The notes under the pieces: model-generated | What the model was told of the DNA's origin: nothing | Database searches by the model: none | The model's input: the letters and a program-made list of their open reading frames with translations, nothing else | In this document: one piece after another, positions 1-29,375 of the stretch | How positions within the stretch are numbered: position 1 is the stretch's first letter | Layout of the letters: each line of letters opens with the position of its first letter | Source of the DNA: a virus | Taxonomy: Duplodnaviria; Heunggongvirae; Uroviricota; Caudoviricetes | Virus record (IMG/VR): IMGVR_UViG_2563366852_000005 | Strand: one strand, 5' to 3' | DNA length: 29,375 nucleotides | Program-made: the position numbers and the translations under genes

Positions 1-408
1 ATGGCAACTCTTAAATCAATAATGGCAATAACCACCTTAATAATTTCACTCAATGCATACGCAAACACGAATGACATTAAAACTCTTCAAAAACAACTGA
101 AACCATGGCAACCACTGGAAATCACAACAAAAGATAGCTCTCTTACCGTTGTTCTCCCTGGTAAAAAAATCACATCTGAAGCCTATAATCATTTAATTAT
201 GTCCGGTGTATGCACCCCACTTTGGACACATGACGCTCCTTCTTCATTTTTAAAAAATGTAAGTGAAATCAATATAGTTAACCAATATAAGTCTATTGGA
301 TATACCTTTGAAGACCCATTGACCACATGCAATGAAATCGCTCCGTTAATGGAAAAACCTGCACAAACAGTGGTGTTATCCAAAACTCATACCTACACAG
401 GTAAGTAA
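1..408 (+). CDS. Hypothetical secreted protein; N-terminal signal-peptide-like segment (MATLKSIMAITTLIISLNAYA), AT-rich; lies outside the ogr end of the prophage
   Basis: ORF track; positively charged n-region, hydrophobic core, AYA-like cleavage site; low GC compared with phage genes. Start at window base 1, so the true start could lie upstream. Confidence 0.45.
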   Translation: MATLKSIMAITTLIISLNAYANTNDIKTLQKQLKPWQPLEITTKDSSLTVVLPGKKITSEAYNHLIMSGVCTPLWTHDAPSSFLKNVSEINIVNQYKSIGYTFEDPLTTCNEIAPLMEKPAQTVVLSKTHTYTGK

Positions 409-414
409 ATAGCT

Positions 415-455
415 CAAATAAGATAAAGCCCCTCGACTGAGGGGCTTTCTGTTTG
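415..455. terminator. Bidirectional intrinsic terminator hairpin (stem AGCCCCTC / GAGGGGCT, loop GACT) with T-rich tracts on both strands; between the flanking ORF and ogr
   Basis: Perfect 8-bp GC-rich inverted repeat at 427..446 followed by TTCTGTTTG on plus and TTATCTTATTT on minus strand. Confidence 0.7.
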
Positions 456-458
456 TAA

Positions 459-677
459 TTACATCCACATAATTTGCTGCCCTGACGGCAACGGGTGCGG
501 TCTTACGGCGTGGACTTCTCCCGGCTTCACGATGTATCGCTGTACCGACTCATAAGTGATGAACGTGGCGCTGCAATTCACGTTCTGACACTGGTGATAA
601 CGCTCTTTTGTCGTGTCAGTGATATAGCGGCTTGTACGCGCATGTGCGGCATGCTGGCATAAAGGACAATGAAACAT
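459..677 (-). CDS. ogr: Ogr late-gene transcriptional activator (zinc-finger, 72 aa)
   Basis: Translation MFHCPLCQHAAHARTSRYITDTTKERYHQCQ... matches recalled P2 Ogr; CxxC...CxxC zinc finger; GGAAGAGG Shine-Dalgarno upstream of this ATG; longer ORF-track start rejected. Confidence 0.93.
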   Translation of the reverse strand: MFHCPLCQHAAHARTSRYITDTTKERYHQCQNVNCSATFITYESVQRYIVKPGEVHAVRPHPLPSGQQIMWM

Positions 678-758
678 CGCGAGCACCTCTTCCGGTTGTG
701 TTGATGGTGCCATTTTAGTTAATTTACCCTTATAAAACAAACAGATAAATAAAACACA

Positions 759-1922
759 TCACTCATCATCTTCTGTTTCGTACTCCACATCAGAAAGCCT
801 GACCTCAAGCTCTAAGGACGTCGTGAAGCCGCTATTATTCAGAAAATGTGTCACCTTAGTGATTGTCCAGTCCTGCTCGTCTATGACGCGCTTAAAGCCT
901 GACACTTTAACCGGTGTTTCCGTGTAAATATCTGCCCGACCGGTAGCCAGGCTGATGGAGAACTCCGCCACACCCCGTTGCAGTTTATCCCACTTCGCCT
1001 GGGCGGCACGCATGGCCTGTGCTTTCGTGGCATATACCGTGGTCAGGGCAAAAACGTTGTCAGCCTCACCGGCCATGTATTCACCTTCGCGCGCTTCCGG
1101 TACTTTTGGCGCTTTCTTCTGCGTGACTGGTTTCGCTTTCGGGTGCTCCAGTGCGCGCAGGTGTTTCTCTTTCTTTTTGCGTTTCAGTTTTACCTTCTGC
1201 TTTTGCGGCTTCGGGTCTTTGGTGTGTAACCACTTTGCCGTTACGCCGGTATAGGCTCCACGGTCAGCAATCGCAAAATGATGGCGGTCGCCGTCGCTGC
1301 GGGTTATGGTAATCTGCGGGATTTTCTTACCGCTGGCCGTCACCCCCTGCCCCGCCTTAAGAAATAACAGTTTTCCCATTTTTACCGACACCTCACCGCC
1401 GTTGCGTTCAGCAAGGCGGGTCAGGAATTTTGCATCAGACTCCTGCGACTGGTCGATGTGCGGGATTTTAATTCCGGCCAGTGACGGAGCAACACTGGCT
1501 TCCAGCTTGTTACGGGAGGCTATCGCCTCAACAATCGTACCGAGCGTGGTGTCATGCCAGGAGCCTTCCCGGCGGGAATTGAGCGTCCCGCGAAAATCTG
1601 CACTCCGGGCGCGGATGGTGACCACATCCGGCGCGCCCCGGTGTTCTACCTCATCAACGGTAAATTTCCCTTTGCATACCAGGGCAAAACCTTTCCAGCC
1701 GATATACACCGTCAGGACAGCGCCACGAATCGGCAGCTCGACCTGCCCGTCGGCATCGTTCAGTTCAATATCAAGCTGGTCAGCCTCAAAGCCCCGGTTA
1801 TCCGTCAGAGTCATGCTCATCAGACGGTCGCTGATATTGCCGGAAATATCCCTGCTGTCGAGCATCAGCATGTAATCCGGCGTCAGCGTACTGCCTGCAT
1901 CAAATGTCAGCGCATCCAGCAT
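759..1922 (-). CDS. D: Tail protein D (P2 gpD)
   Basis: 387 aa ORF in the conserved P2 position downstream of U; N-terminus MLDALTFDAGSTLTPDYMLMLDSRDISG as in P2 gpD. Confidence 0.9.
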   Translation of the reverse strand: MLDALTFDAGSTLTPDYMLMLDSRDISGNISDRLMSMTLTDNRGFEADQLDIELNDADGQVELPIRGAVLTVYIGWKGFALVCKGKFTVDEVEHRGAPDVVTIRARSADFRGTLNSRREGSWHDTTLGTIVEAIASRNKLEASVAPSLAGIKIPHIDQSQESDAKFLTRLAERNGGEVSVKMGKLLFLKAGQGVTASGKKIPQITITRSDGDRHHFAIADRGAYTGVTAKWLHTKDPKPQKQKVKLKRKKKEKHLRALEHPKAKPVTQKKAPKVPEAREGEYMAGEADNVFALTTVYATKAQAMRAAQAKWDKLQRGVAEFSISLATGRADIYTETPVKVSGFKRVIDEQDWTITKVTHFLNNSGFTTSLELEVRLSDVEYETEDDE

Positions 1923-2401
1923 TATCCCGCCCCCGTCATACCTGTGAATCTGGTCGCCATACTGCCAGCCTTACCGATGAGCGACTCCGCCTGTTTACCG
2001 ATATCGCCATAAAGCGCGGCCAGTGATTCATCAACGCGGGTGAGCGACAGCGTAAAATCAATTTTTCGGGGTGTGCCGTCTGCAAAGAAAATACTCCCTG
2101 TTTCACTCACCTTGCTAATGACATACATGCCGTAAATCATGCCAGTGCCATCCAGCAACGGCCACGCCCGGCCTTCATCTGCCATCAGCCTGAGCGTGGT
2201 CATCGTCAGCTTTCCGCCGGTCAGTTCGGGATAAAGCACACCGGCAAGCGTCATGTTTTCCTCACCCACACCGAGAAACTGGTAGGCATCCCGTTTACCG
2301 ATACGGGAATTTGACGGCCAGCGATAATCTGATTCACGCTGCATGGTCTGGTGTGGCAGCGTCTGGCGCATAAAAACAAACATACCTAACGCGAGCATCA
2401 T
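1922..2401 (-). CDS. U: Tail protein U (P2 gpU)
   Basis: 159 aa, synteny T-U-D, stop/start overlap with D. Confidence 0.9.
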   Translation of the reverse strand: MMLALGMFVFMRQTLPHQTMQRESDYRWPSNSRIGKRDAYQFLGVGEENMTLAGVLYPELTGGKLTMTTLRLMADEGRAWPLLDGTGMIYGMYVISKVSETGSIFFADGTPRKIDFTLSLTRVDESLAALYGDIGKQAESLIGKAGSMATRFTGMTGAG

Positions 2402-2415
2402 TTTTCGTCACCTCC

Positions 2416-4863
2416 TTAACCGTCATGCATCATGCTGGCACGGGCGCGCGCACGTTTGTCCCGCTCGTATTTTTCGAGCGCATCCTGTAACTGGCGGTCG
2501 AGCTGTGTCCCCGGCGCAGTACCACCCGTCAGGCTGATGTGATATTCGTTTTTACTCTGGTCTACATAAGAGCGGCCAGCCGGTGCCGTGACCGGCTGAT
2601 AAGCCTGATAACCTGCATAAGAGCTGGTCGCCGGAATATAACCACCGCTGCCATACGTGGCGGCTTGAGTTCTGGCGGCGGTCTGGTCAAGTGTGTCTGA
2701 CTCTTTGTTGATGACACCGAGTTTTTCCAGTACCCAGTCAATACCACTGCGCAGTTTGTTGAACGCATTAAGCGGCAGCATCAGCGCGTCAGCCAGTGCC
2801 TGCCCGAACATGACGCCCGTGTCACGGCAACGGTTCAGGGTGTCCTGGGTGGCTTTGACCGGGGCAATCAGGTTTTTAAACCACTGCCACGCGGCCTGTA
2901 ACTTTTCACCCAGCCAGTCAAACACCGGTTTAAGTGGCGTGAACAGTTCCCCCACCGGCGCAAATGCCGCTTTCAGCCCTTCAACCACACCGCCAAAAAA
3001 TGCGCTGACAGGCTCCCAGTATTTACGGATAAGTAACGCCCCGGCGACAATGGCGGCCACCACGGCCACTACCGGCCAGCTAATCGCCCCGATGGCCGTC
3101 ATAACGGCACTGCCAACCGTCGTGAAGATTGCCCCCATTGCGCCTGCTGCTGCGATAATGGCATTGATGCCGGTGATAACTGGCCAGGCTACGAGGCCAA
3201 TGGCACCGATGACACCAATCAGCGCCAGTGCACCACCGACAATGAGGCCGATGGTTGACGCCAGTGATTTGTTTTTCTGGATCCAGCCGTCGAGTTTTAA
3301 CACATACTTTGTGGCCGTCTGCGTGAGATTACGCAGTGCGCCTTCCTGCTGGTCAAACAGGTCAGTGCCAACAGCCTGATACGCTGACTGAAACGATTTA
3401 AAGTCGCCGCCGAGGTTATCCTGCATAACCTTAACCAGTTCTTCTGTTTTACCGTCAGATTCTTTAATCAACCTGGTCAGATTATCCAGCTTGCCGCTGG
3501 CTGCTGCTGTCATTAATACACTTGCTGATGAGCTGGCCTCTTCGCCGAATATTGTTTTCATGTATTCAGCGCGCTGCCCTGTTCCTAGTTTATTTTTTTC
3601 AAAACTCCGCTGAATTTCTTTCAGAATTGAAAAGACAGGTCGCGTATTACCTTTGCTGTCAGTTGTCTTTACGCCAAGCTCTTTAATAGCGTCATACGCT
3701 TTCCCGGTTGGTGCCTGCAAACGACTCAGTACTGCTCGACTTCCTGTGCCAGCCATAGACCCACTGATATTTGCATCGTGTAATGCACCTAACATTGCTG
3801 CTGTTTCTTCCAGGCTGACACCTGCATCTTTTGCCACTGGCCCGACATAGGTAAGTGAATCACTTAGTCCCTCGAATGTGGCTTGCGATTTATTCATCGT
3901 CATTGAAATAACATCAGCAATATGGGAAGCCTTATCGTCAGCAAGCCCGAATGCCGATTTTGTCCCAATAAGTAAAGTGGCGTTTTCCTCCATCGTTTTC
4001 TTGTTTGCCAGTGACATATTCAAAATGGCCGGTGTTTGTGCCAGGATGCCATTTTTATCCGCTCCTGATTTAGCCACGATGATTTGAGCTGCTGCTGCAT
4101 CATCCGCCGAGGCGGCGGTATTATCGCCGAGCTGGCGCGCCTGCTTGCGGAGCGCGGCCATTTCGGCAGAGTCTTTTGCCACTCCGAGCACGGCCTGTAA
4201 TTCTGAGTTTTTCTGCGCAAACTCATAACCGGGCATCAGCAGCTTAACACCAGCCATCGTTCCCGCCGCCGCAATCCCCACACCGGCAGCGCCCACTGAG
4301 GCCATATTTCCGGCCAGTTCCTTTCCGGCCTGATAACGCTGTTTTACTGCATTAAGTTTTGCCTGTTGCGCACTGACACGCGCCAGCGCGTCACGCTGAC
4401 GGTTAAGCTGTGCGGTGGTTTCACTGATACGGTTTTTCAGTCCCTGCTCATCATGTGCAAGATTGCGGGTATTAATTCCCACAGCGGCCAGTTCCCGCTG
4501 CTGGCGTTTAACGGAATCCGTCAGGCGGTTATATTTCGCCTGTAAGTCCTCCGCCGCACGCTTTGCGGATTCCAGCACTTTCGCCTGAGCACGGGTCGGA
4601 CGTTCAGTGTTTTTAAACTGTGTGGCAAGTGCTTCGGCTTCCTGCCGTGCCTTTTCAAGTGCATGACCAGTCACGGCAAGCTGTGCGCTGGTCTTGCGAA
4701 ATCCCTCAATACGGGATGCGTGACCGTTCAGCTCGCGCAGTGATTTTTGTGTTTCCCGGATATCCCCCGACAGCGACTTGCTCGCTGTGCGGATGGATTT
4801 AAACGGGCGGGATGCCTGGTCAACAGCCCTGAGCAATACCTGTAATTTTACATTGTTACTCAT
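2416..4863 (-). CDS. T: Tail tape measure protein (P2 gpT)
   Basis: 815 aa, coiled-coil N-terminal half, Gly/Ala-rich hydrophobic central segment, position after E/E'. Confidence 0.92.
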   Translation of the reverse strand: MSNNVKLQVLLRAVDQASRPFKSIRTASKSLSGDIRETQKSLRELNGHASRIEGFRKTSAQLAVTGHALEKARQEAEALATQFKNTERPTRAQAKVLESAKRAAEDLQAKYNRLTDSVKRQQRELAAVGINTRNLAHDEQGLKNRISETTAQLNRQRDALARVSAQQAKLNAVKQRYQAGKELAGNMASVGAAGVGIAAAGTMAGVKLLMPGYEFAQKNSELQAVLGVAKDSAEMAALRKQARQLGDNTAASADDAAAAQIIVAKSGADKNGILAQTPAILNMSLANKKTMEENATLLIGTKSAFGLADDKASHIADVISMTMNKSQATFEGLSDSLTYVGPVAKDAGVSLEETAAMLGALHDANISGSMAGTGSRAVLSRLQAPTGKAYDAIKELGVKTTDSKGNTRPVFSILKEIQRSFEKNKLGTGQRAEYMKTIFGEEASSSASVLMTAAASGKLDNLTRLIKESDGKTEELVKVMQDNLGGDFKSFQSAYQAVGTDLFDQQEGALRNLTQTATKYVLKLDGWIQKNKSLASTIGLIVGGALALIGVIGAIGLVAWPVITGINAIIAAAGAMGAIFTTVGSAVMTAIGAISWPVVAVVAAIVAGALLIRKYWEPVSAFFGGVVEGLKAAFAPVGELFTPLKPVFDWLGEKLQAAWQWFKNLIAPVKATQDTLNRCRDTGVMFGQALADALMLPLNAFNKLRSGIDWVLEKLGVINKESDTLDQTAARTQAATYGSGGYIPATSSYAGYQAYQPVTAPAGRSYVDQSKNEYHISLTGGTAPGTQLDRQLQDALEKYERDKRARARASMMHDG

Positions 4864-5283
4864 TCGTGTTTCCGCTTCGCCGGAGCGCCTTTTCGCGCCA
4901 TGTGATGAGTTCGGTCAGGCTCATGGGATACAGTTCTGATGGCGGCCAGTGAAATATCACTGCCACATCCGCCATCAGGTCATCGACCGAGAGATTTTTC
5001 GGAAACGTTACTGCACCGAGTTCGGCGACAAAAAACCGACCACCTTACCGGCCAGGGCCACAAGGTCAGGCAGTTCCAGCGCGGCGACTTCCTGCTCGGT
5101 CAGCATCGGTGCCGTCATGCGCGGCAGCACTTTAATCAGTGCATCGACTTCGGAGTTTGCGACCGCAGCCAGACTGACACCGCGCAGCGTCCCGGCATTG
5201 GGTTTCATCAGCGTGACCTGTTCGATAACCTGCTCACCACGCTTGACCGGATTGTCCAGGGTAATCACATTTTCTTTGTTCAT
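4856..5283 (-). CDS. E': Tail assembly chaperone E+E' made by programmed -1 ribosomal frameshift at TTTTTTG (minus-strand site = plus coords 5029..5035); extension ends ...WREKALRRSGNTNE, stop overlapping the T start
   Basis: Manual translation of the -1 frame from the slippery heptamer gives an open extension to a TAA at 4856..4858, overlapping the T ATG (ATGAGTAA); matches the known P2 E/E' arrangement. Confidence 0.8.
5008..5283 (-). CDS. E: Tail assembly chaperone E (P2 gpE)
   Basis: 91 aa MNKENVITLDNPVKRGEQV... ends ...GKVVGFLSPNSVQ; slippery GGTTTTTTG near its 3' end. Confidence 0.92.
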   Translation of the reverse strand: MNKENVITLDNPVKRGEQVIEQVTLMKPNAGTLRGVSLAAVANSEVDALIKVLPRMTAPMLTEQEVAALELPDLVALAGKVVGFLSPNSVQ

Positions 5284-5339
5284 GGTTTTCTCACTTCTGA
5301 ATCAGGGTTAACCGGTCAGCCAGGCTGACCGGATGAAAA

Positions 5340-5858
5340 TCACAGGCCGATATTGCGGCGGTGTTGCTCCAGCCGGTCGACGCCGTTCACCTTCTCAATC
5401 ATGTTGATGGTGTCGATTTCGACCAGCTCCTTACCGTCCATCGTCAGCCGGAAATAGGTGCAGACCACGGAGATTTTCGACTCGGTGTCTTCTCCCTGTT
5501 TACCCTCGCCGGTGTCGATTTCTTTCTGACGGCCACGCATGACCACTTCGACGGCCACCGTTTCGCCGGTATCGTCACGCTGGTAAGAGCCTGCAAAACG
5601 AATCGGCACGGCATCCACACCGGTTGCGGCGTAAAGTTCCCAGATAACCGAATCCGGGAAGCCCCCGAGCGACCACTCCATTGACAGCGCATCGTCATCA
5701 AGGCCGAGGTCTACCGGTGCGCTGCCGTTCATCCCCGCACCGCGATAGTTTTCGAGCTTACGGGTCAGTTTTGGCAGCGTGACGGACTTCGCGACGCCCT
5801 GATAGCTGTAGCCGTTCAGAAAGACGTTCATTAACTTGAGTTTGCGCGGCATTGCCAT
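5340..5858 (-). CDS. FII: Tail tube protein FII
   Basis: 172 aa MAMPRKLKLMNVFLNGYSYQG... as P2 gpFII; follows FI. Confidence 0.93.
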   Translation of the reverse strand: MAMPRKLKLMNVFLNGYSYQGVAKSVTLPKLTRKLENYRGAGMNGSAPVDLGLDDDALSMEWSLGGFPDSVIWELYAATGVDAVPIRFAGSYQRDDTGETVAVEVVMRGRQKEIDTGEGKQGEDTESKISVVCTYFRLTMDGKELVEIDTINMIEKVNGVDRLEQHRRNIGL

Positions 5859-5870
5859 CGGTCAGGCTCC

Positions 5871-7061
5871 TTAATTGCTGTTAACCGAGGTGACCAGACT
5901 TGCCAGGTATCTTGAAGTAATACGCTGGCGCAGGGTCAGGTTTTCGAGAGGAGGCACCGGGGTATAGTCGTAGTCGATATACAGTTTTCCGGCCTTGAGG
6001 GTTTCCGCATCATTGGCTTCTTCACTGAACCAGCATGTGCCATCCACGATATAACCGTTGCTTTTCAGTTCACGGAATTTGGCATTTATGCCGTCAACGA
6101 TGTCGCGAATCAGCGTTGCGGTGATGGGCTTATCAATAGCCCACATGTGCGCCTCAGCCATCGTGTCAGCCAGTACCTGCGCGGTGCGTGTGTAGCTTTC
6201 AAAGAGGAACAGTGGGTCATCGGAGCAGGTACGGTTACCCCAGAAACGGAAACCGTCGCGGCGAACCAGCGTTGTGACGCCTGCCTCGTTCAGCAGGTCA
6301 GCATCAGTGCCGGACTTCTGCAAATCCCAGAATACAGATGCGCTGATGCCAGTAACACCGTTTACCCCGACGTTGGACAGCGTTTTATGCCAGCCCTGCT
6401 CCTGGTCGATTTTAGCGCGCAGACCCAGCGCACGGGCGGTGGCATACGCGGTGGCGGTGGTGCTGGTGACCGTATCCCATGCGAGGAAATCCGGCCAGAT
6501 GACCATCAACTCACGCTGGCTGAAATTCTGGCGGTAGGCTTTCACCTCGGAAATGGTTTTACAGCCCCATGCGCTGATATACCCGAATGCATTCAGTTCC
6601 TGGCATACCGATGCCAGTGCGACGGCAACCTCTTTGGTGTCCAGCCCCGGCACACCAAGAATGCGCGGTTTAACGCCGGTAACCGACTCAGCCCCCATCA
6701 GGGCTTTCAGTCCGGTGTACTGACCGTTTTCGTCAGTGGTGCCGATGATATTGGAAACGGTCTGCGCGAGTTTCGTTTCCTCGTCGTCGCCGGTGCCGTC
6801 TTCAACACGCACGACAACGGTGACTGGTTTTGACTGGTCAGCGATGGCCTGCAACGACGCCGCCAGCGTGCCTTTTTTACCGGCCTTTGCAATTGCGCTC
6901 TGCACATTGGTAATCAGCACCGGTTTATTGAGGGGGAAGATTTCCGCATCCGCATCGCTGGCCGTGCAGACCATGCCGACAATGGCGGTGGATACGGTGG
7001 AAATGACACGGGTGCCGTCGTTAATCTCCAGCACCTGCACGCCGTGATGATAGTCACTCAT
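5871..7061 (-). CDS. FI: Contractile tail sheath protein FI
   Basis: 396 aa, MSDYHHGVQVLEINDGTRVISTV...; GGAG Shine-Dalgarno 8 nt upstream; synteny. Confidence 0.93.
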   Translation of the reverse strand: MSDYHHGVQVLEINDGTRVISTVSTAIVGMVCTASDADAEIFPLNKPVLITNVQSAIAKAGKKGTLAASLQAIADQSKPVTVVVRVEDGTGDDEETKLAQTVSNIIGTTDENGQYTGLKALMGAESVTGVKPRILGVPGLDTKEVAVALASVCQELNAFGYISAWGCKTISEVKAYRQNFSQRELMVIWPDFLAWDTVTSTTATAYATARALGLRAKIDQEQGWHKTLSNVGVNGVTGISASVFWDLQKSGTDADLLNEAGVTTLVRRDGFRFWGNRTCSDDPLFLFESYTRTAQVLADTMAEAHMWAIDKPITATLIRDIVDGINAKFRELKSNGYIVDGTCWFSEEANDAETLKAGKLYIDYDYTPVPPLENLTLRQRITSRYLASLVTSVNSN

Positions 7062-7193
7062 CCGTTTAACTCCGTGGTTAATGGGTGAGTGGTATTTTCA
7101 GTTGTGCCGGAGATGTCAGGCTATTTGTCCCGGTTGGCTAATCAACAGCACAACCACCGGTAAAGAAAAGGCGGGCAATCAGCCCGCCTGTGT
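7062..7193 (-). promoter_or_regulatory. G-FI intergenic region: expected Ogr-dependent late promoter for the FI-FII-E-T-U-D operon; empty Z/fun cargo slot
   Basis: Position relative to P2 operon structure; only 132 bp and no ORF. Confidence 0.5.
7162..7190 (-). terminator. Intrinsic terminator after G (stem GGCGGGC/GCCCGCC, loop, then TTTTCTTT on the minus strand)
   Basis: 7-bp GC stem at 7170..7188 immediately downstream of the G stop, followed by a T-tract on the transcribed strand. Confidence 0.7.
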
Positions 7194-7772
7194 TTATTGC
7201 GGTAGTTCCGGCCATTCAATATCCGGGGCATTTTCCGGCTGAACGCGATTCAGTAGCACACGGTATTTTTTCCAGTGTGTCAGGCTTAACTTTTCTTCCT
7301 CGGTAGCCATATCTAAATCGACAGCATCCTGCAGCGTGGCAATAATTTCACCTGCATATGCAATCAGCTCTTTCTTCTGAGAGTCAGCCGCTCTGACAAG
7401 CGCATCACGCTCTGCATTCTCATCATTCACCCACGCATTTCCGTTCCATTTCTGATAATCCCCATCCGGGGAAATGGCTGTCACGTCTGGAGGTAATGCG
7501 CCAAGTTCAGAAATATAAATGGCTGCTCCCGTTTTCGTTTCATAGACAGTCTTTCCGCGATGGTCTTCCATCAGTTCCCATTTCATTTCATCTGCATTGA
7601 AAACGGCTGCATAACCAGCAGGAATATCAGGCGGTGCAATATCTGTACTGTTTGCAGGCAGACCTGTATGCGGCGGAATATATGCGTCACTTTCACCAAT
7701 AAATTCATTGGTTCCATCAAGTAAATTGAAAACGCGGATAGTTTGTGCTTCTGCACTCATTCTGAAAGCCAT
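7194..7772 (-). CDS. G: Tail fibre assembly protein (P2 gpG / Tfa family)
   Basis: 192 aa directly downstream of the tail fibre gene with stop/start overlap; Tfa-like N-terminus. Confidence 0.85.
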
Positions 7773-10387
7773 TATGCAAGCCTCACAATATAGTTAAATG
7801 CGATGTTTTTGACGGTGTTTTCGGTATTACCCGTAGCATTTACCGTGATGGTGTGTCCGTGCGCACCCAAGGCCACAGTGTGTGCATGGGCACCAATACC
7901 TACAGTGTGGTTATGCTGACCAATATCCACCGTATGGGCGTGCGCTCCGGCTGTGCTGGACACCTGATTGTTTCCTGAAGCCTGTACACGCTGTTTTCCA
8001 CCGACAGAGTCGCCGCCATAAACACCACCGACAGTGTGCGTATGATTGCCCGTATTGTTCGTTGATTTTGTGCCGTGGTTAAACGTACTGACCGTCTTCG
8101 TGCCGTAATCAAATGAACTGGTCGTTTTCGTTCCCAAATCCGTATTTGACGCACTGGCGCTGTGAGTATGCGATTTAATCCCGTCCTGCTCCTGTGACAA
8201 TACGGCTCGCCCACTGGCGGGTTTGCCCTTGATTGTCCAGCCGCGCATATCTGGAATAACACCTGAAGGATAGGCTATAGCCAGTTTCGGATATGCAGCC
8301 TTATCGAACGTCTGCCCCTGCATAATTGCATAGCCCGCAGGTGGTGTATCTGATGGCCACGGCAACGGAACACCTGGCGGAAACGCTTCGATATTTGCCG
8401 ACCCGTCAAATTTTACGCCGTTAATTGTCCTTGCCGTTTTCAGCTTTGTCGCTGTAGCAGCATTGCCGGACAGTTCGCCTGAAAGACCACCGCTGAATGT
8501 CTGTTTCGCTGCCCATGTCTGGGCTTCGTCGATAATTGGAACACGTCTTGTGGTGATCGTGCGGTTTCCCGGATTTCCTGAAATACGCACCATAAAAAAG
8601 CGGTAGTTCGCTTTACTTACAGTGCTGCGCCATACATGCATTGAGCGCCCCGTACCGGAATCATCACTCGGACCCACTGCGATGTTTATCAGGTTGCCAT
8701 CAATGACGCCCCAGTCCATACCGTCGGGAATGTTGGTCATGTTATCAAGCCGAACGGTTATCAGACTGCCCGGCACAAAGTCGTAGGTCTGCCAGTCCAG
8801 GCTGGTGAGCTTTGCCACAGCACCGCCGATACCCAGATTCAGGGGAAGTGAATACGAGGTGTAGACTTCCCGCCATTCGCTCCACGAGCTGCCGGTATAG
8901 ACGCGCTCAAACGTGCGACCTTTAAGGGTTGCACCTGTTCCGGCAGTTGTATAACGCTGCCATACGTTAACACCATCAAAGCGCCTCAACACTTCCAGAA
9001 TACCGAGGACTGTCACGCCGTTTCCGTCCAGTATTGGACCATTGGTCGCTTTACCTGTAACGCTGTAAATACCTGGTGAGGTTACATCATTCAAATCACC
9101 GTCGTAATAACGGCTTTCTGACTGGTAGCCCACTCTTGACCACGGCTCCCACTGTGGGTTCTCTGCATCCCACGAGGCCGAAAGACAGCGAACATAAACA
9201 TTTCCACGACGGGTCGTGTAACGCTGCGTTCGCGAGTAACCACCACCTTCAAGAACTTCAAGGAGTCCCTGACCATAACTTCCTTCTTCCGGATAGTTGC
9301 GGTCAAATGAAGCGATTGAGCCACTACTGTTTCGCCATAAACCAAGATGCTCTGCGCCTCCGAGCGTGTTCAGGTCAATGGTTGTGCTCAGGGGGCGTGT
9401 TGCAGACTGAATCTGACGCCAGTAACTCCACGGACCGTCTGAGCCATTCCAGGTGCCAGAAAGGTTGCGCATATAAACATTGCCTGTTCTGGTGGTATAA
9501 CGCTGCATTCCTGCAAAATTACCGCCATTGAATACCTCAAGCACACCGACTGCACCGTCTTCAGGGAAATTTTTCTCCAGTGTTGCGTTGGTGGATGTTG
9601 CTTTAGACCAGATACCTGAATAAGCCTTAACAGGACCAAATGTATTCAGATCAGCATCAAGCGGCATTTCGCCATTGTTTTTCATAAACGTCAGGCTGGT
9701 AACGCCAACATTTTCCAGAAAAGCTGATTTATCCTGGATATCTGCACCATTCTGATTTTTCGCCAGACGTGAATTTGCGTTGTCATTTGCTGCCTTGACC
9801 GCTTTTGGCGTTGCCGCCAATGACTCACTGGTGCTGTTTGTTGCACTGCTTAACTGAGTAAAACCTTTTTCTGTCAGTGTGGCGTCAGGATGGCGGCGGG
9901 ACTGCTCATGCTCTGCGATTTTGTCATCGACGTAATCCTGCGTCGCCATCACTGTGCTGGCATCAATACTCAGCTCAACGGACGCCACGTTACTGACAAT
10001 AATGACCATGCGGCAGGTCTGCGCACGTCCGGAGCCTTCAGCCAGTTCAGGCTTATAGCTTTCTGCCATGTTAGCGACCGCAATCAGTGTTCCGGCATCG
10101 TCATACAGACCAAGCTCACGCATCCAGAAGCCGCCCACTTCGGGCGGTACAACCAGTTCAGCCACGATATAGTTTTTATTCTTATTATCCACGCTGACTT
10201 TATTCAGAGCGTGACGCCAGACCTCATGCACCAGTTTCGTCTGACCGGCATCCGGCACCGGCAATTTGCCATTACCGTCACCCACGGCCATTGCAGACAG
10301 GTTTACTTTTTTCCCGCCGGGGACAGTGGCGGCTGCCAGCTTTGCGGCTCCGGCAGTAGTGATAACGGTTTTAAATTTCGTGCTCAT
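7772..10387 (-). CDS. H: Tail fibre protein H, long variant with repetitive His-rich C-terminal receptor-binding region
   Basis: 871 aa; conserved N-terminus [24 protein letters not shown]; C-terminus with five G-x-H-x-H-T-V repeats and terminal ...[11 protein letters not shown]. Confidence 0.9.
7841..8160 (-). repeat. In-frame tandem coding repeats in the H C-terminus (GxHxHTV units x5 and GTK-T/S-rich units x3)
   Basis: Repeated nucleotide units visible around 7840..8060 and 8050..8160; translate to [31 protein letters not shown] and DYGTKT..., NHGTKS... Confidence 0.7.
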
Positions 10388-10397
10388 TGTTTCTCAC

Positions 10398-10928
10398 TTA
10401 TCCGGGATAAACAGTAATAACATCACCATCACAGACCACACCGCCTGTATACAGATAGCCGGGAATGTCCTGGATAATGTTCAGACCGATAAGGTGGCGA
10501 CTTGCGGGTTTGGCATCGGCAATCAGCCGTTCCATTTCCAGATACATCTCCTCCGTGATGCCGCTTTCCAGTACGCCGATATCAAGGCGGAAGGTTCCGG
10601 GCGGGTCGTTTGTCTCCCACCATTCCTTTACGTTAATGAGATAGCCGAGCGGCTCCACCACACGCCGGATTGCGCCGACAGTGCCTTTATGACAATGAAT
10701 GAAATAGGCATCGCGGATAACGGCGCGTTTTGTCGCTTCCGGCCACTTTTCATCCCACCTGTCGACCGAAAACGCCCACGCCAGCCACGGCAGCAGATTT
10801 GCCGGACAGGAGTCCGGGTTCCACAGCTCACGAATACTGACCGGTGTTTTTTCAATTTCCGCACAGGCTTTTGCGGCGGCAACTTCAAGCGGTGATGAGC
10901 CGGTCGGCAGCAGGCGCGAATCACTCAT
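10398..10928 (-). CDS. I: Baseplate assembly protein I
   Basis: 176 aa MSDSRLLPTGSSPLEVAAAKACAEIEK...; synteny J-I-H. Confidence 0.9.
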   Translation of the reverse strand: MSDSRLLPTGSSPLEVAAAKACAEIEKTPVSIRELWNPDSCPANLLPWLAWAFSVDRWDEKWPEATKRAVIRDAYFIHCHKGTVGAIRRVVEPLGYLINVKEWWETNDPPGTFRLDIGVLESGITEEMYLEMERLIADAKPASRHLIGLNIIQDIPGYLYTGGVVCDGDVITVYPG

Positions 10929-11829
10929 CCGAGCCTCCGGTCACGACGCGGTATTCGGTACAGAAAGACGCCTGCGTACTGTTGAGCACGATGTCGGCCA
11001 GTGGTGCAGCCAGTTCGACACGCTGCACACCTTCCACATGCAAAGCGGCATAAATGGCAGACAGACGGATGTCGCGCCCCAGCCGGTGCTGTGCCGTGAT
11101 GTATGCTTCCAGTTTTTTCACGGCGGCGGCGCGGATGGGTTCGCTTTCGGGACCAGGGTAAAGGTACAGCGTGGCGTTTATCTGGTATTCAACAATGGCG
11201 GCAGACTGCACGGTCACTCGGTCGGCCACCGGCCTGACGTCCTCGCCATTAAGGGCGTTACGCACCACTGCCAGCAGGTCTTCGGATGCGACACCGTTAT
11301 TTTCACGTGACAGCACAGAGATGGTGACGCAGGCCGGAGACGGACTGGTGACAGAGATATCCGCGACACGCCCGTCGGCACTGCGACCATGATACTGATA
11401 GGCACCCACCGACCCGGCGACGCTTAAACCTTCAAACGCCTGCTGAATACGCAGACGATAATCAGTGTCAGATTCCATCACTGCCGGTGTCGGCGGGATG
11501 GTCGAATCATCTGCCGGGGTGATAATCAGGCGTGTGGTGTTGTAATTGGCACCAATCACATCAAGGTCATTACCGGCTGCACAGGCCAGCATCACCGCCC
11601 GTGCAGCCTCATTCACACGCTGACGCCAGATAAGCTCACGATAAGCATTTTCCTCCAGCAGTTTGACGAGAGGCTCAGATTCCAGCGTCAGGGTACGGGC
11701 GACCGCCTCCTGCTGGTCTTCCGGATAAAGGGAAATCAGTGTCGCCTTGCGTTCGGCGAGAATGGTTTCAAAGTCCAGCTCCTCGACCACATCCGGTGCG
11801 GGTAGCTGGTTCAGGTCGATAATCGGCAT
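10921..11829 (-). CDS. J: Baseplate assembly protein J
   Basis: 302 aa, MPIIDLNQLPAPDVVEELDFETILAERKA...; 8-nt overlap with I. Confidence 0.9.
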   Translation of the reverse strand: MPIIDLNQLPAPDVVEELDFETILAERKATLISLYPEDQQEAVARTLTLESEPLVKLLEENAYRELIWRQRVNEAARAVMLACAAGNDLDVIGANYNTTRLIITPADDSTIPPTPAVMESDTDYRLRIQQAFEGLSVAGSVGAYQYHGRSADGRVADISVTSPSPACVTISVLSRENNGVASEDLLAVVRNALNGEDVRPVADRVTVQSAAIVEYQINATLYLYPGPESEPIRAAAVKKLEAYITAQHRLGRDIRLSAIYAALHVEGVQRVELAAPLADIVLNSTQASFCTEYRVVTGGSDE

Positions 11830-11833
11830 GGTT

Positions 11834-12181
11834 TCAACTCACAGGGATGGTTAACGAAAGTGGCTGGCCGGTGTCGTTGTGCTGGCCGGTTAACGTGACC
11901 GTCATTCGCCCGTCAAAGCTGCGCGCCGTGGTGACGGATGACAGGGTGACGCGGGGTTCCCATTTCAGCACTGCCATGTAACAGGCGACCTTAATCTGCA
12001 ACTCAAGCGCCGGGGTCTGCGGCTGGTCAATCATTGATGCCAGCAACGAGCCGTAATCACGACGCATCACCCGTGAGCCGACCGGTGTGCGCAGGATATC
12101 GCCGATACTCTGGCTGATATGCTCAAGGTCAGTGACAGTCAGGCCATCACTGCGATTCATTCCGAGATAACGCGCTGTCAT
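11834..12181 (-). CDS. W: Baseplate assembly protein W (gp25-like)
   Basis: 115 aa, position between V and J. Confidence 0.88.
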   Translation of the reverse strand: MTARYLGMNRSDGLTVTDLEHISQSIGDILRTPVGSRVMRRDYGSLLASMIDQPQTPALELQIKVACYMAVLKWEPRVTLSSVTTARSFDGRMTVTLTGQHNDTGQPLSLTIPVS

Positions 12182-12819
12182 TTTGTCCCCTGTGTCCAGT
12201 TGTCTCCTGACTTAACACCACCGTGACCGTGGTCATCCACCTGAACGCCGTTAGACGTGAATTTCCCGTCGGTATGCGCGATGTTGCCGCGCATCGTCCC
12301 GCCCTTCTGCACTTCCAGCGTGCCGGTAATCAGCTTGTTGGTGCAGACCACTTCCGGTGTGTTCAGGGTGATGCGGGTTGATGCTTTCACCGTGACCACC
12401 GGCACCGTGGCAGTAACAGAATCAGAAGCCGTCACGCTGGCCGTTTTAATTCCGCTTACCGTGAGCGCACTGGTTTCGGGTTCATACTCAATCACCGCCC
12501 CGTCAGGGAAACGGATATGCAGGGCATCCGCCGACGCAGACGGCGCGGGGTTATCACCGGAATAAATCCCCGGCAGAACGAACGCCGTGTCGAGTTCACC
12601 GCCCACGGCCAGAATCAGCACCTGTTCCCCCACGGAAGGTGCCCACCACGTGCGCGAACGCCCGGCGCGATGGGTCAGCCACTGAAGCCAGTCGGTGCAC
12701 ATGCCGCCGGTCTGCACACGGCAGCGACCGGCGTTAAGGTTGGTTTCGACGACAAGACCGGTGCGAATCATGTTGCGCAGTGCGCGCGCGAGTTCCTGAA
12801 TATTTGCGAGAGTGTTCAT
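12178..12819 (-). CDS. V: Baseplate spike/assembly protein V
   Basis: 213 aa MNTLANIQELARALRNMIRTGLV...; first gene of the VWJIHG operon. Confidence 0.9.
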   Translation of the reverse strand: MNTLANIQELARALRNMIRTGLVVETNLNAGRCRVQTGGMCTDWLQWLTHRAGRSRTWWAPSVGEQVLILAVGGELDTAFVLPGIYSGDNPAPSASADALHIRFPDGAVIEYEPETSALTVSGIKTASVTASDSVTATVPVVTVKASTRITLNTPEVVCTNKLITGTLEVQKGGTMRGNIAHTDGKFTSNGVQVDDHGHGGVKSGDNWTQGTK

Positions 12820-12885
12820 AACGGGAAGGATGCCGCCGGGTCATACCGGCGGCAATGTGACGATGAGGTGTCGGGAATGGCACAA
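12820..12885 (-). promoter_or_regulatory. S-V intergenic region: expected late promoter for the V operon, containing a perfect 8-bp GC hairpin (12832..12853) 13 nt upstream of the V start
   Basis: GCCGCCGG-gtcata-CCGGCGGC inverted repeat; position matches the P2 operon boundary. Confidence 0.4.
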
Positions 12886-13338
12886 CTAACGGTCGAGGTG
12901 AGCCAGGATAATCTCTTCAATCATCTGCACATCCTCACCGGTAAAGCCGAGCAGAGGACGCGCCGGATAATCAATTTTCTTACCGTCTTTCCGGTTTTCT
13001 TCTGACAGACCGAACTGATGCACGCTCGCAATTTTCGGTGACTTCCCGCCGTAAAACTCCATTGATGCCTGTTCCGGGCTGGCGCGGATATGCAAAAAAC
13101 GACTGGTGATAAGTTTCGCAAACATTTTTCGCTTAACACGACCGGTCTTTTTTCTGGCGCTCTGCTGCTGGCGTGGCGCATAGGGTGTGCCGTCCGGGGC
13201 TTTCTGTGCCATCACCCGACGCTGCTGACTCTGTCGCAGACGTTTTGCCAGTTCGGCACTCAGTCGCCGACGCCCTGACGGTGACAGAGACTCAATCAGT
13301 CCGGTCAGCCGGTCTTCAAAACGCTTAAACTCATTCAT
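12886..13338 (-). CDS. S: Tail completion protein S
   Basis: 150 aa MNEFKRFEDRLTGLIESLSPSGRRRL... Confidence 0.9.
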   Translation of the reverse strand: MNEFKRFEDRLTGLIESLSPSGRRRLSAELAKRLRQSQQRRVMAQKAPDGTPYAPRQQQSARKKTGRVKRKMFAKLITSRFLHIRASPEQASMEFYGGKSPKIASVHQFGLSEENRKDGKKIDYPARPLLGFTGEDVQMIEEIILAHLDR

Positions 13339-13798
13339 CCCACTTGCTCACCAGTTCGCCATTGATATACAGCTCCATCGGGCGGGTGACCGGCTCCGGC
13401 GGCGGAGGTTCCGGGATATTCTTCACATGCAGCGCGCCGTCCACCTCACTGACCAGCGTGCGCTCGGTCAGCATCAGGCTGATGCTGATATCAAAGCTGC
13501 TGTCATTGTTGATGTCTGCATAAAACGTGAAGCCCTTTTTCTGGCCTGCGTCGGTGGTCATGATGTCGGGCTGATTTTCCCGCAGCCACGCCAGCACCGG
13601 CACAATGAGCAGGTCAAAATCACCGGTAAAGTCGGTCACAATGACATTGAGCGTGTAACGCTTTTCGAATGACAGCGACGTCGCCAGCGTGGAGGCAATA
13701 CTCCCGTTATCCACGAATATCCGAAGCATCTCTGGACTGGTTTTCAGCACCGTGACGGCATCAGTCAGCGCCCTGCGCAGGCTGTCGGGTTTGAGCAT
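13331..13798 (-). CDS. R: Tail completion protein R
   Basis: 155 aa; overlaps S start and lysC end. Confidence 0.9.
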   Translation of the reverse strand: MLKPDSLRRALTDAVTVLKTSPEMLRIFVDNGSIASTLATSLSFEKRYTLNVIVTDFTGDFDLLIVPVLAWLRENQPDIMTTDAGQKKGFTFYADINNDSSFDISISLMLTERTLVSEVDGALHVKNIPEPPPPEPVTRPMELYINGELVSKWDE

Positions 13799-14051
13799 CG
13801 TTTTCGTCCTGACAGTGTTTAATCATTTTTACCTGGCTGGCACAGCGTGCCAGCGCGTTCTCAAGCTGCCGGATATCGGCACTTAAATCACCGTTCGTCT
13901 CCGGGTCACTGCCCGGCATCGGGCAAAGGCTCACTTTCGGGCAGGCGTTGGGGACAATCACTGGCGTCGGTGCAGGCGGGGCGCTGGTGCAACCGGCGCA
14001 CAGCATCAGGCAGGTCAGCACCGTACCAGCGGCGAAAATCTTCGTTTTCAT
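13761..14051 (-). CDS. lysC: LysC, Rz1-like outer-membrane lipoprotein spanin, encoded in an alternative frame overlapping the 3' part of lysB
   Basis: MKTKIFAAGTVLTCLMLCAGC lipobox, Pro-rich mature part; start placed at MKTKIF inside the longer ORF-track ORF. Confidence 0.8.
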   Translation of the reverse strand: MKTKIFAAGTVLTCLMLCAGCTSAPPAPTPVIVPNACPKVSLCPMPGSDPETNGDLSADIRQLENALARCASQVKMIKHCQDENDAQTRQPAQGAD

Positions 14052-14331
14052 TGAGTAACCTCGTGATGGTTTTCTCGCGCTGTGCTTCACGCTTCGCGGC
14101 GTTCTCCAGTTCCTGACGCAGTGCCACCTGCGCCAGCTCGTTTTTGTCTGCCCTGGTGAGGGCAACATGAAGCTGATTTTTCAGCATGGTGATGGTCGTC
14201 TGCTGTTCACTGGCGACGTTGTTCACCCTGTCCAGCGAGGCGCGCAGGCTGGCGTTTTCATGCTTCGCCAGAAACAGCCCCGCCACCGCCAGCGATAACA
14301 ACACAACCATCACAATCATCAGCTTTGACAT
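13906..14331 (-). CDS. lysB: LysB, Rz-like inner-membrane spanin
   Basis: 141 aa, N-terminal TM helix then coiled-coil; synteny. Confidence 0.88.
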   Translation of the reverse strand: MSKLMIVMVVLLSLAVAGLFLAKHENASLRASLDRVNNVASEQQTTITMLKNQLHVALTRADKNELAQVALRQELENAAKREAQREKTITRLLNENEDFRRWYGADLPDAVRRLHQRPACTDASDCPQRLPESEPLPDAGQ

Positions 14332-14744
14332 GGTTCCCGCTCCTCAAGACGTTGACGGCAGGCCGTACGTATCAGCCGGAAGAACACCGACGCCACAAGA
14401 TAAATCAGCGCGGTAAAAATCCACCCGGCAGCGACCAGCGAGATAAATGTCGCCACCATCACCACCAGAGCCGCCGCCCGTCTGCACCACGGCACCGGCT
14501 GCAAAAACAGCGACATGACAATCTTCACGGCCAGCGACTCCGGTGGCAGCTCCCGCCCGTAGCGTTCCAGCACATACTCAGTGGCATAAACGCCGACACC
14601 ACCGGCAACCACACAGATAACCGTTGCCAGAATCGCCCAGGCAGCGACAAAATTGACGGCCACGCTCTGCGGGTAAATCAGGGACAGTGCCAGCATCAGC
14701 GCCAGCGACACGTTCAGCATCAGTGAAAGGGATAATTTCTTCAT
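14319..14744 (-). CDS. lysA: LysA, multi-pass membrane lysis-timing protein
   Basis: 141 aa with several hydrophobic helices; synteny K-lysA-lysB. Confidence 0.85.
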   Translation of the reverse strand: MKKLSLSLMLNVSLALMLALSLIYPQSVAVNFVAAWAILATVICVVAGGVGVYATEYVLERYGRELPPESLAVKIVMSLFLQPVPWCRRAAALVVMVATFISLVAAGWIFTALIYLVASVFFRLIRTACRQRLEEREPCQS

Positions 14745-14758
14745 GGTGTTTACTCCGT

Positions 14759-15256
14759 TTAAGCCGGTACGCCGCCAGCGGTACGCCAGACGGTGACCAG
14801 TTTTTCCAGTGAATGCTCACGCTGACCGTAACCGGCACCCGGCAGGGACGCCCAGATATTGCGACAGCGTGAAATGGCGCGCTCAATGCGTCCCGCCCGG
14901 ATGTCATCCAGTGCACCGCGTTCGCGGATCAACTGAATGGCGAGTCTGTCCTGTGACAACGGACTGAAATCCGGCAGGGCAAGCTGTTTGCGGTAATGCG
15001 GCCAGAACAGGTAAAGCTGCTGATAGCGACCGGAGGCCGTGGATTTTTCACCGCGACGGTTAAACACCTTCGCCGGTCGGCCATGCGCGAACGGGTGGTC
15101 ACTGTAGTCGGTGAAAATTTCCGGCTTCCCGTCCAGTCCGGTGACTATCACGTCATAGCCCCGGTTTTTCGTCAGCGGATGATTCGCCGTCCCTTCGGAC
15201 ACCGCCAGCATGTCGAGAAAGGCGGCGATATTCTGATGCGTGTTAATTACCGGCAT
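14759..15256 (-). CDS. K: Endolysin (P2 gpK, lysozyme-like)
   Basis: 165 aa MPVINTHQNIAAFLDMLAVSEGT...; directly after the holin. Confidence 0.92.
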   Translation of the reverse strand: MPVINTHQNIAAFLDMLAVSEGTANHPLTKNRGYDVIVTGLDGKPEIFTDYSDHPFAHGRPAKVFNRRGEKSTASGRYQQLYLFWPHYRKQLALPDFSPLSQDRLAIQLIRERGALDDIRAGRIERAISRCRNIWASLPGAGYGQREHSLEKLVTVWRTAGGVPA

Positions 15257-15537
15257 TACTGTTTCCCCCTGCCCTTAAAGCGGCGCTGAATGGCAATCTC
15301 AATCACCTGATAACCGGCGATACCCAGCATGGAGCCGATGCCGCACACCGCAGGCAGTGACAGGTCAGGAAACTGCACCAGAACAACACCGGCAACCATC
15401 GAGACAAAACCACCGAGCAACATGCGCCCGATAAACAGACGCGGGGTGATGGGTTCACCACCGGCAAGCACCTTGCCGACAACAATCAGCACCCCAATCA
15501 TGAAAAGCGACAGGACGCTTTTTTCTTCTGCTGTCAT
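15256..15537 (-). CDS. Y: Holin (P2 gpY)
   Basis: 93 aa, two to three TM helices, charged C-terminus RRFKGRGKQ. Confidence 0.9.
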   Translation of the reverse strand: MTAEEKSVLSLFMIGVLIVVGKVLAGGEPITPRLFIGRMLLGGFVSMVAGVVLVQFPDLSLPAVCGIGSMLGIAGYQVIEIAIQRRFKGRGKQ

Positions 15538-15540
15538 GCG

Positions 15541-15744
15541 TTACTCCCACAGATTGACAGTTTCAGCCACGGGCGCGGTCTGAACGTCGGGCAGTTCGAC
15601 GGCGGTGCCGTGTGGCAGCACCGCACCCAGTTCAGCCAGTCCCGGATTTGCGGCGAGCACGGCTTCAACCACGCCCTCAGTGCGCCCGTAATACCGGACA
15701 CAAATGGCGTCGAGCGTGTCGCCCTGTAGCGCAAAGGTCTTCAT
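15541..15744 (-). CDS. X: Tail protein X (67 aa)
   Basis: MKTFALQGDTLDAICVRYYGRTEG...; start overlaps L stop (TGATG); longer ORF-track start rejected. Confidence 0.88.
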   Translation of the reverse strand: MKTFALQGDTLDAICVRYYGRTEGVVEAVLAANPGLAELGAVLPHGTAVELPDVQTAPVAETVNLWE

Positions 15745-16253
15745 CAGATTTGACTCACGATGCAGCGCGGCTTGTCCTGGATACGCGCCACCGCCCAGCG
15801 CATATCCCGCCACAGTTCATCAATGGTGCTGTCAATGCTGTCGGCCTTCTTGTCGCCTTTCGCACTGGCATCCACGCCGCGATAACGCTCATAAAGCGAC
15901 GCGGTCGCCATCGCACACACGGCGCGCTCGTAGTAAAAAACTTTGATGCTTTCACCGTCGATGTCGTCCGCCGGGACGTCCGCCAGACGCGTAAAACCGG
16001 CAGCAATTTTCTGTTCGCGGTACTCGTACAGCTCCGCATTCGTTTCAGCCATGCCTGACTTGATGGCCTCACGCAGACGGGCGGGGGCGACGGTCTGCTC
16101 AAGGCGCATACGTTCCCGGACGCGCTTCGGGTCGATATCGGGAAAAAAGAACGTGTTTTTAATCACCGGCTCGTCGCCTGCCGGTTGCGGGATGACCACC
16201 GTACCCTCACCGGATACAGGAGCCTCCTTTCGCGGAATAATCAGCGTCATCAT
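15744..16253 (-). CDS. L: Capsid completion protein L (169 aa)
   Basis: MMTLIIPRKEAPVSGEGTVVIPQ...; start chosen by match to P2 gpL length. Confidence 0.88.
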   Translation of the reverse strand: MMTLIIPRKEAPVSGEGTVVIPQPAGDEPVIKNTFFFPDIDPKRVRERMRLEQTVAPARLREAIKSGMAETNAELYEYREQKIAAGFTRLADVPADDIDGESIKVFYYERAVCAMATASLYERYRGVDASAKGDKKADSIDSTIDELWRDMRWAVARIQDKPRCIVSQI

Positions 16254-16352
16254 GACTACCTCTGAAAAGTCGGGCGGTGGACGCCGGTGCAGTGTCAGGT
16301 GATTCACCGTCACTGACCGGCGTGCCGCCCTGGCGCGGGGCGCATTCGGTTG

Positions 16353-17090
16353 TTAACTGGCTTTCTTTTTCGGGCGTCCACGTTTTGCCGGTGTCGCACT
16401 CCGGGTCTTACGCGGGGCGCGGGTGGCCGCTTTTGGCTCCGGCTTCGGTTTCAGCTCCCGCTCCAGTCGTTCAATCTCTTTTTTGACGCCTGCCTGACAG
16501 TCGAGCTGTGTCGCACGTTGCAGGTGCGCCAGCGCCCCTGCGGCATCACCAGCGTCACGCAGAAACAGACCGGTGATTTTGTGCAGCTTTGCGCGCACTT
16601 CATCAGGCATGTCAGCCGTGGCGGTCAGTTCGAGGGTGTCCGTCAGCAGGCGGGGATCCACAGACTCACCGGCAGCGTGGGCGCGCATGGCCGCGAGCGC
16701 CACCTCCTCGGTGAACATGTACGGCGGGGTGCGGCGGTGTTTACCCGGCATGGTCAGACCATACTTCAGGGCATAACGTGCAATCTCCAGCGCACCGGCA
16801 ATATCGCCGGTATCCAGACGCCACAGCATGACCGTCATCAGAATGTCATCCTGTGCACCTTTGCCCTGCTCCAGTACTCCGTTCACCCACGGCAACCAGA
16901 ACGGCAGCAGTTCGCGTTTTTTCGCGGCCTTAAGCTCTTTTGAATAAATCGCTTTCAGTGTGCGCTGGTCTGCGGCGAGCTTAACCAGCATCTGCTCATA
17001 GACAGTTGCATGTCGCAGCGGGGCGGCTTCCCGCTGCGCGGTTATCGCTGCCGAGACCCGCATCATGTGGCGCTGTGCGGGACTCGTCAT
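16353..17090 (-). CDS. M: Terminase small (endonuclease) subunit M
   Basis: 245 aa MTSPAQRHMMRVSAA...; basic C-terminus. Confidence 0.92.
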   Translation of the reverse strand: MTSPAQRHMMRVSAAITAQREAAPLRHATVYEQMLVKLAADQRTLKAIYSKELKAAKKRELLPFWLPWVNGVLEQGKGAQDDILMTVMLWRLDTGDIAGALEIARYALKYGLTMPGKHRRTPPYMFTEEVALAAMRAHAAGESVDPRLLTDTLELTATADMPDEVRAKLHKITGLFLRDAGDAAGALAHLQRATQLDCQAGVKKEIERLERELKPKPEPKAATRAPRKTRSATPAKRGRPKKKAS

Positions 17091-17093
17091 CGG

Positions 17094-18167
17094 TTACGCT
17101 CCCGGCTCTGCGGTCGCTTTAGCCGGTGTGGAGAAATCACCGACCTTAATTTTTTCCACCAGACAACCGGCGGCGTAGTCTTCCACCACGTAATCAATGT
17201 TCATTGACTCGTAGTTCTCCACGCGGTCGAGTTTCGGGTTTTCCTCAATCACGCGGCGATGGCTGTCATCCATGTAGTAGATGGACAGGTTTTCCAGCTT
17301 CGTGATGAGCATCGCATCCGCCGGGAAGTACGGGACGCGTACCGCTGGCAGGTTACCGATGCGTTTCTGACTGATGATGACGTCAGCGGCCAGCATCTCG
17401 CTGTTGTCCTGCTCCTTGTTAACGATGGGGAAATACTTGTCCGCCAGTAGCTGACGCCCCACAATCACCACAAGGTCAGGGTCTTCCTGATACCACGGCT
17501 CAATCAGGTTGTTGGTCGCATCCATCACCAGTGCATCGAGGCTGGCATAATCACCGCCCTTACCCACGCGGATGACCTCAGAGGTCGTGTGACCTTCCTC
17601 GTCAGTGACCTTGCTCATCACGCGCGCCGGGGCTTCATTGCGGTATTTCTGCAGCCAGCCGACCGCCACATCCTGCAGCATCGGATTACTGTTGCGGTCA
17701 GAGGTTTCGGCACGCTTCACGCCGTTAAAACCGGCCATGATGAAATCAAGGGACTGGCGTTTGATAATGGCGTTACGGATACGGAGCTGGAAATCCTGAT
17801 AACGCGCCCACAGGTCAAGCGTTTTGTAGCGGATATAAAAATCGAAGTTAATCTGGTCGCATTCGTACTTGTTTGACGCCAGCTTCGAAAAATCCTTCGG
17901 CTGACGCTCGGTGCCACCGGCGGTGTCGGTGGTGCTGGCGATGGAGCCGGTGACACCGATGCCAATTTTTTCCCCTTTCATTTCGCTGACCGGCACAATG
18001 TTGATGCGGGTCAGGAAATCAGAGGACTCCTGCATGGTGTTCATCAGGGTCTGGGTGACCGACGGTTCAACGGTGAATTTTTTCGACACATCACCGGCGT
18101 CGATGCCGTTCAGTTCGGCAACACGTGACAGGTAGGCATTAAATTTAAAGCGGGTTTCCTGGCGCAT
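17094..18167 (-). CDS. N: Major capsid protein N
   Basis: 357 aa MRQETRFKFNAYLSRVAELNG... Confidence 0.94.
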   Translation of the reverse strand: MRQETRFKFNAYLSRVAELNGIDAGDVSKKFTVEPSVTQTLMNTMQESSDFLTRINIVPVSEMKGEKIGIGVTGSIASTTDTAGGTERQPKDFSKLASNKYECDQINFDFYIRYKTLDLWARYQDFQLRIRNAIIKRQSLDFIMAGFNGVKRAETSDRNSNPMLQDVAVGWLQKYRNEAPARVMSKVTDEEGHTTSEVIRVGKGGDYASLDALVMDATNNLIEPWYQEDPDLVVIVGRQLLADKYFPIVNKEQDNSEMLAADVIISQKRIGNLPAVRVPYFPADAMLITKLENLSIYYMDDSHRRVIEENPKLDRVENYESMNIDYVVEDYAAGCLVEKIKVGDFSTPAKATAEPGA

Positions 18168-18225
18168 AGTTTTTCCTGAAATTAAGGGTTAATCGTGAAG
18201 GTTTTCCCGGACTGACTGACGCCGG

Positions 18226-19080
18226 TCAGCAGTTCGTCATCAGGGCGTCACCGCCACCGCCGGTGGCTTTACTGCGGCGCTGCTGGGTCAGACTTTCGGT
18301 GTGGTCGAGACTGTTTTTCAGTCGGGTGAATGCCTGGCTGGTTTCATCTGCCCTGTCAGTCACCTCCTGCTTAAGTGAGGAAAAGGCGGTTTCCATCTCA
18401 GCGAGGCGCTGCTCAGTGGCGCTCAGTTTTTCCTGCACATGTTCAGCGACAGCGGTCACCGCTTCATGCACGTCATTCAGACGGGCGTCATCGCTGGCCT
18501 GTTTGCGGCCAAAAATGGATTTCACCTTTTCGGTCAGGGCGGTGAACACGGTTTCAGGCAGGTCTTCAAATTCCAGCTCAACAGGCGTTGCCACTGAAAT
18601 CAGGTTTTCAGGGCTTAATTTGAAGCGGTTCAGGGGGTTGTGTTTTGCCGTGCGGCAGAATTCCAGGTATTCCGTGCCGAGGCTTGCCGGGTCATCGGTG
18701 ACGGCCAGCCCCACCAGATAACATTTGCCGGTGTTGGCAAAGTTCGGCTGAATTTCCATTGAGGTATAGACCTTCTGCGCGGCCTTGTTCATCGCGATAA
18801 GGTCATCGGTCGGGGTGATTTTCGCAAACAGCGCCCATTTGCCTTTCAGCGCCGAATCATCGTCAATCTTTTCGGCCTTCAGTTCGACCACATCGCCATA
18901 ACGCTTAAAAATACCGTCAGGCAGGATGCCGCGCAGATGTTCCAGGTTAATGCGGCAACCATAGACTCGCGGGTCAAAGGTTTCGGCCATTTCCTGAATA
19001 TCCTGCGCACTGATGACACGCCCGTCACAGGTGTCACCCTCAACGCCGATACGAAAGAATTTTGAGACTTTTTTTGCCAT
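18226..19080 (-). CDS. O: Capsid scaffolding protein O (284 aa)
   Basis: MAKKVSKFFRIGVEGDTCDGRVISAQD...; start at MAKKV matches P2 gpO length; ORF-track N-terminal extension rejected. Confidence 0.92.
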   Translation of the reverse strand: MAKKVSKFFRIGVEGDTCDGRVISAQDIQEMAETFDPRVYGCRINLEHLRGILPDGIFKRYGDVVELKAEKIDDDSALKGKWALFAKITPTDDLIAMNKAAQKVYTSMEIQPNFANTGKCYLVGLAVTDDPASLGTEYLEFCRTAKHNPLNRFKLSPENLISVATPVELEFEDLPETVFTALTEKVKSIFGRKQASDDARLNDVHEAVTAVAEHVQEKLSATEQRLAEMETAFSSLKQEVTDRADETSQAFTRLKNSLDHTESLTQQRRSKATGGGGDALMTNC

Positions 19081-19253
19081 TGTCAGGAGTCCTGAATAGT
19101 GATTAGAGGAGTCACATGTCGACATCAGTTTCCCGACGATGCGCATCCTCCGCCATCAGTCCCGGATGGCTTATCACTGACACAACAGCACCTTAGCGAA
19201 TCGCGGGGCGCGACTCAGTAGCCTTGCCGTGTATTCATCACGGCGAGGTATTC
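19081..19253. promoter_or_regulatory. Divergent late promoter region between O and P; contains palindrome ATGTCGACAT (19116..19125) and dyad GTGA-N9-TCAC (19099..19115)
   Basis: Position between divergent late operons; inverted repeats read directly; exact Ogr-box assignment not possible by eye. Confidence 0.45.
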
Positions 19254-21026
19254 ATGACCATCACCACAGACACCACTCTTTTACACGACCCGCGTCGTCA
19301 GGCGGCGCTGCTGTACTGGCAGGGATTTTCCGTGCCGCAGATTGCCGCCATGTTGCAGATGAAACGCCCGACGGTGCAGAGCTGGAAACAGCGCGACGGC
19401 TGGGACAGCGTTGCCCCCATCAGCCGTGTCGAAATGAGTCTGGAAGCGCGACTGACCCAGCTCATTATCAAACCGCAGAAAACCGGCGGTGACTTCAAGG
19501 AAATTGACCTGCTGGGACGCCAGATTGAACGACTGGCGCGGGTCAACCGCTACAGTCAGACCGGCAACGAGGCAGACCTTAATCCGAACGTCGCTAACCG
19601 CAACAAAGGCGGGCGTCGCAAACCGAAAAAGAATTTTTTCAGTGACGAGGCCATCGAAAAGCTGGAGCAGATTTTCTTTGAGCAGTCTTTCGACTATCAG
19701 TTGCACTGGTATCGCGCCGGGCTTGAGCACCGCATCCGCGATATCCTGAAATCCCGCCAGATTGGCGCAACGTTTTATTTTTCCCGCGAGGCGCTGCTGC
19801 GCGCCCTGAAAACCGGCCATAACCAGATTTTTCTGTCGGCCAGTAAAACGCAGGCGTATGTGTTCCGCGAATACATCATCGCCTTTGCCCGTCTGGTTGA
19901 CGTTGACCTGACCGGTGACCCGATTGTCCTGGGCAATAACGGCGCAAAACTGATTTTTCTCGGCACCAACTCCAACACCGCGCAGAGCCATAACGGCGAC
20001 CTGTACGTCGACGAGATTTTCTGGATCCCGAATTTTCAGGTACTGCGTAAGGTGGCATCAGGTATGGCCTCACAGAGCCACCTGCGCTCGACCTATTTCT
20101 CCACCCCGTCCACGCTGGCGCACGACGCCTACCCGTTCTGGTCGGGTGAACTGTTCAACCGGGGACGCGCCAGCGCCGCCGAACGCGTGGAAATCGACGT
20201 CAGTCATAACGCCCTTGCCGGAGGTCTTCTCTGTGCGGACGGCCAGTGGCGGCAGATTGTCACCATTGAGGACGCCCTGAAAGGTGGCTGCACGCTGTTC
20301 GACATTGAGCAGCTTAAACGCGAAAACAGCGCCGACGATTTTAAAAACCTGTTCATGTGTGAATTTGTTGACGACAAGGCATCGGTGTTCCCGTTCGAGG
20401 AGCTGCAACGCTGCATGGTCGACACGCTGGAAGAATGGGAAGACTATGCACCCTTTGCCGCCAATCCGTTCGGCTCCCGCCCGGTATGGATTGGTTACGA
20501 CCCGTCACACCGTGGCGACAGCGCCGGATGCGTGGTGCTGGCACCGCCGGTGGTGGCCGGTGGCAAATTCAGAATACTTGAGCGTCACCAGTGGAAAGGC
20601 ATGGACTTTGCCACCCAGGCTGAATCCATCCGCAAACTCACCGAAAAATACAACGTCGAATACATCGGAATTGATGCCACCGGCCTCGGTGTCGGCGTGT
20701 TCCAGCTCGTGCGCTCGTTCTATCCCGCCGCGCGCGATATCCGCTACACACCGGAAATGAAAACCGCAATGGTGCTCAAGGCAAAAGACGTTATCCGCCG
20801 TGGCTGTCTGGAATATGACGTCAGCGCCACCGACATCACCAGCTCGTTTATGGCTATCCGAAAGACCATGACCAGCAGCGGACGCAGCGCCACCTATGAG
20901 GCCAGTCGCAGCGAGGAAGCCAGCCACGCCGACCTCGCCTGGGCGACCATGCACGCCCTGTTAAATGAGCCACTCACCGCCGGTATCAGCACCCCGCTGA
21001 CATCCACCATTCTGGAGTTTTACTGA
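19254..21026 (+). CDS. P: Terminase large (ATPase) subunit P (590 aa)
   Basis: MTITTDTTLLHDPRRQAALLYWQGFSVPQIAAMLQ...; ORF-track start at 19224 is a TTG upstream extension. Confidence 0.93.
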   Translation: MTITTDTTLLHDPRRQAALLYWQGFSVPQIAAMLQMKRPTVQSWKQRDGWDSVAPISRVEMSLEARLTQLIIKPQKTGGDFKEIDLLGRQIERLARVNRYSQTGNEADLNPNVANRNKGGRRKPKKNFFSDEAIEKLEQIFFEQSFDYQLHWYRAGLEHRIRDILKSRQIGATFYFSREALLRALKTGHNQIFLSASKTQAYVFREYIIAFARLVDVDLTGDPIVLGNNGAKLIFLGTNSNTAQSHNGDLYVDEIFWIPNFQVLRKVASGMASQSHLRSTYFSTPSTLAHDAYPFWSGELFNRGRASAAERVEIDVSHNALAGGLLCADGQWRQIVTIEDALKGGCTLFDIEQLKRENSADDFKNLFMCEFVDDKASVFPFEELQRCMVDTLEEWEDYAPFAANPFGSRPVWIGYDPSHRGDSAGCVVLAPPVVAGGKFRILERHQWKGMDFATQAESIRKLTEKYNVEYIGIDATGLGVGVFQLVRSFYPAARDIRYTPEMKTAMVLKAKDVIRRGCLEYDVSATDITSSFMAIRKTMTSSGRSATYEASRSEEASHADLAWATMHALLNEPLTAGISTPLTSTILEFY

Positions 21027-22060
21027 TGAGCAAGAAAAAAGGGAAAACACCTCGACCTGCGGCAAAAACAATCACCGCCAGCGCCCCGAAAATGGAAGCA
21101 TTCACCTTTGGCGAGCCGGTGCCGGTACTCGACCGCCGTGACATTCTGGATTACGTCGAATGTATCAGTAACGGCAGATGGTATGAGCCGCCGGTCAGCT
21201 TTACCGGTCTGGCAAAAAGCCTGCGTGCTGCCGTGCATCACAGCTCACCGATTTACGTCAAACGTAATATTCTGGCCTCGACATTTATCCCGCATCCGTG
21301 GCTTTCCCAGCAGGATTTCAGCCGCTTTGTGCTGGATTTTCTGGTCTTCGGTAATGCGTTTCTGGAAAAGCGATACAGCACCACCGGTAAGGTCATCAGA
21401 CTGGAAACCTCACCGGCAAAATATACCCGCCGTGGCGTGGAGGAGGATGTTTACTGGTGGGTGCCGTCCTTCAACGAACCGACACCTTTCGCGCCCGGCT
21501 CCGTGTTTCACCTGCTGGAGCCGGATATTAATCAGGAGCTGTACGGCCTGCCGGAATATCTCAGCGCCCTTAACTCTGCCTGGCTGAATGAGTCGGCCAC
21601 ACTGTTCCGCCGCAAGTATTACGAAAACGGCGCACATGCCGGATATATCATGTATATCACCGACGCATTGCAGGATCGCGATTACATTGACTCACTTCGC
21701 GAAAACATGGCCAAGTCGAAAGGACGCAATAACTTTAATAATCTGTTTCTCTATGCCCCACAGGGAAAGCCAGACGGCATCAAAATTATCCCGCTCAGTG
21801 AAGTGGCGACAAAGGACGATTTTTTTAATATCAAAAAATCCAGCGCCGCTGACCTACTGGACGCGCACCGCATCCCCTTTCAGTTGATGGGTGGCAAGCC
21901 GGAGAACGTCGGGTCGCTGGGTGATATTGAGAAAGTGGCAAAGGTCTTTGTCCGCAATGAGCTTATCCCGTTACAGGACAGGATCCGAGAGATAAACGGC
22001 TGGCTCGGTCAGGAGGTCATCCGCTTTAAAAACTACTCACTGGACACTGACAACGGCTGA
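21026..22060 (+). CDS. Q: Portal protein Q (344 aa)
   Basis: MSKKKGKTPRPAAKT...MEAFTFGEPVPVLDRRDILDYVECISNGRWYEPP...; TGATG overlap with P. Confidence 0.94.
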   Translation: MSKKKGKTPRPAAKTITASAPKMEAFTFGEPVPVLDRRDILDYVECISNGRWYEPPVSFTGLAKSLRAAVHHSSPIYVKRNILASTFIPHPWLSQQDFSRFVLDFLVFGNAFLEKRYSTTGKVIRLETSPAKYTRRGVEEDVYWWVPSFNEPTPFAPGSVFHLLEPDINQELYGLPEYLSALNSAWLNESATLFRRKYYENGAHAGYIMYITDALQDRDYIDSLRENMAKSKGRNNFNNLFLYAPQGKPDGIKIIPLSEVATKDDFFNIKKSSAADLLDAHRIPFQLMGGKPENVGSLGDIEKVAKVFVRNELIPLQDRIREINGWLGQEVIRFKNYSLDTDNG

Positions 22061-22065
22061 ACATC

Positions 22066-22087
22066 GCCGCCTGCGGGCGGCTTTTTT
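22066..22087 (+). terminator. Intrinsic terminator after Q (GCCGCC-tgcg-GGCGGC then TTTTTT)
   Basis: Perfect 6-bp GC stem, 4-nt loop and six T immediately after the Q stop. Confidence 0.85.
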
Positions 22088-22229
22088 ACACCCCGTCATC
22101 ACGCCCTCACACGCTCACCACAGCACAAAACAGCCCGCAGACACAGCAACGCCCCAGCGCACAATCTAAACGCCATCACGACGCGCTCAGACACTGAAAA
22201 AATAAAATCAGCACCACCGCCAGCGCGCA

Positions 22230-22248
22230 GTGCTTTCCCCGCCTCGCC
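22230..22248. other. cos: cos site: 19-nt cohesive-end sequence GTGCTTTCCCCGCCTCGCC (reverse complement of the P2 cos GGCGAGGCGGGGAAAGCAC)
   Basis: Exact match to the P2 cohesive-end sequence as recalled from memory; located between Q and the old-side cargo as in P2. Confidence 0.75.
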
Positions 22249-22376
22249 TGCCCGCTTTATGGGTCGATTTTAATGCAAGTGCACGAACACACTGGAGACG
22301 CACCAGTACTGGCGGTGGTCACGTAGATCCGCCCCTTAAAAGCCATGCAGAATAATGCAACTATTGCGGGCGTCGG

Positions 22377-22796
22377 CTAATCATCTTCTAAAGGTGGAAT
22401 TTTGATGCCACTAATTAGCAGTACTTTCCGGTATGCCTCAAAAATAATGTTGTGTGTTTTTTGTAAATCATCGAGCATTTTTTGCCGTCCTGCTGGGGTA
22501 TCTTTGGCGAAATTATGAGCGCGAAAAAAATCATGTGCCAAGTAGTTTCGAGCTGATAGAGCCAGTTCTACATGTTGTAGCGTTTCATCATCTGCCACCC
22601 CTTTTTTACGCAATAAATTGCTTAGTCTGCCTAATGTTAACTTATCAAATTTTAAGAATTTTTCTTTTAATGTTGGAATGTCTTCGCCTTGCTTCATTTC
22701 ATGTTCGATAAGGACATTAATCAGTTCAACTTCCAACAATTGTGCAGCTTCTGAGGTGTAACCGAACTTCCAAAAGACTTCATCAAGCGTTGCCAT
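22377..22796 (-). CDS. Hypothetical small alpha-helical protein with an HEPN-type R-N-x3-H motif (RNYLAH); candidate RNase toxin or abortive-infection effector in the tin/old cargo slot
   Basis: 139 aa from ATG at 22796 (ORF-track start 22805 is GTG); GAGTGG Shine-Dalgarno-like element upstream; about 35% GC versus about 52% for the phage backbone; motif read from translation. Confidence 0.6.
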   Translation of the reverse strand: MATLDEVFWKFGYTSEAAQLLEVELINVLIEHEMKQGEDIPTLKEKFLKFDKLTLGRLSNLLRKKGVADDETLQHVELALSARNYLAHDFFRAHNFAKDTPAGRQKMLDDLQKTHNIIFEAYRKVLLISGIKIPPLEDD

Positions 22797-22933
22797 GTGT
22801 TCCACTCAAGATAAATGCAGGTTATGAAAAAGAAGAATGATGATGGAAATTCCAGATGAAGTCTAACGCCTCGCTCCGCTCGTTGTTCAACCCCGCCAGC
22901 CCTGAAAACAAGTTTCACGACTGGCGGCGTTCT
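22797..22933 (-). promoter_or_regulatory. Putative own promoter/leader region for the AT-rich HEPN-like gene
   Basis: 137-nt non-coding gap with a GC-rich to AT-rich transition upstream of the ORF; no clear consensus -35/-10 assignable by eye. Confidence 0.3.
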
Positions 22934-23140
22934 CTATCGTCTGCGTGGTGGTGGCGTAACTCTTGATTGACCGATATGGTTAAACCGCCCGTAATTATCC
23001 CGGACTATTTCGGCACACACGACCAGCTCATCGGGCGTCAGATTTTCGTTGACCATAATCCGCTGTAAACGCTGAACAATAGCCATCAGCTTGATATTTT
23101 TAGTTTTATGGTGCGGTATCTCGCCTGGTATTCTGTGCAT
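22934..23140 (-). CDS. Small hypothetical protein (68 aa), translationally coupled to the upstream ASCH-like gene (TAATG overlap)
   Basis: ATG at 23138..23140 overlaps the TAA of the upstream gene; helical-looking sequence MHRIPGEIPHHKTKNIKLMAIVQRLQRIMVNENLTPDELVV... Confidence 0.4.
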   Translation of the reverse strand: MHRIPGEIPHHKTKNIKLMAIVQRLQRIMVNENLTPDELVVCAEIVRDNYGRFNHIGQSRVTPPPRRR

Positions 23141-23592
23141 TATCCAAGCCACCCGTTTTGCTGTGCACGCTCCATCTGTTCATCTGAATAGTTCCATGCT
23201 CCATCCGTGGCAACCATTGCCCCGCCAGACATCCCCGTCTCTGGTTCATACATAACAGCAAGGCCGAGCTGATGCATAATTTCATGATTAATTCTGAATA
23301 CCAGACCACGCTCACTAAGTTCTTTCCAGTTCACAATCTCATATGCGCCTGTATTAAGCCGCTCAATACTTAGCAAGACATAATCTTCCAGCCAGTCTGA
23401 CAGGTCAGTAACATCTGTTATCCGGGCTTCAACCTTTCGCCCCGTATACACACCCTGCACCCATTCATGCAAAATCAACGTGTCCCCGCGCTCATAATTA
23501 CGGTCATTTTTCCGAAACTCTGCACGTTTATGTCCTTCCAGCACAAGGTCGAAATATTTTGCGTGCAGCTTTACCTCGTGAATTTTTGCCAT
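23140..23592 (-). CDS. ASCH/PUA-like (DUF3850-like) domain protein with a C-terminal HEIMH (HExxH) motif, translationally coupled to A
   Basis: 150 aa from ATG at 23590..23592 overlapping the A stop (TAATG); N-terminal pattern KIHEVKLHAKYFDLVLEGHKRAEFRKNDRNYERGDTLILHEW...YTGR resembles ASCH-like phage proteins; C-terminal INHEIMHQLG. Confidence 0.6.
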   Translation of the reverse strand: MAKIHEVKLHAKYFDLVLEGHKRAEFRKNDRNYERGDTLILHEWVQGVYTGRKVEARITDVTDLSDWLEDYVLLSIERLNTGAYEIVNWKELSERGLVFRINHEIMHQLGLAVMYEPETGMSGGAMVATDGAWNYSDEQMERAQQNGWLG

Positions 23593-25877
23593 TATGTCCA
23601 CTCCATTACTGTTGAGAATCCCGGCCACTCATCAGCGACCGGATACGTGAATTTTTTCCCGTCGTAATTTACGGTTGCCCCACGCGCCAGCGCCTCAAGC
23701 TCCCATCGCTGAGGCCTGATACCGTTCTGAGCAAGGTCAACACGGATACGGGTAATTTGCATTCTTTCCGACCGGGTCAGTCTGGCCGATGGTGCAATTT
23801 CATGCGGTTTTAACGGGCTTCCGTTTCTTTGCTGACGATTTGGTGTTCTCATGTCGTGTTTTAATGCGCCCCTGAGCGCCCTCACGACCTCCTGGTCATT
23901 CCATTCGATAACACCGTCATCAACCAGATTAAGCACTGCTGCGGCGTGTTCAGAAGGTGTGGGAGCCGGTAACGAAGCATCACCGCCGGTGAACTTTCCA
24001 CAGTTATTGACAGGACTCCGAGGCGCGGCGATGCCGCTTTTTAAAGTCAAAGGCTCAACGACCGGAACTTTCGGCACAATGCGCCAGTCCGTCGTTCTGG
24101 TGATATGAATATGTCGCGCGCCGAGATGCGGCGCGTAAATGCCGACCACTCTCTCGACTTCTTCTTCGTACTCGTTAACGTCTTCCGACGGGCTACGGGC
24201 AACCCTGACAGTCTGACAATCGCGCGGGACATTTGCCCCACCCTGCGCGCTGATATACAACGCAAAATCACCACTGTCTGCGGCGGCGCGTGCAGCCTCG
24301 ACGCGCTCGTCAAACTCATCAGCAATGCTGACGCCGCGAGGCAATTTGCGTAGTTCACGGTAAGCCCCCATTGTCGGCAGACCAACCGTTTTAAATTGCG
24401 GAATGCGCCACGTTGACGCCCATGCGGTAACAGCCGCAGCAGTGTCTTTCAGCGGCCTGCCGGTATCGTTATCGAGCTGACCATCCAGTGCATAGCCGTC
24501 GATGTTTTTTGAGATGTATTTCGCGATATACCCCGCAGCACCGCCCCGGTTAAGGTGTTTTGCCTGAAAACGGTTTCGCGCGGCTCCTCTTTCGTCGCCA
24601 TCCTCTTTGAGCGCGTAGCGACGCATGATTTCGATAATCTGGTTACGCTGGCGTGGATTACAAAAAAGCATCATATGCCAGTGCGGCGTTCCGTCGTGGT
24701 GTGGTTCAACAACACGCAAACCGTAGGCCTGTAAATCATTATCCTTGAATGCCGTGCGCATCAGGCTCCAGATACGGCAGAGATAACGCTGCGCATCCTT
24801 TGGATTAAATGCCTCATCGTTCCAGCCGTGATTTAGCTGGACGGTTTTACTTTCGCCTTTTCTGACCTGACGTGTCGGGTGATACTTTGACGGCGCGGTA
24901 AGCGTGATAAACATCCCCACATCACCCTCTGCGGCGGCGTAACGCTCAATACCGGCGATGGTGTTCATCAGCTCCATCCGGCGAATTTCTGGATTTGAAA
25001 TACTGCCCATCACCTTACTGATAAGGTCGATGCGCTCGCCGGTTTCCTTGTTTTCAAGGTCACACGATTTAAGAAATTCCAGATTTGCCTGGCGGCGTGC
25101 ACGTACATCACGAATGGCATGTTTACTGGCATAAGGAGAACGGTCTTTATTGACCTCCCCGACAGCAATCAGTAACGCCTCATGCCAGCGCATGCGCTGG
25201 CCTTTGAGCTGATGAGTCCACCACTCATCGTTAAACAGACGGGCAATGGCAGAATACGCCTGCCTCGTGGTCATCTGTCCTTTACGGTATTTTTTCCAGT
25301 AGAGCGGGGAAATATTGAAAGCACGTGCAGCGCCAGCAACATGACCATACAGGTGAGCCTGCGCCTCATCCGTAAACAGCGATTCTTTTTCGCCATGCGC
25401 ATCCACCCAGGCATCGCTGAGTTCCTCATACATCATGAAAAGCTGCGATGAGATACGGGCGGCAAACTTTTTCAGCTCTTTGTCATTCATTCCAGGCAGG
25501 CGCGCATAGTGGTCACGCTCTGCCAGAAACAGCAACGACGCGTCGGTGTTCATTTCATGGCGCTGATTCACACGCTCAATGCGCGGCCATAAACGACGCT
25601 GAAAAGTGGATGTGAGGAAATAAAACCCGTGCACCGGGCTTTTATTGCGCCGGATGTAGTCATAGCGTGAAGTAAACAGCGAGCGCAAAAAGTAAGGCAG
25701 GCGGTTAATCGTGGATAAAACACCTTGCACCTGACGCATCTCGTCACGTGTAAGGGGTCTTTCGCGCCCGACAGCCTCGCGTGGCGCGTTCCATGCATAA
25801 GCACCGGTAAACGCCTTACCGGTGCCTGCGGCAAATGCTGACGGAGGGACAAAACGCCCGGAGGCTTTAACGGCCAT
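23592..25877 (-). CDS. A: Replication initiation protein A (rolling-circle nickase, 761 aa)
   Basis: MAVKASGRFVPPSAFAAGTGK...; start chosen to match P2 gpA length; ORF-track start at 25919 is an upstream extension. Confidence 0.93.
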   Translation of the reverse strand: MAVKASGRFVPPSAFAAGTGKAFTGAYAWNAPREAVGRERPLTRDEMRQVQGVLSTINRLPYFLRSLFTSRYDYIRRNKSPVHGFYFLTSTFQRRLWPRIERVNQRHEMNTDASLLFLAERDHYARLPGMNDKELKKFAARISSQLFMMYEELSDAWVDAHGEKESLFTDEAQAHLYGHVAGAARAFNISPLYWKKYRKGQMTTRQAYSAIARLFNDEWWTHQLKGQRMRWHEALLIAVGEVNKDRSPYASKHAIRDVRARRQANLEFLKSCDLENKETGERIDLISKVMGSISNPEIRRMELMNTIAGIERYAAAEGDVGMFITLTAPSKYHPTRQVRKGESKTVQLNHGWNDEAFNPKDAQRYLCRIWSLMRTAFKDNDLQAYGLRVVEPHHDGTPHWHMMLFCNPRQRNQIIEIMRRYALKEDGDERGAARNRFQAKHLNRGGAAGYIAKYISKNIDGYALDGQLDNDTGRPLKDTAAAVTAWASTWRIPQFKTVGLPTMGAYRELRKLPRGVSIADEFDERVEAARAAADSGDFALYISAQGGANVPRDCQTVRVARSPSEDVNEYEEEVERVVGIYAPHLGARHIHITRTTDWRIVPKVPVVEPLTLKSGIAAPRSPVNNCGKFTGGDASLPAPTPSEHAAAVLNLVDDGVIEWNDQEVVRALRGALKHDMRTPNRQQRNGSPLKPHEIAPSARLTRSERMQITRIRVDLAQNGIRPQRWELEALARGATVNYDGKKFTYPVADEWPGFSTVMEWT

Positions 25878-26142
25878 ATGAGCCAAAAGCCTCTGAGCAA
25901 CGCTTGCTGAGTTGCTCAACCTGCGCGTTTAAATCAGCAAAAGACTTTGCGCTTCCGGTCAGAATATCGTGATGCATCAGGCCGGAAACGAGCTGGCTTA
26001 ATTTCGGGTAATAACCAACCACCGCCAGCCATTCCTGACCGGCGTTTTTACCGCTTTCCGCTCTCTTTTTCTCGTGGAGAATAAACTGAAAGCTGTCACT
26101 GGTAACGACATAACGTTCGCCAATTTCAATACGAATACTCAT
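25867..26142 (-). CDS. P2 orf83-like hypothetical early protein
   Basis: 91 aa immediately upstream of A, overlapping its start; conserved early-operon position. Confidence 0.75.
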   Translation of the reverse strand: MSIRIEIGERYVVTSDSFQFILHEKKRAESGKNAGQEWLAVVGYYPKLSQLVSGLMHHDILTGSAKSFADLNAQVEQLSKRCSEAFGSYGR

Positions 26143-26363
26143 GCCGTTCTCCGGTAATGTTTGTTTTTTGCTTCAAAGACTGACTGACAGGAAACACAAC
26201 GCGTGGCTGACGGATAAGCCGCACGACGGGCAGCAGGTATTGGCGCATCACACTCTTCGCAAACCAGCGCAGAAGCACCGCAATGTTTTACCCTTGCCGC
26301 GTTAATCTGGCGCTCCAGTAATTCAGCCTGTTGTTCCTGAATAAAATCTACGTTGTCCGGCAT
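26139..26363 (-). CDS. P2 orf82-like C4 zinc-finger protein (DksA/TraR-like)
   Basis: 74 aa with CGASALVCEECDAPIPAARRAAYPSATRCVSC (CxxC-N17-CxxC); early operon. Confidence 0.75.
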   Translation of the reverse strand: MPDNVDFIQEQQAELLERQINAARVKHCGASALVCEECDAPIPAARRAAYPSATRCVSCQSVFEAKNKHYRRTA

Positions 26364-26668
26364 TACCAGTTCCTTTTGTCGTTCAGTTTTTTAAATTCAT
26401 CAGCGCAATAGCTGGCGATTTCTGTCGTTAATTTCGTCAGTTCATCCACGGAGGAAATTTGCTTGTGGAATACAGCGCGTTTAACAAGTAAATTGACCAC
26501 ATCAGACAGGAGGTTTAATTCACTCTGATAAATCGCGATAACAGATTCAGTTATTTCGCGTTTTTCTTTATCAAGACCAAGTTGAATAAGAGACAAATCG
26601 CCATTTTTCATAACGGCGATTTTTAAGGCATTGTTCAGTAAAACAACTGAACGAGAACAGGACATCAA
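26363..26668 (-). CDS. P2 orf81-like hypothetical early protein
   Basis: 101 aa; stop/start overlaps with neighbours. Confidence 0.7.
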
Positions 26669-26889
26669 AGCACCTCCCCGCGAGACAATCCGATGTTGTG
26701 AAATTTTTCCGACTCCTGACTGAGCAGCTCGACTATCTCCACGCGGGATAACTCCGCCTTTGTGATGTGGCGAATCATGGCGTCAAGATGAGAAAAAAAG
26801 CGCGTCGCTGCATCGGCCTGTGCTTCGGTTCTGGCCTGTTGCAGCAGTAATGCGTATTTACCGCACTGATTTTCAGAAACTGTATGCAT
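26665..26889 (-). CDS. P2 orf80-like hypothetical early protein
   Basis: 74 aa from internal ATG (MHTVSENQ...); ORF-track start at 26922 is possible alternative. Confidence 0.6.
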
Positions 26890-26952
26890 GACTTTCTCCA
26901 GGCAAAAAGAAGCCCCGCACAATTAAGTGCGTTAAAAACTCTGGTTAATTAC

Positions 26953-27453
26953 TTAATGCAGATATTGCTCTGGTTTTACCGATGTCAGAATTGTCGGTGC
27001 ATACTCAAACAGACTGAATAATTCACGTAATGCACGGAATAAAGCATCACGCCAGTAACATGATTCTTCATTAATTCGCCAGTATGGCTGGTTGAATTCT
27101 TTTTCTGTCAGTCGTGCATGCATAAATAAAGTACGACGCTGGCTGACTGTTAAAAAACTAATATATGCATACTCACTTGCACCGACCTGACGGCGTTTTG
27201 AGAATGCCCCACGCAATTCATCAATTGCACAAACCAGCCGTTCACGTTCGACATCGTTCATTTCTTCGAAACGCATCGTTGCGTGACGTTGTTTTAACTG
27301 CGCATGGAAGCAAACCGTTAGCCGTTCACGTTCCATCATCTGATTATAATAATCACATGTCTCCTGCCAGCGAGGGACGGCCAGATGCTTACCAATTATC
27401 CGGCGCATAGCTGCTGGCTGTTTTTCGACGAGATTAAGTGTCATCACTGTCAT
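26953..27453 (-). CDS. B: Replication protein B (helicase loader)
   Basis: 166 aa MTVMTLNLVEKQPAAMRRIIGKHLAVPRWQ... Confidence 0.9.
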   Translation of the reverse strand: MTVMTLNLVEKQPAAMRRIIGKHLAVPRWQETCDYYNQMMERERLTVCFHAQLKQRHATMRFEEMNDVERERLVCAIDELRGAFSKRRQVGASEYAYISFLTVSQRRTLFMHARLTEKEFNQPYWRINEESCYWRDALFRALRELFSLFEYAPTILTSVKPEQYLH

Positions 27454-27620
27454 TTCCAGACCCTCCGGCTTTTCAGAAAGGTCAGAGCCTTTTTTAACGG
27501 ACTCTGTTTTTTGGTACGGATAATGATTCCCTTGCGCCCCTTCCCGTGGGTGATGGTGAAGTCAATCGCCCTGGGGCTTTCGTTACGCAGTAACTGAGCA
27601 ATACAACGCGGTTCACTCAT
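27450..27620 (-). CDS. P2 orf78-like small basic protein
   Basis: 56 aa MSEPRCIAQLLRNESPRAIDFTITHGKGRKG...; starts just after the cox stop. Confidence 0.6.
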   Translation of the reverse strand: MSEPRCIAQLLRNESPRAIDFTITHGKGRKGIIIRTKKQSPLKKALTFLKSRRVWK

Positions 27621-27622
27621 AA

Positions 27623-27895
27623 TCACAACCCCATCCACAAAAGCCATGCATCACGCTGTTCAACCGGCCGGTTATAAAACGCCTCACGTACAGCGCGATT
27701 AAACTCTGGAATGAAAACCCATTTCTCACCGGCACGAGCCTTAGGCTTATTTGGATCTCGAAGCTCAATAACCGGTAGCTTGTTAGCCTTGATCATTTCT
27801 GTAACTGCGGTTTTTGGTTTACCCAATAAATCTGCAAATTTTTCCGCATGTACCGCATCGAGCGGGTACTTGATCACATAATCATTCGCTTCCAT
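27623..27895 (-). CDS. cox: Cox: excisionase/directionality factor and repressor of the lysogenic promoter
   Basis: 90 aa, first gene of the early operon, divergent from C; ends ...RDAWLLWMGL, as in P2 Cox. Confidence 0.85.
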   Translation of the reverse strand: MEANDYVIKYPLDAVHAEKFADLLGKPKTAVTEMIKANKLPVIELRDPNKPKARAGEKWVFIPEFNRAVREAFYNRPVEQRDAWLLWMGL

Positions 27896-28031
27896 CTATG
27901 TTACCCTCATAGGATCCAGCCCCTTAAAAACCGCTTGAAACCGTTTAAGCGGCGCTGGACTCGCGCCCGAAAAGGTTCTGGATTAATGACCTTTTTCGGG
28001 GAATATAGTCATTAAGTCAGGACTATGTCAA
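27896..28031. promoter_or_regulatory. Immunity switch region between cox and C (expected Pe/Pc promoters and operators); contains dyads ATTAATGAC/GTCATTAAG and CCGCTT-N-AAGCGG
   Basis: Position between divergent C and cox; inverted repeats at 27982..27990 / 28008..28016 and 27931..27952 read from sequence. Confidence 0.55.
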
Positions 28032-28325
28032 ATGAATATCGCACAGAAATTAAGAGCAATAAGAAAATCGGAAGGGCTAACTCAAGCAAAATTCAGTGAA
28101 ATCAGTGGAATAGCATTAGGGACGCTAAAGAATTACGAGGGAGGGCATCAAGACCCAGGCATCCAAGTTGTGTTGCAAGTCACCAACACACCTCAGTTTC
28201 AAAAATACACACTATGGCTTATGACAGATAAAACAGCGCCGGAAGCAGGACAAATCGCACCGGCTCTCGCACACATTGGGCCAGAGTCAACAGAATCCAG
28301 CCTCTCCGCGAAAAGGATTGGCTAA
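28032..28325 (+). CDS. C: Immunity repressor C (HTH)
   Basis: 97 aa; C-terminal half ...TPQFQKYTLWLMTDKTAPEAGQIAPALAH... resembles P2 C; N-terminal part divergent. Confidence 0.85.
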   Translation: MNIAQKLRAIRKSEGLTQAKFSEISGIALGTLKNYEGGHQDPGIQVVLQVTNTPQFQKYTLWLMTDKTAPEAGQIAPALAHIGPESTESSLSAKRIG

Positions 28326-28394
28326 CTCTATATAAAGATTACATTTTCACCATTTGCTTCCAGAATGGTGAATACAGCGCCGGAGGGCTTTCTT

Positions 28395-29375
28395 ATGGCA
28401 ATTAAGAAGCTCGATGATGGTCGCTATGAAGTGGACATTAGACCTCGCGGTCGCGATGGAAAACGCATCCGCAGGAAGTTTGAGAGAAAGGCTGAAGCAG
28501 TTGCATTTGAGCGATACACAATTGCCAATGCCAGCCAGAAAGAATGGGGAGGCCAGCGAGCAGACCGCCGAACGTTGACTGAGTTATTGGACATCTGGTG
28601 GAAATATCACGGACAAAACCATGAGCATGGAACAAAAGAGTTTAATCATCTGCTCAAAACTATCAGTGGAATAGGTGATATACCAGTTAGCCGGATGAGT
28701 AAAAGGGCTTTGATGGATTATCGCTCCGTGCGGCTACGTGATGGCATTAGTGCTGCAACGATAAATCGTGACATGTACCGATTGTCAGGCATGTTCACTA
28801 AATTAATTCAATTGGATGAATTTTCCGGGCAACATCCAATTCACGGACTGCCGCCACTGGCGGAGACCAATCCGGAAATGACGTTTCTGGAAAAATCAGA
28901 AATCGAAAAACTGTTAAATGTTTTGGTTGGTGATGACTTACTGGTCGCGCTTTTATGCCTAAGCACTGGCGGAAGATGGACGGAAGTTGCCACGCTAAAA
29001 CCAGCGCAGATTACAAGTTGTAGAGTTACCTTTTTGAAAACCAAAAACGGTAAAAAGCGAACCGTGCCGATTTCTGAGGAACTAGAGAAAAAAGTTAAAG
29101 AGGAGGCCAGCGCCAAATTGTTCAAAGTTGATTATGAGAAGTTTTGCGGGATTTTACGCAGAGTGAAACCTGATATACCACCCAATCAGGCAACCCACAT
29201 CCTGCGGCATACATTCGCAAGCCATTTCATGATGAATGGGGGCAATATAATTGCACTGCAACAGATTCTGGGACATGCGAGCATCCAGCAGACGATGGCC
29301 TACGCGCATCTTGCGCCGGACTACCTACAGAATGCCGTCGCGCTGAATCCTCTAAAAGGCGGAGTGACGTTATAA
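28395..29375 (+). CDS. int: Tyrosine integrase (P2 Int-like); alternative upstream ATG at 28365
   Basis: MAIKKLDDGRYEVDIRPRGRDGKRIRRKF...; C-terminal HxxR...Y catalytic region (ILRHTFASHF...AYAHL); stop is the last codon of the window. Confidence 0.92.
   Translation: MAIKKLDDGRYEVDIRPRGRDGKRIRRKFERKAEAVAFERYTIANASQKEWGGQRADRRTLTELLDIWWKYHGQNHEHGTKEFNHLLKTISGIGDIPVSRMSKRALMDYRSVRLRDGISAATINRDMYRLSGMFTKLIQLDEFSGQHPIHGLPPLAETNPEMTFLEKSEIEKLLNVLVGDDLLVALLCLSTGGRWTEVATLKPAQITSCRVTFLKTKNGKKRTVPISEELEKKVKEEASAKLFKVDYEKFCGILRRVKPDIPPNQATHILRHTFASHFMMNGGNIIALQQILGHASIQQTMAYAHLAPDYLQNAVALNPLKGGVTL

Follow-up and report, generated by a model that had tools for sequence, protein, structure and literature searches.

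A terminator and a moron cassette between ogr and the attachment site of a P2-like prophage at fieF-cpxP

The first 458 nucleotides of the DNA analysed here, a stretch of 29,375 nucleotides from a virus of the Caudoviricetes (the window), hold an AT-rich open reading frame (ORF) and a strong hairpin next to the late-gene activator gene ogr. They raise the question whether the prophage stops at this hairpin, with the ORF as a neighbouring host gene, or whether it continues beyond the ORF. An earlier note, made from the sequence alone, had taken the hairpin region (409-458) as the left prophage boundary, and had offered two identities for the ORF, a host island gene or a terminal moron. The results presented below make it very probable that positions 1-458 are the inner attL arm of a P2-like (Peduovirus) prophage of the Wphi/L-413C/P37 type, consisting of a terminator and a moron cassette, and not its edge. 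Coordinates of the features under discussion are collected in Table 1.

Table 1. Features at the two ends of the prophage, from left to right; negative positions count back from window base 1 and positions with a plus sign count onward from the window end.
Feature	Position	Strand	Place or basis
attL core	-209..-163 relative to window base 1 (L013 2792-2838)		outside window
Int P-arm repeats, GTCCACA x2	-115..-92 relative to base 1		outside window
Upstream hairpin T2	-85..-62 relative to base 1 (L013 2916-2939)		outside window, between arm repeats and ORF
TATAAC box	-40..-35 relative to base 1		outside window; TATAA(C/A) conserved
AAGGA ribosome-binding site	-11..-7 relative to base 1		outside window; conserved
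Moron gene, 135-aa predicted secreted protein, PHROG 3807	1..408	+	ORF list
Intrinsic terminator hairpin T1	425..448	both	terminator scan, fold z-scores, P2 identity
ogr, late-gene activator, 72-aa zinc finger	459..677	-	Pfam Ogr_Delta 1.1e-21
gpD tail/late control gene, first structural gene past ogr	759..1922	-	ORF; PF05954 in identical loci
P2-type tyrosine integrase gene (int), Wphi/L-413C/P37 specificity	28395..29375	+	Pfam Int_N and Phage_integrase
P' arm repeats, GTCCACA x2	+14..+34 past window end		outside window
attR core	+116..+162 past window end/int stop (L018 3097-3143)		outside window, then cpxP

Attachment site and prophage ends

The window was placed at KE137293.1:75672-105046 (GCA_000408805.1), because its left-hand 3408 bases matched L013 and its right-hand 2981 bases matched L018, both parts of that contig, without a single mismatch. 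In this source contig, a perfect 47-bp direct repeat, GATAAAAAAAACCCCCACATCATGTGGGGGAAGACAGGGATGGTGTC, was present at both prophage ends, and the same 47-mer was the longest word common to the 400 nt left and the 319 nt right of the window. The left copy is separated from base 1 by 162 nt, and 115 nt lie between the right copy and the stop of int, which is also the last base of the window. The boundary given previously was corrected: the prophage runs 209 nt past the left and 162 nt past the right window end. The search for a direct repeat beyond int, which the earlier note had recommended, had a clear outcome, though the left copy lies outside positions 1-458. Instead of just beyond ogr, where it had been expected, the attachment core was found left of the ORF, 163-209 nt before base 1, a location that the earlier note had itself named as contradicting its reading.

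The prophage is flanked by the host genes fieF, to its left, and cpxP, to its right, and the site is intergenic. A tRNA gene as integration target was ruled out, since the site is intergenic and the number of tRNA and tmRNA genes within the window was zero. On each side of the core, two copies of GTCCACA occur 10-11 bp apart; the arm consensus of P2-type phages is tgTGGaCa (Nilsson et al. 2011, PMC3448106). Read on the strand of cpxP, the 47-mer includes CCCCCACATGATGTGGGGG and then T8, and in a terminator scan it was scored as a terminator located ~25-35 nt beyond the cpxP stop. Because the 47-mer is that terminator, the phage integrates into the cpxP terminator and brings a replacement copy. 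In the proposed mechanism, Int would recombine the phage core with its identical 47-bp counterpart in the fieF-cpxP interval and, as core and terminator are identical, cpxP would still have a terminator after integration.

Comparison with empty sites, as also advised in the earlier note, agreed with this placement. An attB site reconstructed by joining the host flanks via one core copy (L025, about 376-523) was continuous in 4593 of the 5426 complete E. coli genomes, with fieF joined to cpxP and the ORF lacking in between. The integrase type of the window was found in 793 of these 5426 genomes. The fieF-cpxP site was occupied in ~15% of the complete E. coli genomes (793-833/5426).

Both Wphi and L-413C have been reported to integrate at MG1655 coordinate 4104392, with identical cores (Nilsson et al. 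2011, PMC3448106), and the E. coli W genome paper located a Wphi prophage between cpxP and fieF (PMC3032704). The module of the present prophage shares with these phages the 47-bp core, which occurs once each in the attP regions of P37, Wphi and L-413C, the arm repeats on both sides of the core and the fieF-cpxP host site. Int of the window is 98% identical in amino-acid sequence to Int of the isolated Yersinia phage P37, whose int/attP DNA in turn shares 91-96% identity with the corresponding DNA of Wphi and L-413C. The attachment site of this prophage is the already described Wphi/L-413C-type site within the cpxP terminator.

The expectation that the integration site would differ from that of P2 was borne out: the P2 core is absent and the 47-bp fieF-cpxP core is found in its place. 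In the corresponding region of P2 (NC_001895, 24036-25475), the hairpin beside ogr is base-identical and the same succession of terminator, P arm, core, P' arm and int is found. However, the core of P2 is a sequence of 27 nt (AAAAAATAAGCCCGTGTAAGGGAGATT), whereas the 47-bp core found here coincides with the cpxP terminator, and P2 carries no cargo from terminator to P arm.

In Citrobacter freundii (L034/L035, 2400-3840), an extra island of ~1.2 kb extends from fieF to the attL core (3793-3839). A degenerate second core-like sequence (about 2485-2525) marks its start, and its two genes encode a 187-aa protein, in which an HEMMHxWQH metallopeptidase-like motif occurs, and a 119-aa lipoprotein. 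In appearance, the island is a tandem occupant of the same attB or a remnant there, and its gene pair is possibly a toxin/immunity pair.

The hairpin beside ogr and the cargo cassette

The low-GC ORF and the hairpin that the earlier note had described were both confirmed. The ORF starts with an ATG at base 1, comprises 135 codons and has a GC content of 36%, compared with 53% for the whole window. The stem of the hairpin, here called T1, is formed by AAAGCCCCTC-GACT-GAGGGGCTTT, with 10 pairs of which six are G-C. T1 folded with -21.7 kcal/mol, corresponding, relative to shuffled sequence, to z = -5.2 on the plus strand and z = -3.8 on the minus strand, and was returned by the terminator scan on both strands, with T-rich tails on both. 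It is situated 17 nt past the ORF stop and 11 nt past the ogr stop. T1 is base-identical to P2 24265-24288, which the P2 record labels 'rho-independent terminator for ogr transcript and F operon', and homology with P2 ends right past the stem; beyond this terminator, the P2 record lists the Int P arm, an IHF site and the attP core. On the ogr side, the U-tract of T1 (ATCTTATTTG) is weaker than that of P2 (TTTTTTGTCG). T1 is the conserved ogr/F-operon terminator and neither an attachment core nor the end of the prophage. It may end both convergent transcripts, that of ogr and the F operon on the minus strand and that of the moron gene on the plus strand. The ogr counterpart is annotated as ogrK in E. 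coli genomes, and the annotation of gpD is 'phage late control D'.

The reading in which the hairpin at 409-458 is or holds the attachment core, so that the prophage stops there and the ORF is a host or island gene outside it, draws on the P2 attP core lying just ~100 nt past the ogr stop and on a GC content of the ORF that is unlike that of the phage. It must nevertheless be considered extremely improbable. A comparison of window positions 400-470 with the 2 kb right of int yielded common words of at most 8 nt, while the perfect 47-bp repeat lies farther out on both sides. The claimed likeness of the hairpin to the P2 core dissolved on comparison: a search of the window for the 27-nt P2 core, allowing up to three mismatches, found nothing, and the letters in common are limited to AAATAAG and GCCC. 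A function as prophage boundary is equally at odds with the identity of the hairpin to the annotated P2 terminator, with the genome of P37, in which the ORF lies between int and ogr, and with empty sites, which link fieF to cpxP without the ORF. A core right after ogr is what P2 and Wphi have; this rule fails here because a cargo cassette parts the terminator from the arm.

That the cassette belongs to the phage followed from isolated phages. Window positions 1-760 were 98.6% identical to P37 (NC_070907), which has the order int, 324 bp, ORF, ogr, D, with the 47-mer occurring once in the 324-bp spacer, and a version with 84% identity is present in a second isolated phage, GMS190. Since the ORF is present in the genomes of P37 and GMS190, it is phage-carried and not a host gene; of the two identities initially considered for it, moron was upheld and host gene was not. 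More than 30 other P2-like phages share int/attP as far as the arm repeat ...GCGTCCACATCGA and then have the ogr terminator within ~10 nt; Wphi, L-413C, P24B2, fiAA91-ss and R18C are among the phages without the cassette. Relative to Wphi and L-413C, in which the P arm and the ogr terminator have no gene between them, the cassette of ~505 bp in the window, P37 and GMS190 is a clean insertion, which starts about 91 nt ahead of base 1 and stops at approximately base 415-419.

A second hairpin, T2, consists of AAAGCCCC-AAGCATAT-GGGGCTTT followed by a T-run, and its stem sequence is as in T1. T1 and T2 have this stem (AAAGCCCC/GGGGCTTT) in common and differ in their loops. In Klebsiella, the upstream hairpin is closely like the ogr terminator of Wphi.

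The organisation, read leftward from ogr, comprises the terminator at 425-448, the AT-rich cassette, the Int arm repeats and the 47-bp att core, the cassette itself being made up of a gene for a putatively secreted protein, a short leader with TATAA(C/A) and AAGGA, and the second terminator hairpin, T2. One flanking terminator would stop int/C read-through in the circular form, and the other would stop read-through from ogr and the F operon into the cassette. Terminator-like hairpins flank the ORF in all six lineages; because hairpins are kept on both sides, the cargo gene appears insulated from both directions. No sigma-70 consensus promoter passed the scan of the 60-nt leader upstream of the ORF. 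As this leader shows just TATAA(C/A) and AAGGA, we infer, and only infer, that the cassette is expressed on its own, from a weak promoter. An Ogr-dependent late promoter 5' of the ORF was rejected upon inspection: a TGT-N-ACA dyad occurs just once, as the Int arm repeat, where its spacing is N13 and its position does not fit.

The distribution of the ORF was followed in complete genomes and assemblies. An ORF-ogr junction was detected in 44 of the 5426 complete E. coli genomes, and a scan of species-representative genomes for the ORF returned one locus. Exact matches to the protein occur in many NCBI assemblies, and the nine matches listed all share the order sbp, pfkA, fieF, ~287 bp, ORF, ogr, D. 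Homologues with 62-70% identity were found in the same slot in Escherichia sp. MOD1-EC7003, Salmonella, Citrobacter, Klebsiella aerogenes and Serratia ficaria. Each is preceded, ~160 nt on its 5' side, by a core-like sequence (identified by regular expression; the variant core of Serratia was read by eye), and both hairpins are kept with all these homologues, with variation in stem and loop sequences. The simplest explanation for the strict association of the ORF with the cpxP site is its location ~160 nt from attP, so that it moves together with the int/att module. Values of dN/dS for the ORF were 0.10-0.19, indicating purifying selection.

In strain MOD1-EC7003 (L006, 4001-4402), the ORF encodes 133 aa and is 74% identical to that of the window at the DNA level and 70% at the protein level, whereas the adjacent ogr and gpD genes show 97-99% identity to the window; this difference indicates that cassette alleles are exchanged by recombination. 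The stem common to T1 and T2 and the Wphi-like upstream hairpin of Klebsiella further suggest that the cassette may have entered, or may swap, via recombination at the terminator hairpins. The MOD1 allele class (84% identity over 1-760) comprises about 27 complete E. coli genomes and phage GMS190.

The cassette is a moron, that is, phage-carried cargo under selection. Known morons and lysogenic-conversion genes include old, tin and Z/fun of P2 and the morons of the lambda family. The cassette resembles these in being a single gene of deviant GC content that some collinear genomes have and others lack, with terminators on both sides and a position at the border of modules. It differs in its slot, between the ogr terminator and the P arm of attP, and not at gpQ-gpA or Z/fun, the two classic cargo hotspots of P2. 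In the window, the Z/fun hotspot (FI to G, 7062-7193) is empty, so that the prophage has very little cargo. The gpQ-gpA hotspot contains a 142-aa ORF without Pfam match (22377-22805, minus strand), which adjoins a DUF3850/ASCH gene (23140-23628).

The encoded protein and its family

The ORF product begins with MATLKSIMAITTLIISLNAYA|NT, in which a basic n-region, 12 consecutive hydrophobic residues and an A-x-A cleavage motif can be recognised and a lipobox is lacking (inspection and heuristic). The mature part of ~114 aa contains two conserved cysteines, C71 and C110. These features lead us to infer export by Sec to the periplasm, where the protein probably forms one disulfide.

A full-length match (E 2e-60) was obtained to PHROG 3807, a family of unknown function. 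The ORF protein is 99% identical in amino-acid sequence to gp16 of P37 (YP_010663903.1), which has no assigned function. No match to Pfam or NCBIfam was found; a cobyric acid synthase match at 0.15 was discarded as spurious. PADLOC-DB returned no defence model at E values up to 1. Close relatives fell into 13 clusters, all of them enterobacterial 'hypothetical proteins'. In a profile search of 1.84 billion representatives, 178 relatives (representatives of clusters at 50% identity) were recovered, mostly of 120-138 aa, while the extra matches from a second, word-indexed profile-based protein search were confined to short metagenomic contigs.

Among 97 aligned relatives, an N-terminal hydrophobic run was present in 92, and 92 had exactly two cysteines in the mature part. 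P38, C71, N94, G100 and C110 were conserved at 90% or more in this 97-member alignment. In a few relatives, the domain is C-terminal, preceded by pentapeptide repeats, bPH or SH3_3; in one, a VasI (T6SS) domain comes after it. Distant relatives that combine the domain of ~100 aa with VasI, pentapeptide repeats, SH3_3 or a bacterial PH domain are P0127, P0060, P0112 and P0163. A Pfam scan of the 97 relatives gave no convincing family and a profile search of PDB sequences gave nothing under E 0.1.

Structure prediction by AlphaFold2 reached a pLDDT of 41 when based on the 13 close homologues alone, and the alignment with the 97 diverse relatives was used instead. The resulting alpha/beta model had a pLDDT of 88.3 and a pTM of 0.77; ten-residue blocks from 31 to 130 averaged ~94-98 and low pLDDT was limited to residues 1-22. 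In a Foldseek search of the model against the PDB, the best E value was 0.066, with no neighbour among solved structures. Matches in the BFVD were all uncharacterised phage proteins, including B9A7A8 of Serratia phage KSP20 (E 3e-13, 37% identity), whose predicted fold matches that of the ORF protein and which has no assigned function. The family is sizeable and uncharacterised, and its members are predicted to consist of a secreted alpha/beta domain with a single disulfide. As no Pfam entry exists for it, the family could be entered as a new domain of unknown function.

Possible roles of the cassette

Our best guess is that the product is a lysogenic-conversion factor that would leave the cytoplasm via Sec and act at the cell envelope. 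Two more specific roles can be set beside it, each of them possible but on the unlikely side. In one, the cassette provides defence or superinfection exclusion at the envelope, through a periplasmic protein that stops DNA entry or cell-wall penetration. P2-like phages cluster anti-phage genes in a few variable hotspots, minor ones of which lie beside an att site (PMC13586616; see also PMC9122126). A role in defence would fit this richness in anti-phage genes, the predicted secretion of the product, the presence/absence polymorphism of the gene (44 of the 5426 genomes, compared with 793 that have the integrase type) and the swapping of alleles between phages that are otherwise 97-99% identical. 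It is countered by the lack of a match to any PADLOC model, by dN/dS values of 0.1-0.2 that give no sign of an arms race, and by the wider family, whose 178 representatives at 50% identity are mostly without recognisable phage context and occur fused to unrelated domains.

In the other role, the protein would be a host-fitness or envelope factor unrelated to phages, such as a periplasmic binding protein, a chaperone or an enzyme inhibitor that might be linked to the neighbouring Cpx envelope-stress locus; this, too, can only be proposed tentatively. The family is widespread as a stand-alone secreted domain, with one relative fused to VasI (T6SS) and another to SH3_3, and all close homologues found are in prophages at fieF-cpxP, in five genera. 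Yet the linkage to cpxP is explained more simply by a gene that lies ~160 nt from attP and moves with the int/att module, and searches against PDB sequences and structures showed no similarity to characterised proteins.

The Wphi-type attachment site, the P2 ogr terminator and the moron are all of known kinds, and the protein family alone is uncharacterised. What the data do establish for the gene is that it is conserved and selected, that its product is predicted to be secreted, and that it moves with a P2-like int/att module in at least five enterobacterial genera. A broader proposal, in which the gap between ogr and attP is a third, so far overlooked cargo slot of P2-like phages and its occupant belongs to an undescribed secreted family that works in the periplasm, either in a new type of superinfection exclusion or defence or in modulating envelope stress near Cpx, is doubtful as a whole at present. 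If the protein proves to be an envelope exclusion or fitness factor, the catalogue of P2 cargo would gain a hotspot and a protein family that are both new.

Follow-up and report, generated by a model that had tools for sequence, protein, structure and literature searches.

Sequence analysis of an apparently complete Peduovirus prophage from the fieF/cpxP site of Escherichia coli

A 29,375-nt stretch of DNA (hereafter the window) was identified from its sequence as internal to a P2-family prophage that is complete, well preserved and located at the fieF/cpxP site of an E. coli chromosome. It belongs to the genus Peduovirus (P2-like myoviruses, Peduoviridae) and is an ordinary member of this textbook phage group. 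When all observations were read jointly, a complete Peduovirus prophage with a WΦ-type site and a P37-group switch, viable by inference and not SOS-inducible, was considered quite probable. P2-like prophages are present in most E. coli genomes: matches occurred in 4,338 of the 5,426 complete genomes searched, and 1,000 have at least 80% of this prophage. Little of this is new for phage biology, since integration site, switch type and defence hotspots have already been published; the practical value lies in a correct annotation, as a complete prophage that is flanked at fieF/cpxP by a 47-bp att repeat and is predicted to be heteroimmune to P2 and WΦ.

Boundaries and integration at fieF/cpxP

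A sequence-only reading had placed the start of the element at position 459. This start was wrong, as the ORF at positions 1-408 and a terminator at 425-448 are also of phage origin. The prophage extends past both ends of the window, so that no att site lies within it. The att sites, whose cores fall outside the window, were observed in near-identical public E. coli contigs, in which exactly this 29,375-nt stretch has fieF to its left and cpxP to its right (GCA_000408805.1, 0 mismatches in 6,981 nt; GCA_043015385.1, 1-2 mismatches per piece compared with the window). These contigs carry two copies of a 47-bp core, one lying 162 nt beyond the left end of the window and the other 115 nt beyond its right end; the direct repeats agreed at 46/47 positions, and at 47/47 in another lysogen. 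The same 47-nt core is present in attP of Yersinia phage P37 (NC_070907; host Y. pestis EV76) and of WΦ (Wphi, NC_005056), whose published prophage site in E. coli W is cpxP-fieF (PMC3032704). The reconstructed empty site was uninterrupted in 4,593 of the 5,426 complete E. coli genomes, MG1655 included. By these comparisons attB is a 47-bp sequence in the terminator common to fieF and cpxP, the integrase is a tyrosine integrase of the WΦ type, and the whole element measures about 29.7 kb.

28365-29375, + strand: int, tyrosine integrase of 336 aa (the start annotated in WΦ, here at 28395, gives 326 aa)

Int showed Pfam Int_N and Phage_integrase domains and was identical to WΦ Int at 317/326 residues (97%) and to P37 Int at 328/336. 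In an exact look-up the 326-aa form (start 28395) was on record and the 336-aa form was not. Scans of the window for tRNA genes and Rfam families found nothing, indicating that integration is not at a tRNA site and that no known RNA family is present in the window. Logan contigs of about 29.7 kb were considered as excised circles and rejected: at 29,712 nt they are as long as the prophage interior with 30 nt of each core added, the length that a break of a k=31 assembly at the att repeat would give.

Conservation of the P2 gene set

To analyse gene content, the 42 reference proteins of P2 (NC_001895) were all searched against the window by tblastn. The essential P2 genes were complete and collinear in P2 order, and the window showed neither frameshifts nor premature stops nor IS elements. 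Q, P, O, N, L, X, Y, K, lysA, lysB, lysC, R, S, W, J, I, FI, FII, E, T, U, D, ogr, orf78, B, orf80-83 and A were all matched end-to-end and ungapped at 87-100% identity; M differed by an indel of two residues (245 aa, against 247 aa in P2), and 205/211 residues of V aligned to P2 V. No match in the window was obtained for orf30, fun(Z), tin or old, which are optional genes of P2. Synteny of the Q-P and O-N-M-L capsid-packaging block and of the tail operons was kept, with full-length genes.

425-448, both strands: bidirectional rho-independent terminator with a 10-bp stem, common to the ogr/F operon and ORF135
459-677, - strand: ogr, zinc-finger late-promoter activator, 72 aa, with its promoter up to 758
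759-7061, - strand: F operon, tail; full-length ungapped matches to P2 (91-100%)
759-1922 (D), 1922-2401 (U), 2416-4863 (T), - strand: F operon genes
4856-5028 (E'), 5008-5283 (E), 5340-5858 (FII), 5871-7061 (FI), - strand: F operon genes
7058-7173, - strand: late promoter pF with Ogr-binding site, 114/116 identical to P2 17540-17655
7194-12819, - strand: V operon, baseplate and tail fibre (tblastn, Pfam)
7194-7772 (G, 192 aa), 7772-10387 (H, 871 aa, C-terminus variable), 10398-10928 (I), - strand: V operon genes
10921-11829 (J), 11834-12181 (W), 12178-12819 (V), - strand: V operon genes
12820-12885, - strand: S-V intergenic region with pV promoter region; P2 orf30 absent
12886-19080, - strand: O operon, head, lysis and tail completion; full-length P2 matches (94-100%), ATG starts and stops checked
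12886-13338 (S), 13331-13798 (R), 13761-14051 (lysC), 13906-14331 (lysB), 14319-14744 (lysA), - strand: O operon genes
14759-15256 (K), 15256-15537 (Y), 15541-15744 (X), 15744-16253 (L), - strand: O operon genes
16353-17090 (M), 17094-18167 (N), 18226-19080 (O), - strand: O operon genes
19112-19207, unstranded: divergent late promoters pO/pP with a shared Ogr-binding site, 95/96 identical to P2 3040-3135
19254-21026, + strand: P, terminase ATPase, 590/590 identical to P2
21026-22060, + strand: Q, portal, 96% identical to P2
22066-22081: terminator tQ, downstream of Q
22230-22248, - strand: cos, 19-nt cohesive end GGCGAGGCGGGGAAAGCAC, next to portal gene Q, exact 19/19 match to P2 cosL/cosR
23592-25877, - strand: A, rolling-circle replication initiator, 761 aa, 97.9% identical to P2 A
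23986-24049: ori nick region inside A, 63/64 identical to P2
25867-27620, - strand: early operon, 97-100% identical to P2
25867-26142 (orf83), 26139-26363 (orf82), 26363-26665 (orf81), - strand: early operon genes
26665-26889 (orf80), 26953-27453 (B), 27450-27620 (orf78), - strand: early operon genes

Gene overlaps were of the same lengths as in P2 (1 nt at D/U, H/G, K/Y, L/X and P/Q; 4 nt at V/W; 8 nt each at J/I and R/S; 13 nt at lysA/lysB). Across 28 collinear genes (19,905 coding nt), 845 nucleotide differences from P2 were counted, with a dN/dS of 0.10 and 0 nonsense changes, where about 29.5 would be expected from random changes. Together, the complete collinear genes, the low dN/dS and the absence of stops indicated purifying selection rather than reading frames left open by chance. 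The sequence-only reading had described the structural, lysis, packaging, replication and regulatory genes as intact and of P2-like lengths, their coupling overlaps as preserved, and the element as devoid of IS insertions and pseudogenes. The tblastn comparison, the overlap lengths, the lack of any transposase or IS seen in the window and the lack of nonsense changes bore out this description, and the alignment to P2 that it had named as a check for frameshifts and premature stops found none. Structural intactness could thus be read from the DNA itself, from which viability would follow by inference.

Regulatory sites and programmed features were likewise conserved. The terminator at 425-448 was identical to the P2 ogr terminator, the ogr promoter was conserved, and Ogr was identical to that of P2 at 72/72 residues. 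The E/E' -1 frameshift site, at the slippery sequence GGTTTTTTG (about position 5028), was conserved relative to P2, and the E+E' frameshift product was open and 142/143 identical. Positions 12800-12900 were identical (101/101) to the viable phage WΦ, and the cos flanks matched P2 at 198/221 positions. In A, the active-site motif GYIAKYISK was conserved and the active-site tyrosines were kept. The Z/fun hotspot was empty, with a G-FI gap of 132 nt. H was P2-like for its N-terminal 207 aa alone, yet forms a single 871-aa ORF, and G is a diverged 192-aa Caudo_TAP protein. The exact H protein was found in 7 contigs, each time followed by the same 192-aa G. Many isolated phages shared about 95-96% nucleotide identity over 88-92% of a 25-kb query; among isolated phages the H C-terminus and G gave partial matches only.

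Two alternatives to a viable prophage were weighed. Origin of the window from a free phage, as a virion or replicating genome, would accord with the lack of host DNA and of an att site within the window itself, yet it is extremely improbable: the window is opened in the att region, which leaves int at one end and ORF135/ogr at the other, cos is internal, whereas virion DNA would end at cos, and the exact stretch lies between two chromosomal genes in the contigs described above. A cryptic prophage that merely looks intact, in which a missense or regulatory change or an unproductive tail-fibre combination blocks formation of infectious particles, is unlikely, although function is not provable by sequence. 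The H C-terminal part and G (7194 to about 8436) occurred together with ORF139 in no isolated phage genome of the collection, and relatives do decay, with ISEc12 inside terminase gene P in a relative in E. coli strain 1436 and an internal stop that makes the ASCH gene of relative L001 a pseudogene. Decay of this kind is opposed here by the dN/dS value, by the absence of nonsense changes or frameshifts among the 845 differences, by the conservation of every checked cis site, of the catalytic motifs in A and of the C-terminal region of Int, and by recurrence of the exact H+G pair in several independent assemblies. A probably functional temperate P2-like phage, as the sequence-only reading had proposed, is supported as far as its genes, cis sites and precise, att-flanked insertion in near-identical genomes go, and because its integration and immunity module is also present in the virion-derived genome of P37.

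Lysis-lysogeny switch, immunity group and inducibility

The switch region was read directly from the sequence.

27623-27895, - strand: cox, 90 aa, Pc repressor and excision directionality factor; Pfam Phage_Cox (PF10743)
27896-28031, unstranded: switch region with face-to-face promoters
28026-28031 (-35, TTGACA) and 28002-28007 (-10, TATATT), - strand: promoter Pe, consensus-like, adjoining the C start
27983-27990 and 28008-28015: 8-bp inverted repeat in the switch region
28032-28325, + strand: C, immunity repressor, 97 aa; helix-turn-helix only (Pfam HTH_3 and HTH_19)

With int 40-70 nt after C, the layout was that of a P2-type C/Cox switch. C was identical to the P37 protein at 93/97 residues (95.9%), to WΦ C at 69/97 (71%) and to P2 C at 46%; for Cox these values were 89/90, 76/90 (84%) and 46%. 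The C-cox spacer was 133/136 (97.8%) identical to P37 and could not be aligned to WΦ or P2. Based on a published criterion for immunity groups (C at least 95% identical and an alignable C-cox spacer; PMC3448106), the prophage would belong to the P37 group and WΦ to a different one. Int, C and Cox were just 52%, 46% and 46% identical to those of P2, which points to heteroimmunity and a different att site; the prophage is accordingly predicted to be heteroimmune to both P2 and WΦ.

Comparison with known phages showed both shared and differing features. P2 shares order, lengths and overlaps of structural, lysis, packaging, replication and late-control genes, the identical 19-nt cos, the conserved ori, late promoters and E/E' frameshift, and the C/Cox switch type; it differs in the H C-terminus and G, in having orf30, fun(Z), tin and old, in lacking ORF135, ORF139 and ORF68, and in its larger genome (33.6 kb vs. 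about 29.7 kb). WΦ shares Int, the att core and site, the absence of orf30, an identical S-V intergenic region and gp92, the counterpart of ORF68, but differs in hotspot cargo and tail fibre. P37 shares Int, C, Cox, spacer, att core and ORF135 between attP and ogr; in contrast, its gpA-gpQ hotspot is occupied by a methyltransferase gene together with an ORF of 670 aa, PAPS reductase is encoded upstream of A, and its tail fibre genes H/G are different. The SOS-inducible P2-like phages 186 and DuoHS resemble the prophage in their late genes, which are homologous, in A-type replication and in the Ogr/B type of late activator. They also have a 192-aa CI, Apl and CII, as well as a tum gene under LexA control located between A and cos; the prophage lacks all of these.

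The prophage had also been called likely inducible, which was unsupported by its P2-type switch. No LexA box (CTGT-N8-ACAG) occurred in the window, the best relaxed candidates departing from the 20-nt consensus at 8 or more positions, and tblastn (E ≤ 10) found no homologue of Tum, 186-type CI, CII or Apl in the window. Pfam did not find a peptidase (self-cleaving) domain in C, and the place of tum in 186, between A and cos, here holds ASCH, ORF68 and ORF139. These observations argue against an intact prophage that is DNA-damage-inducible like 186, Fels-2 or DuoHS, a reading that we regard as very unlikely even though some P2-like prophages are SOS-inducible via a LexA-controlled Tum antirepressor and the window contains several small ORFs without known function. 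These ORFs might conceivably include an antirepressor, and induction by a signal unrelated to SOS is likewise conceivable.

By established knowledge, P2 is the classic non-inducible prophage, for which Bertani's 1968 paper "Abortive induction of bacteriophage P2" is cited. In DuoHS, the one P2-like prophage tested, induction by mitomycin C needs tum and a cleavable LexA (PMC12055606). Excision of P2 from the chromosome occurs only "with a low frequency" (PMC2995052), and peduoviruses were recovered from supernatants of untreated cultures (PMC12945033). Since no tie of the switch to the SOS or DNA-damage response was visible, spontaneous release rather than induction is expected. As in P2, the predicted behaviour would be non-induction by UV or mitomycin C and spontaneous release at low frequency. 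The expected lack of response to mitomycin C matters for induction or curing plans and for use as a helper of P4-like satellites.

In the proposed life cycle, the small P37-group C repressor would maintain lysogeny by blocking the early promoter Pe, while Cox, opposing C, would shut Pc and direct excision. Once Pe fires, B and A would replicate the excised circle by a rolling circle from the ori inside A, and Ogr would then switch on the four late operons. Terminase P/M would cut at cos, and holin, endolysin and spanins would lyse the cell. A P4-type satellite antirepressor could possibly derepress the prophage.

Cargo genes

Three small cargo genes, ORF135, ORF139 and ORF68, stand in place of orf30, fun(Z), tin and old of P2; it would be reasonable to include them in screens for defence or lysogenic conversion.

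1-408, + strand: ORF135, cargo between attP and ogr; phrog_3807, signal-peptide-like N-terminus, two invariant Cys
22377-22796, - strand: ORF139, 139 aa, small and all-helical, in the gpA-gpQ (tin/old) defence hotspot
22934-23140, - strand: ORF68, homologue of WΦ gp92, phrog_11386
23140-23595, - strand: orf91-type ASCH/DUF3850 protein, 151 aa, intact; Pfam DUF3850, DUF7415 and ASCH

ORF139 contains an invariant R-N-x-L-x-H motif. The HEPN superfamily is marked by an R-x4-6-H motif in an all-alpha bundle, and ORF139 is possibly HEPN-like. Its family is large and uncharacterised (1,444 representatives). Profile searches against PDB sequences returned nothing meaningful, a Foldseek search against PDB gave no significant match, and no MNT antitoxin partner was found. 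A "HEPN domain-containing protein" of a relative was rejected as the counterpart of ORF139, being a different, 440-aa gene. That ORF139 is an undescribed single-gene HEPN-type anti-phage system, an abortive-infection RNase, is a tentative and rather doubtful proposal.

ORF135 and ORF139 had no match in Pfam, PADLOC or NCBIfam. ORF135 was identical at 134/135 residues to gp16 of the virion genome of P37, where it lies between int and the tail genes; in prophages it always adjoins ogr, 288 nt from fieF. Its AlphaFold model (pLDDT 41) was too poor to use. The exact ORF139 protein always lies between ORF68 and portal gene Q in P2-like prophages, the position at which P2 has tin and old and P2-like phages keep defence systems.

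Gene content and cis-acting sites

The 42 annotated proteins of phage P2 (NC_001895) were searched against the window with tblastn. Q, P, O, N, L, X, Y, K, lysA, lysB, lysC, R, S, W, J, I, FI, FII, E, T, U, D, ogr, orf78, B, orf80-83, and A all aligned end to end, without gaps and at 87-100% identity. M differed from its P2 counterpart by a 2-residue indel and V only in its last residues, while H shared a conserved N-terminal 207 aa with P2 and beyond it remained one open frame (871 aa in total) containing Collar and fibre-repeat domains. G (192 aa) carried a complete Caudo_TAP domain (Pfam), and the E+E' product, which depends on -1 frameshifting at GGTTTTTTG (a conserved site), had an open frame and was 142/143 identical to P2. 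Gene overlaps (1, 4, 8, and 13 nt), start codons, and stops were all as in P2. No IS element was found in the window, and its orf91-type ASCH gene, which has an internal stop in one relative's copy, was intact.

Comparison of 28 genes collinear with P2 (19,905 nt) yielded 845 differing positions, with a dN/dS of 0.10. No frameshifts or premature stops were found; none of the changes was nonsense, whereas approximately 30 stops were expected from random substitutions. These results upheld the sequence-only reading in its claims that essential genes were intact and of P2-like length, that coupling overlaps were preserved, and that IS insertions and pseudogenes were absent. As judged from sequence, the prophage is structurally intact, and it is probably viable and spontaneously released. 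The region from 7194 to approximately 8436 (minus strand), covering G and the C-terminal ca. 220 aa of H, constitutes a host-range module, for which isolated phages (P24A7b) gave partial matches only and which recurred exactly in several E. coli assemblies.

Cis-acting sites were closely similar to those of P2:

Cis-acting sites compared with P2
22230-22248: cos, 19 nt, identical to P2
Inside A: ori nick region, 63/64 identical to P2
pO/pP activator region: 95/96 identical to P2
pF: 114/116 identical to P2

The ogr promoter and terminator were near-identical to those of P2, and the active-site motif GYIAKYISK of A was retained. P2 orf30 had no counterpart in the window in the P2 protein search, so the pV region differs from that of P2; it was identical (101/101) to that of the viable phage WΦ (NC_005056).

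Prophage boundaries and attachment site

The start of the element had been placed at 459, which proved wrong because the ORF upstream of this position is also phage-borne:

1-408, plus strand: ORF135, cargo gene (attP-ogr interval)
425-448: bidirectional terminator on which ORF135 and ogr converge

ORF135 was 134/135 identical to a gene of Yersinia phage P37 (NC_070907), whose genome record shows it flanked by int on one side and the tail genes on the other, and in every prophage examined it adjoined ogr, 288 nt from host fieF. Together with the shared terminator, these observations indicated that the window lies wholly inside the prophage and includes neither att site.

Near- and fully identical contigs were located by exact-protein look-ups. 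In GCA_043015385.1 the span from ORF135 to int was exactly 29,375 nt, with 1-2 mismatches per fetched piece, and GCA_000408805.1 showed 0 mismatches across the final 6,981 nt of the window. An att partner, whose absence was to count against the earlier reading, was found in the near-identical contigs as a 47-bp core, GATAAAAAAAACCCCCACA(G/T)CATGTGGGGGAAGACAGGGATGGTGTC, repeated outside the window, 162 nt to the left of the first position and 115 nt to the right of the last. In these contigs the two copies differed at one position (46/47), and in another lysogen they were identical (47/47). This core was also present in the attP regions of WΦ and of P37; in P37, attP corresponds to both arms of the prophage joined together. 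The high identity of Int to WΦ Int (317/326) agrees with this sharing of the core. When an empty site was rebuilt from the left flank, a single core, and the right flank, it occurred without interruption in 4,593 of the 5,426 complete E. coli genomes, MG1655 included. The WΦ prophage of E. coli W has been located between cpxP and fieF (PMC3032704).

Three Logan contigs (L016, L017, and L022; 29,712-29,747 nt) were considered as evidence of excision and rejected: they end 30-31 nt into each att core, because the 47-bp repeat exceeds k-1 and short-read assembly breaks there. Outside the window, tandem TGTCCACATAG(T/C)GTCCACA motifs occurred directly after int and upstream of ORF135 (6996-7014 in contig L014 and 5887-5905 in contig L007). 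These are probably arm-type binding sites for Int in a WΦ-type attP.

The prophage totals approximately 29.7 kb, and records of isolated relatives measure 28.9-29.5 kb. Many isolated Peduovirus phages, including P24A7b, vB_YpM_50, and P37, matched the window at approximately 95-96% identity over 88-92% of a 25-kb query, and prophage matches occurred in 4,338 of the 5,426 genomes. A scan of the window found neither tRNAs nor Rfam families. The element is an ordinary Peduovirus prophage with the WΦ attachment site and P37-type immunity, one more of a very well known kind.

Immunity module and inducibility

Int, C, and Cox were only 52, 46, and 46% identical to those of P2. Relative to WΦ, identity was only 69/97 for C and 76/90 for Cox, and the C-cox spacer could not be aligned. 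Under the criterion of 95% or greater for membership of an immunity group (PMC3448106), these identities class the phage as heteroimmune to both P2 and WΦ. In contrast, C (93/97), Cox (89/90), and the spacer (133/136) closely matched P37, so that the same module occurs in a phage isolated as such.

The early promoter Pe was consensus-like (TTGACA, 18 nt, TATATT) and abutted the C start. An 8-bp inverted repeat, TTAATGAC / GTCATTAA, flanks the Pe -10 at 27983-27990 and 28008-28015, positions that in WΦ hold two direct-repeat operator half-sites. Such a repeat arose in approximately 4% of shuffles; an inverted repeat here would be atypical of C repressors of the P2 family, whose binding sites are direct repeats.

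The prophage had also been described as likely inducible, a claim that found no support. The switch was of the small-C/Cox type, as in P2, and Pfam detected in C only an HTH domain, without a self-cleaving peptidase domain. In phage 186, induction runs via LexA-controlled Tum; tblastn found no homologue of 186 Tum, CI, CII, or Apl in the window. CTGT-N8-ACAG did not occur in the window, and relaxed LexA-box candidates there departed from the consensus at 8 or more positions. Abortive induction of P2 was reportedly described by Bertani in 1968. In the P2-like prophage DuoHS, mitomycin C induction was abolished by deletion of tum or by uncleavable LexA (PMC12055606). Exit of P2 from its host chromosome is described as occurring "with a low frequency", and the epsilon antirepressor of P4 derepresses P2 (PMC2995052); supernatants of untreated E. 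coli isolates readily yield Peduoviruses (PMC12945033). The small-C/Cox switch without Tum or a LexA box, together with the DuoHS and P2 precedents, suggests that the prophage is probably not SOS-inducible, while spontaneous release would be expected.

Cargo genes

No counterparts of fun(Z), tin, or old were found in the window by the P2 protein search, and the G-FI gap measured only 132 nt. The gpA-gpQ region, where P2-like phages have their principal hotspot for defence genes (PMC9122126; PMC13586616), contained the ASCH gene, ORF68 (a counterpart of WΦ gp92), and ORF139:

22377-22796, minus strand: ORF139, 139 aa, gpA-gpQ hotspot

ORF139 had no match in Pfam, PADLOC, or NCBIfam. Its predicted structure was all-helical and confident (pLDDT 92), and an HEPN-like R-N-x-L-x-H motif (R83 to H88) was invariant. 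The family comprised 1,444 cluster representatives; 1 of 40 distant relatives matched Pfam HepT-like, and no antitoxin-like partner was adjacent to ORF139.

With its signal-peptide-like N-terminus and two cysteines that were invariant in the alignment, ORF135 resembles a small exported protein; its structure model (pLDDT 41) was unusable. Only 13 homologues were found, the named sources all being Enterobacterales (Salmonella, Klebsiella, Citrobacter, Serratia, and E. coli). Its location between attP and ogr is absent from the hotspots given in PMC13586616.

In E. coli strain 1436 (contig L020, 19252-23611), a prophage closely related to this one and inserted at the same attachment site carried ISEc12 inside terminase gene P and, in its gpA-gpQ hotspot, a gene for a 440-aa HEPN-domain protein. 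It illustrates decay and cargo turnover within the lineage of the window.

Follow-up and report, generated by a model that had tools for sequence, protein, structure and literature searches.

A P2-type tail chaperone gene pair linked by a −1 frameshift in an E. coli prophage, with a candidate upstream stimulator of the shift

The window analysed here, a stretch of 29,375 nt from a Caudoviricetes record (IMGVR_UViG_2563366852_000005), carries gene E, flanked by FII (tail tube) and T (tape measure), with all three genes on the minus strand (Table 1). Residues 7–85 of gpE match Pfam PF10109 (Phage_TAC_7; E/41/14 chaperones) with E = 2.6e-12 and 47 bits against a cut-off of 25, and the frame-0 product matches phrog_103 at 3.8e-43. 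The products of FI, FII, E, T, U and D comprise 396, 172, 91, 815, 159 and 387 aa, exactly as in phage P2. Furthermore, positions 425–7190 of the window are collinear with P2 24288–17523, including the pF promoter region, and P2 differs from the window prophage in accessory regions but not in the tail operon. The element is an ordinary E. coli prophage of the P2 type, and its tail operon is intact. A preliminary description of this DNA had taken the frameshift in gene E as confirmation that the operon is intact. The frameshift site itself does not show this; the gene lengths and the collinearity with P2 do so separately.

Table 1. Features of the E/E' region and its neighbours, in window coordinates
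Feature	Position	Strand	Basis and remarks
Gene FII (tail tube, 172 aa)	5340..5858	minus	PF04985, E = 2.3e-60; directly upstream of E
Gene E (gpE, 91 aa + TAA)	5283..5008	minus	ORF list, translation, Pfam PF10109; length and position equal those of P2 E
E+E' fusion span (142 aa = 85 residues in frame 0 + 57 in frame −1)	4856..5283	minus	predicted from translation
Shine-Dalgarno-like element TAAGGTGGT, core AGGTG 5045..5041	5039..5047	minus	−12 to −4 from the first T of the heptamer; candidate stimulator
Last −1-frame stop before the heptamer, TAA	5047..5045	minus	9 nt upstream of the heptamer
Slippery heptamer T TTT TTG (P-site TTT, A-site TTG)	5035..5029	minus	in phase with E; maps onto the P2 slip site
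E' (57 codons in the −1 frame from GTC at 5029, then TAA 4858..4856)	4856..5029	minus	contains PF06528
Internal ATG-initiated 39-codon ORF inside E'	4856..4975	minus	ORF list; 'GpE family phage tail protein' in automatic pipelines
Gene T (tape measure protein, 815 aa)	2416..4863	minus	PF10145; ATG 4863..4861, 8-nt overlap with the end of E' (ATGAGTAA)

The heptamer TTTTTTG occurs as a single copy in the E region. In frame 0 it is read within the codons GGT TTT TTG (G83, F84, L85), and its phase relative to E is the canonical X XXY YYZ. Because the −1-frame TAA lies on one side and the E stop (5008–5010) on the other, a productive shift is confined to a window of 34 nt. This is the only place at which both frames, 0 and −1, are open, and it contains the in-phase heptamer. 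Of the 57 codons that follow the slip, 50 extend past the E stop, and the E' stop falls on the eighth nucleotide of T because the ATG of T occupies 4863..4861. The −1 frame has no ATG, GTG or TTG between its upstream stop (5047) and the ATG at 4975. Thus, most of the preliminary description is borne out: the feature spans exactly the nucleotides given there (on the minus strand, which had been left unstated), the heptamer lies once near the 3' end of E, 'about 50 codons' is a fair figure for the extension, translation of the −1 frame reveals no stop codon soon after the heptamer, and the frame closes 8 nt inside the T start.

The predicted fusion protein carries a second conserved domain. Its residues 104–139 match Pfam PF06528 (Phage_P2_GpE) with E = 1.2e-21 and 76.3 bits against a cut-off of 23, and phrog_1756 aligns with residues 82–142. 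The 'gpE+E'' protein of phage Wphi (P0002) shares 99% identity with the fusion and has the junction GFLVAELG in common with it. Two forms of the junction are present in databases, GFLV in phage Wphi and GFFV in NCBI E. coli proteins that bear the name 'GpE family phage tail protein'. A junction peptide VVGFLVAELGAVTFPK would be expected if Leu is decoded before the slip, and VVGFFVAELGAVTFPK if the slip occurs ahead of A-site decoding. A search of the PDB found no sequence relative of gpE+E'.

The locus is nearly identical to its counterpart in the FETUD tail operon of P2. The stretch is 98.6% identical to P2 (AF063097) over 701 nt, with 8 substitutions in 461 nt aligned, and the two agree letter for letter from −20 to +19 nt around the heptamer. 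The heptamer maps to P2 19678–19684, and the adjacent base, 19685, is annotated in the P2 record as 'site of −1 translational frameshift'. The same record annotates both E and E+E', the latter as a joined CDS that has its amino terminus in common with gpE ('−1 frameshift; essential tail protein'). P2 has the same gene, the same heptamer and the same 8-nt overlap with T as the window, and its −1 shift at TTTTTTG yields a 91-aa E and a 142-aa E+E' (PMC3091744). The differences are minor: the E stop is TGA in P2 and TAA here, a change that is synonymous (GTA/GTG) when read in E', and the E protein differs in one residue (N29 here, S29 in P2) besides a few silent changes. The P2 frameshift is said to have been established experimentally by Christie, Temple, Bartlett and Goodwin in 2002 (in J Bacteriol 184:6522), who reportedly put the shift frequency at about 10% and, by complementation, reportedly found E' to be essential for growth. 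Production of the fusion and essentiality of E' would be inherited by this prophage through its 98.6% identity to P2. The programmed −1 frameshift producing E+E' is therefore a correct finding that is already known and not new, and as given it matters for annotation only, in that the window can be labelled a P2-like prophage whose tail operon is intact.

Related phages have the same arrangement. Phage 186 (orf51/orf52) and PSP3 (gp23/gp23.5) of the genus Eganvirus and the Burkholderia phages KS5, KS14 and KL3 resemble the window in architecture, in-phase TTTTTTG and a 57-aa extension (PMC3091744). Their proteins are about 72–74% (186, PSP3) and 49–59% (Burkholderia phages) identical to those of the window and have longer N-termini. 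The 8-nt overlap with the tape measure start recurs in the enteric members (186, PSP3 group), whereas in the Burkholderia phages phiE12-2, Mana and CEP1 the overlap is 4 nt (ATGA or GTGA).

Conservation is most informative in distant relatives. Sixteen diverged lineages from phages of Enterobacterales, Burkholderia, Ralstonia, Acidovorax, Vibrio and Aeromonas were compared, the most distant sharing only about 29% protein identity. Every lineage has an in-phase heptamer (TTTTTTG in 14, TTTTTTC in 2) located 6–66 nt ahead of the E stop. All 16 also have a −1 extension of 54–73 aa with the motif V-[DE]-x-x-x-A-D-I-A-x-x-F-H-W; the reading frames of four high-GC lineages among them were set by tblastn. 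A tblastn search with the fusion matched 418 phage records, and among the matches listed 43 of 45 had near-full coverage, every one in two pieces that correspond to two reading frames. Furthermore, in 119 of 120 loci, each from a different bacterial genome contig, the heptamer stands in canonical phase with respect to the E' frame, where one third would be expected by chance. These loci come from a degenerate DNA pattern scan that required both the heptamer and the F-H-W motif, and hence they test phase and upstream context rather than heptamer presence. Together, these comparisons show that the E/E' arrangement is conserved across phages of alpha-, beta- and gamma-proteobacteria, in line with the conserved tail-chaperone architecture put forward in the preliminary description.

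The same data bear on whether the heptamer and the open −1 frame might coincide here by chance, with no biological role. Neither element is striking by itself: TTTTTTG occurs 12 times in the whole window against 7.75 ± 2.6 expected, a count reached by 9 of 100 shuffles, and, given the GC content, some 57 open codons in the −1 frame are nothing unusual. The case for more than chance rests instead on the in-phase heptamer within the sole 34-nt window, the PF06528 match of the −1 frame and the conservation in distant relatives. The conservation across the three proteobacterial classes already refutes a chance overlap, and at the same site the P2 record annotates a −1 frameshift yielding an essential tail protein. 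The probability of a fortuitous overlap is thus negligible.

A second alternative is that E' is a separate small gene, with a 39-aa peptide initiated at the −1-frame ATG (4975) and no need for a frameshift. Database annotation speaks for it, as RefSeq calls exactly this 120-nt ORF 'GpE family phage tail protein' in E. coli 600468, several phage records do likewise, and the 39-aa PHROG family phrog_6416 is built from such small-ORF calls. However, the internal ATG lacks a usable Shine-Dalgarno (SD) sequence, its best anti-SD duplex reaching −2.9 kcal/mol against −5.0 kcal/mol at the E start. The internal Met, which falls within the conserved motif, is not itself conserved: six of the 16 lineages have V, A, I, I, W or E in its place. 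Conservation of the −1 frame reaches upstream of it (V-D/E-D/E-x), and phrog_1756 already aligns from residue 82 of the fusion. Moreover, an independent gene would not need an in-phase heptamer, yet the heptamer is kept in all 16 lineages and in phase at the genomic loci described above, and in the P2 record E+E' has the gpE amino terminus. We consider a separate gene extremely unlikely, and the free-standing 39-codon 'GpE' ORF is regarded as an annotation artefact that is really the C-terminal part of the frameshift fusion.

Hence, the region almost certainly encodes a P2-type tail assembly chaperone pair via a −1 frameshift at T TTT TTG. Most ribosomes would reach the E stop and produce gpE (91 aa). 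In the remainder, the P-site tRNA-Phe (UUU) and the A-site tRNA-Leu (UUG) would re-pair one nucleotide back on UUU UUU, and translation of 57 codons in the −1 frame would then yield gpE+E' (142 aa) and terminate inside T. By analogy with lambda G/GT, the N-terminal domain common to both products may coat gpT, the tape measure protein, and the E' domain may recruit gpFII, the tail tube protein; the fixed shift frequency would set the gpE:gpE+E' ratio required in tail assembly, and both proteins would be absent from the virion.

Recoding to fix the ratio of two assembly chaperones is a textbook case. The lambda pair gpG/gpGT, whose genes are likewise flanked by the major tail gene and the tape measure gene, is reportedly the subject of work by Levin, Hendrix and Casjens (1993) and by Xu, Hendrix and Duda (2004, 2013, 2014). 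Its slip sequence is G GGA AAG, unlike the T TTT TTG found here, and the lambda tail is non-contractile, whereas that of P2 is contractile. No Pfam match to the lambda-type chaperone family was found in gpE+E' (the matches are PF10109 and PF06528 only), nor was any sequence similarity to it detected. As judged from these comparisons, E/E+E' would work like lambda G/GT, yet it is not a member of that sequence family. The lambda frameshift is low-level, with its products at about 30:1, and P2 and related phages shift at a level 2–3 fold higher (PMC5009743).

In an E. coli ranking of slippery heptamers (PMC4066793), U UUU UUG is not among the most efficient, and thus frameshift efficiency must depend on context. 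The modest rank of the motif as a ribosomal slip site also favours an alternative in which RNA polymerase adds an extra U in the U6 run, so that some mRNAs encode E+E' in-frame. A one-nucleotide insertion in the T run gives the same 142-aa fusion with the junction GFFVAELG, a database-attested form, and at the sequence level transcriptional slippage and a ribosomal shift look alike. However, the T run comprises just six residues, and transcriptional slippage in bacteria normally requires runs of about 8–9 or more to be efficient. Furthermore, the seventh base of the heptamer is limited to G or C and its phase is fixed, and an upstream element complementary to the anti-SD, which is under synonymous constraint (see below), points to a mechanism at the level of the ribosome. 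The P2 literature likewise treats the E/E+E' shift as translational (AF063097, PMC3091744, PMC5009743). Transcriptional slippage is very unlikely as the source of the fusion.

For the ribosomal shift, downstream RNA structure is probably not involved. The 89 nt downstream of the heptamer show no notable fold (z = −1.56; 12 of 200 shuffles fold as well), RNAalifold predicted 0 pairs downstream of the heptamer in the 16 lineages, and the conserved hairpin or pseudoknot 5–9 nt 3' of the heptamer that marks structure-stimulated signals was not found. P2 is described as lacking a downstream stimulatory structure as well (PMC3091744).

Upstream of the heptamer lies an SD-like element. Its anti-SD duplex of −8.4 kcal/mol is the strongest in gene E. 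The element was considered as a ribosome-binding site for E' and rejected because the −1 frame has no start codon between 5044 and 4975. Its consensus RAGGUG is located 5–6 nt before the heptamer (−11..−6), and in the window AGGTG is spaced from the heptamer by 6 nt. In E. coli dnaX and in IS911, an element complementary to the anti-SD also precedes the slippery heptamer, as in the candidate stimulator described here. The slip motif of these systems is A AAA AAG rather than U UUU UUG, and their downstream hairpin or pseudoknot has no counterpart here. An SD-like sequence placed as in signals of the dnaX and IS911 type is present in the window, in 13 of 16 phage lineages and in 53 of 68 genomic representatives.

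Since the element lies within the coding sequence of E, its conservation has to be weighed against constraint on the protein. At RAGGUG, a GAG or AAG codon is used in 46 of 49 lineages, compared to 50% elsewhere in the same genes. With the 16 lineages only, a synonymous permutation did not separate the SD-like element from protein constraint (Fisher p = 0.054); with the 68 representatives, the two are separable, and the constraint on synonymous sites is specific to its codons. This suggests that, in phages of alpha-, beta- and gamma-proteobacteria alike, the choice among synonymous codons maintains RAGGUG. RAGGUG would probably pair with the 16S rRNA of the elongating ribosome and raise the shift frequency. 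That the P2-family slip site has in RAGGUG a previously unremarked upstream stimulator is a tentative proposal, for which we see somewhat less than an even chance; Christie 2002 or Xu 2004 might mention the element earlier. If true, it would explain how a moderate U UUU UUG without downstream structure exceeds lambda G/GT in shift frequency. If confirmed by experiment, it would also provide a clean case of an internal SD-like sequence that is maintained within a coding region despite the usual avoidance of such sequences, and a modest addition in the form of the missing stimulatory element of a widespread frameshift signal. The E/E' system occurs in 29% of complete E. coli genomes.

All genes in the E/E' part of the window lie on the minus strand according to the ORF list, a point that the preliminary description had left unstated while placing the feature correctly at 4856-5283. 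ORF and frame reading likewise bear out its heptamer TTTTTTG, its extension of about 50 codons and its 8-nt overlap with the tape measure gene T. On the minus strand, this interval contains TTTTTTG only once, and frame 0 reads it as GGT TTT TTG (G83-F84-L85), in the canonical X XXY YYZ phase. Because a TAA at 5047..5045 closes the -1 frame, which is open thereafter until the TAA at 4858..4856, with no early stop after the heptamer, as had been claimed, the stretch open in both frame 0 and frame -1 is limited to 34 nt and includes the heptamer. A -1 slip after decoding of TTG would continue with 57 codons, the first three being GTC GCC GAA. The predicted fusion E+E' has 142 aa and ends 8 nt inside T (AATGAGTAA), the ATG of which is at 4863..4861.

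Coordinates of features in the window
Feature	Position	Strand	Length	Matches and remarks
135-aa ORF	window start, beyond ogr		135 aa	phrog_3807, unknown function
T (tape measure gene)	2416-4863	minus	815 aa	PF10145; downstream of E
C-terminal part of E'	4856-4975	minus	39 codons	626-745 of locus L019 (E. coli 600468)
E ORF	5283..5008	minus	91 aa	
Stretch open in frames 0 and -1	5044..5011	minus	34 nt	
Heptamer TTTTTTG	5035..5029	minus	7 nt	
Spacer Val codon	5036-5038	minus		nt -5..-3
SD-like element TAAGGTGGT	5039-5047	minus		nt -12..-4 from the first T of the heptamer
Tail tube gene	5340-5858	minus		PF04985; upstream of E
Tail sheath gene	5871-7061	minus		PF04984, PF17482; upstream of E
ORF in replaced TO region	22377-22805		142 aa	phrog_12893, unknown function
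ORF in replaced TO region	23140-23628		162 aa	ASCH/DUF3850 and DUF7415; PHROGs: RNA-binding protein

The heptamer by itself is uninformative because the window holds 12 copies against 7.75 +/- 2.6 expected, and a 57-codon open frame is likewise unremarkable. The -1 extension matches Pfam PF06528 (Phage_P2_GpE; 76 bits, E = 1.2e-21) and the frame-0 part PF10109 (Phage_TAC_7), with concordant PHROGs (phrog_103 on residues 1-88, phrog_1756 on residues 82-142). With the fusion as tblastn query, 418 of 50,697 phage records matched, of which 401 reached at least 80% coverage; among the matches listed, the near-full-coverage records (43 of 45 rows) were all two-piece, i.e., split over two reading frames. 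We compared 16 lineages with fusion identities from 77% down to about 29%: 186, PSP3, Kp4884-2, ENT4, ENT90, 500465-1, 3LV2017, SEN5, Burkholderia phiE12-2, Mana and CEP1, Ralstonia YO124_1, Acidovorax Acica and Alfacinha3, Vibrio VP58.5 and Aeromonas Ahp2. Every lineage carries an in-phase heptamer (TTTTTTG in 14, TTTTTTC in 2) 6-66 nt ahead of the stop of the E homologue, and in 16/16 the -1 frame stays open for 32-56 codons past that stop, which gives extensions of 54-73 aa. When the inferred fusions are aligned as proteins, F-L (or F-F) at the slip site share one column and the extension retains the motif V-[DE]-x-x-x-A-D-[IV]-A-x-x-F-H-W...E-L..W-R..A..R. Furthermore, a scan of one genome per bacterial species with a degenerate pattern (heptamer, free 43-73-nt gap, A-D-[IV]-A...F-H-W) found 120 loci from alpha-, beta- and gamma-proteobacteria, and the heptamer is in canonical phase relative to the E' frame, judged by gap length, in 119 of them versus one third by chance. 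A chance overlap of a heptamer with an open -1 frame is contradicted by these conservation data and is excluded.

Phage P2 (AF063097) is 98.6% identical to the 701 nt around the site, and 74 Peduovirus records are 95-99% identical. The P2 record lists E (19430..19705), a joined CDS E+E' (19430..19857; '-1 frameshift; essential tail protein'), a 'site of -1 translational frameshift' and a T start at 19850, and E, E+E' and T have the same geometry in the window. In a pairwise alignment, window and P2 differ at only 8 of 461 positions and at none from 20 nt upstream of the heptamer to 19 nt beyond it; E ends with TAA in the window but with TGA in P2, a synonymous difference in the E' frame. The initial proposal of a programmed -1 frameshift producing E+E' is supported. 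The feature is the E/E+E' frameshift of P2, already known and annotated, in a common prophage (1583 of 5426 complete E. coli genomes contain this E/E' stretch), and the upstream Shine-Dalgarno (SD)-like constraint is the sole element that is possibly new, a lead. The 2002 abstract by Christie and colleagues reportedly puts the P2 shift efficiency at about 10% and is said to describe E' as essential, by complementation.

E' might instead be a free-standing 39-aa peptide initiated at ATG 4975, which is how it is annotated by RefSeq for one or more E. coli genomes and also in several phage records. The SD before this ATG is weak (-2.9 kcal/mol), the conserved sequence reaches upstream of the Met, which is itself substituted in 6 of 16 lineages, and a separate gene would not need the conserved in-phase heptamer, all of which argue against independent initiation. 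RefSeq and several phage records name these C-terminal 39 codons 'GpE family phage tail protein'. We regard this separate call as an artefact that the frameshift systematically produces in annotation; it is mirrored by phrog_6416 (39 aa) and probably also by PF06528 (37 positions). Among related database proteins (P0001-P0012), the fusion junction itself exists in three versions, GFLV (phage Wphi), GFFV (NCBI E. coli proteins named 'GpE family phage tail protein') and G-FV. G-FV belongs to 141-aa forms from SRA-derived assemblies and would match a T4 run; possible explanations are homopolymer errors in assembly or variants that naturally make only the fused form.

In P2, the shift takes place at TTTTTTG without a downstream structure, and the products are E (91 aa) and E+E' (142 aa) (PMC3091744). 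P2 and related phages shift 2-3 fold more efficiently than lambda does in its low-level G/GT frameshift (PMC5009743). In the window, the 89 nt 3' of the heptamer are no more stably folded than shuffled sequences (z = -1.56; 12 of 200 as good), and RNAalifold predicts zero conserved downstream pairs across the 16 lineages. Upstream, TAAGGTGGT forms the strongest anti-SD duplex in gene E (-8.4 kcal/mol), and the mean anti-SD profile of the 16 lineages has its global minimum at -13 (-6.5 versus a mean of -1.1 kcal/mol). With 16 sequences, synonymous permutation does not separate this signal from conservation of the E/K-V residues (Fisher p = 0.054). Among 68 genome-scan representatives (<80% identity over 90 nt upstream), a sample conditioned on the heptamer and the F-H-W motif, 53 have an SD-like sequence at suitable upstream spacing versus 31.9 +/- 3.1 under synonymous-codon permutation (maximum 42 in 500 permutations) and a background of 9% at other codon positions. 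Six control anchor positions in the same genes lack the enrichment and show, if anything, slight avoidance. Of the 49 lineages with a Glu/Lys codon at -11..-9, which are not phylogenetically independent, 46 use GAG or AAG, versus 216 of 434 such codons at other sites of these genes (Fisher p = 3.5e-10). This bias persists under stricter dereplication (25:2 at <70% identity, p = 9e-6; 11:2 at <65%, p = 0.017) until power is lost at <60% (5:1, p = 0.2), and two other conserved Glu columns have GAG:GAA ratios of 15:13 and 10:28. Where the following codon encodes Val, it is GTG in 38 of 52 cases. The consensus RAGGUG at -11..-6 is under synonymous-site constraint, a signal that is clear with the 68 representatives; it lies 5-6 nt 5' of the slip site, at the lower limit of published spacings. 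Since U UUU UUG is not ranked among the most efficient heptamers in E. coli (PMC4066793), a stimulator is plausible, and RAGGUG is a possible candidate. A literature search that left out Christie 2002 and Xu 2004 found no earlier report of an upstream SD-like element. Synonymous bias extends to the spacer codon that precedes the E-site codon: where it encodes Val, 16 of 22 lineages use GTC (p = 1e-4), and 48 of 68 representatives have C at -3, which hints at a context effect directly 5' of the heptamer, separate from the SD-like core.

Transcriptional slippage at the U6 run is compatible with the sequence, but a run of only six makes it improbable, and it leaves the fixed phase, the restricted seventh base and the upstream anti-SD-complementary element unexplained. 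We consider it unlikely and favour a -1 shift of the ribosome at U UUU UUG, the mechanism established for P2, as the best explanation. By analogy to lambda G/GT, the shared N-terminal domain would bind the tape measure protein, the E' domain would recruit tail tube subunits and the shift frequency would set the ratio of the two products.

As a whole, the window represents a P2-like prophage. Compared with virion DNA it is circularly permuted: cos lies around 22230-22277, and the gene order is 135-aa ORF, ogr, D, U, T, E, FII, FI, G, H, I, J, W, V, S, R ... Q, cos, replaced TO region, A ... cox, C, int. The F operon looks intact, as had been asserted, because its ORFs have exactly the P2 lengths; the frameshift site, from which intactness had been concluded, does not show it. 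Differences from P2 lie elsewhere. P2 orf30 is missing between S and V (12820-12883), and fun(Z), between FI and G in P2, is absent from 7062-9781, where FI and G are only about 130 nt apart. Gene G and the C-terminal two-thirds of the tail fibre gene H are without a P2 match, and H encodes 871 aa with a Collar domain versus 669 aa in P2, which suggests a host-range module swap. The P2 TO region by cos (old, tin) is replaced at 22278-23371 by two other ORFs, which may form a different cargo or defence module. The cox/C immunity region (27622-29375 and 1-408, listed with int and the ogr-side ORF) has no detectable nucleotide match to P2, but matches to the phage Cox family (PF10743) and to an HTH repressor fold are retained in its proteins. 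Together with an integrase gene that matches P2 only in two short stretches (70-81% identity), this divergence implies an immunity type other than that of P2 and probably a different attachment site.

Follow-up and report, generated by a model that had tools for sequence, protein, structure and literature searches.

The C-terminal ~235 residues of the tail fibre gene H described here very probably form a receptor-binding tip of the T4 gp37/lambda Stf type, carried on a P2-family shaft and acquired as a single cassette together with the chaperone gene G. The window, by which we mean the whole 29,375-nt stretch of viral DNA analysed (IMG/VR record IMGVR_UViG_2563366852_000005), keeps the P2 gene order I-H-G-terminator-FI, with H lying between I and the chaperone gene, intact P2 late genes around it (I, FI, FII, E and T), and the terminator-like hairpin at the place where P2 has its annotated terminator (Table 1). 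The exact H protein is already public as WP_016249383.1 (Escherichia marmotae), though databases label it merely "phage tail protein". Phage P24A7b has the same H and G architecture, as do 149 of 5426 complete E. coli genomes.

Table 1. Features of the H-G region (positions are those of the window; HxH motifs are numbered from the N-terminus of H)
Feature	H residues	Positions	Strand	Basis or remark
Terminator-like hairpin and T-run		7169-7189	minus	5 nt past G stop; late operon end
Gene G, lambda-Tfa-type tail fibre assembly chaperone, 192 aa		7194-7772	minus	PF02413, E 3.6e-40
Gene H, tail fibre, 871 aa	1-871	7772-10387	minus	ORF list; Pfam PF12571, PF03406, PF07484; stop codon 7772-7774
P2-H-type N-terminus (baseplate-attachment domain and Phage_fiber_2 repeat)	1-207	9767-10387	minus	BLASTP, Pfam
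Shaft	208-650	8438-9766	minus	Common to other Peduovirus H, absent from P2 itself
Three tandem ~90-aa shaft repeats	237-512	8852-9679	minus	Repeat alignment
Conserved linker holding the recombination joint	636-673	8369-8482	minus	DNA breakpoint near 8436
Collar domain (T4 gp37 domain D10)	669-738	8174-8383	minus	PF07484; aligns to 2XGF
Descending needle-stem strand	739-784	8036-8173	minus	HxH 1 8162-8170; HxH 2 8036-8044
GTKxxxSF(D/N)(Y/H) repeats	within 739-784		minus	Descending strand
Distal tip subdomain, hypervariable, predicted receptor-contacting	785-815	7943-8035	minus	T4 gp37 alignment
Ascending stem strand	816-851	7835-7942	minus	Four HxH, 9-aa period
HxH of the ascending strand		7934-7942, 7907-7915, 7880-7888, 7853-7861	minus	
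Conserved C-terminus	852-871	7775-7834	minus	

A preliminary description of this DNA had called H a mosaic fibre with a P2-like N-terminus and a swapped receptor-binding end. Both parts of that statement stand, as do the protein lengths it gave (871 aa for H, 669 aa for P2 H and 192 aa for G), but the mosaic has three layers rather than two. The first layer, residues 1-207, is 85% identical to residues 1-207 of P2 H (BLASTP); PF12571 covers residues 1-151 (E 6.6e-58) and PF03406 residues 170-211. Past residue 207, BLASTP gave no alignment of H to P2 H, and a motif scan of the P2 H protein found zero HxH, so the His-rich C-terminus is, as had been claimed, different from that of P2 and not a colinear version of it. 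The second layer is the shaft. Over H nt 1-1952 the gene has 89-96% nucleotide identity to vB_EcoM-569R9, P24B2, NC_070906 and others, the Megablast matches to other Peduoviruses end at H nt 1952-1967, and sliding identity to 569R9 drops from at least 91% to ~40% between 8528 and 8378. On these sequence comparisons we place the joint of the third layer, the T4/lambda-type cassette, at residues ~651-673, everything upstream of it being common to other Peduoviruses. In those phages H residues 1-673 are present at 90-96% identity but are followed by different C-termini, which are paired with P2-G-type chaperones; the tip and the chaperone thus swap together.

The shaft repeats themselves gave zero Pfam or PDB sequence matches at E values up to 10. 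AlphaFold2 run on the three-repeat alignment reached a pLDDT of 57, and Foldseek with the resulting model returned nothing significant; of the 50 matches listed, the R1 pyocin fibre 6CL5 had the top TM score (TM 0.47, E 4.8), a weak lead.

For the third layer, phmmer against PDB chains matched H residues 653-871 to residues 16-242 of 2XGF (T4 gp37 785-1026) with an E value of 2.7e-76. Because the HxH motifs are aligned within this match, they are not a chance pattern. H is 59% identical to T4 gp37 over residues 636-871 (~235 aa), where the homology begins at residue 636, and 60% identical to lambda Stf (orf-314), where it begins at residue 658. The preliminary description had likened the HxH units to metal-coordinating motifs in other phage fibre tips, and the likeness proves to be true homology. 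The phage tail collar domain PF07484 precedes the needle (residues 672-719, E 7.2e-10, 39.1 bits vs a cut-off of 24), and a PF03335 match at residues 735-748 (E 0.0044) falls below the curated cut-off. At the other end, H shares its last 13 residues exactly with T4 gp37, lambda Stf and P24A7b H, with two substitutions earlier in residues 852-871. A comparison with Mu-type tips had also been suggested, and its outcome was negative: Mu S matches only H residues 167-233, that is the N-proximal Phage_fiber_2 repeat, and phmmer against PDB chains found no significant match between Mu S and the C-terminus of H. We therefore rejected a tip of the Mu S/P1 S type (PDB 5YVQ).

An AlphaFold2 monomer of the tip, built from an 82-sequence alignment, was poor (pLDDT 57, pTM 0.31). 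Foldseek with this model gave 2XGF as its sole significant match (E 5.7e-15, TM 0.30, rmsd 40 Å), which we read as driven by sequence and do not count as independent structural evidence. The same model contains a long beta-hairpin (residues 773-786 and 808-821, on either side of a loop at 787-807) that fits a down-and-back topology, a feature to which we give no weight.

Five GxHxHTV repeats had been reported in the C-terminus. The His motifs are real, but there are six HxH (H740/742, H782/784, H816/818, H825/827, H834/836 and H843/845), of which only four are tandem, and the exact GxHxHTV form occurs four times (residues 781-787, 815-821, 824-830 and 833-839), with a variant GAHGHTI at 842-848. 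The remaining motif, SHTHSA at 8162-8170, lies two bases past 8160, where the region described earlier had ended. A strict period of 9 aa or 27 nt applies to the last four HxH only; the H782 motif lies 34 residues upstream of this array, from which it is set apart by a 31-aa non-repetitive segment. An alignment of 82 distinct related tips shows invariant histidines in HxH 1, 2, 5 and 6 as well as an invariant H827, and H816, H818 and H825 are conserved in at least 90%.

The preliminary description had also considered the repeats prone to slippage and variable between isolates. On that account they would be a contingency repeat whose copy number changes from isolate to isolate and alters host range, which we regard as highly improbable. 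HxH number does differ in the wider family, ranging from 5 to 8 among 106 complete tips, T4 having seven and lambda Stf eight. T4 host range is also reported to have been expanded via duplications of a small fibre-adhesin domain (Tetart et al. 1996, cited in PMC3157838). Against this, the repeat of H exists at the protein level only. The four 27-nt units have 13-18 of 27 nt in common (48-67% identity), Tandem Repeats Finder (TRF) on the DNA reports a 27-nt period with just 2.2 copies at 78% match, and exact direct repeats in 7775-8170 reach no more than 10 nt, which 38 of 300 codon shuffles match or surpass. Additionally, 75 of the 82 distinct related tips keep the 9-9-9 spacing of the HxH, differences in length lie in the non-repetitive tip segment, and full-length E. 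coli matches, among those listed, are 2616 or 2619 nt. With units that are not near-identical and a spacing kept by most close relatives, slippage at the DNA level is largely refuted.

Variation is concentrated in the tip subdomain. Conservation across the 82 distinct related tips is 90% or more in the stem and collar and mostly 3-40% at residues 785-812. Close relatives carry 43 distinct tip segments of 30-38 aa that fall into ~12 unrelated classes, and in the comparison with P24A7b the tip segment has 56% nucleotide identity vs 91-97% in its flanks. In the phmmer alignment this subdomain corresponds to T4 gp37 932-965. The T4 needle is lined with seven Fe ions, has an essential H929/H931 pair, and binds LPS and OmpC through its tip subdomain, residues 932-959 (PMC6957217). 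By analogy, the HxH repeats of H would be a structural core, and the receptor would be contacted by the 31 non-repetitive residues that separate HxH 2 from HxH 3. The P2 fibre recognises K-12 LPS (PMC11338833). It is a reasonable inference that the receptor specificity of H is unlike that of P2, because H is a mosaic with a T4/lambda-type tip and a lambda-Tfa-type G. More tentatively, and with somewhat less than even confidence, we suggest that the 31-residue tip class of H (xVGGxYGGDSxGGKQRVQxSGxNQxSSxAGA) specifies a receptor unlike those of T4, lambda Stf and P2, and that a single exchange of 30-38 aa resets host range. This class is found at more than 90% identity in P2-like and Mu-like Escherichia prophages.

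The preliminary description had taken G for a Tfa, which holds in a more specific form: G is of the lambda Tfa type rather than the P2 G type. Along its whole length it shares 65% identity with lambda Tfa, and its identity to T4 gp38 is 29%; against P2 G its identity is 16% in the N-domain and 44-46% in the C-domain. The N-domain is 82% identical to that of the Tfa of a Mu-like prophage with the same tip and 71% identical to that of lambda Tfa. G thus matches the modular pattern of Tfa (Caudo_TAP) proteins, in which a variable N-domain is specific to the fibre and the C-domain is conserved, and its domain identities agree with the model described for these proteins (PMC9608196).

A chaperone of this type could itself be the adhesin, with G staying on the tip in the virion and making the main receptor contact in place of the H tip subdomain. 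Mature Ur-lambda and Mu phage are reported to contain their chaperones, Mu Tfa is said to aid receptor recognition (PMC9608196), and G has the 65% identity to lambda Tfa. We nevertheless consider this unlikely, given that T4 gp38 is absent from the virion and that LPS and OmpC are bound by purified gp37 needle on its own (PMC6957217, PMC9608196). In addition, relative to P24A7b the H tip has only ~56% nucleotide identity but G has 97%, as expected if H carries the specificity.

The reading of H as a tip-bearing fibre and G as its chaperone was also weighed against decay, in which both genes would be relics of a degenerating prophage and the fibre would not work. The sequence does come from a bacterial genome (Escherichia marmotae/KTE159), and some E. 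coli copies are annotated as a split "phage tail protein (x2)". This is very unlikely to be the explanation here. The H and G ORFs are intact and translationally coupled, the G ATG overlapping the H stop by one nucleotide (TAATG), and they lie among the intact late genes listed above. Moreover, P24A7b, deposited as a complete phage genome, matches 92% of the window's first 25,000 bases at 95% identity.

Based on homology with the T4 crystal structure, we propose a needle built of three H chains, each of which would run from the collar (residues ~669-738) into the descending strand (739-784, HxH 1 and 2), form the tip subdomain (residues ~785-815), and return via the ascending strand (816-851, HxH 3-6) to end near the collar. 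Every HxH would contribute two histidines per chain, giving six ligands per trimer around one metal, Fe2+ in T4, placed on the three-fold axis; H is predicted to have six such sites, compared with seven in T4 and eight HxH in lambda Stf. With this metal-holding geometry, the His repeats would serve as a structural staple and not as the determinant of specificity, which would reside in the Gly-rich 31-residue tip subdomain. G is expected to fold and trimerise the fibre from the C-terminus of H, its N-domain recognising the tip type and its conserved C-domain driving oligomerisation. The T4 fibre also requires the general chaperone gp57A, and to our knowledge lambda encodes no gp57A. Functional Stf fibres are carried by Ur-lambda (PMC11338833).

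A different role for the histidines has been considered. Fibre-bound iron might mimic siderophore-iron and dock on iron-uptake receptors, an idea ("Ferrojan" or "Trojan horse") that has been proposed in the literature for HxH-bearing fibres (PMC11705849) and for which H offers six predicted HxH sites. Yet in the 2010 crystal structure of the T4 tip the metal sites reportedly lie on the trimer axis, the known receptors of homologous tips are OmpC and LPS (PMC6957217, PMC11338833), and no feature in the window ties the fibre to iron uptake; we give this explanation almost no credence. Since the His repeats are the conserved core of a known tip acquired with its matching chaperone, we favour an ordinary tail-fibre module swap.

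The result identifies the fibre tip of a protein with a generic annotation, assigning the His boxes to the scaffold and residues ~785-815 to the segment to be studied or swapped for host range. It also shows one tip and chaperone cassette to be in circulation among P2-like, Mu-like, lambdoid and T4 enterobacterial phages. If the tentative suggestion regarding the 31-residue class is true, this class and the slightly shortened six-site needle would together be a natural minimal scaffold on which exchange of a 30-38-aa cassette resets host range across three phage families, and P2/P4 delivery particles could be retargeted with it directly. In practical terms the value is modest, and no new biological principle is involved.

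Compared with T4 gp37 and gp38, H and G have the same layout of collar, needle and tip, HxH on both strands and a chaperone gene directly downstream, on a different carrier, the P2-type shaft rather than the T4 long tail fibre. The HxH of the descending and ascending strands number 2+4 in H, 3+4 in T4 and 3+5 in lambda Stf, in each case flanking a non-repetitive tip segment. The T4 H915/H917 site has no counterpart in H, where a lone histidine, H771, aligns, and the stem geometry must therefore differ somewhat from that of T4. The stem strands of H are shorter by 4-5 residues (740 to 782, 42 vs 46; 816 to 843, 27 vs 32), which fits one fewer metal site. The alignments disagree on this stretch, MAFFT pairing H782 with T4 H915 and HMMER pairing it with H929; we adopted the HMMER pairing, in which the VGG tip motif and G964/G814 stay in register, and the exact site-by-site match of the HxH on these alignments is uncertain. 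Within the tip, the scaffold residues G792, G796 and G797 are common to T4, as is an aromatic (Y790 for W936), whereas T4 S947/Y949 and the OmpC patch K945/Y953 (PMC6957217) appear absent or changed, a residue mapping that is uncertain because the alignment of the tip subdomain is gapped.

Lambda Stf and Tfa resemble H and G in tip (60%) and chaperone (65%) and have the same one-nucleotide stop/start overlap. The tip region of Stf is ~42 residues longer, and Stf is an accessory side fibre of a siphovirus that targets OmpC (PMC11338833), whereas the H tip belongs to the only fibre of a myovirus. The C-terminus of T4 g37 and g38 reportedly come from a lambda-type phage (PMC3157838). P24A7b (LR595887/NC_049390) is a P2-like Peduovirus with the same three-part fibre; its H has 874 aa and is 76.5% identical over the full length, and its G has 192 aa and is 97% identical. 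It differs in the shaft (51-81% nucleotide identity) and in the class of its tip subdomain, TIYRGNANTNGETGKTGFDNPSFNGTSGAAGN. P2 itself resembles the window in gene order, not in the receptor-binding end: its H is shorter and HxH-free, and the N-domain of its G is unrelated (16%). Mu-like E. coli prophages (P0003; loci L009 and L010) have a 327-aa fibre whose tip belongs to the same tip-subdomain class and has 91% identity over 204 aa, followed by a 191-aa Tfa. That fibre has a very short shaft and belongs to a Mu-type phage (Mu Gp48, transposase, Mor, GemA), and the C-domain of its Tfa is merely 50% identical to that of G.

Finally, the engineered P2:S16-gp37 and lambda-P2 chimeras join a P2 or lambda N-terminal part to a foreign receptor-binding C-terminus (PMC9594776, PMC11338833), an arrangement also seen in H; S16 gp37 relies on a separate gp38 adhesin (PMC9608196). 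Natural fibres with a P2 shaft, a gp37-type tip and the cognate Tfa may be templates for P2/P4 particles, for which artificial fusions have so far been used (PMC9594776). Whereas the P2:S16-gp37 and lambda-P2 fibres are laboratory constructs, the window holds a natural chimera with its cognate chaperone.

Peduovirus P24A7b (LR595887 / NC_049390) matched the first 25,000 bases of the window at 95% identity over 92% of the length, and its fibre (874 aa) and chaperone (192 aa) have the architecture seen here for the tail fibre H and its chaperone G. Proteins identical to H and G are already public, the former as WP_016249383.1 / EOW59536.1 (Escherichia marmotae / Escherichia sp. KTE159), annotated as a "phage tail-collar fiber domain-containing protein". 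In 5426 complete E. coli genomes, matches spanning 80% or more of H were detected in 149, ST131 strains among them, with the best full-length copy at 95% protein identity. The Pfam domains of H, namely the PF12571 N-terminal domain (E 6.6e-58), the Phage_fiber_2 repeat and a Phage Tail Collar domain at aa 672-719, point to a P2-family tail fibre, while G is a Caudo_TAP fibre-assembly protein (E 3.6e-40).

Features of the fibre region in the window
Feature	Position	Strand	Description
H	7772..10387	-	ORF of 871 aa
G	7194..7772	-	ORF of 192 aa
Terminator-like hairpin	7169-7189	-	within the G-FI intergenic region
Three tandem ~90-aa shaft repeats	8852-9679 (H aa 237-512)	-	pairwise identity 33-40%

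P2 H aligned with H over aa 1-207 only, at 85% identity, bearing out the earlier claim of a P2-like N-terminus joined to a different C-terminus. Megablast against 50,697 phage records returned none covering 80% of H. Peduoviruses vB_EcoM-569R9, P24B2 and NC_070906 and the Yersinia vB_YpM phages matched nt 1-1952/1967 of H at 86-96% identity, where the match ended; at the protein level, aa 1-673 were common to these phages at 90-96% identity. Past aa 673 the C-termini of these phages differ from that of H (their fibres have 911 and 919 aa), and the chaperone that follows is of the P2-G type, with 175-178 aa. Sliding-window identity to 569R9 fell from at least 91% to ~40% between 8528 and 8378, which placed the joint near 8436, inside a conserved linker of H. 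H is therefore a three-layered protein: residues 1-207 form a P2-like end for attachment, residues 208-650 a shaft that some Peduoviruses also have, and residues ~651-871 a T4/lambda-type tip, which was acquired together with its chaperone. G aligned with lambda Tfa along its entire length at 65% identity; identity to T4 gp38 was 29%, whereas resemblance to P2 G was confined to the last ~70 residues (46% identity). A Mu S-type tip, raised as a comparison in the preliminary description, was rejected: Mu S (PDB 5YVQ) matched only the Phage_fiber_2 repeat.

The stop codon of H and the start codon of G form a TAATG overlap (7770-7776). Lambda orf-314 and orf-194 share one nucleotide in this manner (21973), but in P2 a 3-nt gap lies between H and G; the junction, too, seems to have moved with the tip and G (together, the cassette). 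ORFs of 66 aa (7882-8082, plus strand) and 120 aa (7900-8262, minus strand) overlap the tip in other frames and are most likely by-products of repetitive, GC-rich coding sequence; they were not counted as genes. The intergenic region separating G from the sheath gene FI is just 132 nt (7062-7193), and no cargo gene was found there; P2 has fun(Z) at this position, and 23CRST038, P24A7b, 569R9 and NC_070906 have hypothetical genes there.

The shaft repeats, whose invariant positions include DLN...G.LEV...QRYTT...G...R...W..W, had no match in Pfam and PDB sequence searches. They may be knob-like shaft domains; an AlphaFold2 model showed a weak, non-significant likeness to the R1 pyocin fibre 6CL5 (TM 0.47, E 4.8), though this model and that of the tip were both of low confidence and were given zero weight. 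We also noted a second mosaic patch (9129-9578, minus strand), with only 72-77% identity to NC_070906 and to the H of E. coli 23CRST038, which is 95-100% identical elsewhere. The patch spans repeats 1-2, and recombination therefore shuffles shaft segments too.

Mu-like prophages of E. coli encode a 327-aa fibre whose tip is 91% identical to that of H over 204 aa. This fibre is followed by a 191-aa Tfa and has Mu Gp48, Mu transposase, Mor and GemA among its neighbours. The N-domain of G (aa 1-120) was 82% identical to this Tfa, 71% to lambda Tfa and 16% to P2 G, while the C-domain was moderately conserved throughout (50%, 56% and 44%, respectively). The chaperone N-domain thus tracks the tip type, as described for modular Tfa proteins, whose N-domain binds the fibre and varies while the conserved C-domain drives oligomerisation (PMC9608196). 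Since the C-terminus of T4 g37, together with g38, reportedly derives from a lambda-type temperate phage (PMC3157838), the cassette in the window is its usual temperate-phage form. E. coli GCA_027278265.1 carries the 327-aa fibre and Tfa pair twice, both times in a Mu-like context. At each locus the pair precedes another large ORF (615-672 aa) and a DUF4376 protein; these may represent an alternative set of fibre genes. At one locus (L009), baseplate J directly adjoins the Mu transposase gene, which suggests a deleted prophage. That P2 and unrelated phages exchange tail-fibre genes horizontally has been known since 1992 (Haggard-Ljungquist et al., as cited in PMC13100340), and artificial P2:gp37 (PMC9594776) and lambda:P2 (PMC11338833) chimeras have been built. 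We found no paper on this particular natural combination of P2-family shaft, T4/lambda-type tip and Tfa, which is unsurprising and of a familiar type.

HxH repeats absent from P2 H (669 aa) were located in H essentially as first described, but there are six (first His at aa 740, 782, 816, 825, 834 and 843) rather than five GxHxHTV repeats: four are exact, one is GAHGHTI, and a sixth, SHTHSA (nt 8162-8170), lies slightly past the end of the interval originally delimited. The tandem layout is limited to the last four, with a strict 9-residue period. The last 13 residues of H are the same in T4 gp37, lambda Stf and P24A7b H.

Searching a protein collection with the tip gave 2059 homologues (E <=1e-10) from Escherichia, Shigella, Salmonella, Citrobacter, Serratia, Hafnia and Pluralibacter. 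Among the 82 distinct tips in the best 120 of these, identity to the window was at least 90% at most collar and stem positions and mostly 3-40% at aa 785-812, and the last four HxH motifs were spaced 9-9-9 in 75. The sole varying spacer in this set, HxH 2 to HxH 3 (33-41 residues), occurred in 43 different versions of 30-38 aa, which fall into about 12 classes unrelated to one another; the window's class is also present on Mu-like fibres. At the DNA level, the P24A7b cassette was 91-97% identical except at 8078-7929 (56%), which covers this tip segment. With variation concentrated in the HxH 2-3 spacer, the His boxes are a constant scaffold, and the segment between them would be the exchangeable specificity element. 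The repeats had been proposed to be slippage-prone and to vary between isolates. Of 27 nt per unit, the four units have only 13-18 in common, exact direct repeats in 7775-8170 are at most 10 nt long (a length reached by 38 of 300 codon shuffles), and TRF reported 2.2 copies at 78% match. This poor unit identity, with the 9-9-9 spacing fixed among relatives, argues against slippage. HxH counts in the wider family range from 5 to 8, reflecting insertions adjoining the tip segment; T4 and lambda have 14-residue spacings on each strand. Tetart et al. reportedly described laboratory duplications in T4 gp37 in 1996, so rare rearrangements are possible.

How the tip would work was deduced from T4 structure and mutagenesis, mapped by HMMER alignment. 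In T4 gp37 D11, a tip subdomain (932-959) is inserted in the stem (882-931 and 960-1009), seven iron ions lie along the needle, and the subdomain binds LPS and OmpC, with H929/H931 essential (PMC6957217). In H, aa 739-784 would form the descending strand with HxH 1 and 2, aa 785-815 the counterpart of the tip subdomain plus a short return, and aa 816-851 the ascending strand with HxH 3-6. One HxH from each of three chains would supply six ligands for one metal ion on the axis, which predicts six sites. H lacks an equivalent of the T4 site H915/H917, with H771 alone aligning there, and the residues between outer HxH motifs number 42 in H versus 46 in T4 and 27 versus 32, both strands being 4-5 shorter; this is consistent with a needle about one rung shorter than that of T4. 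Scaffold residues essential by T4 mutagenesis are kept (T4/H: G938/G792, G942-G943/G796-G797, G964/G814 and an aromatic at W936/Y790), whereas the glucose-cavity residues S947 and Y949 and the OmpC patch K945 and Y953 are absent or changed. On this tentative mapping, with a gapped alignment, the tip subdomain of H is therefore expected to have the T4 fold with a different specificity.

Follow-up and report, generated by a model that had tools for sequence, protein, structure and literature searches.

The stretch of viral DNA analysed here (29,375 nucleotides, hereafter the window) contains a packaging site of the kind found in phage P2. Positions 22222–22284, together with ATGCA repeats at 22345–22371, probably form the cos of a P2-type (Peduoviridae) prophage in which the preceding C/A-rich tract is a non-essential spacer between the terminator tQ and cos. 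The cos is an ordinary P2 cos, known before, in a common prophage type; of 5426 complete E. coli genomes, 1709 contain similar DNA. The C/A-rich spacer is a real feature of composition that is conserved, and P2 and 186 themselves possess it. It is proposed, tentatively, that P2/186-type phages hold this element of ~130 nt by selection on strand composition and that it acts as a single strand, plausibly as a Rho-loading insulator.

Gene neighbourhood and cohesive ends

The plus strand of the window corresponds to the minus strand of P2. The genes and terminator that locate the site are as follows.

16353–17090, minus strand: small terminase subunit, gpM (Pfam Phage_term_smal)
17094–18167, minus strand: P2-type capsid protein (Pfam)
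18226–19146, minus strand: scaffold, gpO (Pfam)
19224–21026, plus strand: large terminase subunit, gpP, with an N-terminal HTH (Pfam Terminase_6N/6C/Terminase_5)
21026–22060, plus strand: portal gene, homologue of P2 gpQ, transcribed towards cos (ORF list; Pfam Phage_portal, E 4e-14)
22064–22087, plus strand: intrinsic terminator tQ, hairpin GCCGCCTGCGGGCGGC (22066–22081) followed by a T6 run (terminator scan)
23592–25919, minus strand: replication protein gpA (Pfam)

DNA adjoining the portal gene is 93–97% identical to that of P2-group phages. Q lies at 187–1221 on the minus strand of the P2 record, and the P2 segment homologous to the terminator (160–181) is annotated 'tQ; putative rho-independent terminator for P operon'. 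The order in the window is Q, tQ, C/A tract, cos, variable region and A, the same as in P2 and 186; Q and a terminator on one side, with the variable region and gene A on the other, is the location of a P2-type cos. Genes for both subunits of the cognate terminase, gpM and gpP, are on the same element. RefSeq has no annotated feature from the end of the portal gene to the gene that comes first past cos. Cargo past cos differs between P2 and the window, with old and tin in P2 and a 142-aa open reading frame on the other strand in the window.

22230–22248, both strands: 19-bp cohesive-end sequence, an exact match to annotated P2 cosL and cosR

The sequence at 22230–22248 is GTGCTTTCCCCGCCTCGCC. 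Its reverse complement, GGCGAGGCGGGGAAAGCAC, read from the minus strand, is identical to nucleotides 1–19 of the P2 record AF063097.1, which are annotated 'cosL; left cohesive end'. The same 19-mer constitutes P2 cosR (AF063097.1 33575–33593, the final 19 nt of the record) and the first 19 nt of P4 (NC_001609), whereas 186 has a version that differs at two positions (GGCGTGGCGGGGAAAGCAT). P2-type cohesive ends have the P2/P4 sequence or a close variant of it, and the window has that sequence exactly; by our own arithmetic, a random exact 19-mer would be expected ~2e-7 times in 29 kb on both strands. A blastn comparison of 21950–22450 with a phage collection aligns window position 22248 with position 1 of P2, L-413C, Wphi, fiAA91-ss and many others. 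The first-pass annotation had called a cos site here and had given the 19-mer as the reverse complement of the P2 cohesive end. Identity with annotated cosL is exact and synteny is that of P2, and the call has the right sequence, position and orientation; the alignment with P2 and 186 cos regions that it suggested as a check gives an exact match to P2 and a match to 186 at all but two positions of the 19-mer.

Cut geometry was taken over from the 186 and PSP3 annotations. It would place nicks at 22229/22230 on the plus strand and 22248/22249 on the minus strand, leaving 19-nt 5′ overhangs. By homology, the gpM and gpP that the window encodes would make these nicks and yield 19-nt 5′ cohesive ends of sequence GGCGAGGCGGGGAAAGCAC. 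The left end probably enters first in packaging, a piece of background that carries no weight in the analysis.

Conserved core and right arm

The conserved region around and to the right of the 19-mer comprises the following elements, none of which is assigned to a strand.

22222–22276: ~55-bp cos core, made up of (A)GCGCGCA, the 19-mer and TGCCCGCTTTATGGGTCGATTTTAATGC (alignment with P2, 186 and P4)
22249–22284: right-arm core, ending in the imperfect palindrome ATGCAAGTGCA (high information content to ~+57)
22300–22317: palindrome GCACCAGTACTGGCGGTG (consensus GCGCCAGnnCTGGCGC), found at +70..+85 in many loci, 186 and P4
22345–22371: ATGCA direct repeats at 22345–22349 and 22355–22359, then a degenerate third copy (TTGCGGGC for TTGCATGC)

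When aligned with the circularised junctions of P2, 186 and P4, the window has in common with them GCGCGC(A/G)(A/G), the 19-mer and (T/C)GCCCgCTTnnnGGGnCGnTTTTAATGCA. Window positions 22222–22276 agree with the published '55-bp core' of the P2/P4 cohesive-end region, as far as the citing papers describe it; they credit this core to Ziermann & Calendar 1990 (cited in PMC5694545 and PMC9594776).

Loci from other species were gathered by means of their portal protein (80 loci, 67–96% identity), and in 69 of the 80 a core with ≤14 substitutions follows the portal gene at a distance of ≤2.5 kb. The more distant P2-like phages HP1, K139, phiO18P and phiE202 were left out because cos is not beside their portal gene or the record does not start at cos. 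Conservation was read from an ungapped stack of the 69 loci and from a MAFFT alignment of 73 sequences that includes P2, 186 and P4, and columns are near-invariant from −8 to ~+57 relative to the start of the 19-mer (window 22222–22284). The right-arm core is equal to 186 at 48 of 57 positions and to P4 at 40 of 57. P2 and the window have the right-arm core up to TTTTAATGCA and the ATGCA repeats in common; to the right of ~+40 the window is closer to 186 and P4 than to P2. The CCAG..CTGG palindrome is present in the window and, by alignment, absent from P2 itself. A CATGCAAAnnnCATGCAcc..TGCATGC consensus at +114..+145 is kept in nearly all loci, P2 and P4 included. P4 has the identical 19-mer and the upstream GCGCGC; on its right arm it has in common with the window ~30–40 bp as well as the palindrome and the ATGCA repeats.

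Position-specific conservation of the type expected for a terminase recognition site appears to fall mostly on the 19-mer and to the right of it, which would place most of the recognition signal beyond the interval 22088–22248 that had been put forward in the first-pass annotation; that interval does contain the 19-mer and takes in just the left third of the functional region. Identification of the site as cos rests on the exact 19-mer, P2 synteny, the head, terminase and gpA genes, and the 55-bp core common to P2, 186, P4 and 69 of the 80 loci.

Composition and drift of the C/A-rich spacer

The spacer and the short elements within it, with distances measured from the nick, are listed below.

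22088–22229, plus strand: C/A-rich tQ–cos spacer, homologous to P2 nt 20–159 (A49 C60 G22 T11)
22106–22112, plus strand: CTCACAC, the −124 copy of a CTCAGAC-type motif (motif with ≤1 mismatch at −123 (±2) in most compact loci)
22136–22142, plus strand: CGCAGAC, a further CTCAGAC-type copy (−94), P2 group
22186–22192, plus strand: CTCAGAC, the −44 copy, inside the conserved island CACGACGCGCTCAGAC (at −44 (±1) in most compact and some insertion loci)
22197–22208, no strand assigned: A/T block AAAAAATAAAAT, 22–33 bp left of the plus-strand nick
22212–22218: CACCACC, a fixed island of the tract

Position 22088 is the first base past the T-run of the tQ hairpin. From there to 22229, C+A makes up 76.8% of the plus strand, the highest value of all 142-nt intervals in the window (mean 0.505, sd 0.053; ~4.9 sd above), and none of the 142-nt intervals on the opposite strand is as skewed. 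The largest C-minus-G excess of any 78-nt interval on either strand (38 C, 11 G) starts at 22089. An earlier description of the tract as almost entirely C and A caught this exceptional skew and overstated it, since 33 of the 142 bases are G or T; a 12-bp A/T block at 22197–22208 interrupts the tract. Over the whole window the plus strand has a mild excess of C over G (C 8211, G 7376) and less A than T, the reverse of the A and T content of the tract.

The tract is 87% identical to P2 nt 20–159 and 72% identical to 186. In the orientation of the window, the left arm of P2 itself is 66–67% C+A. The architecture of 186 and PSP3 is the same (a tW hairpin, a C/A-rich spacer of ~140 bp with 66% C+A, an A/T block, the core and the ATGCA repeats), with CTCAGAC at −45 and −123; their spacer is only 72% identical to that of the window, and their A/T block is T-rich or mixed whereas that of the window is A-rich.

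Compact loci (46, including the window) have 149–230 bp between the portal stop codon and the 19-mer, and insertion loci (24) have 0.4–2.3 kb of cargo between Q and cos. Tract statistics were obtained from 48 compact sequences, namely the 46 loci with P2 and 186. The mean tract is 131 nt long (A38 C52 G24 T17), with C+A of 0.57–0.77 and a near-constant spacer length of 109–134 nt. Its central variable spacer of ~56 nt is so variable that pairwise identity has a median of 0.41, where random sequences of the same composition would give 0.31, with a mean C+A of 0.72 (range 0.58–0.84) and A↔C as the commonest difference. In the same loci, variable right-arm DNA next to cos has C+A of 0.54 and equal amounts of C and G. 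An Aeromonas relative has a less marked skew (C+A 0.56). Strand-specific composition is held while the sequence drifts, which points to a single-strand role.

Fixed islands stand within this drifting background. The CTCAGAC-type motif at −123 is always on the plus strand in compact loci, and the region of the −44 copy has the highest information content within the tract. Positions −30..−21 are 88% A/T in the 46 compact loci and 70% A/T in the 24 insertion loci; runs in the A/T block swap strand between lineages, which marks the block as a duplex feature. A leftward intrinsic terminator formed by 22226–22211 and a T-run was considered and rejected, as the A/T block varies in strand and sequence between lineages. 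Where cargo has been inserted and the tract kept, the tract stays beside cos and never beside Q.

Is the spacer needed for terminase recognition?

The compositional skew had been suggested to be part of the terminase recognition region. Sequence comparison indicates that the tract is not an essential part of that region and is dispensable, since P4, insertion-type prophages and retron elements use the same cos core without it; it may still contribute in an accessory way. The P2 terminase cuts P4 DNA and packages it, and P4 has its cos signal in common with P2 (PMC9122126), whereas it is alignable only from ~8 bp left to ~30–40 bp right of the 19-mer. The P4 left arm (A43 C27 G28 T44, 49% C+A) has no C/A-rich tract and is unalignable: it matches the tract at 74 of 142 positions, where shuffled sequences average 70.7 and reach at most 78, and has no homology to it. 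Another difference in P4 is that the neighbouring gene, gop, reads away from cos. Of the 24 insertion loci, at least 10 resemble the tract no further than −8; in these the DNA left of −8 is unrelated and often A/T-rich, with the core retained. Retrons Ec67 and Ec86 take the place of ~180 bp that separate cos from the terminator of the packaging genes (PMC6868368, which cites Dodd & Egan 1996); on that second-hand description, the replaced ~180 bp is the tQ–cos interval.

Isolated plaque-forming P2/186-type phages that were examined (FSL SP-004, Midge, EtG, PSP3, 186 and P2) all keep the tract, and no viable isolate without it was found among them, so the case for a complete phage that can do without it is built on uncharacterised prophages and P4. 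In vB_EcoM-613R3 the tract is beside cos, behind an inserted gene. One Klebsiella prophage-derived record is without it.

Protein binding, neutral skew and recombination

An accessory role in packaging would liken the tract to one arm of the lambda cos, which is organised as cosQ-cosN-cosB and has 12-nt overhangs. P2, as Pruss and Calendar reportedly found, packages monomeric circles. The site of the window may resemble that of lambda in having a nicking site with flanking accessory DNA, an A/T element beside the nick that could be bend-prone, and repeated short motifs that are candidate terminase sites (in the window, CTCAGAC-type 7-mers at −44, −94 and −124). The two have no homology, overhangs are 19 nt in the window and 12 nt in lambda, and, unlike in lambda, conservation is strongest on the arm that points away from the head genes and the candidate cosB-side arm is dispensable in relatives.

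We regard it as rather unlikely that the tract is a cosB-like accessory arm, with its CTCAGAC repeats and A/T block as binding sites for gpM, for the HTH-bearing gpP or for a host bending protein. Such an arm would hold the left, Q-proximal end for the initiation of packaging and would raise efficiency and not be indispensable. Several features agree with it: CTCAGAC-type motifs lie at fixed distances from the nick (−44 and −123, with −94 in the P2 group) in a single orientation, the block at −30..−21 is 88% A/T, spacer length hardly varies (109–134 nt), surviving tracts in cargo loci are always with cos and never with Q, and TerL of the window has an N-terminal HTH. Longer flanks around cos also improved transduction of P4 cosmids (PMC9594776). 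Lambda cosB, however, is conserved in and required by all DNAs of one terminase, whereas the tract is absent from P4, which the P2 terminase still packages without a homologous left arm, and from the insertion loci (at least 10 of 24) in which likeness ends at −8; retrons Ec67 and Ec86, as cited in PMC6868368, take over the interval. The tract is, moreover, kept mostly in strand composition and not in sequence, a skew for which a duplex-binding protein has no need, and position-specific conservation is strongest in the right arm. Inspection of the sequence by eye gave no convincing IHF consensus. Helical periodicity was dropped as a sign of DNA wrapping: an A/T period of 10–11 bp is strong when the 48 related sequences are pooled and becomes weak on 16 representatives that are <55% identical to one another, where relatedness is controlled.

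It is improbable that the skew is functionless, as a relic of ancestry or as the product of a local strand mutational bias in the spacer between tQ and cos. The mild C>G excess on the same strand over the whole window (C 8211, G 7376), the loss or replacement of the spacer in relatives and the weaker skew of the Aeromonas relative (C+A 0.56) would be in keeping with neutrality. Against this, the variable spacer is near saturation (0.41 vs 0.31) and yet has C+A of 0.58–0.84 in 48 sequences, its commonest difference is a skew-preserving A↔C transversion, variable non-coding DNA right of cos is unskewed (C+A 0.54, C equal to G), and the window as a whole has A<T, opposite to the tract.

Conservation of strand composition in place of sequence suggests that the tract is read as a single strand, and that strand could be DNA. 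Its G/T-rich strand might be a RecA-pairing or Chi-like island for RecBCD and recombination at the cohesive end, or the tract might have a strand role in rolling-circle replication; Rousset et al. offer recombination at cos ends as a speculative cause of the adjacent hotspots (PMC9122126). Such a role is highly improbable. None of the 46 tracts contains an exact Chi on one strand or the other, and one-mismatch Chi variants on the G/T-rich strand are not enriched (21 vs 15.9 ± 4.0 in shuffles). By our own reasoning, the G/T-rich strand is 5′-ended at the left end, the wrong Chi orientation for an entering RecBCD; enrichment of Chi or Chi-like sites was rejected as an explanation on these grounds. 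No replication element is known at the tract, and the P2 replication origin lies inside gene A.

A possible Rho-dependent back-up terminator

RNA is the other single strand that the tract could form. Read from the plus strand, it is C-rich (42% C), G-poor (15% G) and nearly unstructured, with a predicted minimum free energy of −15.8 kcal/mol for 142 nt; intervals with G+C ≥0.55 average −47 and reach at most −18.2. The fold z-score against dinucleotide shuffles is −0.08, which indicates that the tract holds no structured RNA, and an Rfam scan of 21500–23000 at E ≤1 found no RNA family. A structured or known RNA was ruled out on the basis of the Rfam and folding results.

Rho utilisation (rut) sites are described as ≥70–80 nt long, with C>G, unstructured and followed by a hairpin within 150 nt (PMC6407284). 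The tract has the length, the C-richness and the low structure: its best 78 nt contain 36–38 C against 10–11 G, with the C-spacing pattern present, which puts it near the 99th percentile of background. Among the 46 compact loci, the highest C/G ratio over 78 nt has a median of 3.08 and is ≥2 in 42 of them, compared with background values of 2.13 (95th percentile) and 3.0 (99th percentile). A G+C-rich hairpin, GCCCGCTTTATGGGT, is located at 22250–22264, within 150 nt downstream of the tract, where a pause element would be; it is also within the conserved cos core, so this match may be coincidence. Downstream of the Q stop codon and on the sense strand, the tract would be untranslated. Since it is behind tQ, it would be carried solely by read-through RNA.

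Composition and predicted folding suggest, tentatively, that the tract is a Rho-loading (rut-like) back-up terminator or insulator behind tQ. Transcripts of the late P–Q operon that read through tQ would carry the tract as untranslated, unstructured, C-rich and G-poor RNA, which would load Rho as a rut-like site. Rho would then end the read-through transcript at or before cos, and strong late transcription would not run through the packaging site and on into the convergent genes past it. Duplex motifs (CTCAGAC at −44/−123, the A/T block at −30..−21 and CACCACC) may add a non-essential cos function.

Retention of the tract is associated with the direction of neighbouring transcription. Insertion loci keep it in 4 of 6 cases where the neighbour gene reads towards cos and in 2 of 18 where it reads away (Fisher p=0.018), and compact loci, where the neighbour reads towards cos, keep it in 42 of 46. 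This link is confounded by ancestry, and minus-strand cassettes may have replaced the tract with their own promoter region. Enterobacter-type loci have a post-portal hairpin without a downstream T-run, and the C-rich tract is still there.

Rut sites such as lambda tR1 and trp t' resemble the tract in being ≥78 nt long, C-rich and G-poor (C/G 2.7–3.5) and, by prediction for the tract, unstructured and untranslated, with a G+C-rich hairpin within 150 nt downstream. The tract, a putative rut site, differs from them in that it sits behind an intrinsic terminator, and a strong one, is strongly depleted in T and has fixed duplex-like motifs. Several of these differences count against a Rho-loading role: Rho requires C>G and not marked T depletion, which leaves the 8% T of the tract unexplained, and constant length with motifs at fixed positions hints at a duplex, protein-binding function. 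In 186 and P4, transcripts that approach cos from the opposite direction encounter nothing comparable to the tract (186 has terminator t95b there). Rut criteria are also unspecific, as RhoTermPredict gives 23,930 predictions in E. coli K-12 (PMC6407284). A rut-like insulator is the best-supported guess for the function of the tract, and a tentative one.

Implications

Recognition of cos in the window is routine and shows no more than that the window contains a P2-type prophage whose packaging site looks intact. The site also sets a boundary between the left end of the virion DNA and the cos-proximal variable (defence-hotspot) region. No published explanation was found for the C/A-rich spacer of P2 and 186. 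If the spacer is a Rho-dependent insulator, this would explain why cargo that reads away from cos can replace the tract and why cargo that reads towards cos tends to keep it. Rho is the target of the Psu protein of the P4 satellite and, if the proposal is true, would be a hidden participant in the organisation of the P2 packaging region. An insulator of this kind would also be relevant to the design of P2/P4 cosmids and engineered transducing particles.

Sequence elements around cos

The first-pass annotation had proposed the C/A tract, the C/A-rich spacer at 22088-22229, as a possible part of the terminase recognition region. Features noted on the other side of the 19-nt cohesive-end sequence (22230-22248, from whose start offsets are counted), and in the terminase, are:
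22345-22371, ATGCA direct repeats spaced by 10-11 bp and followed by TGCATGC
22300-22317, palindrome with the consensus GCGCCAGnnCTGGCGC, ~70-85 bp to the right of the 19-mer
19224-21026, large terminase subunit with an N-terminal HTH (Pfam Terminase_5 and HTH_23, residues 22-79)

The ATGCA repeats and TGCATGC (+114 to +145) belong to the most highly conserved columns around cos in an alignment of portal-anchored related loci (L006-L085) with P2, 186, and P4, and even P4 has the block. As a candidate terminase recognition element, they are to be preferred to the C/A tract. The palindrome occurs in 186, P4, and many of the loci, whereas P2 itself lacks it; beyond about +40 to the right, the window is closer to 186 and P4 than to P2. 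Given its N-terminal HTH, the large terminase subunit may play a part of its own in recognizing the cos sequence.

The runner-up in skew among 142-nt stretches of the window lies at 1086-1227 (71% G+T on the plus strand). It falls within a 387-aa ORF at 759-1922 (minus strand), and is therefore coding sequence with no relation to cos.

Genes and insertions flanking cos

Between cos and the replication gene A lie, on the minus strand:
22377-22805, minus strand, 142-aa ORF directly past cos and reading towards it
23140-23628, minus strand, protein of 162 aa carrying DUF3850/ASCH and DUF7415 domains, located between gene A and the 142-aa ORF

The 142-aa ORF has a G+C content of 29-40%, and a Pfam scan of it gave no match. 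It occupies the cos-proximal locus, which has been described for P2-like phages as a hotspot of anti-phage defence (PMC9122126). In E. coli 06-3462 (L091), the RefSeq annotation places a hypothetical protein of 139 aa at the homologous position.

On the portal side of cos, the initial ~40 nt past the portal stop in Enterobacter-type loci (L013, L018, L019, L020, L021, L030, L053) contain a hairpin with an A-run in front of it and no T-run behind, so that it looks like a terminator of cos-side transcripts rather than of the portal operon. The cos core was not found within 2.5 kb downstream of the portal gene (less at contig ends) in 11 of the 80 portal-anchored loci (L015, L024, L044, L048, L056, L058, L069, L071, L074, L075, L084), which may be due to a larger insertion, to divergence of cos or to the end of a contig. 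Record titles of L006, L011, and L063 name a Bacillota MAG, Vagococcus sp., and Chryseobacterium sp.; their portal proteins are 72-96% identical to that of this enterobacterial prophage, and the titles probably reflect assembly contamination or mis-binning.

Low-G+C cargo of 0.4-2.3 kb separates the portal gene from cos in 24 of the 69 related loci with a core (L011, L014, L027, L028, L038, L041, L042, L047, L051, L057, L062, L063, L065-L068, L070, L076, L078-L081, L083, L085). Seven of these inserted ORFs were scanned against Pfam, and four gave no match. For example, L041 carries a glycosyltransferase-2 and a pentapeptide-repeat protein, L063 a SEC-C motif protein of 718 aa, and L014 a weak C39-like peptidase match (E 3e-4, under Pfam's curated cutoff). 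The interval between the portal gene and cos, on the Q side, represents a second site of insertion.

Follow-up and report, generated by a model that had tools for sequence, protein, structure and literature searches.

Among the major reservoirs of anti-phage genes in enterobacteria are P2-like prophages, and in a fifth of these the hotspot holds unknown genes only. The window analysed here, a stretch of 29,375 nt, contains a P2-like prophage with three minus-strand ORFs between gene A and cos, and the question that this locus raises is which of the three genes are exchangeable cargo and what that cargo might do. The A-to-cos slot, which in P2 carries tin and old, is a documented defence hotspot (PMC9122126, PMC9519451) with gene A as its left anchor in the literature definition. 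Three of eight further P2-hotspot loci that had previously not been assayed protected against phage (PMC9122126), and according to machine-learning predictions cited in PMC13586616 only 15-32% of the unknown proteins of P2 are defensive. A first-pass annotation, made from the sequence alone, had correctly placed three same-strand ORFs in this slot, and had read them as a three-gene cargo in which an ASCH protein, a coupled 68-aa ORF and a HEPN-motif protein might form an RNA-targeting module. The coordinates of the ORFs needed small corrections and are given together with the other features of the locus in Table 1.

Table 1. Features of the A-to-cos locus in the window
Feature	Coordinates	Strand	Remarks
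Replication endonuclease gene A	23592..25919	-	Left hotspot anchor; 96-98% identity to Wphi gpA and to gpA of E. coli P2-like prophages; true start probably downstream of the listed TTG
ASCH/PUA-like gene, 150 aa, ATG start	23140..23592	-	DUF3850 + DUF7415; phrog_1812 (4e-82); homologue of P2 orf91 and Wphi gp91
orf68, conserved small protein, 68 aa	22934..23140	-	phrog_11386 (1.8e-37); homologue of PSP3 gp37
Conserved non-coding boundary element, ~70 nt	22863..22933	-	From alignment; hairpin and tail
Variable AT-rich cassette, ~545 bp, one gene	22316..22862		Sole variable segment of the locus
139-aa gene, motif R83-N84-x-L86-x-H88	22377..22796	-	Homologue of PSP3 gp38; phrog_12893; actual cargo, judged by sequence
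cos cohesive-end sequence GGCGAGGCGGGGAAAGCAC, P2-type 19-mer	22230..22248	-	
Portal gene Q	21026..22060	+	Right anchor of the hotspot

A, the ASCH gene and orf68 are the coupled tail of the early operon

The stop codon of A overlaps the ATG of the ASCH gene as TAATG, and the stop of the ASCH gene overlaps the ATG of orf68 in the same way, so the coupling proposed for the 68-aa ORF was real. A, the ASCH gene (orf91) and orf68, coupled in translation, close the conserved early (replication) operon of P2. The ASCH call itself held up, with scores above the Pfam cut-offs for DUF3850 (64.1 bits, cut-off 22.9), ASCH (42.5, cut-off 21.2) and DUF7415 (53.8, cut-off 27). Profile searches with Pfam, NCBIfam and PADLOC recognized only this one of the three proteins, and its only PADLOC match was PDC-M11B (E 0.034). 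The exact 150-aa protein was present on 299 contigs under the name DUF3850, and orf91, gp91 or DUF3850 is annotated beside A in related phages. P2 orf91 occupies the same place directly after A and contains the same Pfam domain, and its DNA is 97% identical to the window over the 5′ part of the gene only; the window encodes a long form with an extra C-terminal DUF7415, whereas in P2 orf91 the DUF3850 part alone is shared, and the hotspot begins earlier in P2. Wphi gp91 showed ~86% protein identity to the ASCH protein in tblastn, and an ASCH-like gene lies beside A in 186-like phages as well.

The segment 22863-23700, comprising the ASCH gene, orf68 and ~70 nt that follow, matched Wphi, P22H4, P2-like phages of Yersinia and many E. 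coli prophages at 92-98% identity, and the phages that match it bear quite different downstream genes. In hundreds of E. coli P2-like prophages the ASCH gene and orf68 adjoin A whatever follows. Orf68 together with the boundary element was found in 567 of 5426 complete E. coli genomes, and of the 78 viral contigs that bear the element and extend far enough upstream, 36 had orf68 as well; its identity to PSP3 gp37 was 72-76%. Because 22863-23700 is nearly identical in phages with differing downstream genes, and because of the TAATG overlaps, we are highly confident that backbone and cargo are split at this locus. By sequence comparison the ASCH gene, which lies directly 3′ of A and is kept regardless of the cargo, is the conserved homologue of P2 orf91 at the end of the early operon and is backbone rather than cargo.

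The cassette and its single gene

The only variable stretch of the locus runs from 22316 or 22322 to 22862 and holds a single gene, with flank homology resuming at 22315. The stretch 22316-22862 was matched in a single E. coli genome, and only one of the 5426 genomes covered the whole stretch. In cargo-less relatives the cassette is replaced by ~140 nt with an intrinsic terminator like t95b of 186. The third ORF is AT-rich, as had been noted, with a GC content of 0.38-0.40 compared to 0.38-0.43 for the cassette and 0.50-0.58 for the flanks. It starts with an ATG and the residues MATLD, as in all homologues. A consensus scan revealed no cargo-specific promoter or terminator, hairpins in the leader and at the start codon upstream of the gene were no stabler than shuffled sequences (z -0.06 to -1.7), and 22050-23700 contained no tandem repeats, such as make up the RNA array upstream of the toxin in type III, ToxIN-like toxin-antitoxin systems. 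An 11-bp perfect inverted repeat (22213-22223 and 22309-22319) flanks the cos 19-mer.

The 139-aa gene was present in 31 of 5426 complete E. coli genomes as three sequence types. It was always the last gene before cos and occurred in five arrangements in enterobacterial P2/186-like prophages, four of which lack an adjacent ASCH gene: PSP3, a Salmonella type with A-DinI-243aa-orf68, an E. coli type with A-380-168-DUF2971-orf68, and an E. coli type with A-HNH. In PSP3, a 186-like phage (Eganvirus), gp38 shares 66% identity with the 139-aa protein and the order gp37-element-gp38 is the same, again with gp38 last before cos; the gp37/gp38 pair follows tumA/tumB and is therefore probably part of the SOS operon. 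Because of the drop in GC content, the place last before cos and the rarity of the gene, only the 139-aa gene is swapped-in, horizontally acquired cargo as far as its sequence and setting can indicate. Comparison of the slot across P2-like prophages thus left one exchangeable gene beside a constant ASCH-orf68 pair, and the three-gene cargo of the first-pass annotation was not upheld, whereas its alternative reading, with the two halves as separate acquisitions, proved right. The annotation had also named matches to conserved P2-family early genes of known non-defence function as evidence that would speak against it; two of the three genes do match conserved early genes, but not ones with a known non-defence function. 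For the hotspot as a whole, separating the backbone (ASCH/orf91, orf68 and the element) from the cargo keeps conserved early genes out of counts of defence candidates, and here it narrows the candidate region to one 420-bp gene.

HEPN-type features of the 139-aa protein

The 139-aa protein belongs to an unnamed family of 1495 clusters at 50% identity from many phyla. The AF2 model, with a pLDDT of 92.7, is all-helical with five helices. A motif R-N-x-L-x-H was at least 90% conserved among 93 diverse homologues and reads R-N-Y-L-A-H in the window, which bears out the HEPN-type motif that had been noticed in the letters and fits the HEPN pattern Rx4-6H with a polar residue (N, D or H) after the arginine. 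The HEPN fold has an up-down all-alpha core in which the motif closes core helix 3 ahead of the last helix, and canonical HEPN proteins have a conserved Glu in helix 2, unlike the invariant Glu upstream of the motif here, which lies in helix 1. The AF2 model puts the motif close to the end of its penultimate long helix, the spot that HEPN motifs occupy (PMC3710099). The predicted small all-alpha domain with R-N-x3-H and an upstream acidic residue resembles HEPN RNases of defence and toxin systems (ApeA, DUF4145-type, AbiD/F, HepT, Cas13/Csm6). In one natural homologue the domain is duplicated in tandem and each copy keeps an intact motif, as would be expected of a dimeric active site.

Profile searches gave a fainter signal. 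A Pfam search with the family consensus returned HEPN_Apea on top (E 0.0015, 62 residues, 19.4 bits, cut-off 24.4) and DUF4145 in third place (E 0.014, 15.9 bits, cut-off 23.1), so that the likeness to these profiles is weak, spans 40-60 residues and stays below the curated cut-offs. Scanning the members one by one gave 21 matches with E up to 0.1 across seven families of the HEPN clan, a count that leaves out two HepT-like matches. One of these two, in P0073 (E 1.5e-5), was rejected since it fell in a separate C-terminal domain fused to the protein, and an hhalign match at 98.5% was discarded as an artefact of the same fusion in the alignment. Once the alignment was trimmed, the hhalign comparison with one HepT-like subfamily was negative (E 0.17). 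Some members weakly matched PADLOC models of HEPN proteins (Cas13-ApeA, Cas13a/b and Csx1/Csm6) at E 1e-3 or weaker. The 139-aa protein itself matched nothing in Pfam, NCBIfam or PADLOC, no Foldseek match in PDB or BFVD had an E value below 0.2, and a PDB sequence profile search was negative. Membership in the HEPN superfamily, although below threshold, is plausible from the sequence, and we favour, by some distance short of certainty, a HEPN-type RNase, which would rank among the smallest stand-alone HEPN proteins.

The genomic neighbourhood of the family yielded no partner. No conserved neighbour was detected at 37 distant loci, where the recurring 'neighbour' clusters were overlapping ORFs on either strand of the gene itself. 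Of the 96 neighbour families matched, the 25 that were listed did not include an MNT (nucleotidyltransferase) antitoxin as in HepT-MntA, and at enterobacterial loci the gene upstream of the 139-aa gene is orf68 or HNH, not MNT. The protein differs from known HEPN systems in having no MNT antitoxin, ATPase, REase, sensor domain or conserved partner. In the hotspot survey of Rousset et al., Table S5A lists the arrangement of the window as 'DUF3850/ASCH + hypothetical + hypothetical'; the 'Putative HEPN' P2 locus that was tested there (pFR103) encodes a different, much larger protein.

A candidate single-gene exclusion system and its rivals

Our explanation, to which we assign a probability of about 0.45, is that a conserved layer is followed by a single-gene, HEPN-like exclusion cargo. 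The 139-aa protein would be a metal-independent RNase of a divergent HEPN type, working as a homodimer whose active site, at the interface of the two subunits, consists of R83, N84 and H88. As a prophage accessory ('moron') gene it may exclude other phages or abort infection through RNA cleavage, and it would need neither the ASCH protein nor, strictly, orf68. Such a stand-alone RNase might be kept harmless by being expressed at a low level, by cleaving a narrow range of substrates or by becoming active on a phage cue. The exclusion role is modelled on tin and old in P2 and orf97 in 186, which occupy the same slot; plasmid expression of 186 orf97 blocks 186 infection according to the annotation of the record. 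These genes have slot, orientation and moron-like character in common with the 139-aa gene, but Tin, Old and Orf97 show no sequence similarity to its product. In agreement with the original note, none of the three proteins is Old, Tin, a retron or another system modelled by PADLOC; PADLOC-DB 2.0, which includes Old, Tin, retrons and PD-T4/PD-lambda, gave no match for the 139-aa protein or orf68. Enrichment of defence islands among the neighbours of the family was not seen, and outside enterobacteria the family lies mostly amid housekeeping genes with occasional McrBC or methylase neighbours. The defence function is inferred solely from the genomic position, last before cos, and by this analogy an anti-phage role can be proposed tentatively. 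The gene is a plausible single-gene phage-exclusion candidate, not a new multi-gene system. Should it prove to be an active HEPN RNase that works without a partner, few single-gene exclusion systems would be smaller, and a large unnamed family would gain a function.

The three-gene RNA-targeting system first suggested had in its favour that the genes are adjacent, co-oriented and compact in the window. ASCH is a PUA-like domain and the HEPN families are RNases, a pairing that would fit RNA targeting. This system is nevertheless very improbable given that the ASCH gene and orf68 are backbone accompanying many other cargos, that the 139-aa gene occurs without an adjacent ASCH gene in four other arrangements, and that a GC discontinuity and the conserved boundary element part it from the other two; the co-occurrence counts (orf68 with the element in 567 E. 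coli genomes, the 139-aa gene in 31) refute the ASCH-HEPN partnership. A smaller module of orf68 and the 139-aa protein, with orf68 for example as antitoxin, inhibitor or specificity factor and the element between them as regulatory site, has more to commend it. In four of five arrangements an orf68 homologue precedes the 139-aa gene at a distance of ~135 nt, in two of them not beside an ASCH gene; in one arrangement it has diverged to 49% identity and is still paired with the 139-aa gene, and the pair occurs in Peduovirus-like and Eganvirus-like backbones alike. We still judge it unlikely, since in the E. coli K_EC180 type (~10 genomes) the arrangement is A-HNH-139aa and both orf68 and the hairpin are missing, distant family members have no conserved neighbour, and orf68 is translationally coupled to the ASCH gene and not to the 139-aa gene. 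In addition, orf68 is far commoner than its supposed partner, and PSP3 is the only one of the 34 phage records with orf68 that has both.

Two further readings concern the 139-aa protein on its own, and we give each a slightly better, still low chance. A HEPN-like RNase could serve the phage itself, by cleaving host or rival RNA in lytic or SOS growth or by counter-defence, or it could have a general role in RNA metabolism or stress. The gene is co-oriented with and downstream of the early operon with no intrinsic terminator between them, the corresponding upstream operon in 186/PSP3-like phages is the LexA-controlled p95 SOS operon, and housekeeping genes flank the distant homologues. However, the rarity and patchiness of the gene (31/5426), its AT-richness and its swap-prone slot fit accessory conflict genes rather than functions of the phage life cycle, and the slot occupants with known phenotypes (tin, old and 186 orf97) exclude phages. 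The protein could instead be a non-enzyme, a helical-bundle adaptor, inhibitor or regulator (in anti-defence, or modulating transcription or packaging) whose R, N and H residues bind without catalysing. Against this, R-N-x3-H with a polar residue after the arginine is a catalytic signature and is retained by at least 90% of the members, which come from many phyla, in contrast to non-catalytic HEPN families, which typically lose the motif (PMC3710099), and the tandem-domain homologue keeps both copies.

A structured element forms the left edge of the exchangeable slot

The boundary element marks the left edge of the exchangeable slot. In the alignment, homology between phages stops exactly after GCGTTAG, the last bases of the element. 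The element consists of a hairpin of 17-18 bp with arms at 22889-22907 and 22913-22931, followed by an invariant tail GGGGTTGAACAACGAG-N3-4-GCGAGGCGTTAG (22863-22894), also written GGGGUUGAACAACGAG-N3-4-GCGAGGCGUUAG. It matched no family in Rfam, and it does not look like an intrinsic terminator, as the hairpin is followed by GGGGUUGAACAACGAG and not by a U-tract and a terminator scan was blank there. Among 34 unique sequences, 10 of the 18 hairpin pairs covaried (24 pairs were predicted overall), and many pairs are G-U on the minus strand. The element might control whichever cassette follows or guide the exchange of cassettes; if functional, it bears on the question of cassette swapping at the hotspot raised in PMC13586616. 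Two more far-reaching readings, which we consider rather improbable, concern the protein and the element: the 139-aa protein might found a very widespread family (~1500 clusters at 50% identity) of minimal, partner-less HEPN-type RNases, from which P2/186-like prophages took one branch into service as a single-gene exclusion system, and the element might be an undescribed functional RNA or DNA that defines the left docking edge of the hotspot. The element was kept in phages with A proteins that are only ~35% identical, and in 186 the annotated terminator t95b lies ~20 nt further downstream of it.

Backbone and cargo between gene A and cos

The three ORFs between cos and gene A are real, with coordinates set from the sequence and from homologues, and the third is AT-rich, as the first-pass annotation had described (GC 0.38-0.40 versus 0.50-0.58 in the surroundings). 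Identical proteins were already public in Salmonella enterica and Enterobacteriaceae genomes, labeled 'DUF3850 domain-containing' or 'hypothetical'. The window is a P2-like prophage whose gene order runs in reverse of the P2 map. A, ASCH and orf68 are translationally coupled, with one TAATG overlap joining the A stop to the ASCH ATG and a second joining the ASCH stop to the orf68 ATG.

Features of the locus between terminase gene P and replication gene A
Feature	Window position	Strand	Basis or further occurrence
Terminase P	19224-21026	+	
Portal Q	21026-22060	+	
P2-type cos 19-mer	22230-22248		
Cargo gene (139 aa, ATG 'MATLD')	22377-22796	-	sequence and homologues
Boundary element (conserved hairpin and tail)	22863-22933	-	also compared loci L002-L004, L045, L049, L054, L055-L134; phage 186
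orf68 (68 aa)	22934-23140	-	sequence and homologues
ASCH ORF (150 aa)	23140-23592	-	sequence and homologues
Replication gene A	23592-25919	-	

The ASCH ORF matched Pfam DUF3850, ASCH and DUF7415, all above thresholds. The segment 22863-23700, covering the ASCH gene, orf68 and ~70 nt beyond, showed 92-98% megablast identity with Wphi (annotated there as gp91, gp92 and A), P22H4, P24A7b and several Yersinia and E. coli P2-like phages. P2 itself had only the 5' (DUF3850) half of the ASCH gene in common, which is P2 orf91, and 186-like contigs carried an ASCH-like gene (~42% identity) immediately upstream of A. Downstream of the conserved block, Wphi has a methylase and two other genes, and Yersinia phage vB_YpM_50 has an unrelated 197-aa protein. 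Among 5426 complete E. coli genomes, a 1640-nt query was partially matched in 1693 and fully covered in one, strain 06-3462; a 278-nt probe of orf68 plus flank was found in 567, compared to 31 with the third gene. Judged by this near-identical flank with differing downstream genes and by the genome counts, the ASCH gene (orf91 homologue) and orf68 are conserved P2-family genes that end the early operon. Variation is confined to 22316/22322-22862, which holds a single gene. The idea of one three-gene cargo is thus partly confirmed: it held for the variable third gene but not for the other two, which are backbone found in P2-like phages with other downstream genes. A reading of the three genes as one system is not supported.

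Rousset et al. (PMC9122126) defined the hotspot as everything between gpA and gpQ, and the window's arrangement was therefore listed there as 'DUF3850/ASCH + hypothetical + hypothetical', outside their tested set. Their 'Putative HEPN' construct was considered as the window's cargo and rejected, being a different protein.

The boundary element at the left edge of the slot

A ~70-nt conserved segment directly 3' of the orf68 stop was present in all seven loci first compared, and homology between loci ended exactly past GCGTTAG. Its 16-nt core occurred in at least 120 IMG/VR contigs, 80 of which were retrieved as loci; eight of these were missing the GCGTTAG tail, and in nine neither gpA nor gpQ was seen. 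Where gpA or gpQ was detectable, the core sat between them, with gpA 34-98% identical to the window's protein. Upstream flank was long enough in 78 contigs, and 36 of them had orf68 immediately before the element; the HEPN-like 139-aa gene lay downstream in 2 of the 80. Between the element and the Q stop lay 350 to 3722 nt. In about 10 contigs, merely ~140 nt separated the element from conserved cos-proximal sequence, and this stretch, an intrinsic terminator plus P4-like cos-adjacent sequence, is replaced in the window by the cassette.

Among 34 unique copies, double (compensatory) changes affected 10 of the 18 hairpin pairs, and the frequent G-U pairs on the sense strand favor an RNA structure. 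The invariant tail reads GGGGTTGAACAACGAG-N3-4-GCGAGGCGTTAG, with GCGAGGCGTTAG unchanged in all 34 copies; the 16-mer core was fixed by the search itself. The element matched no Rfam family and, by terminator scan, is not an intrinsic terminator. It is common to phages with A proteins as low as ~35% identical, and phage 186 (U32222) carries an unannotated copy (30344-30415) that follows the stop of orf97 and precedes t95b, an annotated terminator. In P2-like and 186-like phages alike, these alignments make the element a precise operational limit on the left of the variable slot. In E. coli VTB96933v (L054, 5001-5087), only a 30-residue orf68 remnant (57% identical) precedes the element, which can thus exist without an intact orf68, and a retron-like reverse transcriptase gene follows on the opposite strand.

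The 139-aa family and its probable relation to HEPN

Pfam, NCBIfam and PADLOC gave no match to the 139-aa protein. A match was found to phrog_12893 (6e-83; function not assigned there), and the protein's sole homologue among sequenced phages was gp38 of Salmonella phage PSP3, at 66% identity. A word-indexed search gave 19 enterobacterial clusters; an exhaustive profile search extended this to 1495 clusters (50% identity) at an E cut-off of 1e-3, or 294 at 1e-10. Nearly all members are stand-alone proteins of 140-190 aa, with genome loci in Gallionella, Variovorax, Thalassospira and Vibrio and in Acidobacteria, Gemmatimonadota, Planctomycetota, Verrucomicrobiota, Nitrospirota and others. AlphaFold2, with a 20-sequence alignment, gave a confident five-helix model (pLDDT 92.7, pTM 0.85). 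Across 93 aligned sequences, G12 and E22 were invariant, and Q19, T54, G56, A79, R83, N84, L86, H88, F90, G103, M107 and L111 were at least 90% conserved.

HEPN domains are described as having an R-N-x3-H-type motif towards the end of the second-to-last long helix and an upstream conserved Glu (Anantharaman et al., PMC3710099). The 139-aa protein resembles them in its R-N-x3-H motif, with Asn after Arg, apparently in the position of this motif and in having an upstream Glu. The best Pfam match of the family consensus was HEPN_Apea (E 0.0015, residues 34-95) and the third was DUF4145 (E 0.014). When the 93 members were scanned one by one, 21 matches with E no higher than 0.1 were to HEPN-clan families (DUF4145, 8; HEPN_Apea, 4; LA2681, 3; RiboL-PSP, 3; Cthe2314, MAE_28990 and pEK499_p136, 1 each), a concentration far above chance among 24,736 models. 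Weak PADLOC matches of some members were to models for HEPN-containing proteins such as Cas13-ApeA, Cas13a/b and Csx1/Csm6. In the 331-aa member P0104 the whole domain is tandemly duplicated with both RNxLAHH motifs intact, which would suit an active site to which two domains contribute. No HEPN family was matched above its curated threshold, the PDB profile search with the family was empty, and hhalign was negative against a HepT-like subfamily alignment built from the domain fused in P0073. Together, these comparisons suggest that the protein belongs to HEPN, with a probability of roughly 60%. Member P0073 (279 aa) joins the family domain to a C-terminal HepT-like (DUF86) HEPN domain, and it is this C-terminal domain whose own motif is lost.

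Arrangements, possible role and flanking sequences

In enterobacteria the 139-aa gene lay in P2- or 186-like prophages and was invariably the final gene ahead of cos. It stood behind five arrangements: A-ASCH-orf68 (window, E. coli 06-3462), A-tumA-tumB-gp37 (PSP3), A-DinI-243aa-orf68 (Salmonella), A-380aa-168aa-DUF2971-orf68 (E. coli, ~20 complete genomes) and A-HNH (E. coli, ~10 genomes). Four of the five have an orf68 homologue ~135 nt upstream of the gene, including one diverged to 49% identity, which keeps a two-gene module in play. Such a partnership is nevertheless improbable: the A-HNH arrangement has the 139-aa gene with neither orf68 nor hairpin, orf68 is ~18 times commoner in E. coli, and among phage records orf68 is in 34 but the 139-aa gene in PSP3 alone (two entries). 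We therefore treat orf68 as flank. In E. coli K_EC180 (L053, NZ_CP062203, 4400-4540), where the HNH-motif gene precedes the 139-aa gene, the element's final ~11 nt (GAGGCGTTAGA) persist upstream of the gene together with the PSP3-type leader, so the left junction of the cassette is preserved despite loss of the remaining element. At 37 distant loci no neighbor gene recurred, the recurring clusters all being ORFs that overlap the family gene on either strand, and the surroundings were mostly housekeeping genes with an occasional McrBC, methylase or Ymh protein; the family thus stands alone, without a defence-island signal.

The cargo is a rare single gene of an unnamed, probably HEPN-related family in a well-known hotspot. 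The protein might act as a dimer with HEPN-type RNase chemistry and might exclude phages. It is position that suggests defence: the slot is also that of tin/old in P2 and of orf97 in 186, and three of eight further tested P2-hotspot loci protected against phage (PMC9122126). By machine-learning estimates cited in PMC13586616, 15-32% of unknown P2 proteins would be defensive. Neither an own promoter of the 139-aa gene nor a terminator separating it from the upstream operon was evident, so expression could follow an early/lytic or SOS-linked pattern instead of a lysogenic one, and for this reason we keep a phage-serving role as a rival to defence. The gene merits a simple cloning test and is not exceptional among hundreds of unknown families at the P2 hotspot.

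186 orf97 (243 aa; L175, 2105-2836), whose record annotation states that plasmid-borne expression blocks 186 infection, directly precedes the boundary element. Salmonella prophages L049-L052 (3749-4480) have an equal-length ORF in its position, beside orf68 and the 139-aa gene, the likeness being one of length and position alone.

A perfect 11-bp inverted repeat, ACCACCGCCAG / CTGGCGGTGGT at 22213-22223 / 22309-22319, flanks the cos 19-mer, and the hairpin arms (22893-22904 / 22920-22932) bear the closely related CCGCCAG/CTGGCGG. Together they form imperfect direct repeats (11/13 nt) either side of the cassette, which could reflect chance, a common binding motif or a duplication relic. Predicted folds of the cargo leader (within 22765-22870, minus strand) were not significantly more stable than shuffles. 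Its first 22 nt, AGACUUCAUCUGGAAUUUCCAU, show 77% complementarity to the beginning of the 139-aa gene (start codon and first seven codons); in PSP3-type leaders the pairing is a different one, with their Shine-Dalgarno region.

What the first reader, a model, noticed from the sequence alone, without database searches (positions are those of the whole stretch)
22377..22796. AT-rich gene encoding a small helical protein with a canonical HEPN R-N-x3-H motif
The translation contains SARNYLAHDFF, which is the R-[N]-x-x-x-H signature of HEPN RNases, in the C-terminal third of a roughly 140-aa helical protein, a typical HEPN domain size. GC is about 35%, far below the flanking phage genes, and the gene has its own 137-nt upstream region, so it looks like a horizontally acquired moron that could be expressed in the lysogen. 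HEPN proteins are frequent toxins and Abi effectors.
Basis: partly seen in the sequence, partly recalled or inferred. Interest (0 to 1): 0.8.

Follow-up and report, generated by a model that had tools for sequence, protein, structure and literature searches.

The report
Unannotated solo HEPN gene in P2 hotspot
A small, AT-rich gene is the only cargo at the known anti-phage hotspot of a P2-like prophage, and it encodes a previously unclassified stand-alone HEPN-type protein that is most likely a latent RNA-cutting enzyme that blocks rival phages, though this has not been tested.

Summary
Window 22377-22796 (minus strand) is a real 139-aa gene: dN/dS is 0.07-0.17 against homologues, and GC is 38% against 53% for the window. 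It carries R83-N84-Y-L-A-H88.

The window is a P2-like prophage. The gene is the sole cargo (22312-22862) between replication gene A and portal gene Q, 128 nt from cos. This is the published tin/old defence hotspot.

No Pfam, NCBIfam, PADLOC or PDB sequence match exists; every source calls it hypothetical. The family is nevertheless large: 1,442 clusters at 50% identity, across many phyla. R-[NDHST]-x3-H is kept in 231 of 235 full-length members.

No antitoxin or conserved partner was found. Tandem paralogues and a fused tandem suggest it works as a dimer.

Verdict: a new HEPN family, probably a solo abortive-infection RNase like HepS or ApeA. Fold confidence is about 0.8; defence function about 0.5. 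Moderate interest.

The parts
22377..22796 (-). Coding sequence of the 139-aa solo HEPN-like protein (ATG at 22796, TAG at 22379-22377).
   Evidence: ORF listing and sequence. Matches phrog_12893 over its full length. dN/dS is 0.07-0.17. AlphaFold pLDDT is 91, with five helices.
22533..22550 (-). Codons for R83-N84-Y85-L86-A87-H88, the predicted Rx4H catalytic motif.
   Evidence: Position. Invariant in 20 close homologues. R-[NDHST]-x3-H is present in 231 of 235 members. It lies near the C-terminal end of helix 70-93, where HEPN domains carry the motif.
22312..22862 (.). The variable cargo segment (551 bp) of the hotspot. It holds only this gene plus 66 nt upstream and 65 nt downstream.
   Evidence: Homology to Yersinia phage vB_YpM_50 (94-96% identity) stops at 22311 and resumes at 22863. 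That phage carries a different gene there. Another P2 record carries a methylase plus two other genes at the same site.
22863..22935 (-). Conserved backbone element at the junction, directly upstream of the cargo. It comprises a hairpin (22893-22927) just after the stop of the upstream ORF, followed by TTGAAC...GTTAGACT, which ends exactly at the cargo boundary.
   Evidence: Alignment of 7 loci from P2-type and 186/PSP3-type prophages. In the hairpin, 94% of cells are paired and 4 of 12 pairs show changes on both sides; only 2-6 of 500 shuffles reach the observed values. Its role as terminator, promoter or recombination junction is inferred, not shown.
22230..22248 (.). cos cohesive-end sequence (gtgctttccccgcctcgcc, the reverse complement of GGCGAGGCGGGGAAAGCAC). 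The gene's stop codon lies 128 nt away.
   Evidence: The sequence was read. Its identity with the P2 cos end is from my memory. Independent support: the right end of the linear PSP3 record aligns to window 22249.
21026..22060 (+). Portal gene Q, one of the two flanking landmarks of the hotspot.
   Evidence: Annotated as portal protein in matching records.
23592..25919 (-). Replication gene A, the other flanking landmark. Between it and the cargo lie two backbone genes: a DUF3850/ASCH gene (23140-23628) and a 72-aa ORF (22934-23152).
   Evidence: Annotation of matching records. Pfam and PHROG hits for the two backbone genes.

Best explanation
The gene encodes a stand-alone, minimal HEPN-superfamily protein from a family that no database currently models. 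A P2-like prophage carries it as the single cargo of its cos-proximal accessory hotspot.

**Proposed mechanism** (inferred from the HEPN superfamily and from the characterised solo HEPN defences HepS and ApeA):
1. The protein forms a homodimer or higher oligomer that brings two R83-N84-x3-H88 motifs together into a composite, metal-independent RNase site.
2. It is latent in the uninfected lysogen, which is why no antitoxin is needed.
3. It is switched on by a product or consequence of infection by a competing phage.
4. It then cuts cellular or phage RNA, with tRNA anticodon loops being the usual target of such enzymes. This aborts the infection and protects the lysogen population and the prophage.

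**Shown here:** it is a real gene, horizontally acquired cargo of the hotspot, with a conserved Rx4H motif, an HEPN-compatible predicted fold and no conserved partner.

**Inferred:** RNase activity, oligomerisation, latency, trigger, target and the defence phenotype.
For: **Location**
- The gene lies between gpA and gpQ next to cos. This is the locus that carries tin and old in P2 and many validated defence systems.
- Every enterobacterial homologue examined sits at the same locus: E. coli 06-3462, PSP3, Lelliottia, Kosakonia, Citrobacter and swine ETEC.
- It is alone in some of these. In others it is combined with different cargo: a GmrSD_N protein, an HNH protein, or two unknown genes.

**Motif**
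- R83, N84, L86 and H88 are invariant in close homologues.
- They are at least 90% conserved in 85 representatives that share less than 50% identity with each other.
- The motif is present in 231 of 235 members.
- A polar N directly after the R is typical of active HEPN domains.

**Fold**
- pLDDT is 91 and pTM 0.83.
- The layout is a long helix 1, a broken second element (40-51 and 55-64), helix 70-93 carrying the motif near its end, a loop, then helix 101-128.
- This matches the published description of HEPN domains: an insert between helices 2 and 3, and the motif at the end of helix 3.
- The Foldseek hit with the highest probability is the HEPN protein 1wwp.

**Sequence**
- The family consensus gives HEPN_Apea (E 5.3e-4) and DUF4145 (E 8.7e-4) as its top two Pfam hits. 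Both alignments span the motif.
- Four of five subfamily consensus sequences hit DUF4145 in the same register, and one hits HEPN_Cthe2314.
- Among 85 members scanned singly, 14 weak hits fall in HEPN families. DUF4145 is an HEPN family.

**Dimer hints**
- One protein is a natural tandem duplication of the domain (P0134).
- Adjacent paralogous genes occur in three loci, two of them with 4-nt overlaps.
- One protein fuses the domain to a HepT-like HEPN domain (P0063).

**Conflict-system neighbourhood in distant relatives**
- Neighbouring genes include Ymh HEPN, AbiU2 HEPN, AbiJ_NTD proteins, Gabija and a GajB-like UvrD helicase.

**Precedent**
- HepS is a prophage-encoded solo HEPN with an R100-N101-x3-H105 motif. 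It has no partner, is inactive by default, is triggered by a phage protein and cleaves tRNA.
- ApeA is a single-protein HEPN anticodon nuclease.
Against: - No HEPN model is matched above its curated cut-off. The window protein itself and the enterobacterial consensus give no HEPN hit at all.
- Profile-profile comparison with a 30-sequence Ymh HEPN alignment was negative, with probability 0.15%.
- Family profiles find nothing among PDB sequences.
- The conserved acidic residue is E22 in helix 1, with no Ex3[KR] in helix 2, unlike the typical HEPN pattern.
- PADLOC has no model for it.
- No promoter was found for expression in the lysogen, and the gene is co-oriented with the early replication operon.
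- Not all cargo of this hotspot is defensive.
- Many distant homologues sit among housekeeping genes rather than in obvious defence islands.
- No experiment exists.
Confidence: 0.5

Rival explanations
1. The protein is an HEPN RNase that serves the phage's own life cycle rather than excluding other phages. It could process or degrade host or phage transcripts during lytic growth, or counter a host defence. In that case it would be expressed by read-through from the early operon.
For: The gene is co-oriented with gpA, the DUF3850 gene and the 72-aa ORF. No sigma-70 consensus promoter lies in the 137-nt gap, and no canonical terminator lies between them. The junction hairpin lacks a U-run. Some hotspot cargo is not defensive.
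Against: The gene is dispensable and swapped for unrelated cargo in near-identical phages, which is the behaviour of accessory defence genes. Distant homologues are chromosomal or plasmid-borne solo genes with no phage context. That is hard to reconcile with a role specific to a phage life cycle.
Confidence: 0.17
2. The protein is the toxin of an addiction or toxin-antitoxin module whose antitoxin I did not recognise. The antitoxin could be a small RNA, a tiny ORF, or a factor encoded in trans. The module's main effect would be to stabilise the prophage.
For: Minimal HEPN proteins of about 140 aa are typically HepT-type toxins paired with MNT antitoxins (and established knowledge). A 22-nt inverted repeat pairs the 5' untranslated region with the first codons. 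One relative is fused to an addiction-module antidote domain (P0191).
Against: The cargo is 551 bp and holds only this ORF. No MNT or nucleotidyltransferase partner occurs in the window or in the neighbourhoods of about 61 loci, and no neighbour family is shared beyond close relatives. There is no Rfam hit and no tandem or direct repeats of the type III antitoxin kind. The antisense ORF is not conserved. The inverted repeat folds no better than shuffled sequence (z = -0.97) and is not conserved in PSP3 or Kosakonia. Three Thalassospira species keep the gene as a solo between the same housekeeping genes.
Confidence: 0.1
3. The protein is a non-catalytic helical-bundle protein, such as a regulator, adaptor or inhibitor. 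The conserved R-N-x3-H would then serve ligand or partner binding, and the resemblance to HEPN would be convergent.
Confidence: 0.13

Closest known systems
HepS, the 'HEPN Solo' abortive-infection protein of Salmonella prophage Gifsy-1 (Sargen et al., Nature 2026, PMC13043305)
   Same: A single small HEPN-type protein encoded in a prophage accessory locus. It has an R-N-x3-H motif (R100-N101...H105 in HepS; R83-N84...H88 here). It has no co-occurring partner or inhibitor, and homologues are scattered across bacterial families.
ApeA, a single-protein HEPN anticodon nuclease (Pfam HEPN_Apea PF18739; bioRxiv 10.64898/2026.01.26.701840)
   Same: HEPN_Apea is the best Pfam hit of the family consensus (E 5.3e-4, spanning the motif), and 3 of 85 members hit it weakly. 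ApeA is a one-gene defence.
   Different: The match is below the curated cut-off (20.9 against 24.4 bits) and absent for the window protein itself. ApeA proteins carry a large N-terminal domain and form doughnut-shaped oligomers with a ligand pocket. This protein is 139 aa and entirely helical.
DUF4145 (PF13643), an HEPN family of Pfam clan CL0291
   Same: It gives recurrent sub-threshold matches in the same register (protein positions about 54-98 to profile positions about 30-74 of 88). These come from the overall consensus and from four of five subfamily consensus sequences, and from 4 of 85 single members. It is often linked to restriction and defence contexts.
   Different: All scores (14-20 bits) are below the 23.1-bit cut-off, and only about half of the domain aligns. 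DUF4145 is usually fused to restriction endonuclease, helicase or other modules, whereas this family is almost always solo.
HepT/MNT type VII toxin-antitoxin HEPN toxins (PF01934, e.g. PDB 7ae2, 1ylm)
   Different: There is no MNT antitoxin gene next to it, in the window or in about 61 other loci. The domain itself has no HepT Pfam match.
tin and old of phage P2, and other cargo of the P2 gpA/gpQ hotspot (Rousset et al. 2022, PMC9122126; Vassallo et al. 2022, PMC9519451)
   Same: The same locus, the same cos-proximal position, and the same pattern of cargo swapping between near-identical phages.
   Different: The proteins are unrelated. This gene matches none of the PADLOC 2.0 models, which include systems from those studies.

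Membership tests
HEPN superfamily | Rx4-6H motif with a polar residue (N, D or H) directly after R, conserved across the family | tested here: met
   R83-N84-Y-L-A-H88. Invariant in 20 close homologues, at least 90% conserved in 85 diverse representatives, and present in 231 of 235 members.
HEPN superfamily | Four-helix up-down bundle, often with an insert between helices 2 and 3, and the motif at the end of helix 3 before the loop to helix 4 | tested here: met
   The AlphaFold model has pLDDT 91, with helices 4-35, 40-51, 55-64, 70-93 and 101-128. The motif is at 83-88 and the following loop at 94-100, which fits the description. I had secondary structure and search scores only, not coordinates, so I could not check the superposition of catalytic residues.
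HEPN superfamily | Structural similarity to solved HEPN domains | tested here: inconclusive
HEPN superfamily | Significant profile match to an established HEPN family | tested here: inconclusive
   Consensus sequence: HEPN_Apea E 5.3e-4 and DUF4145 E 8.7e-4, which are the top two hits but below their gathering scores. The DUF4145 hit is reproduced in 4 of 5 subfamilies. hhalign against Ymh is negative. There are no PDB sequence hits. HHpred against the full Pfam and PDB libraries was not available.
HEPN superfamily | Second conserved acidic residue, typically Ex3[KR] in helix 2, close to the motif | tested here: not met
   The invariant acidic residue is E22 in helix 1 (EAAQLLE), and there is no Ex3[KR] pattern. 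The paper says this feature is present in many families, not all. I could not measure how close E22 lies to the motif.
HEPN superfamily | Metal-independent RNase activity that depends on the R and H residues | not testable with these tools
   Needs biochemistry.
HepT/MNT type VII toxin-antitoxin | Adjacent minimal nucleotidyltransferase (MNT) antitoxin gene | tested here: not met
   The 551-bp cargo holds no other gene. No MNT appears among 149 neighbours in about 61 loci; the only NTP_transferase hit is the Pfam sugar-nucleotidyltransferase family PF00483, not an MNT.
HepT/MNT type VII toxin-antitoxin | Match to the HepT-like model (PF01934) | tested here: not met
   No hit for the window protein or for any consensus sequence. 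The single HepT hit among members is a separate C-terminal domain of the fusion protein P0063.
HepS-type solo HEPN abortive infection | Single HEPN protein in a prophage accessory locus with no co-occurring partner | tested here: met
   Sole cargo of the P2 hotspot, and no conserved neighbour.
HepS-type solo HEPN abortive infection | Sequence or structural homology to HepS (PDB 9OIK) | tested here: inconclusive
HepS-type solo HEPN abortive infection | Anti-phage phenotype, latency, a phage-protein trigger and tRNA anticodon cleavage | not testable with these tools
   Needs experiments.
ApeA | HEPN_Apea match above threshold, plus the N-terminal ApeA domain | tested here: not met
   The window protein has no hit. 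The consensus scores 20.9 bits against a cut-off of 24.4. The protein is 139 aa and all-helical, with no N-terminal beta-rich domain.
Cargo of the P2 gpA/gpQ (tin/old) hotspot | Located between replication gene A and portal gene Q next to cos, and replaced by other genes in closely related phages | tested here: met
.
Known or candidate defence systems in PADLOC-DB 2.0 | Match to any of its 5,027 models | tested here: not met
   No hit for the window protein or for three distant homologues.

The most novel reading that the evidence does not exclude
This 139-aa protein founds a widespread, unrecognised family of minimal solo HEPN immune proteins, with over 1,400 clusters at 50% identity across many bacterial phyla. 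In this reading, one small domain both senses infection and executes RNA cleavage. The tandem-paralogue and fused-tandem forms would be heterodimeric elaborations of the same switch. It would be among the smallest self-contained abortive-infection effectors known, and a new named defence family from the P2 hotspot.
Probability: 0.35. Interest if true: 0.6.

Novelty: new member of a known kind. Interest (0 to 1): 0.48.

Why it matters
[quoted passage not shown] This gene is one of them. Its exact protein is on 172 public contigs and its 90%-identity cluster on hundreds more, from E. coli and Salmonella, always labelled 'hypothetical protein'.

If it is an active solo HEPN nuclease, three things follow:
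- It adds a new, very small family to the HEPN defence repertoire.
- It gives annotation pipelines a model for more than a thousand unannotated protein clusters.
- It offers a compact system for asking how a bare HEPN domain stays silent without an antitoxin and what switches it on. That question has so far been answered only for HepS and ApeA.

The concept itself is already established: prophage-encoded solo HEPN abortive infection, in a known hotspot. The advance would therefore be incremental rather than conceptual.

Tried and rejected
**Database and structure searches that found nothing**
- Direct Pfam, NCBIfam and PADLOC scans of the protein gave nothing. PHROGs gave only an unnamed family.
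- Searches of PDB sequences with two family profiles gave only chance hits.
- Foldseek against PDB and against BFVD gave nothing significant. The afdb50 library was not available.

**Attempts at a profile-profile HEPN test**
- hhalign of the family against a Ymh (PF09509) alignment that I built from a neighbour gene was negative.
- hhalign of the family profile against 338 single neighbour proteins found only paralogues, not the genuine Ymh or AbiU2 neighbours. Single-sequence sensitivity is too low for this.
- I tried to obtain HEPN reference sequences from the PDB through the HepT-like domain of P0063 and through a Ymh protein. There were no usable hits.
- I could not identify which three neighbours carry DUF4145.

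**Comparison with HepS**
- I tried to fetch HepS from the Gifsy-1 record. The LT2 copy has no such gene.

**Search for a partner or antitoxin**
- No neighbour family is shared beyond close relatives.
- There is no Rfam match and no direct repeats.
- The 85-aa antisense ORF is not conserved.

**Possible translational control**
- A hairpin that pairs the 5' untranslated region with the start of the coding sequence was rejected. Its fold z-score is -0.97, and it is not conserved.

**Other**
- AlphaFold on the natural tandem fusion P0134 without an alignment gave pLDDT 52.6, which is uninformative.
- The search for related loci with the broad alignment failed for lack of a conserved stretch. The narrower alignment worked.

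Full report
**1. What is in the sequence**

The window is a P2-like (Peduovirus) prophage. The large terminase subunit is at 19224-21026 (+) and portal gene Q at 21026-22060 (+). A terminator follows Q, and the cos end sequence lies at 22230-22248. On the minus strand come, in order:
- the candidate gene (22377-22796);
- a 72-aa ORF (22934-23152);
- a DUF3850/ASCH gene (23140-23628);
- replication gene A (23592-25919).

These assignments rest.

The candidate ORF starts at the ATG at 22796, which is the start shared by all homologues, and ends at TAG 22379-22377. It encodes 139 aa, and SARNYLAHDFF is residues 81-91.

GC is 37.9% (GC3 32%) against 53.1% for the window. GC is slightly higher than stated, and the motif lies at 60% of the length rather than in the last third.

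RNxxxH occurs only once in the 15,258 residues of long open frames in the window. I estimate that about 0.5-0.7 occurrences would be expected by chance, so the motif means something only because it is conserved.

**2. It is a real gene and it is mobile cargo**

dN/dS against homologues that are 67-78% identical is 0.07-0.17. The longest antisense frame is not conserved.

Yersinia phage vB_YpM_50 is 94-96% identical on both sides. Homology stops at 22311 and resumes at 22863, and that phage has a different gene in between. Another P2 record carries a methylase and two further genes at the same site. The cargo is therefore 22312-22862 (551 bp) and holds this gene alone.

The right end of the linear PSP3 genome aligns to window 22249. 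PSP3 gp38, its last gene, is a 67%-identical homologue.

Rousset et al. and Vassallo et al. describe exactly this gpA/gpQ, cos-proximal locus, home of tin and old, as a hotspot rich in anti-phage systems. It also contains some non-defence cargo. A 2026 study reports that 19% of P2-like elements have only unknown genes there.

All enterobacterial homologues I located sit at this locus. Some are alone: E. coli 06-3462, Lelliottia, one Citrobacter contig and PSP3. Others sit beside unrelated cargo:
- a GmrSD_N protein in Kosakonia;
- two unknown genes in another Citrobacter contig;
- an HNH protein in swine ETEC, where the allele is a mosaic that shares only its last 173 nt with the window.

The gene is rare. 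Only 1 of 5,426 complete E. coli genomes has the full-length allele by megablast. In draft data, the exact protein is on 172 contigs, and the other members of its 90%-identity cluster are on hundreds more, always as 'hypothetical protein'.

**3. Is it HEPN?**

*Direct searches.* The protein gives no hit in Pfam, NCBIfam or PADLOC, and matches only an unnamed PHROG.

*Family size.* The family is large: 1,442 representatives at 50% identity with E at or below 0.001. Members come from Alphaproteobacteria, Acidobacteriota, Gemmatimonadota, Planctomycetota, Nitrospirota and other phyla. All are unannotated and without Pfam domains.

*Motif.* Across 85 diverse representatives, the nearly invariant residues are G12, Q19, E22, T54, G56, A79, R83, N84, L86, H88, F90, G103, M107 and L111. 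R-[NDHST]-x3-H is present in 231 of 235 full-length members.

*Predicted structure.* AlphaFold with the 20-sequence alignment gives pLDDT 91 and pTM 0.83. The helices are 4-35, 40-51, 55-64, 70-93 and 101-128. Anantharaman et al. define the HEPN domain as a four-helix up-down bundle, frequently with an insert between helices 2 and 3. [quoted passage not shown] The model fits this description.

*Sequence profiles.* The family consensus has HEPN_Apea (E 5.3e-4) and DUF4145 (E 8.7e-4) as its two best Pfam hits, both covering the motif and both below their curated cut-offs. Four of five subfamily consensus sequences reproduce the DUF4145 match in the same register, and one hits HEPN_Cthe2314. The enterobacterial consensus hits none. 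Single members give 14 weak hits to HEPN families.

*Negative results.* hhalign against a Ymh alignment gave probability 0.15%. There are no PDB sequence hits. There is no Ex3[KR] motif; the invariant acidic residue is E22 in helix 1.

*Judgement.* Membership of the HEPN superfamily is likely (about 0.8), as a family of its own. It is not proven.

**4. Partners and oligomeric state**

The cargo has no second gene, no Rfam match and no repeats.

In about 61 loci from species-representative genomes, no neighbour family recurs beyond close relatives. No MNT antitoxin appears, and many neighbours are housekeeping genes. Three Thalassospira species keep the gene as a solo at the same chromosomal site. 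Plasmid copies are also solo.

Several associations do occur:
- adjacent paralogues of the same family in three loci, two of them with 4-nt overlaps;
- a natural tandem duplication in one polypeptide (P0134) and a fusion to a HepT-like HEPN domain (P0063);
- neighbouring Ymh and AbiU2 HEPN genes;
- nearby AbiJ_NTD proteins, Gabija and a GajB-like UvrD helicase.

These fit a domain that works as a dimer, as HEPN nucleases do, and that lives among conflict systems. They are hints, not proof.

**5. Most likely mechanism**

By analogy with HepS and ApeA, I propose a latent homo-oligomeric RNase. HepS is a prophage solo HEPN with an R-N-x3-H motif and no partner. It is inactive until a phage tail-tip protein binds, and then cuts tRNA anticodon loops. 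ApeA is a single-protein HEPN anticodon nuclease activated by deoxydinucleotides.

The protein's R83/N84/H88 site would be assembled or exposed on infection by a competing phage, aborting that infection. Only the anatomy is shown here. Activity, trigger, target and phenotype are all inferred.

The rivals are a phage-autonomous RNase role, an unrecognised toxin-antitoxin arrangement, and a non-catalytic bundle. They are weighed in the structured sections of this report.

**6. Expression**

No sigma-70 consensus promoter lies in the 137-nt gap. The half of the gap nearest the upstream ORF (22863-22935) is a backbone element conserved in P2-type and 186/PSP3-type prophages. It has two parts:
- a hairpin at 22893-22927, immediately after the stop codon of the 72-aa ORF, with compensatory changes in 4 of 12 pairs;
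- the sequence TTGAAC...(19 nt)...TAGACT, with GTTAGACT invariant, ending exactly at the cargo boundary.

This may be a backbone-supplied expression or termination signal for whatever cargo is inserted. That idea is untested.

**7. Novelty and verdict**

The gene is unannotated, and the family has no model in Pfam, NCBIfam or PADLOC 2.0. I found no paper describing it.

Conceptually it falls within known kinds: the HEPN superfamily, the P2 hotspot, and solo HEPN abortive infection. I therefore file it as a new member (a new family) of a known kind. It is of moderate interest and a good, cheap candidate for experimental validation.

Noticed in passing
window 22863-22935 (minus strand); hairpin 22893-22927: A conserved element sits at the backbone/cargo junction, shared by P2-type and 186/PSP3-type prophages. 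It has a hairpin directly after the stop of the 72-aa ORF, with compensatory base changes in 4 of 12 pairs. Then comes TTGAAC...GTTAGACT, which ends exactly where cargo begins. It could be a terminator or attenuator plus a backbone promoter for any inserted cargo, or a recombination junction.
   Followed up: partly
window 22775-22796 and 22843-22864: A 22-nt inverted repeat (77% complementary) lies between the first codons of the gene and its 5' untranslated region. The upstream arm even reads ATGGAAATTCCAGATGAAGTCT, like a diverged inverted copy of the gene's start. The fold is no better than shuffled sequence (z = -0.97) and is not conserved in PSP3 or Kosakonia, so it is probably a recombination scar.
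   Followed up: yes
L091 (E. coli K_EC180 and 11 other mostly swine ETEC genomes), locus 3501-3920: A mosaic allele of the gene. The last 173 nt are 99% identical to the window, while the rest of the protein is only about 75% identical. It lies downstream of a 443-aa HNH-motif protein in the same hotspot. This indicates recombination inside the gene.
   Followed up: partly
L046 5390-5902, L050 5534-6004, L069 6456-7331; proteins P0134 and P0063: Distant relatives occur as adjacent paralogous gene pairs, as a tandem duplication fused into one 331-aa protein with two RNxLAHH motifs, and fused to a HepT-like HEPN domain. In Kangiella (L037) the gene is flanked by a RiboL-PSP-like HEPN candidate and a possible divergent paralogue.
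   Followed up: partly
L011/L013 5460-6107 and L007 5481-6949: In Alphaproteobacteria the family gene is followed at 6-30 nt by unannotated genes: a 215-aa gene in one lineage, and 306-aa plus 183-aa genes in another. These travel with it between different genomic contexts, one next to Gabija and one next to AbiJ_NTD proteins. They may be lineage-specific partners.
   Followed up: partly
window 1-408 (+), GC about 40%: A low-GC 135-aa ORF lies beyond ogrK at the edge of the prophage. It is annotated as hypothetical in E. coli. Only 44 of the 2,074 genomes that match the region cover at least 80% of the 760-nt query (the ORF plus ogrK). It may be another variable moron next to the attachment site.
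   Followed up: no
window 23140-23628 (-): The backbone gene next to gpA combines a DUF3850/ASCH (RNA-binding-like) domain with a DUF7415 domain. It is conserved in P2-like phages and its function is unknown.
   Followed up: no

Follow-up and report, generated by a model that had tools for sequence, protein, structure and literature searches.

In P2-like phages, the interval between the replication gene gpA and the portal gene gpQ has been described as the cos-proximal defence hotspot (PMC9122126). The small gene considered here belongs to the family formed by orf92 of Wphi (gp92), orf37 of PSP3 (gp37) and PHROG 11386, and it shares with them its size and its site before the cos-proximal variable region. 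Between orf92 or orf37 and this gene there is no difference of substance. The encoded protein is 76-96% identical to most of its relatives in phage records and 73% identical to that of Wphi, a sequence affected by errors.

For the function of the family, the described systems of interest are those in which small proteins act on host proteases. T4 PinA and T7 Gp4.5 act against Lon. In ClpX, the N-domain docks the tail of the adaptor SspB (LRVVK) as well as substrates, among them lambda O and MuA, and the anti-adaptors IraP, IraM and IraD are small helical proteins encoded on a mobile element. No factor directed at ClpX is, to our knowledge, described for P2-like phages. For ClpCP, SPO1 Gp53 provides an example of a phage protein that acts on the protease (PMC6873191).

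The window, i.e., the whole stretch of 29,375 nucleotides that was analysed, represents a P2-like (Peduoviridae) prophage in reverse orientation, with the gene order gpA-ASCH-ORF-E-cargo-cos-portal, in which E denotes a structured element (Table 1). The start of gpA was set at the ATG giving 761 aa, following the annotation of related phages; the ORF listing extends this frame to a TTG at 25919.

Table 1. Coordinates of the small gene and of the features around it in the window.
Feature	Position	Strand	Remarks
Terminase gene gpP	19224-21026	+	
Portal gene gpQ	21026-22060	+	cos region next
Hotspot cargo gene, 142 aa, phrog_12893	22377..22805	-	inside variable segment ~22316-22862
Structured element E	22858..22938	-	71-nt core 22863-22933, 3' end GGCGTTAG
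Small gene, orf92/gp37 family	22934..23140	-	68 aa, phrog_11386 E 1.4e-37
TAATG overlap, ASCH-like TAA / small-gene ATG	23138..23142	-	retained in 55/89 related loci
Shine-Dalgarno-like GGGTGG	23149..23154	-	within 3' end of ASCH gene, 8 nt 5' of ATG
ASCH-like gene, P2 orf91 family, phrog_1812, 150 aa	23140..23592	-	DUF3850/ASCH N-terminal + DUF7415 C-terminal
TAATG overlap, gpA stop / ASCH start	23590..23594	-	
Replication gene A, rolling-circle nickase, 761 aa	23592..25877	-	head of chain gpA-ASCH-small gene

The small gene and its reading frame

The ORF spans 207 nt, i.e., 68 codons and a TAG stop, and its ATG (23140..23138) shares one base with the TAA of the ASCH-like gene (23142..23140). 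In the ORF listing the frame starts earlier, from a GTG at 23152 (72 aa); all homologues, even those whose ribosome-binding site is independent, start with MH(R/K/V) at the ATG. A full-length profile match (residues 1-67 against profile positions 1-68 of 69), together with the position after the replication/SOS genes and before the variable region, as in Wphi, PSP3 and PHB48, assigns the gene to the orf92 family. Homologues fall into 144 clusters at 90% identity, from E. coli, Salmonella, Citrobacter, Enterobacter and Buttiauxella. The ORF is present in 372 of 5426 complete E. coli genomes, and the protein of the window is 100% identical to one protein cluster (P0001) found on 187 contigs.

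The first-pass annotation had taken the stop/start overlap as a usual sign of real translational coupling, had proposed conservation and synonymous substitution as a check, and had named frame-disrupting indels in homologues as the observation that would speak against it. The match to phrog_11386, the wide occurrence and the frame-specific purifying selection show that the ORF is a real protein-coding gene. Selection was analysed on 85 fetched copies comprising 65 distinct DNA sequences. The median pairwise dN/dS is 0.13 and falls to 0.08 in the helical core; against Salmonella-type copies dS is about 1.7-1.9 (saturated), with dN of about 0.17-0.19. Among the 65 distinct sequences, the ORF frame has a pooled pN/pS of 0.137 and zero stop codons. 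Four of the other five frames have pN/pS of at least 1.0, and the remaining one, an antisense frame, reaches 0.275 but holds 151 stop codons. No frame-disrupting indel was found, all CDS lengths (85/85) being multiples of three. Homologues measure 67-78 aa, with length differences that are likewise multiples of three and confined to the C-terminal linker, and the helical core and the terminal PPPRR(R/P) are kept throughout this variation.

For an ORF so short and outside any Pfam family, it could be supposed that the frame is open by chance, or that it is spacer DNA conserved for another reason. This supposition is effectively refuted by the purifying selection specific to the frame (low dN at saturated dS), by the absence of stops from the 65 sequences, by indels that come only in threes, and by a start codon conserved under two different ribosome-binding arrangements. 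The ORF is thus a genuine, strongly conserved and already catalogued gene: the Wphi annotation has it as orf92, that of PSP3 as gp37, and PGAP lists it as a 'hypothetical protein', which contradicts the earlier remark that an ORF track would not single it out. The earlier observation is correct, but adds little as written.

Wphi was considered as a frame-disrupted homologue and rejected. Relative to the window, the locus carries eight single-base insertions over 750 nt, each beside an identical base, and the three that fall in the orf92 homologue together restore the frame, a pattern that fits sequencing error better than decay. In the Wphi record (L001, NC_005056/AY135739; locus at about 3100-3860), the insertions split orf91 and orf92, and the annotated gp91 and gp92 are probably truncated artefacts of the deposited record.

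A separate observation concerns the E. coli chromosome records NZ_AP027679, NZ_CP104598, NZ_CP196099, NZ_CP116976 and NZ_AP045796, in which the match to window positions 22860-23145 (ORF and E) lies at 2733-3015. Base 1 of these records is therefore the ATG of the prophage gpA, and the assemblies were apparently rotated to the phage replication gene instead of dnaA.

The junction with the ASCH-like gene

Both structural features of a coupled gene pair are present at the junction, namely the stop/start overlap and a Shine-Dalgarno (SD) sequence inside the upstream gene. The duplex energy of GGGTGG with the anti-SD is -5.9 kcal/mol; that of the independent GAGGG of Salmonella-type loci is -6.1 kcal/mol. 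Overlap and internal SD are compatible with translational coupling in the lineage that carries TAATG. By itself the pentamer is statistically unremarkable, with 50 copies over both strands of the window; its conservation, in 55 of 89 loci, exceeds chance. A one-base overlap also joins gpA to the ASCH-like gene (TAATG) and gpP to gpQ (TGATG), so that it is the normal operon junction of this phage and denotes no special pairing. Since it recurs at each junction of the chain, orf92 would most likely be transcribed with the early replication operon, as the last gene of the chain, and ribosomes terminating on the ASCH-like gene would most likely re-initiate at orf92. Two sigma-70-like matches (23167-23139 and 23069-23042) were rejected as promoters; they score 9/12, the first overlaps the start codon, and both are probably due to chance.

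Across the 89 loci, the junction takes the TAATG form in 55, is replaced by a gene with its own SD in 29, and is of another kind in 5. The 29 loci are of the Salmonella/Eganvirus type (including PSP3, SEN1 and PHB48) and have GAGGG 6-8 nt upstream of the start and no overlap. In PSP3 the gene, orf37, lies downstream of tumA/tumB, and in PHB48 it lies downstream of DinI and an orf97-like gene. In P2-like prophages of Serratia it follows a gene of 231 aa, and in those of Citrobacter a Toprim primase. Because homologues with an independent SD exist, coupling is not required for the family, and the coupling to the ASCH-like gene reads as a lineage-specific packing feature. In three loci (L010, L053 and L055) the ORF is kept though the ASCH stop has shifted.

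The first-pass annotation had further suggested that the small protein could serve as a partner of the ASCH-like protein, whether as adaptor, antitoxin or inhibitor. This part of its reading is not supported, the family having no adjacent ASCH gene in about a third of the loci examined. A dedicated partner of the ASCH/DUF3850 protein would fit the overlap in 55 of 89 loci and the constant adjacency of the DUF3850+DUF7415 gene and the ORF in E. coli-type phages. We nevertheless regard it as improbable, since neither adjacency across lineages nor similarity to defence or toxin-antitoxin components was found. No ASCH gene adjoins the ORF in the PSP3/SEN1-type, P2-EC67-type, Serratia and Citrobacter lineages; the DUF3850 homologue of Salmonella-type phages is either undetected or located some 3 kb off, upstream of gpA; and in P2 orf91 (DUF3850) is directly followed by tin, the small gene being absent. 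In PADLOC searches, the ASCH-like gene gave a chance-level match only, and the small ORF matched no defence or toxin-antitoxin model. Judged by gene order, the ASCH-like gene appears to be a neighbour and not an obligate partner. The small gene, with its own SD and different upstream neighbours in other lineages, behaves as an autonomous module.

The ASCH-like gene itself varies among these phages. Its similarity to P2 orf91 (L092, 817-1146) stops near window position 23372, so that P2 shares only the N-terminal part of the two-domain (DUF3850 + DUF7415) gene. In Salmonella-type phages, the DUF3850 and DUF7415 homologues are found upstream of gpA instead. Literature searches on orf91/orf92 and DUF3850 returned nothing relevant.

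The structured element at the hotspot edge

More than 80 loci resemble the window up to a point 71 nt past the stop of the small gene (22863), where the similarity breaks off abruptly; it resumes at about 22315, near cos, which delimits a variable cargo segment of about 22316-22862. The 71 nt correspond to element E, with the consensus AAACGCCGCCAGtgcTGAAACttGcTTTCAgtgCTGGCGGGGTTGAACAACGAGCnnnGCGAGGCGTTAG, which begins directly after the TAG of the small gene and ends with GGCGTTAG, where the cargo begins. Its hairpin comprises 15 pairs with 97% of cells paired, and 8 pairs show compensatory changes. As controls for this covariation, none of 500 shuffles and no slid control came near the observed value, and the region folds better than its own shuffles (z = -3.4). 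No Rfam family matches window positions 22000-23700. A canonical intrinsic terminator was considered and rejected, as the hairpin lacks a U-run after it.

E has a wider distribution than the small gene, occurring in 68 phage records, including that of 186, where it lies (L091, 3338-3418) between orf97 and the annotated terminator t95b. According to a covariance model, E is single-copy in most phages. In Eganvirus-type loci, two copies bracket the gene in the arrangement E - 120 nt - ORF - E; those of PSP3 (L089) are at 3802-3881 and 4206-4286. Loci L012, L014 and L015 carry an extra copy after a cargo gene of 257 aa (the copies of L012 are at 4203-4283 and 5170-5250). In view of these copies on both sides of the ORF or of a cargo gene, an integron-like cassette boundary was also considered for E and set aside as only remotely conceivable: 44 of 45 further E-bearing contigs contain one copy, and none has a multi-copy array. 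E thus follows the stops of several unrelated genes and marks the proximal edge of the hotspot. Candidate roles are an RNA 3'-end or processing hairpin, a recombination anchor and a protein-binding site. A 2026 study of the hotspot noted that the recombination processes there are still to be elucidated (PMC13586616); E, a sharply bounded element at the point where P2-family genomes turn hypervariable, offers a starting point for this question.

Several further observations concern the surroundings of E. The spacer of 120 nt that separates the small gene from the upstream copy (PSP3, L089 3882-4000; the same in L061, L078, L049 and L006) contains, by eye, a dyad of the form TGT-N12-ACA (or ACG) whose centre lies some 55 nt upstream of the start site that a TATAGT -10 box implies; the spacer has no -35 box. 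This layout is one that we take to be the architecture of the Ogr/B-activated late promoters of P2 and 186. A similar dyad, TGG-N12-ACA, lies at 19167-19184 in the intergenic region upstream of gpP. On the other side of E, the cargo gene has no Pfam or PADLOC match and is, from its position, a candidate defence gene; phrog_12893 also occurs in locus L034, with 94% identity. A terminator-like hairpin with a T-run at 22211-22226 (-), between the cargo gene and cos, matches terminator t95b of phage 186 in position, which indicates that the cargo is inserted between E and the operon terminator.

Fusions to a ClpX zinc finger and possible functions

The product of the small gene has a mass of 8.0 kDa and a pI of 10.8. 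AlphaFold2 (AF2), run on a 35-sequence alignment, places two helices at residues 10-31 and 36-59 between flexible ends, with pLDDT above 90 for 30 residues. The protein is accordingly predicted to be a basic two-helix hairpin followed by the conserved C-terminal tail PPPRRR. The N-terminus carries a His and the tail has the form PPPRR(R/P); the invariant positions include L18, M19, A20, L25, M29, E32, N33, L34, P36, E38, V40, C42, V46 and R47. A Foldseek search of the model against PDB and BFVD gave no significant match, the small ORF matches no Pfam family, its PHROG function label is uninformative, and PADLOC assigned it to none of its families (0).

A profile search of 1.84 billion representative proteins yielded just 31 relatives, so the family is narrow. 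In 6 of the 31, the hairpin domain is followed by the zinc finger of ClpX (PF06689, zf-C4_ClpX), with scores of 42.8-68.1 bits at a cut-off of 27 bits. The fused domain matches structures of the E. coli ClpX zinc-binding domain (2DS5 and 1OVX; E 6.6e-16), and an AF2 model of a fusion protein contains both domains. Further fusions were found in Serratia, Cedecea, Yokenella and Citrobacter, and the motif KLxGIxxRLQxxMxxENITPxELVxCA is common to the family and the fusions. The fusion genes hold the equivalent position in P2-like prophages of several genera; for example, the locus reads gpA - 231 aa - fusion - HicAB cargo - portal in Serratia and Toprim primase - fusion - 83 aa - Ogr - portal in Citrobacter. 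Another fusion, in Serratia fonticola (CP023956, L099 5001-5321), is a chromosomal orphan, flanked by genes for a Usp-domain protein and a LysR regulator, and phage genes are absent from its surroundings. The window protein itself does not match PF06689; it has a single Cys (the invariant Cys42), and the four-cysteine zinc ribbon is absent. Among the 219 loci searched, no separate ClpX-like zinc-finger gene was found near short-form genes. Literature searches gave no link of P2-like phages or the orf92 family to ClpX, and those on phage ClpX zinc fingers nothing relevant.

The fusions suggest that the family acts on ClpX/ClpXP, and for the short form we infer this link solely from the domain fusion. 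The best explanation overall, to which we assign a probability of about 0.35, is that orf92 is a Peduoviridae accessory gene that ends the gpA-ASCH-orf92 chain and whose product would act on host ClpX/ClpXP. A small early protein modulating ClpX/ClpXP is the best guess that the sequences allow, albeit unproven. The family would act through protein-protein interaction with ClpX/ClpXP, and it might block or redirect the delivery of N-domain-dependent substrates early after induction or infection. In the short form found in phages of E. coli and Salmonella, the place of the fused zinc finger would be taken by the basic tail; this tail, PPPRRR, is unlike the ClpX-binding tail of SspB.

The same domain architecture could be read differently, in that the zinc-binding domain of the fusions might merely dimerise, unrelated to ClpX, and the small protein might be a protein-binding accessory with another target, serving for instance in anti-defence, as an accessory to a replication protein or in host take-over. 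Early phage proteins that are small and helical typically inhibit host proteins, and the gene always ends the replication/SOS operon, beside the defence-cargo hotspot; its absence from P2 and 186 implies that it is dispensable for growth, as would suit such an accessory. This possibility is in our view only a little less likely than action on ClpX; against it, no characterised family is matched, and the sole fusion partner of the hairpin domain is the ClpX zinc finger, which points to ClpX itself. The basic character of the protein invites yet another proposal, namely that hairpin and Arg-rich tail bind E, as RNA or DNA, and thereby govern the transcript that runs into the cargo hotspot, through its read-through, processing or stability. 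Besides the pI and the tail, this proposal can draw on the position of E 2-8 nt after the stop in every short-form locus, on the covariation of its hairpin, and on the Serratia fusion loci, in which both tail and E are missing. We hold it to be unlikely, for phage 186 and most other E-bearing contigs have E but not the gene, and E also follows unrelated genes (orf97, tumB and the 257-aa cargo gene), so that the co-occurrence may reflect only a shared backbone; moreover, the cargo genes often lie on the opposite strand, e.g., tin/old in P2.

Action on ClpX/ClpXP, the preferred reading, can be extended into a bolder proposal in which the hairpin domain is a hitherto unrecognised phage module targeting the ClpX N-domain and E is, separately, a recombination or insertion signature of the P2 defence hotspot. 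We consider this proposal unlikely. If true, P2-like phages would have two ways of interrupting the ClpXP proteolysis that depends on adaptors and the N-domain, the phages of Serratia and Citrobacter using a decoy zinc-binding domain and those of E. coli and Salmonella a basic tail. A phage or host protein, such as the adjacent replication initiator, Tum or cargo antitoxins, might thereby be stabilised early. The fusions to the ClpX zinc finger and the structured element at the hotspot edge are the most informative of the new points, and we put both forward as hypotheses. As the only domain fusion of the family is to the ClpX zinc-binding domain, a concrete and cheap hypothesis is available for a gene found in about 7% of complete E. 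coli genomes.

Compared with known systems, the closest relation to ClpX N-domain proteins (PF06689) is that of the distant orthologues, whose hairpin domain is joined to a zinc finger of the ClpX type. The window protein, small, helical and encoded on a mobile element like the Ira anti-adaptors, lacks a zinc finger and does not resemble SspB, RssB or the Ira proteins in sequence. The Salmonella/Eganvirus-type gene resembles phage 'morons', accessory genes that form autonomous units among the backbone genes, in having its own SD, a promoter-like spacer and two flanking copies of E; the gene of the window differs from them in that it lacks its own promoter and is tied into the early operon by the TAATG overlap. 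T4 PinA, T7 Gp4.5 and SPO1 Gp53 are related to the window protein neither in sequence nor in fold, but the proposed logic is the same, that of a small early phage protein that would re-tune a host protease.

Follow-up and report, generated by a model that had tools for sequence, protein, structure and literature searches.

The cox–C spacer and its facing promoters

The DNA analysed here, a stretch of 29,375 nucleotides referred to as the window, is a P2-like (Peduovirus) prophage, an assignment made because of its gene order and because Peduovirus genomes match its first 25 kb at 95-96% identity. The genes and promoter elements around the spacer are as follows.

23592-25919, minus strand: A
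26953-27453, minus strand: B
27450-27647, minus strand: orf78-like gene, 65 aa (PHROG 273 at 4e-40, a family of unknown function)
27623-27895, minus strand: cox, 90 aa (Pfam Phage_Cox at 7.5e-25; PHROG 272 at 4.9e-47)
27899-27907, plus strand: predicted Pc, an extended -10 element TGtTACCCT (from the conserved motif and alignment with the annotated Wφ Pc)
about 27912, plus strand: predicted Pc start, followed by GATC at 27913-27916 (in Wφ, the A that precedes GATC is the last base of the annotated Pc interval)
27994-27996, minus strand: predicted Pe transcription start (placed by its distance from the -10 and by comparison with the homologous Pe annotation of Wφ)
28002-28007, minus strand: Pe -10, TATATT (promoter scan)
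28026-28031, minus strand: Pe -35, TTGACA, abutting the C start codon (promoter scan)
28032-28325, plus strand: C, P2-type immunity repressor, 97 aa (HTH_3; PHROG 147 at 4e-39; P2 C structures)
28365-29375, plus strand: int, integrase, second gene of the lysogenic operon (Pfam Int_N and Phage_integrase)

The spacer between cox and C occupies 136 bp (27896-28031), and its edges coincide exactly with the start codons of the two genes. The product of cox is the lytic repressor and excisionase, and the gene heads the early operon. Cox is 99% identical to its counterpart in Yersinia phage P37, 88% to that of L-413C, 84% to that of Wφ and 44% to that of P2. C is a P2 C homologue of the ~100-aa class with an N-terminal helix-turn-helix; it matches the P2 C structures 2XCJ/2L49 over residues 3-96 (phmmer E=6e-25), and its identity is 96% to P37 C, 71% to Wφ C, 65% to L-413C C and 46% to P2 C. 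The int ORF as listed stops at the final base of the window. The orf78-like gene lies between cox and B and overlaps the 3' end of cox by 25 nt.

P37 shares 95% identity with the cox–C block, and other phages ~78% or less; when C and the spacer are taken alone, the identity to P37 is again 95% and that to the next phages is 72-75%. C plus spacer found a match in 53 of 5426 complete E. coli genomes, the best at 95%. The comparisons below draw on C relatives encoded at 13 genome loci and on 80 viral contigs. At six of these loci (L006, L028, L040, L044, L014 and L026) the first long opposite-strand ORF upstream of C, as picked by script, is not Cox-like, and the D1 and Pc motifs described below are kept; this may be an artefact of ORF picking, or cox may have been replaced or displaced.

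Based on the promoter scan, Pe consists of TTGACA, an 18-nt spacer and TATATT, with 11 of 12 consensus matches. It is the sole site found by the scan in 27800-28150, where 0.5 is expected per shuffle. The predicted Pc faces it from the other end of the spacer. The motif TGnTAnnnT is present at the Pc position in 44 of 48 distinct relatives, and in the window it has no usable -35. The predicted Pc overlaps the Shine-Dalgarno sequence of cox, which is on the opposite strand, and this overlap alone could explain part of the conservation of the motif. From the predicted starts, the Pe and Pc transcripts would overlap by ~84 nt; the overlap in Wφ is 82 nt (PMC1904263). The earlier note had read the region between cox and C as an immunity switch. 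Its gene order, the 136-bp spacer, Pe as located by the scan, Pc as predicted and the position of the operator are those of a P2-type Pe/Pc switch, in agreement with that reading.

Of 48 distinct relatives, 37 have a GATC (Dam site) exactly 5 nt past the predicted Pc -10, very divergent spacer types included. In the Pc transcript this site would span about +2 to +5; P2 is without it. The position hints that repressor synthesis may respond to methylation, or that the first transcribed bases are constrained.

The palindrome at the 5' end of the predicted Pc transcript

Two dyads had been placed in the spacer by the earlier note as candidate operators. Both are present where they had been placed, with the refinement that the first is made of 16-bp units and not of 9-mers. 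The second, CCGCTT/AAGCGG, lies inside a larger palindrome.

27916-27958, unstranded: D1, palindrome with CCAGC/GCTGG as closing arms; predicted Cox operator in the 5'-terminal part of the Pc transcript

The closing arms of D1 are CCAGC at 27916-27920 and GCTGG at 27954-27958. Between them are CCGCTT (27931-27936) and AAGCGG (27947-27952), the pairing of which extends to 9 bp with one G.T (27931-27939 with 27944-27952). D1 also holds a direct repeat in 10-bp phase, AAACCGCTT at 27928-27936 and AAACCGTTT at 27938-27946, and a third, degenerate unit is visible by eye. Repeats phased at ~10 bp are typical of the sites of recombination directionality factors (PMC7498355). A direct repeat of 12 nt between Pe and Pc is reported to be bound by Wφ Cox (PMC5009727), and this repeat aligns to the D1 interval. 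Among the relatives, the sequence type of D1 tracks the helix-turn-helix type of Cox and not the type of C. Because of the position of the Wφ Cox operator and this tracking, we assign D1 to the Cox/Pc module, in which it is probably the Cox operator. As for the second dyad of the earlier note, CCGCTT/AAGCGG more likely belongs to the Cox operator or the Pc leader than to a C operator.

A different role for D1 is that of an RNA element in the main, either as a stem-loop that lies 3-4 nt into the Pc transcript and stabilises the C-int mRNA or as sense and antisense hairpins through which the Pe and Pc RNAs would pair. The stem begins right after the predicted Pc start, and D1 folds well on both strands, with z = -3.3 on each. 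The closing stem shows apparent compensatory changes when the relatives are compared by eye (CCAGTCCC/GGGACTGG in Wφ, CCAACCC/GGGTTGG in Serratia, CCAGAC/GTCTGG in L052), and the arms pair better with their own partner than when swapped between loci (6.5 versus 5.5 of 8). These arms were compared by anchors, as a MAFFT alignment of D1 breaks the register of the inner hairpin. Against a mainly RNA role, the mismatches in D1 favour no strand (10 G.U versus 11 A.C), the inner hairpin of 6-9 bp is not in a conserved register, the Wφ Cox repeat aligns to D1, and the repeats in its loop are in 10-bp phase. We regard such a role as unlikely for D1 as its main function, though it has more in its favour than any other alternative considered here; the RNA-element and Cox-operator roles are compatible and do not exclude each other.

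Two further readings were rejected. An intrinsic terminator or attenuator in the Pe leader, made of the hairpin at 27931-27952 followed by TTTTT on the minus strand, was negative in the scan; the hairpin has a 10-nt loop, and the T run is absent in relatives. The P2 cox-box consensus TTAAA(G/C)NC(A/C) gave only two one-mismatch matches in the spacer, at 27924 and 27983, and was dropped as a guide as it is too degenerate and P2 Cox shares only 44% identity with the Cox of the window. Over the full 29 kb, TTAAASNCM is found within one mismatch 103 times against 66.5 +/- 7.8 in shuffles, an excess that is probably a composition or codon effect.

Predicted C sites and their co-variation with the repressor

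The first dyad lies at the other end of the spacer, around the -10 hexamer of Pe.

27966-28000, unstranded: D2, inverted repeat CCCGAAAAGG / CCTTTTTCGGG enclosing O2, conserved in relatives
27975-27990, unstranded: O2, promoter-distal predicted C site GTTCTGGATTAATGAC, at Pe +6 to +21
28008-28023, unstranded: O1, promoter-proximal predicted C site GTCATTAAGTCAGGAC, filling the Pe -10/-35 spacer

The 9-nt pair at its core, ATTAATGAC at 27982-27990 and GTCATTAAG at 28008-28016, is complementary at 8 of 9 positions, with 17 bp between the arms and 26 bp from start to start. By itself this pair is within chance and was rejected as stand-alone evidence, since 281 of 1000 dinucleotide-preserving shuffles of the 136-bp spacer contained one at least as good. 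With 16-nt arms, O1 and O2 agree at 13 of 16 positions in the inverted orientation and at 9 of 16 in the direct one, a level reached in 5 of 1000 shuffles. Nothing else in the 29 kb of the window matches O1 as well as O2 does, and distal copies of the site are absent. With 33 bp from centre to centre, the sites flank the Pe -10 at 28002-28007. The flanking of the Pe -10 or -35 by two repressor sites is thereby found in the window, whereas the direct, non-palindromic repeats of a P2-type switch are not, the window sites being inverted. The GTCATT hexamers of the two sites point towards each other from either side of the -10, in a mirror arrangement; the one in O2 is read on the minus strand (27990-27985), and O1 carries the C ribosome-binding site AGGA at 28019-28022. 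O1 is also flanked by a perfect short palindrome, ATAGTC...GACTAT (28004-28026), which is found in the closest relatives only and forms a local hairpin over part of the C ribosome-binding site.

The arrangement was then followed across relatives. A second site was present 31-35 bp from O1 in all 45 de-duplicated operator variants in which O1 starts with GT, a filter that left out the Wφ-type variants with their better direct match. The two sites are inverted in 29 of these variants, direct in 5 and ambiguous in 11, the ambiguous ones having mostly a palindromic core as in L-413C (CCTATATAGG). For 24 distinct inverted-type relatives, 83% of cells were complementary compared with 70% after shuffling (0 of 500 shuffles), a percentage that is inflated by the pre-selection of these loci as better inverted than direct. 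In the same 24, the covariation score was 0.425 versus 0.20 in shuffles (again 0 of 500), and double changes occurred at 11 of 16 positions. Two results are independent of the pre-selection: the slid registers, in which the same relatives were 28-42% complementary, and the co-variation of protein and DNA given below. Positions 8-10 of the sites are not symmetric, and each site therefore reads as 6+4+6, with a GTCATT specificity hexamer, a variable centre and a less specific CAG(G/A)AC. The outer half of O1 (AGGAC) doubles as the C ribosome-binding site, and part of its conservation thus has another cause.

Substitutions in C and in the sites go together at two residues. Counted over relatives that are phylogenetically related, and so not as independent events, G30 occurs with A at base 4 in 18 of 18 cases at O1 and 17 of 18 at O2, and S30 with T or C at base 4 in 17 of 17; Q40 occurs with TT at bases 5-6 in 10 of 11 cases at O1 and in 8 of 11 at both sites, K40 with CC in 6 of 6, and R40 with GC or TC in 3 of 3. 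Wφ, with G30, K40 and GTCACC, was filtered out of the scripted count and fits the pattern by eye. Because the arms co-vary in the inverted register and because residues 30 and 40 track bases 4-6, we assign O1 and O2 as the predicted C operator. The specificity is proposed to reside mainly in residues G30, which would read the A at base 4, and Q40, which would read the TT at bases 5-6. The first dyad of the earlier note thus stands as a candidate operator, flanking the Pe -10 as P2 O1/O2 do.

The symmetry of the pair could also be that of an RNA. In such a case the arm GGUUCUGGAUUAAUGAC of the Pc transcript would pair with GUCAUUAAGUCAGGAC and hide the C ribosome-binding site AGGA at 28019-28022, resulting in translational control of C. 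An isolated 55-nt O2/O1 segment does fold on the plus strand at -17.9 kcal/mol (z = -3.6) with AGGA buried, two of the three arm mismatches are G.U on that strand, and across relatives the mismatches compatible with G.U outnumber A.C by 34 to 19. The minus strand of the segment, however, has an equal z of -3.55, and the G.U excess comes mostly from positions 3 and 5, which face the constrained ribosome-binding site. The minimum-energy fold of the full Pc leader consists of three local hairpins and not of the long-range O2/O1 helix. An RNA helix leaves unexplained why bases 4-6 follow C residues 30 and 40, and in relatives with the same C recognition helix (L008 and L011, described below) O2 is direct, so that the hairpin is impossible; a protein site can account for these loci. 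We consider translational control by this dyad improbable. Strand-specific RNA structure in general was rejected as well, the 129-nt leader having z of -3.4 and -2.6 on the two strands and its sub-elements being equal. The natural Pe leader alone is unremarkable (z = -0.77), and the asymmetry of G.U over A.C is mild for the operator and absent for D1.

That the dyads are chance or by-product symmetry, and that the true C operator is a direct-repeat pair at another point of the spacer, the arrangement seen in P2, P2 Hy dis and Wφ, draws on the 28% of shuffles that equal the 9-mer pair and on a literature of direct repeats only for the P2-type family (PMC1904268, PMC2995052), yet it is very improbable, as the best direct 16-mer pair in the spacer reaches 10/16, which is the modal shuffle value, no direct repeat is conserved across the class, and the inverted pair co-varies at a fixed 31-35 bp exactly at the positions of the Wφ and P2 half-sites.

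Orientation of the sites and relation to known switches

P2-type repressors have been described with direct-repeat operators only (PMC1904268, PMC2995052), and all seven immunity classes known at the time are reported to use direct repeats (PMC2995052). The inverted arrangement of O1 and O2 departs from this rule. Among the relatives, Sodalis L008 and Arsenophonus L011 carry direct repeats (13/16 direct) and a C with the recognition helix GIALGTLKNYEGGHQE, as in the window. The arms of D2, AAAAGG...CCTTTT, bound a 14-bp loop, the inversion of which separates the direct from the inverted types. The window loop compares with those of direct-type loci as follows.

Arsenophonus L011 (direct): 12/14 when inverted, 6/14 as found
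Sodalis L008 (direct): 11/14 when inverted, 6/14 as found
Wφ (direct): 10/14 when inverted, 5/14 as found

The window loop matches the direct-type loops far better when inverted, and therefore a single inversion of the loop of a quasi-palindrome would account for the change of architecture; the mirror-image operators apparently derive from such a small inversion. The D2 arms show apparent compensatory variants by eye, ATAAG/CTTAT in L046 and CCTGCATGG/CCTACAGG in L011. The Pe transcript would start inside a D2 arm and so have a 5'-terminal hairpin.

These comparisons bear on what may be called a textbook oddity. P2 C forms a symmetric dimer that reaches across two neighbouring major grooves (PMC2995052). 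The sequences it is said to recognise are nevertheless direct repeats without palindromic symmetry, and how it does so is left open in the structural papers. The window and the related loci amount to a natural series: the repressor specificity is one, and the sites are either direct or mirror-image. This favours a model of one dimer on each 16-bp pseudo-palindromic site, in which orientation is unimportant, and suggests a recognition code in which residue 30 goes with base 4 and residue 40 with bases 5-6. Wφ C has been reported to bind single half-sites independently, and changed spacing is tolerated in vivo (PMC1904263). Taken as a whole, the proposal would be that direct repeats are no family trait, that the subfamily sampled (C at least ~63% identical to window C) has mostly mirror-image 16-bp dimer sites, and that O2 has been flipped among close relatives with a shared recognition helix through inversion of the 14-bp loop. 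We see the case for this joint proposal as evenly balanced. If it is true, each site is an independent dimer site whose relative orientation is irrelevant to repression, and inversion by template switching is an evolutionary route for P2-type operators.

The types of C and operator on one side and of Cox and D1 on the other are reassorted among relatives. L024 and L026 have the C specificity of the window with a different Cox and D1, L040 has a Wφ-like C with a non-Wφ D1, and L022 is also among the reassorted loci. Because the two sets reassort, a recombination joint is implied between D1 and O2, at about 27958-27966.

Then, how would the spacer work? With a probability of about 0.75, we read it as a bistable P2-type switch with facing promoters and two repressors, in which mirror-image operators O1 and O2 would serve C and D1 would serve Cox. 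During lysogeny, the weak extended -10 promoter Pc would transcribe C and int rightward. As a P2-type helix-turn-helix repressor, C would dimerise and bend DNA; one dimer would bind each 16-bp pseudo-palindromic site, and occupation of both O1 and O2 would shut Pe and silence cox, B and A. C would also repress an incoming phage that carries the same operators. During lytic growth, the strong leftward Pe would make Cox, which most likely binds the 10-bp-phased repeats in D1, just downstream of the Pc start, and so shuts Pc. Convergent transcription over the ~84-nt overlap may add to the shutdown of Pc.

Among known systems, P37 (MT239398) is the closest. Its O1 and O2 are identical to those of the window, its D1 is identical but for one base, and its T run between O2 and the -10 (window 27991-27995) is shorter by one base, which places the centres 32 bp apart instead of 33 bp. 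The P37 record annotates a longer C ORF of 113 aa, with a start upstream of the ATG used for window C; we found no published analysis of the P37 switch. One immunity group is defined by C identity of at least 95% (PMC3448106), and by this rule P37 and about 40 E. coli prophages share the immunity type of the window, the C proteins of P37 and the window being 96% identical. The window prophage should be homoimmune with P37. The immunity type is common to P37 and ~1% of complete E. coli genomes, which is of use in predictions of superinfection exclusion among Peduovirus prophages.

In Wφ (immunity class III) the gene order and facing promoters are the same, Pe is built in the same way with identical hexamers (TTGACA / TATATT), and the operator sites flank the -10 about three helical turns apart, with centres at 34 bp compared with 33 bp in the window (PMC1904263, PMC1904268). 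The predicted base-reading residues of window C (L29, K33, N34 and H39) are those of Wφ C, and the recognition helices are almost identical, differing only by L32V and G37S; C is 71% and Cox 84% identical. The sites differ, however. Those of Wφ are direct repeats of GTCACCAATA with the hexamer GTCACC, two copies 34 bp apart, whereas those of the window are inverted with GTCATT, and no copy of GTCACCAATA within two mismatches is present in the Pe region. Residue 40 of C is Q in the window and K in Wφ. The D1 repeats also differ from the Wφ 12-nt Cox repeat, and the spacer of 136 bp, compared with 152 bp in Wφ, is without the Wφ Pc -35 insert. The window thus falls outside class III, and it is probably heteroimmune to Wφ, L-413C and SI7. 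For Wφ this is likely but less secure, because it depends on the Q40/K40 difference and the operator sequence. Salmonella phage SI7, with a C 80% identical, was considered as a homoimmune relative and rejected, as its sites start with GTCAC(T/A)A; the sequence of L027, identical to SI7, matches at 10/16 in the direct and 9/16 in the inverted orientation.

P2 (immunity class I) shares the C-int operon facing cox-B-A, a C of the same length class and a Pe of the same build, the -35 of which likewise abuts the C start codon. Its two repressor sites flank the Pe -10 as in the window, with O1 at the same location (PMC1904268). The P2 operators are 8-bp direct repeats of GTTTAGAT 22 bp apart, a pair absent from the window, where no copy within one mismatch occurs in 27850-28100. 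The spacer is 114 bp with an overlap of ~35 nt in P2, as compared with 136 bp and ~84 nt in the window, and the cox-box consensus of P2 is not informative for the window. The residues proposed to read bases in P2 C are Y31, S35, Y36 and R41 (PMC2995052); all four differ in window C (L29, K33, N34 and H39), and the proteins are 46% identical overall. The earlier note had claimed that C differs from P2 C in its DNA-reading region and that the element may be heteroimmune to P2, and had named identity of C and operators to those of P2 as the outcome that would speak against it. The first claim is borne out by these residues, that identity is absent, the window lies outside class I, and heteroimmunity to P2 is well supported by the comparison of protein and half-site.

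The operators of lambdoid and 186-type phages are inverted repeats bound by symmetric dimers, and the window sites are likewise pseudo-palindromic, with two-fold symmetry of the pair. In contrast to those phages, the window has a 97-aa single-domain repressor without a separate oligomerisation domain, has only two sites, and has a second repressor, Cox, with a predicted operator of its own. A 186-type CI switch, with a two-domain CI of ~190 aa, Apl and distal sites, was ruled out on the single-domain repressor and the absence of distal site copies in the window. The predicted mirror-image operators and their apparent origin by inversion are the sole non-routine feature of what is otherwise an ordinary P2-type switch.
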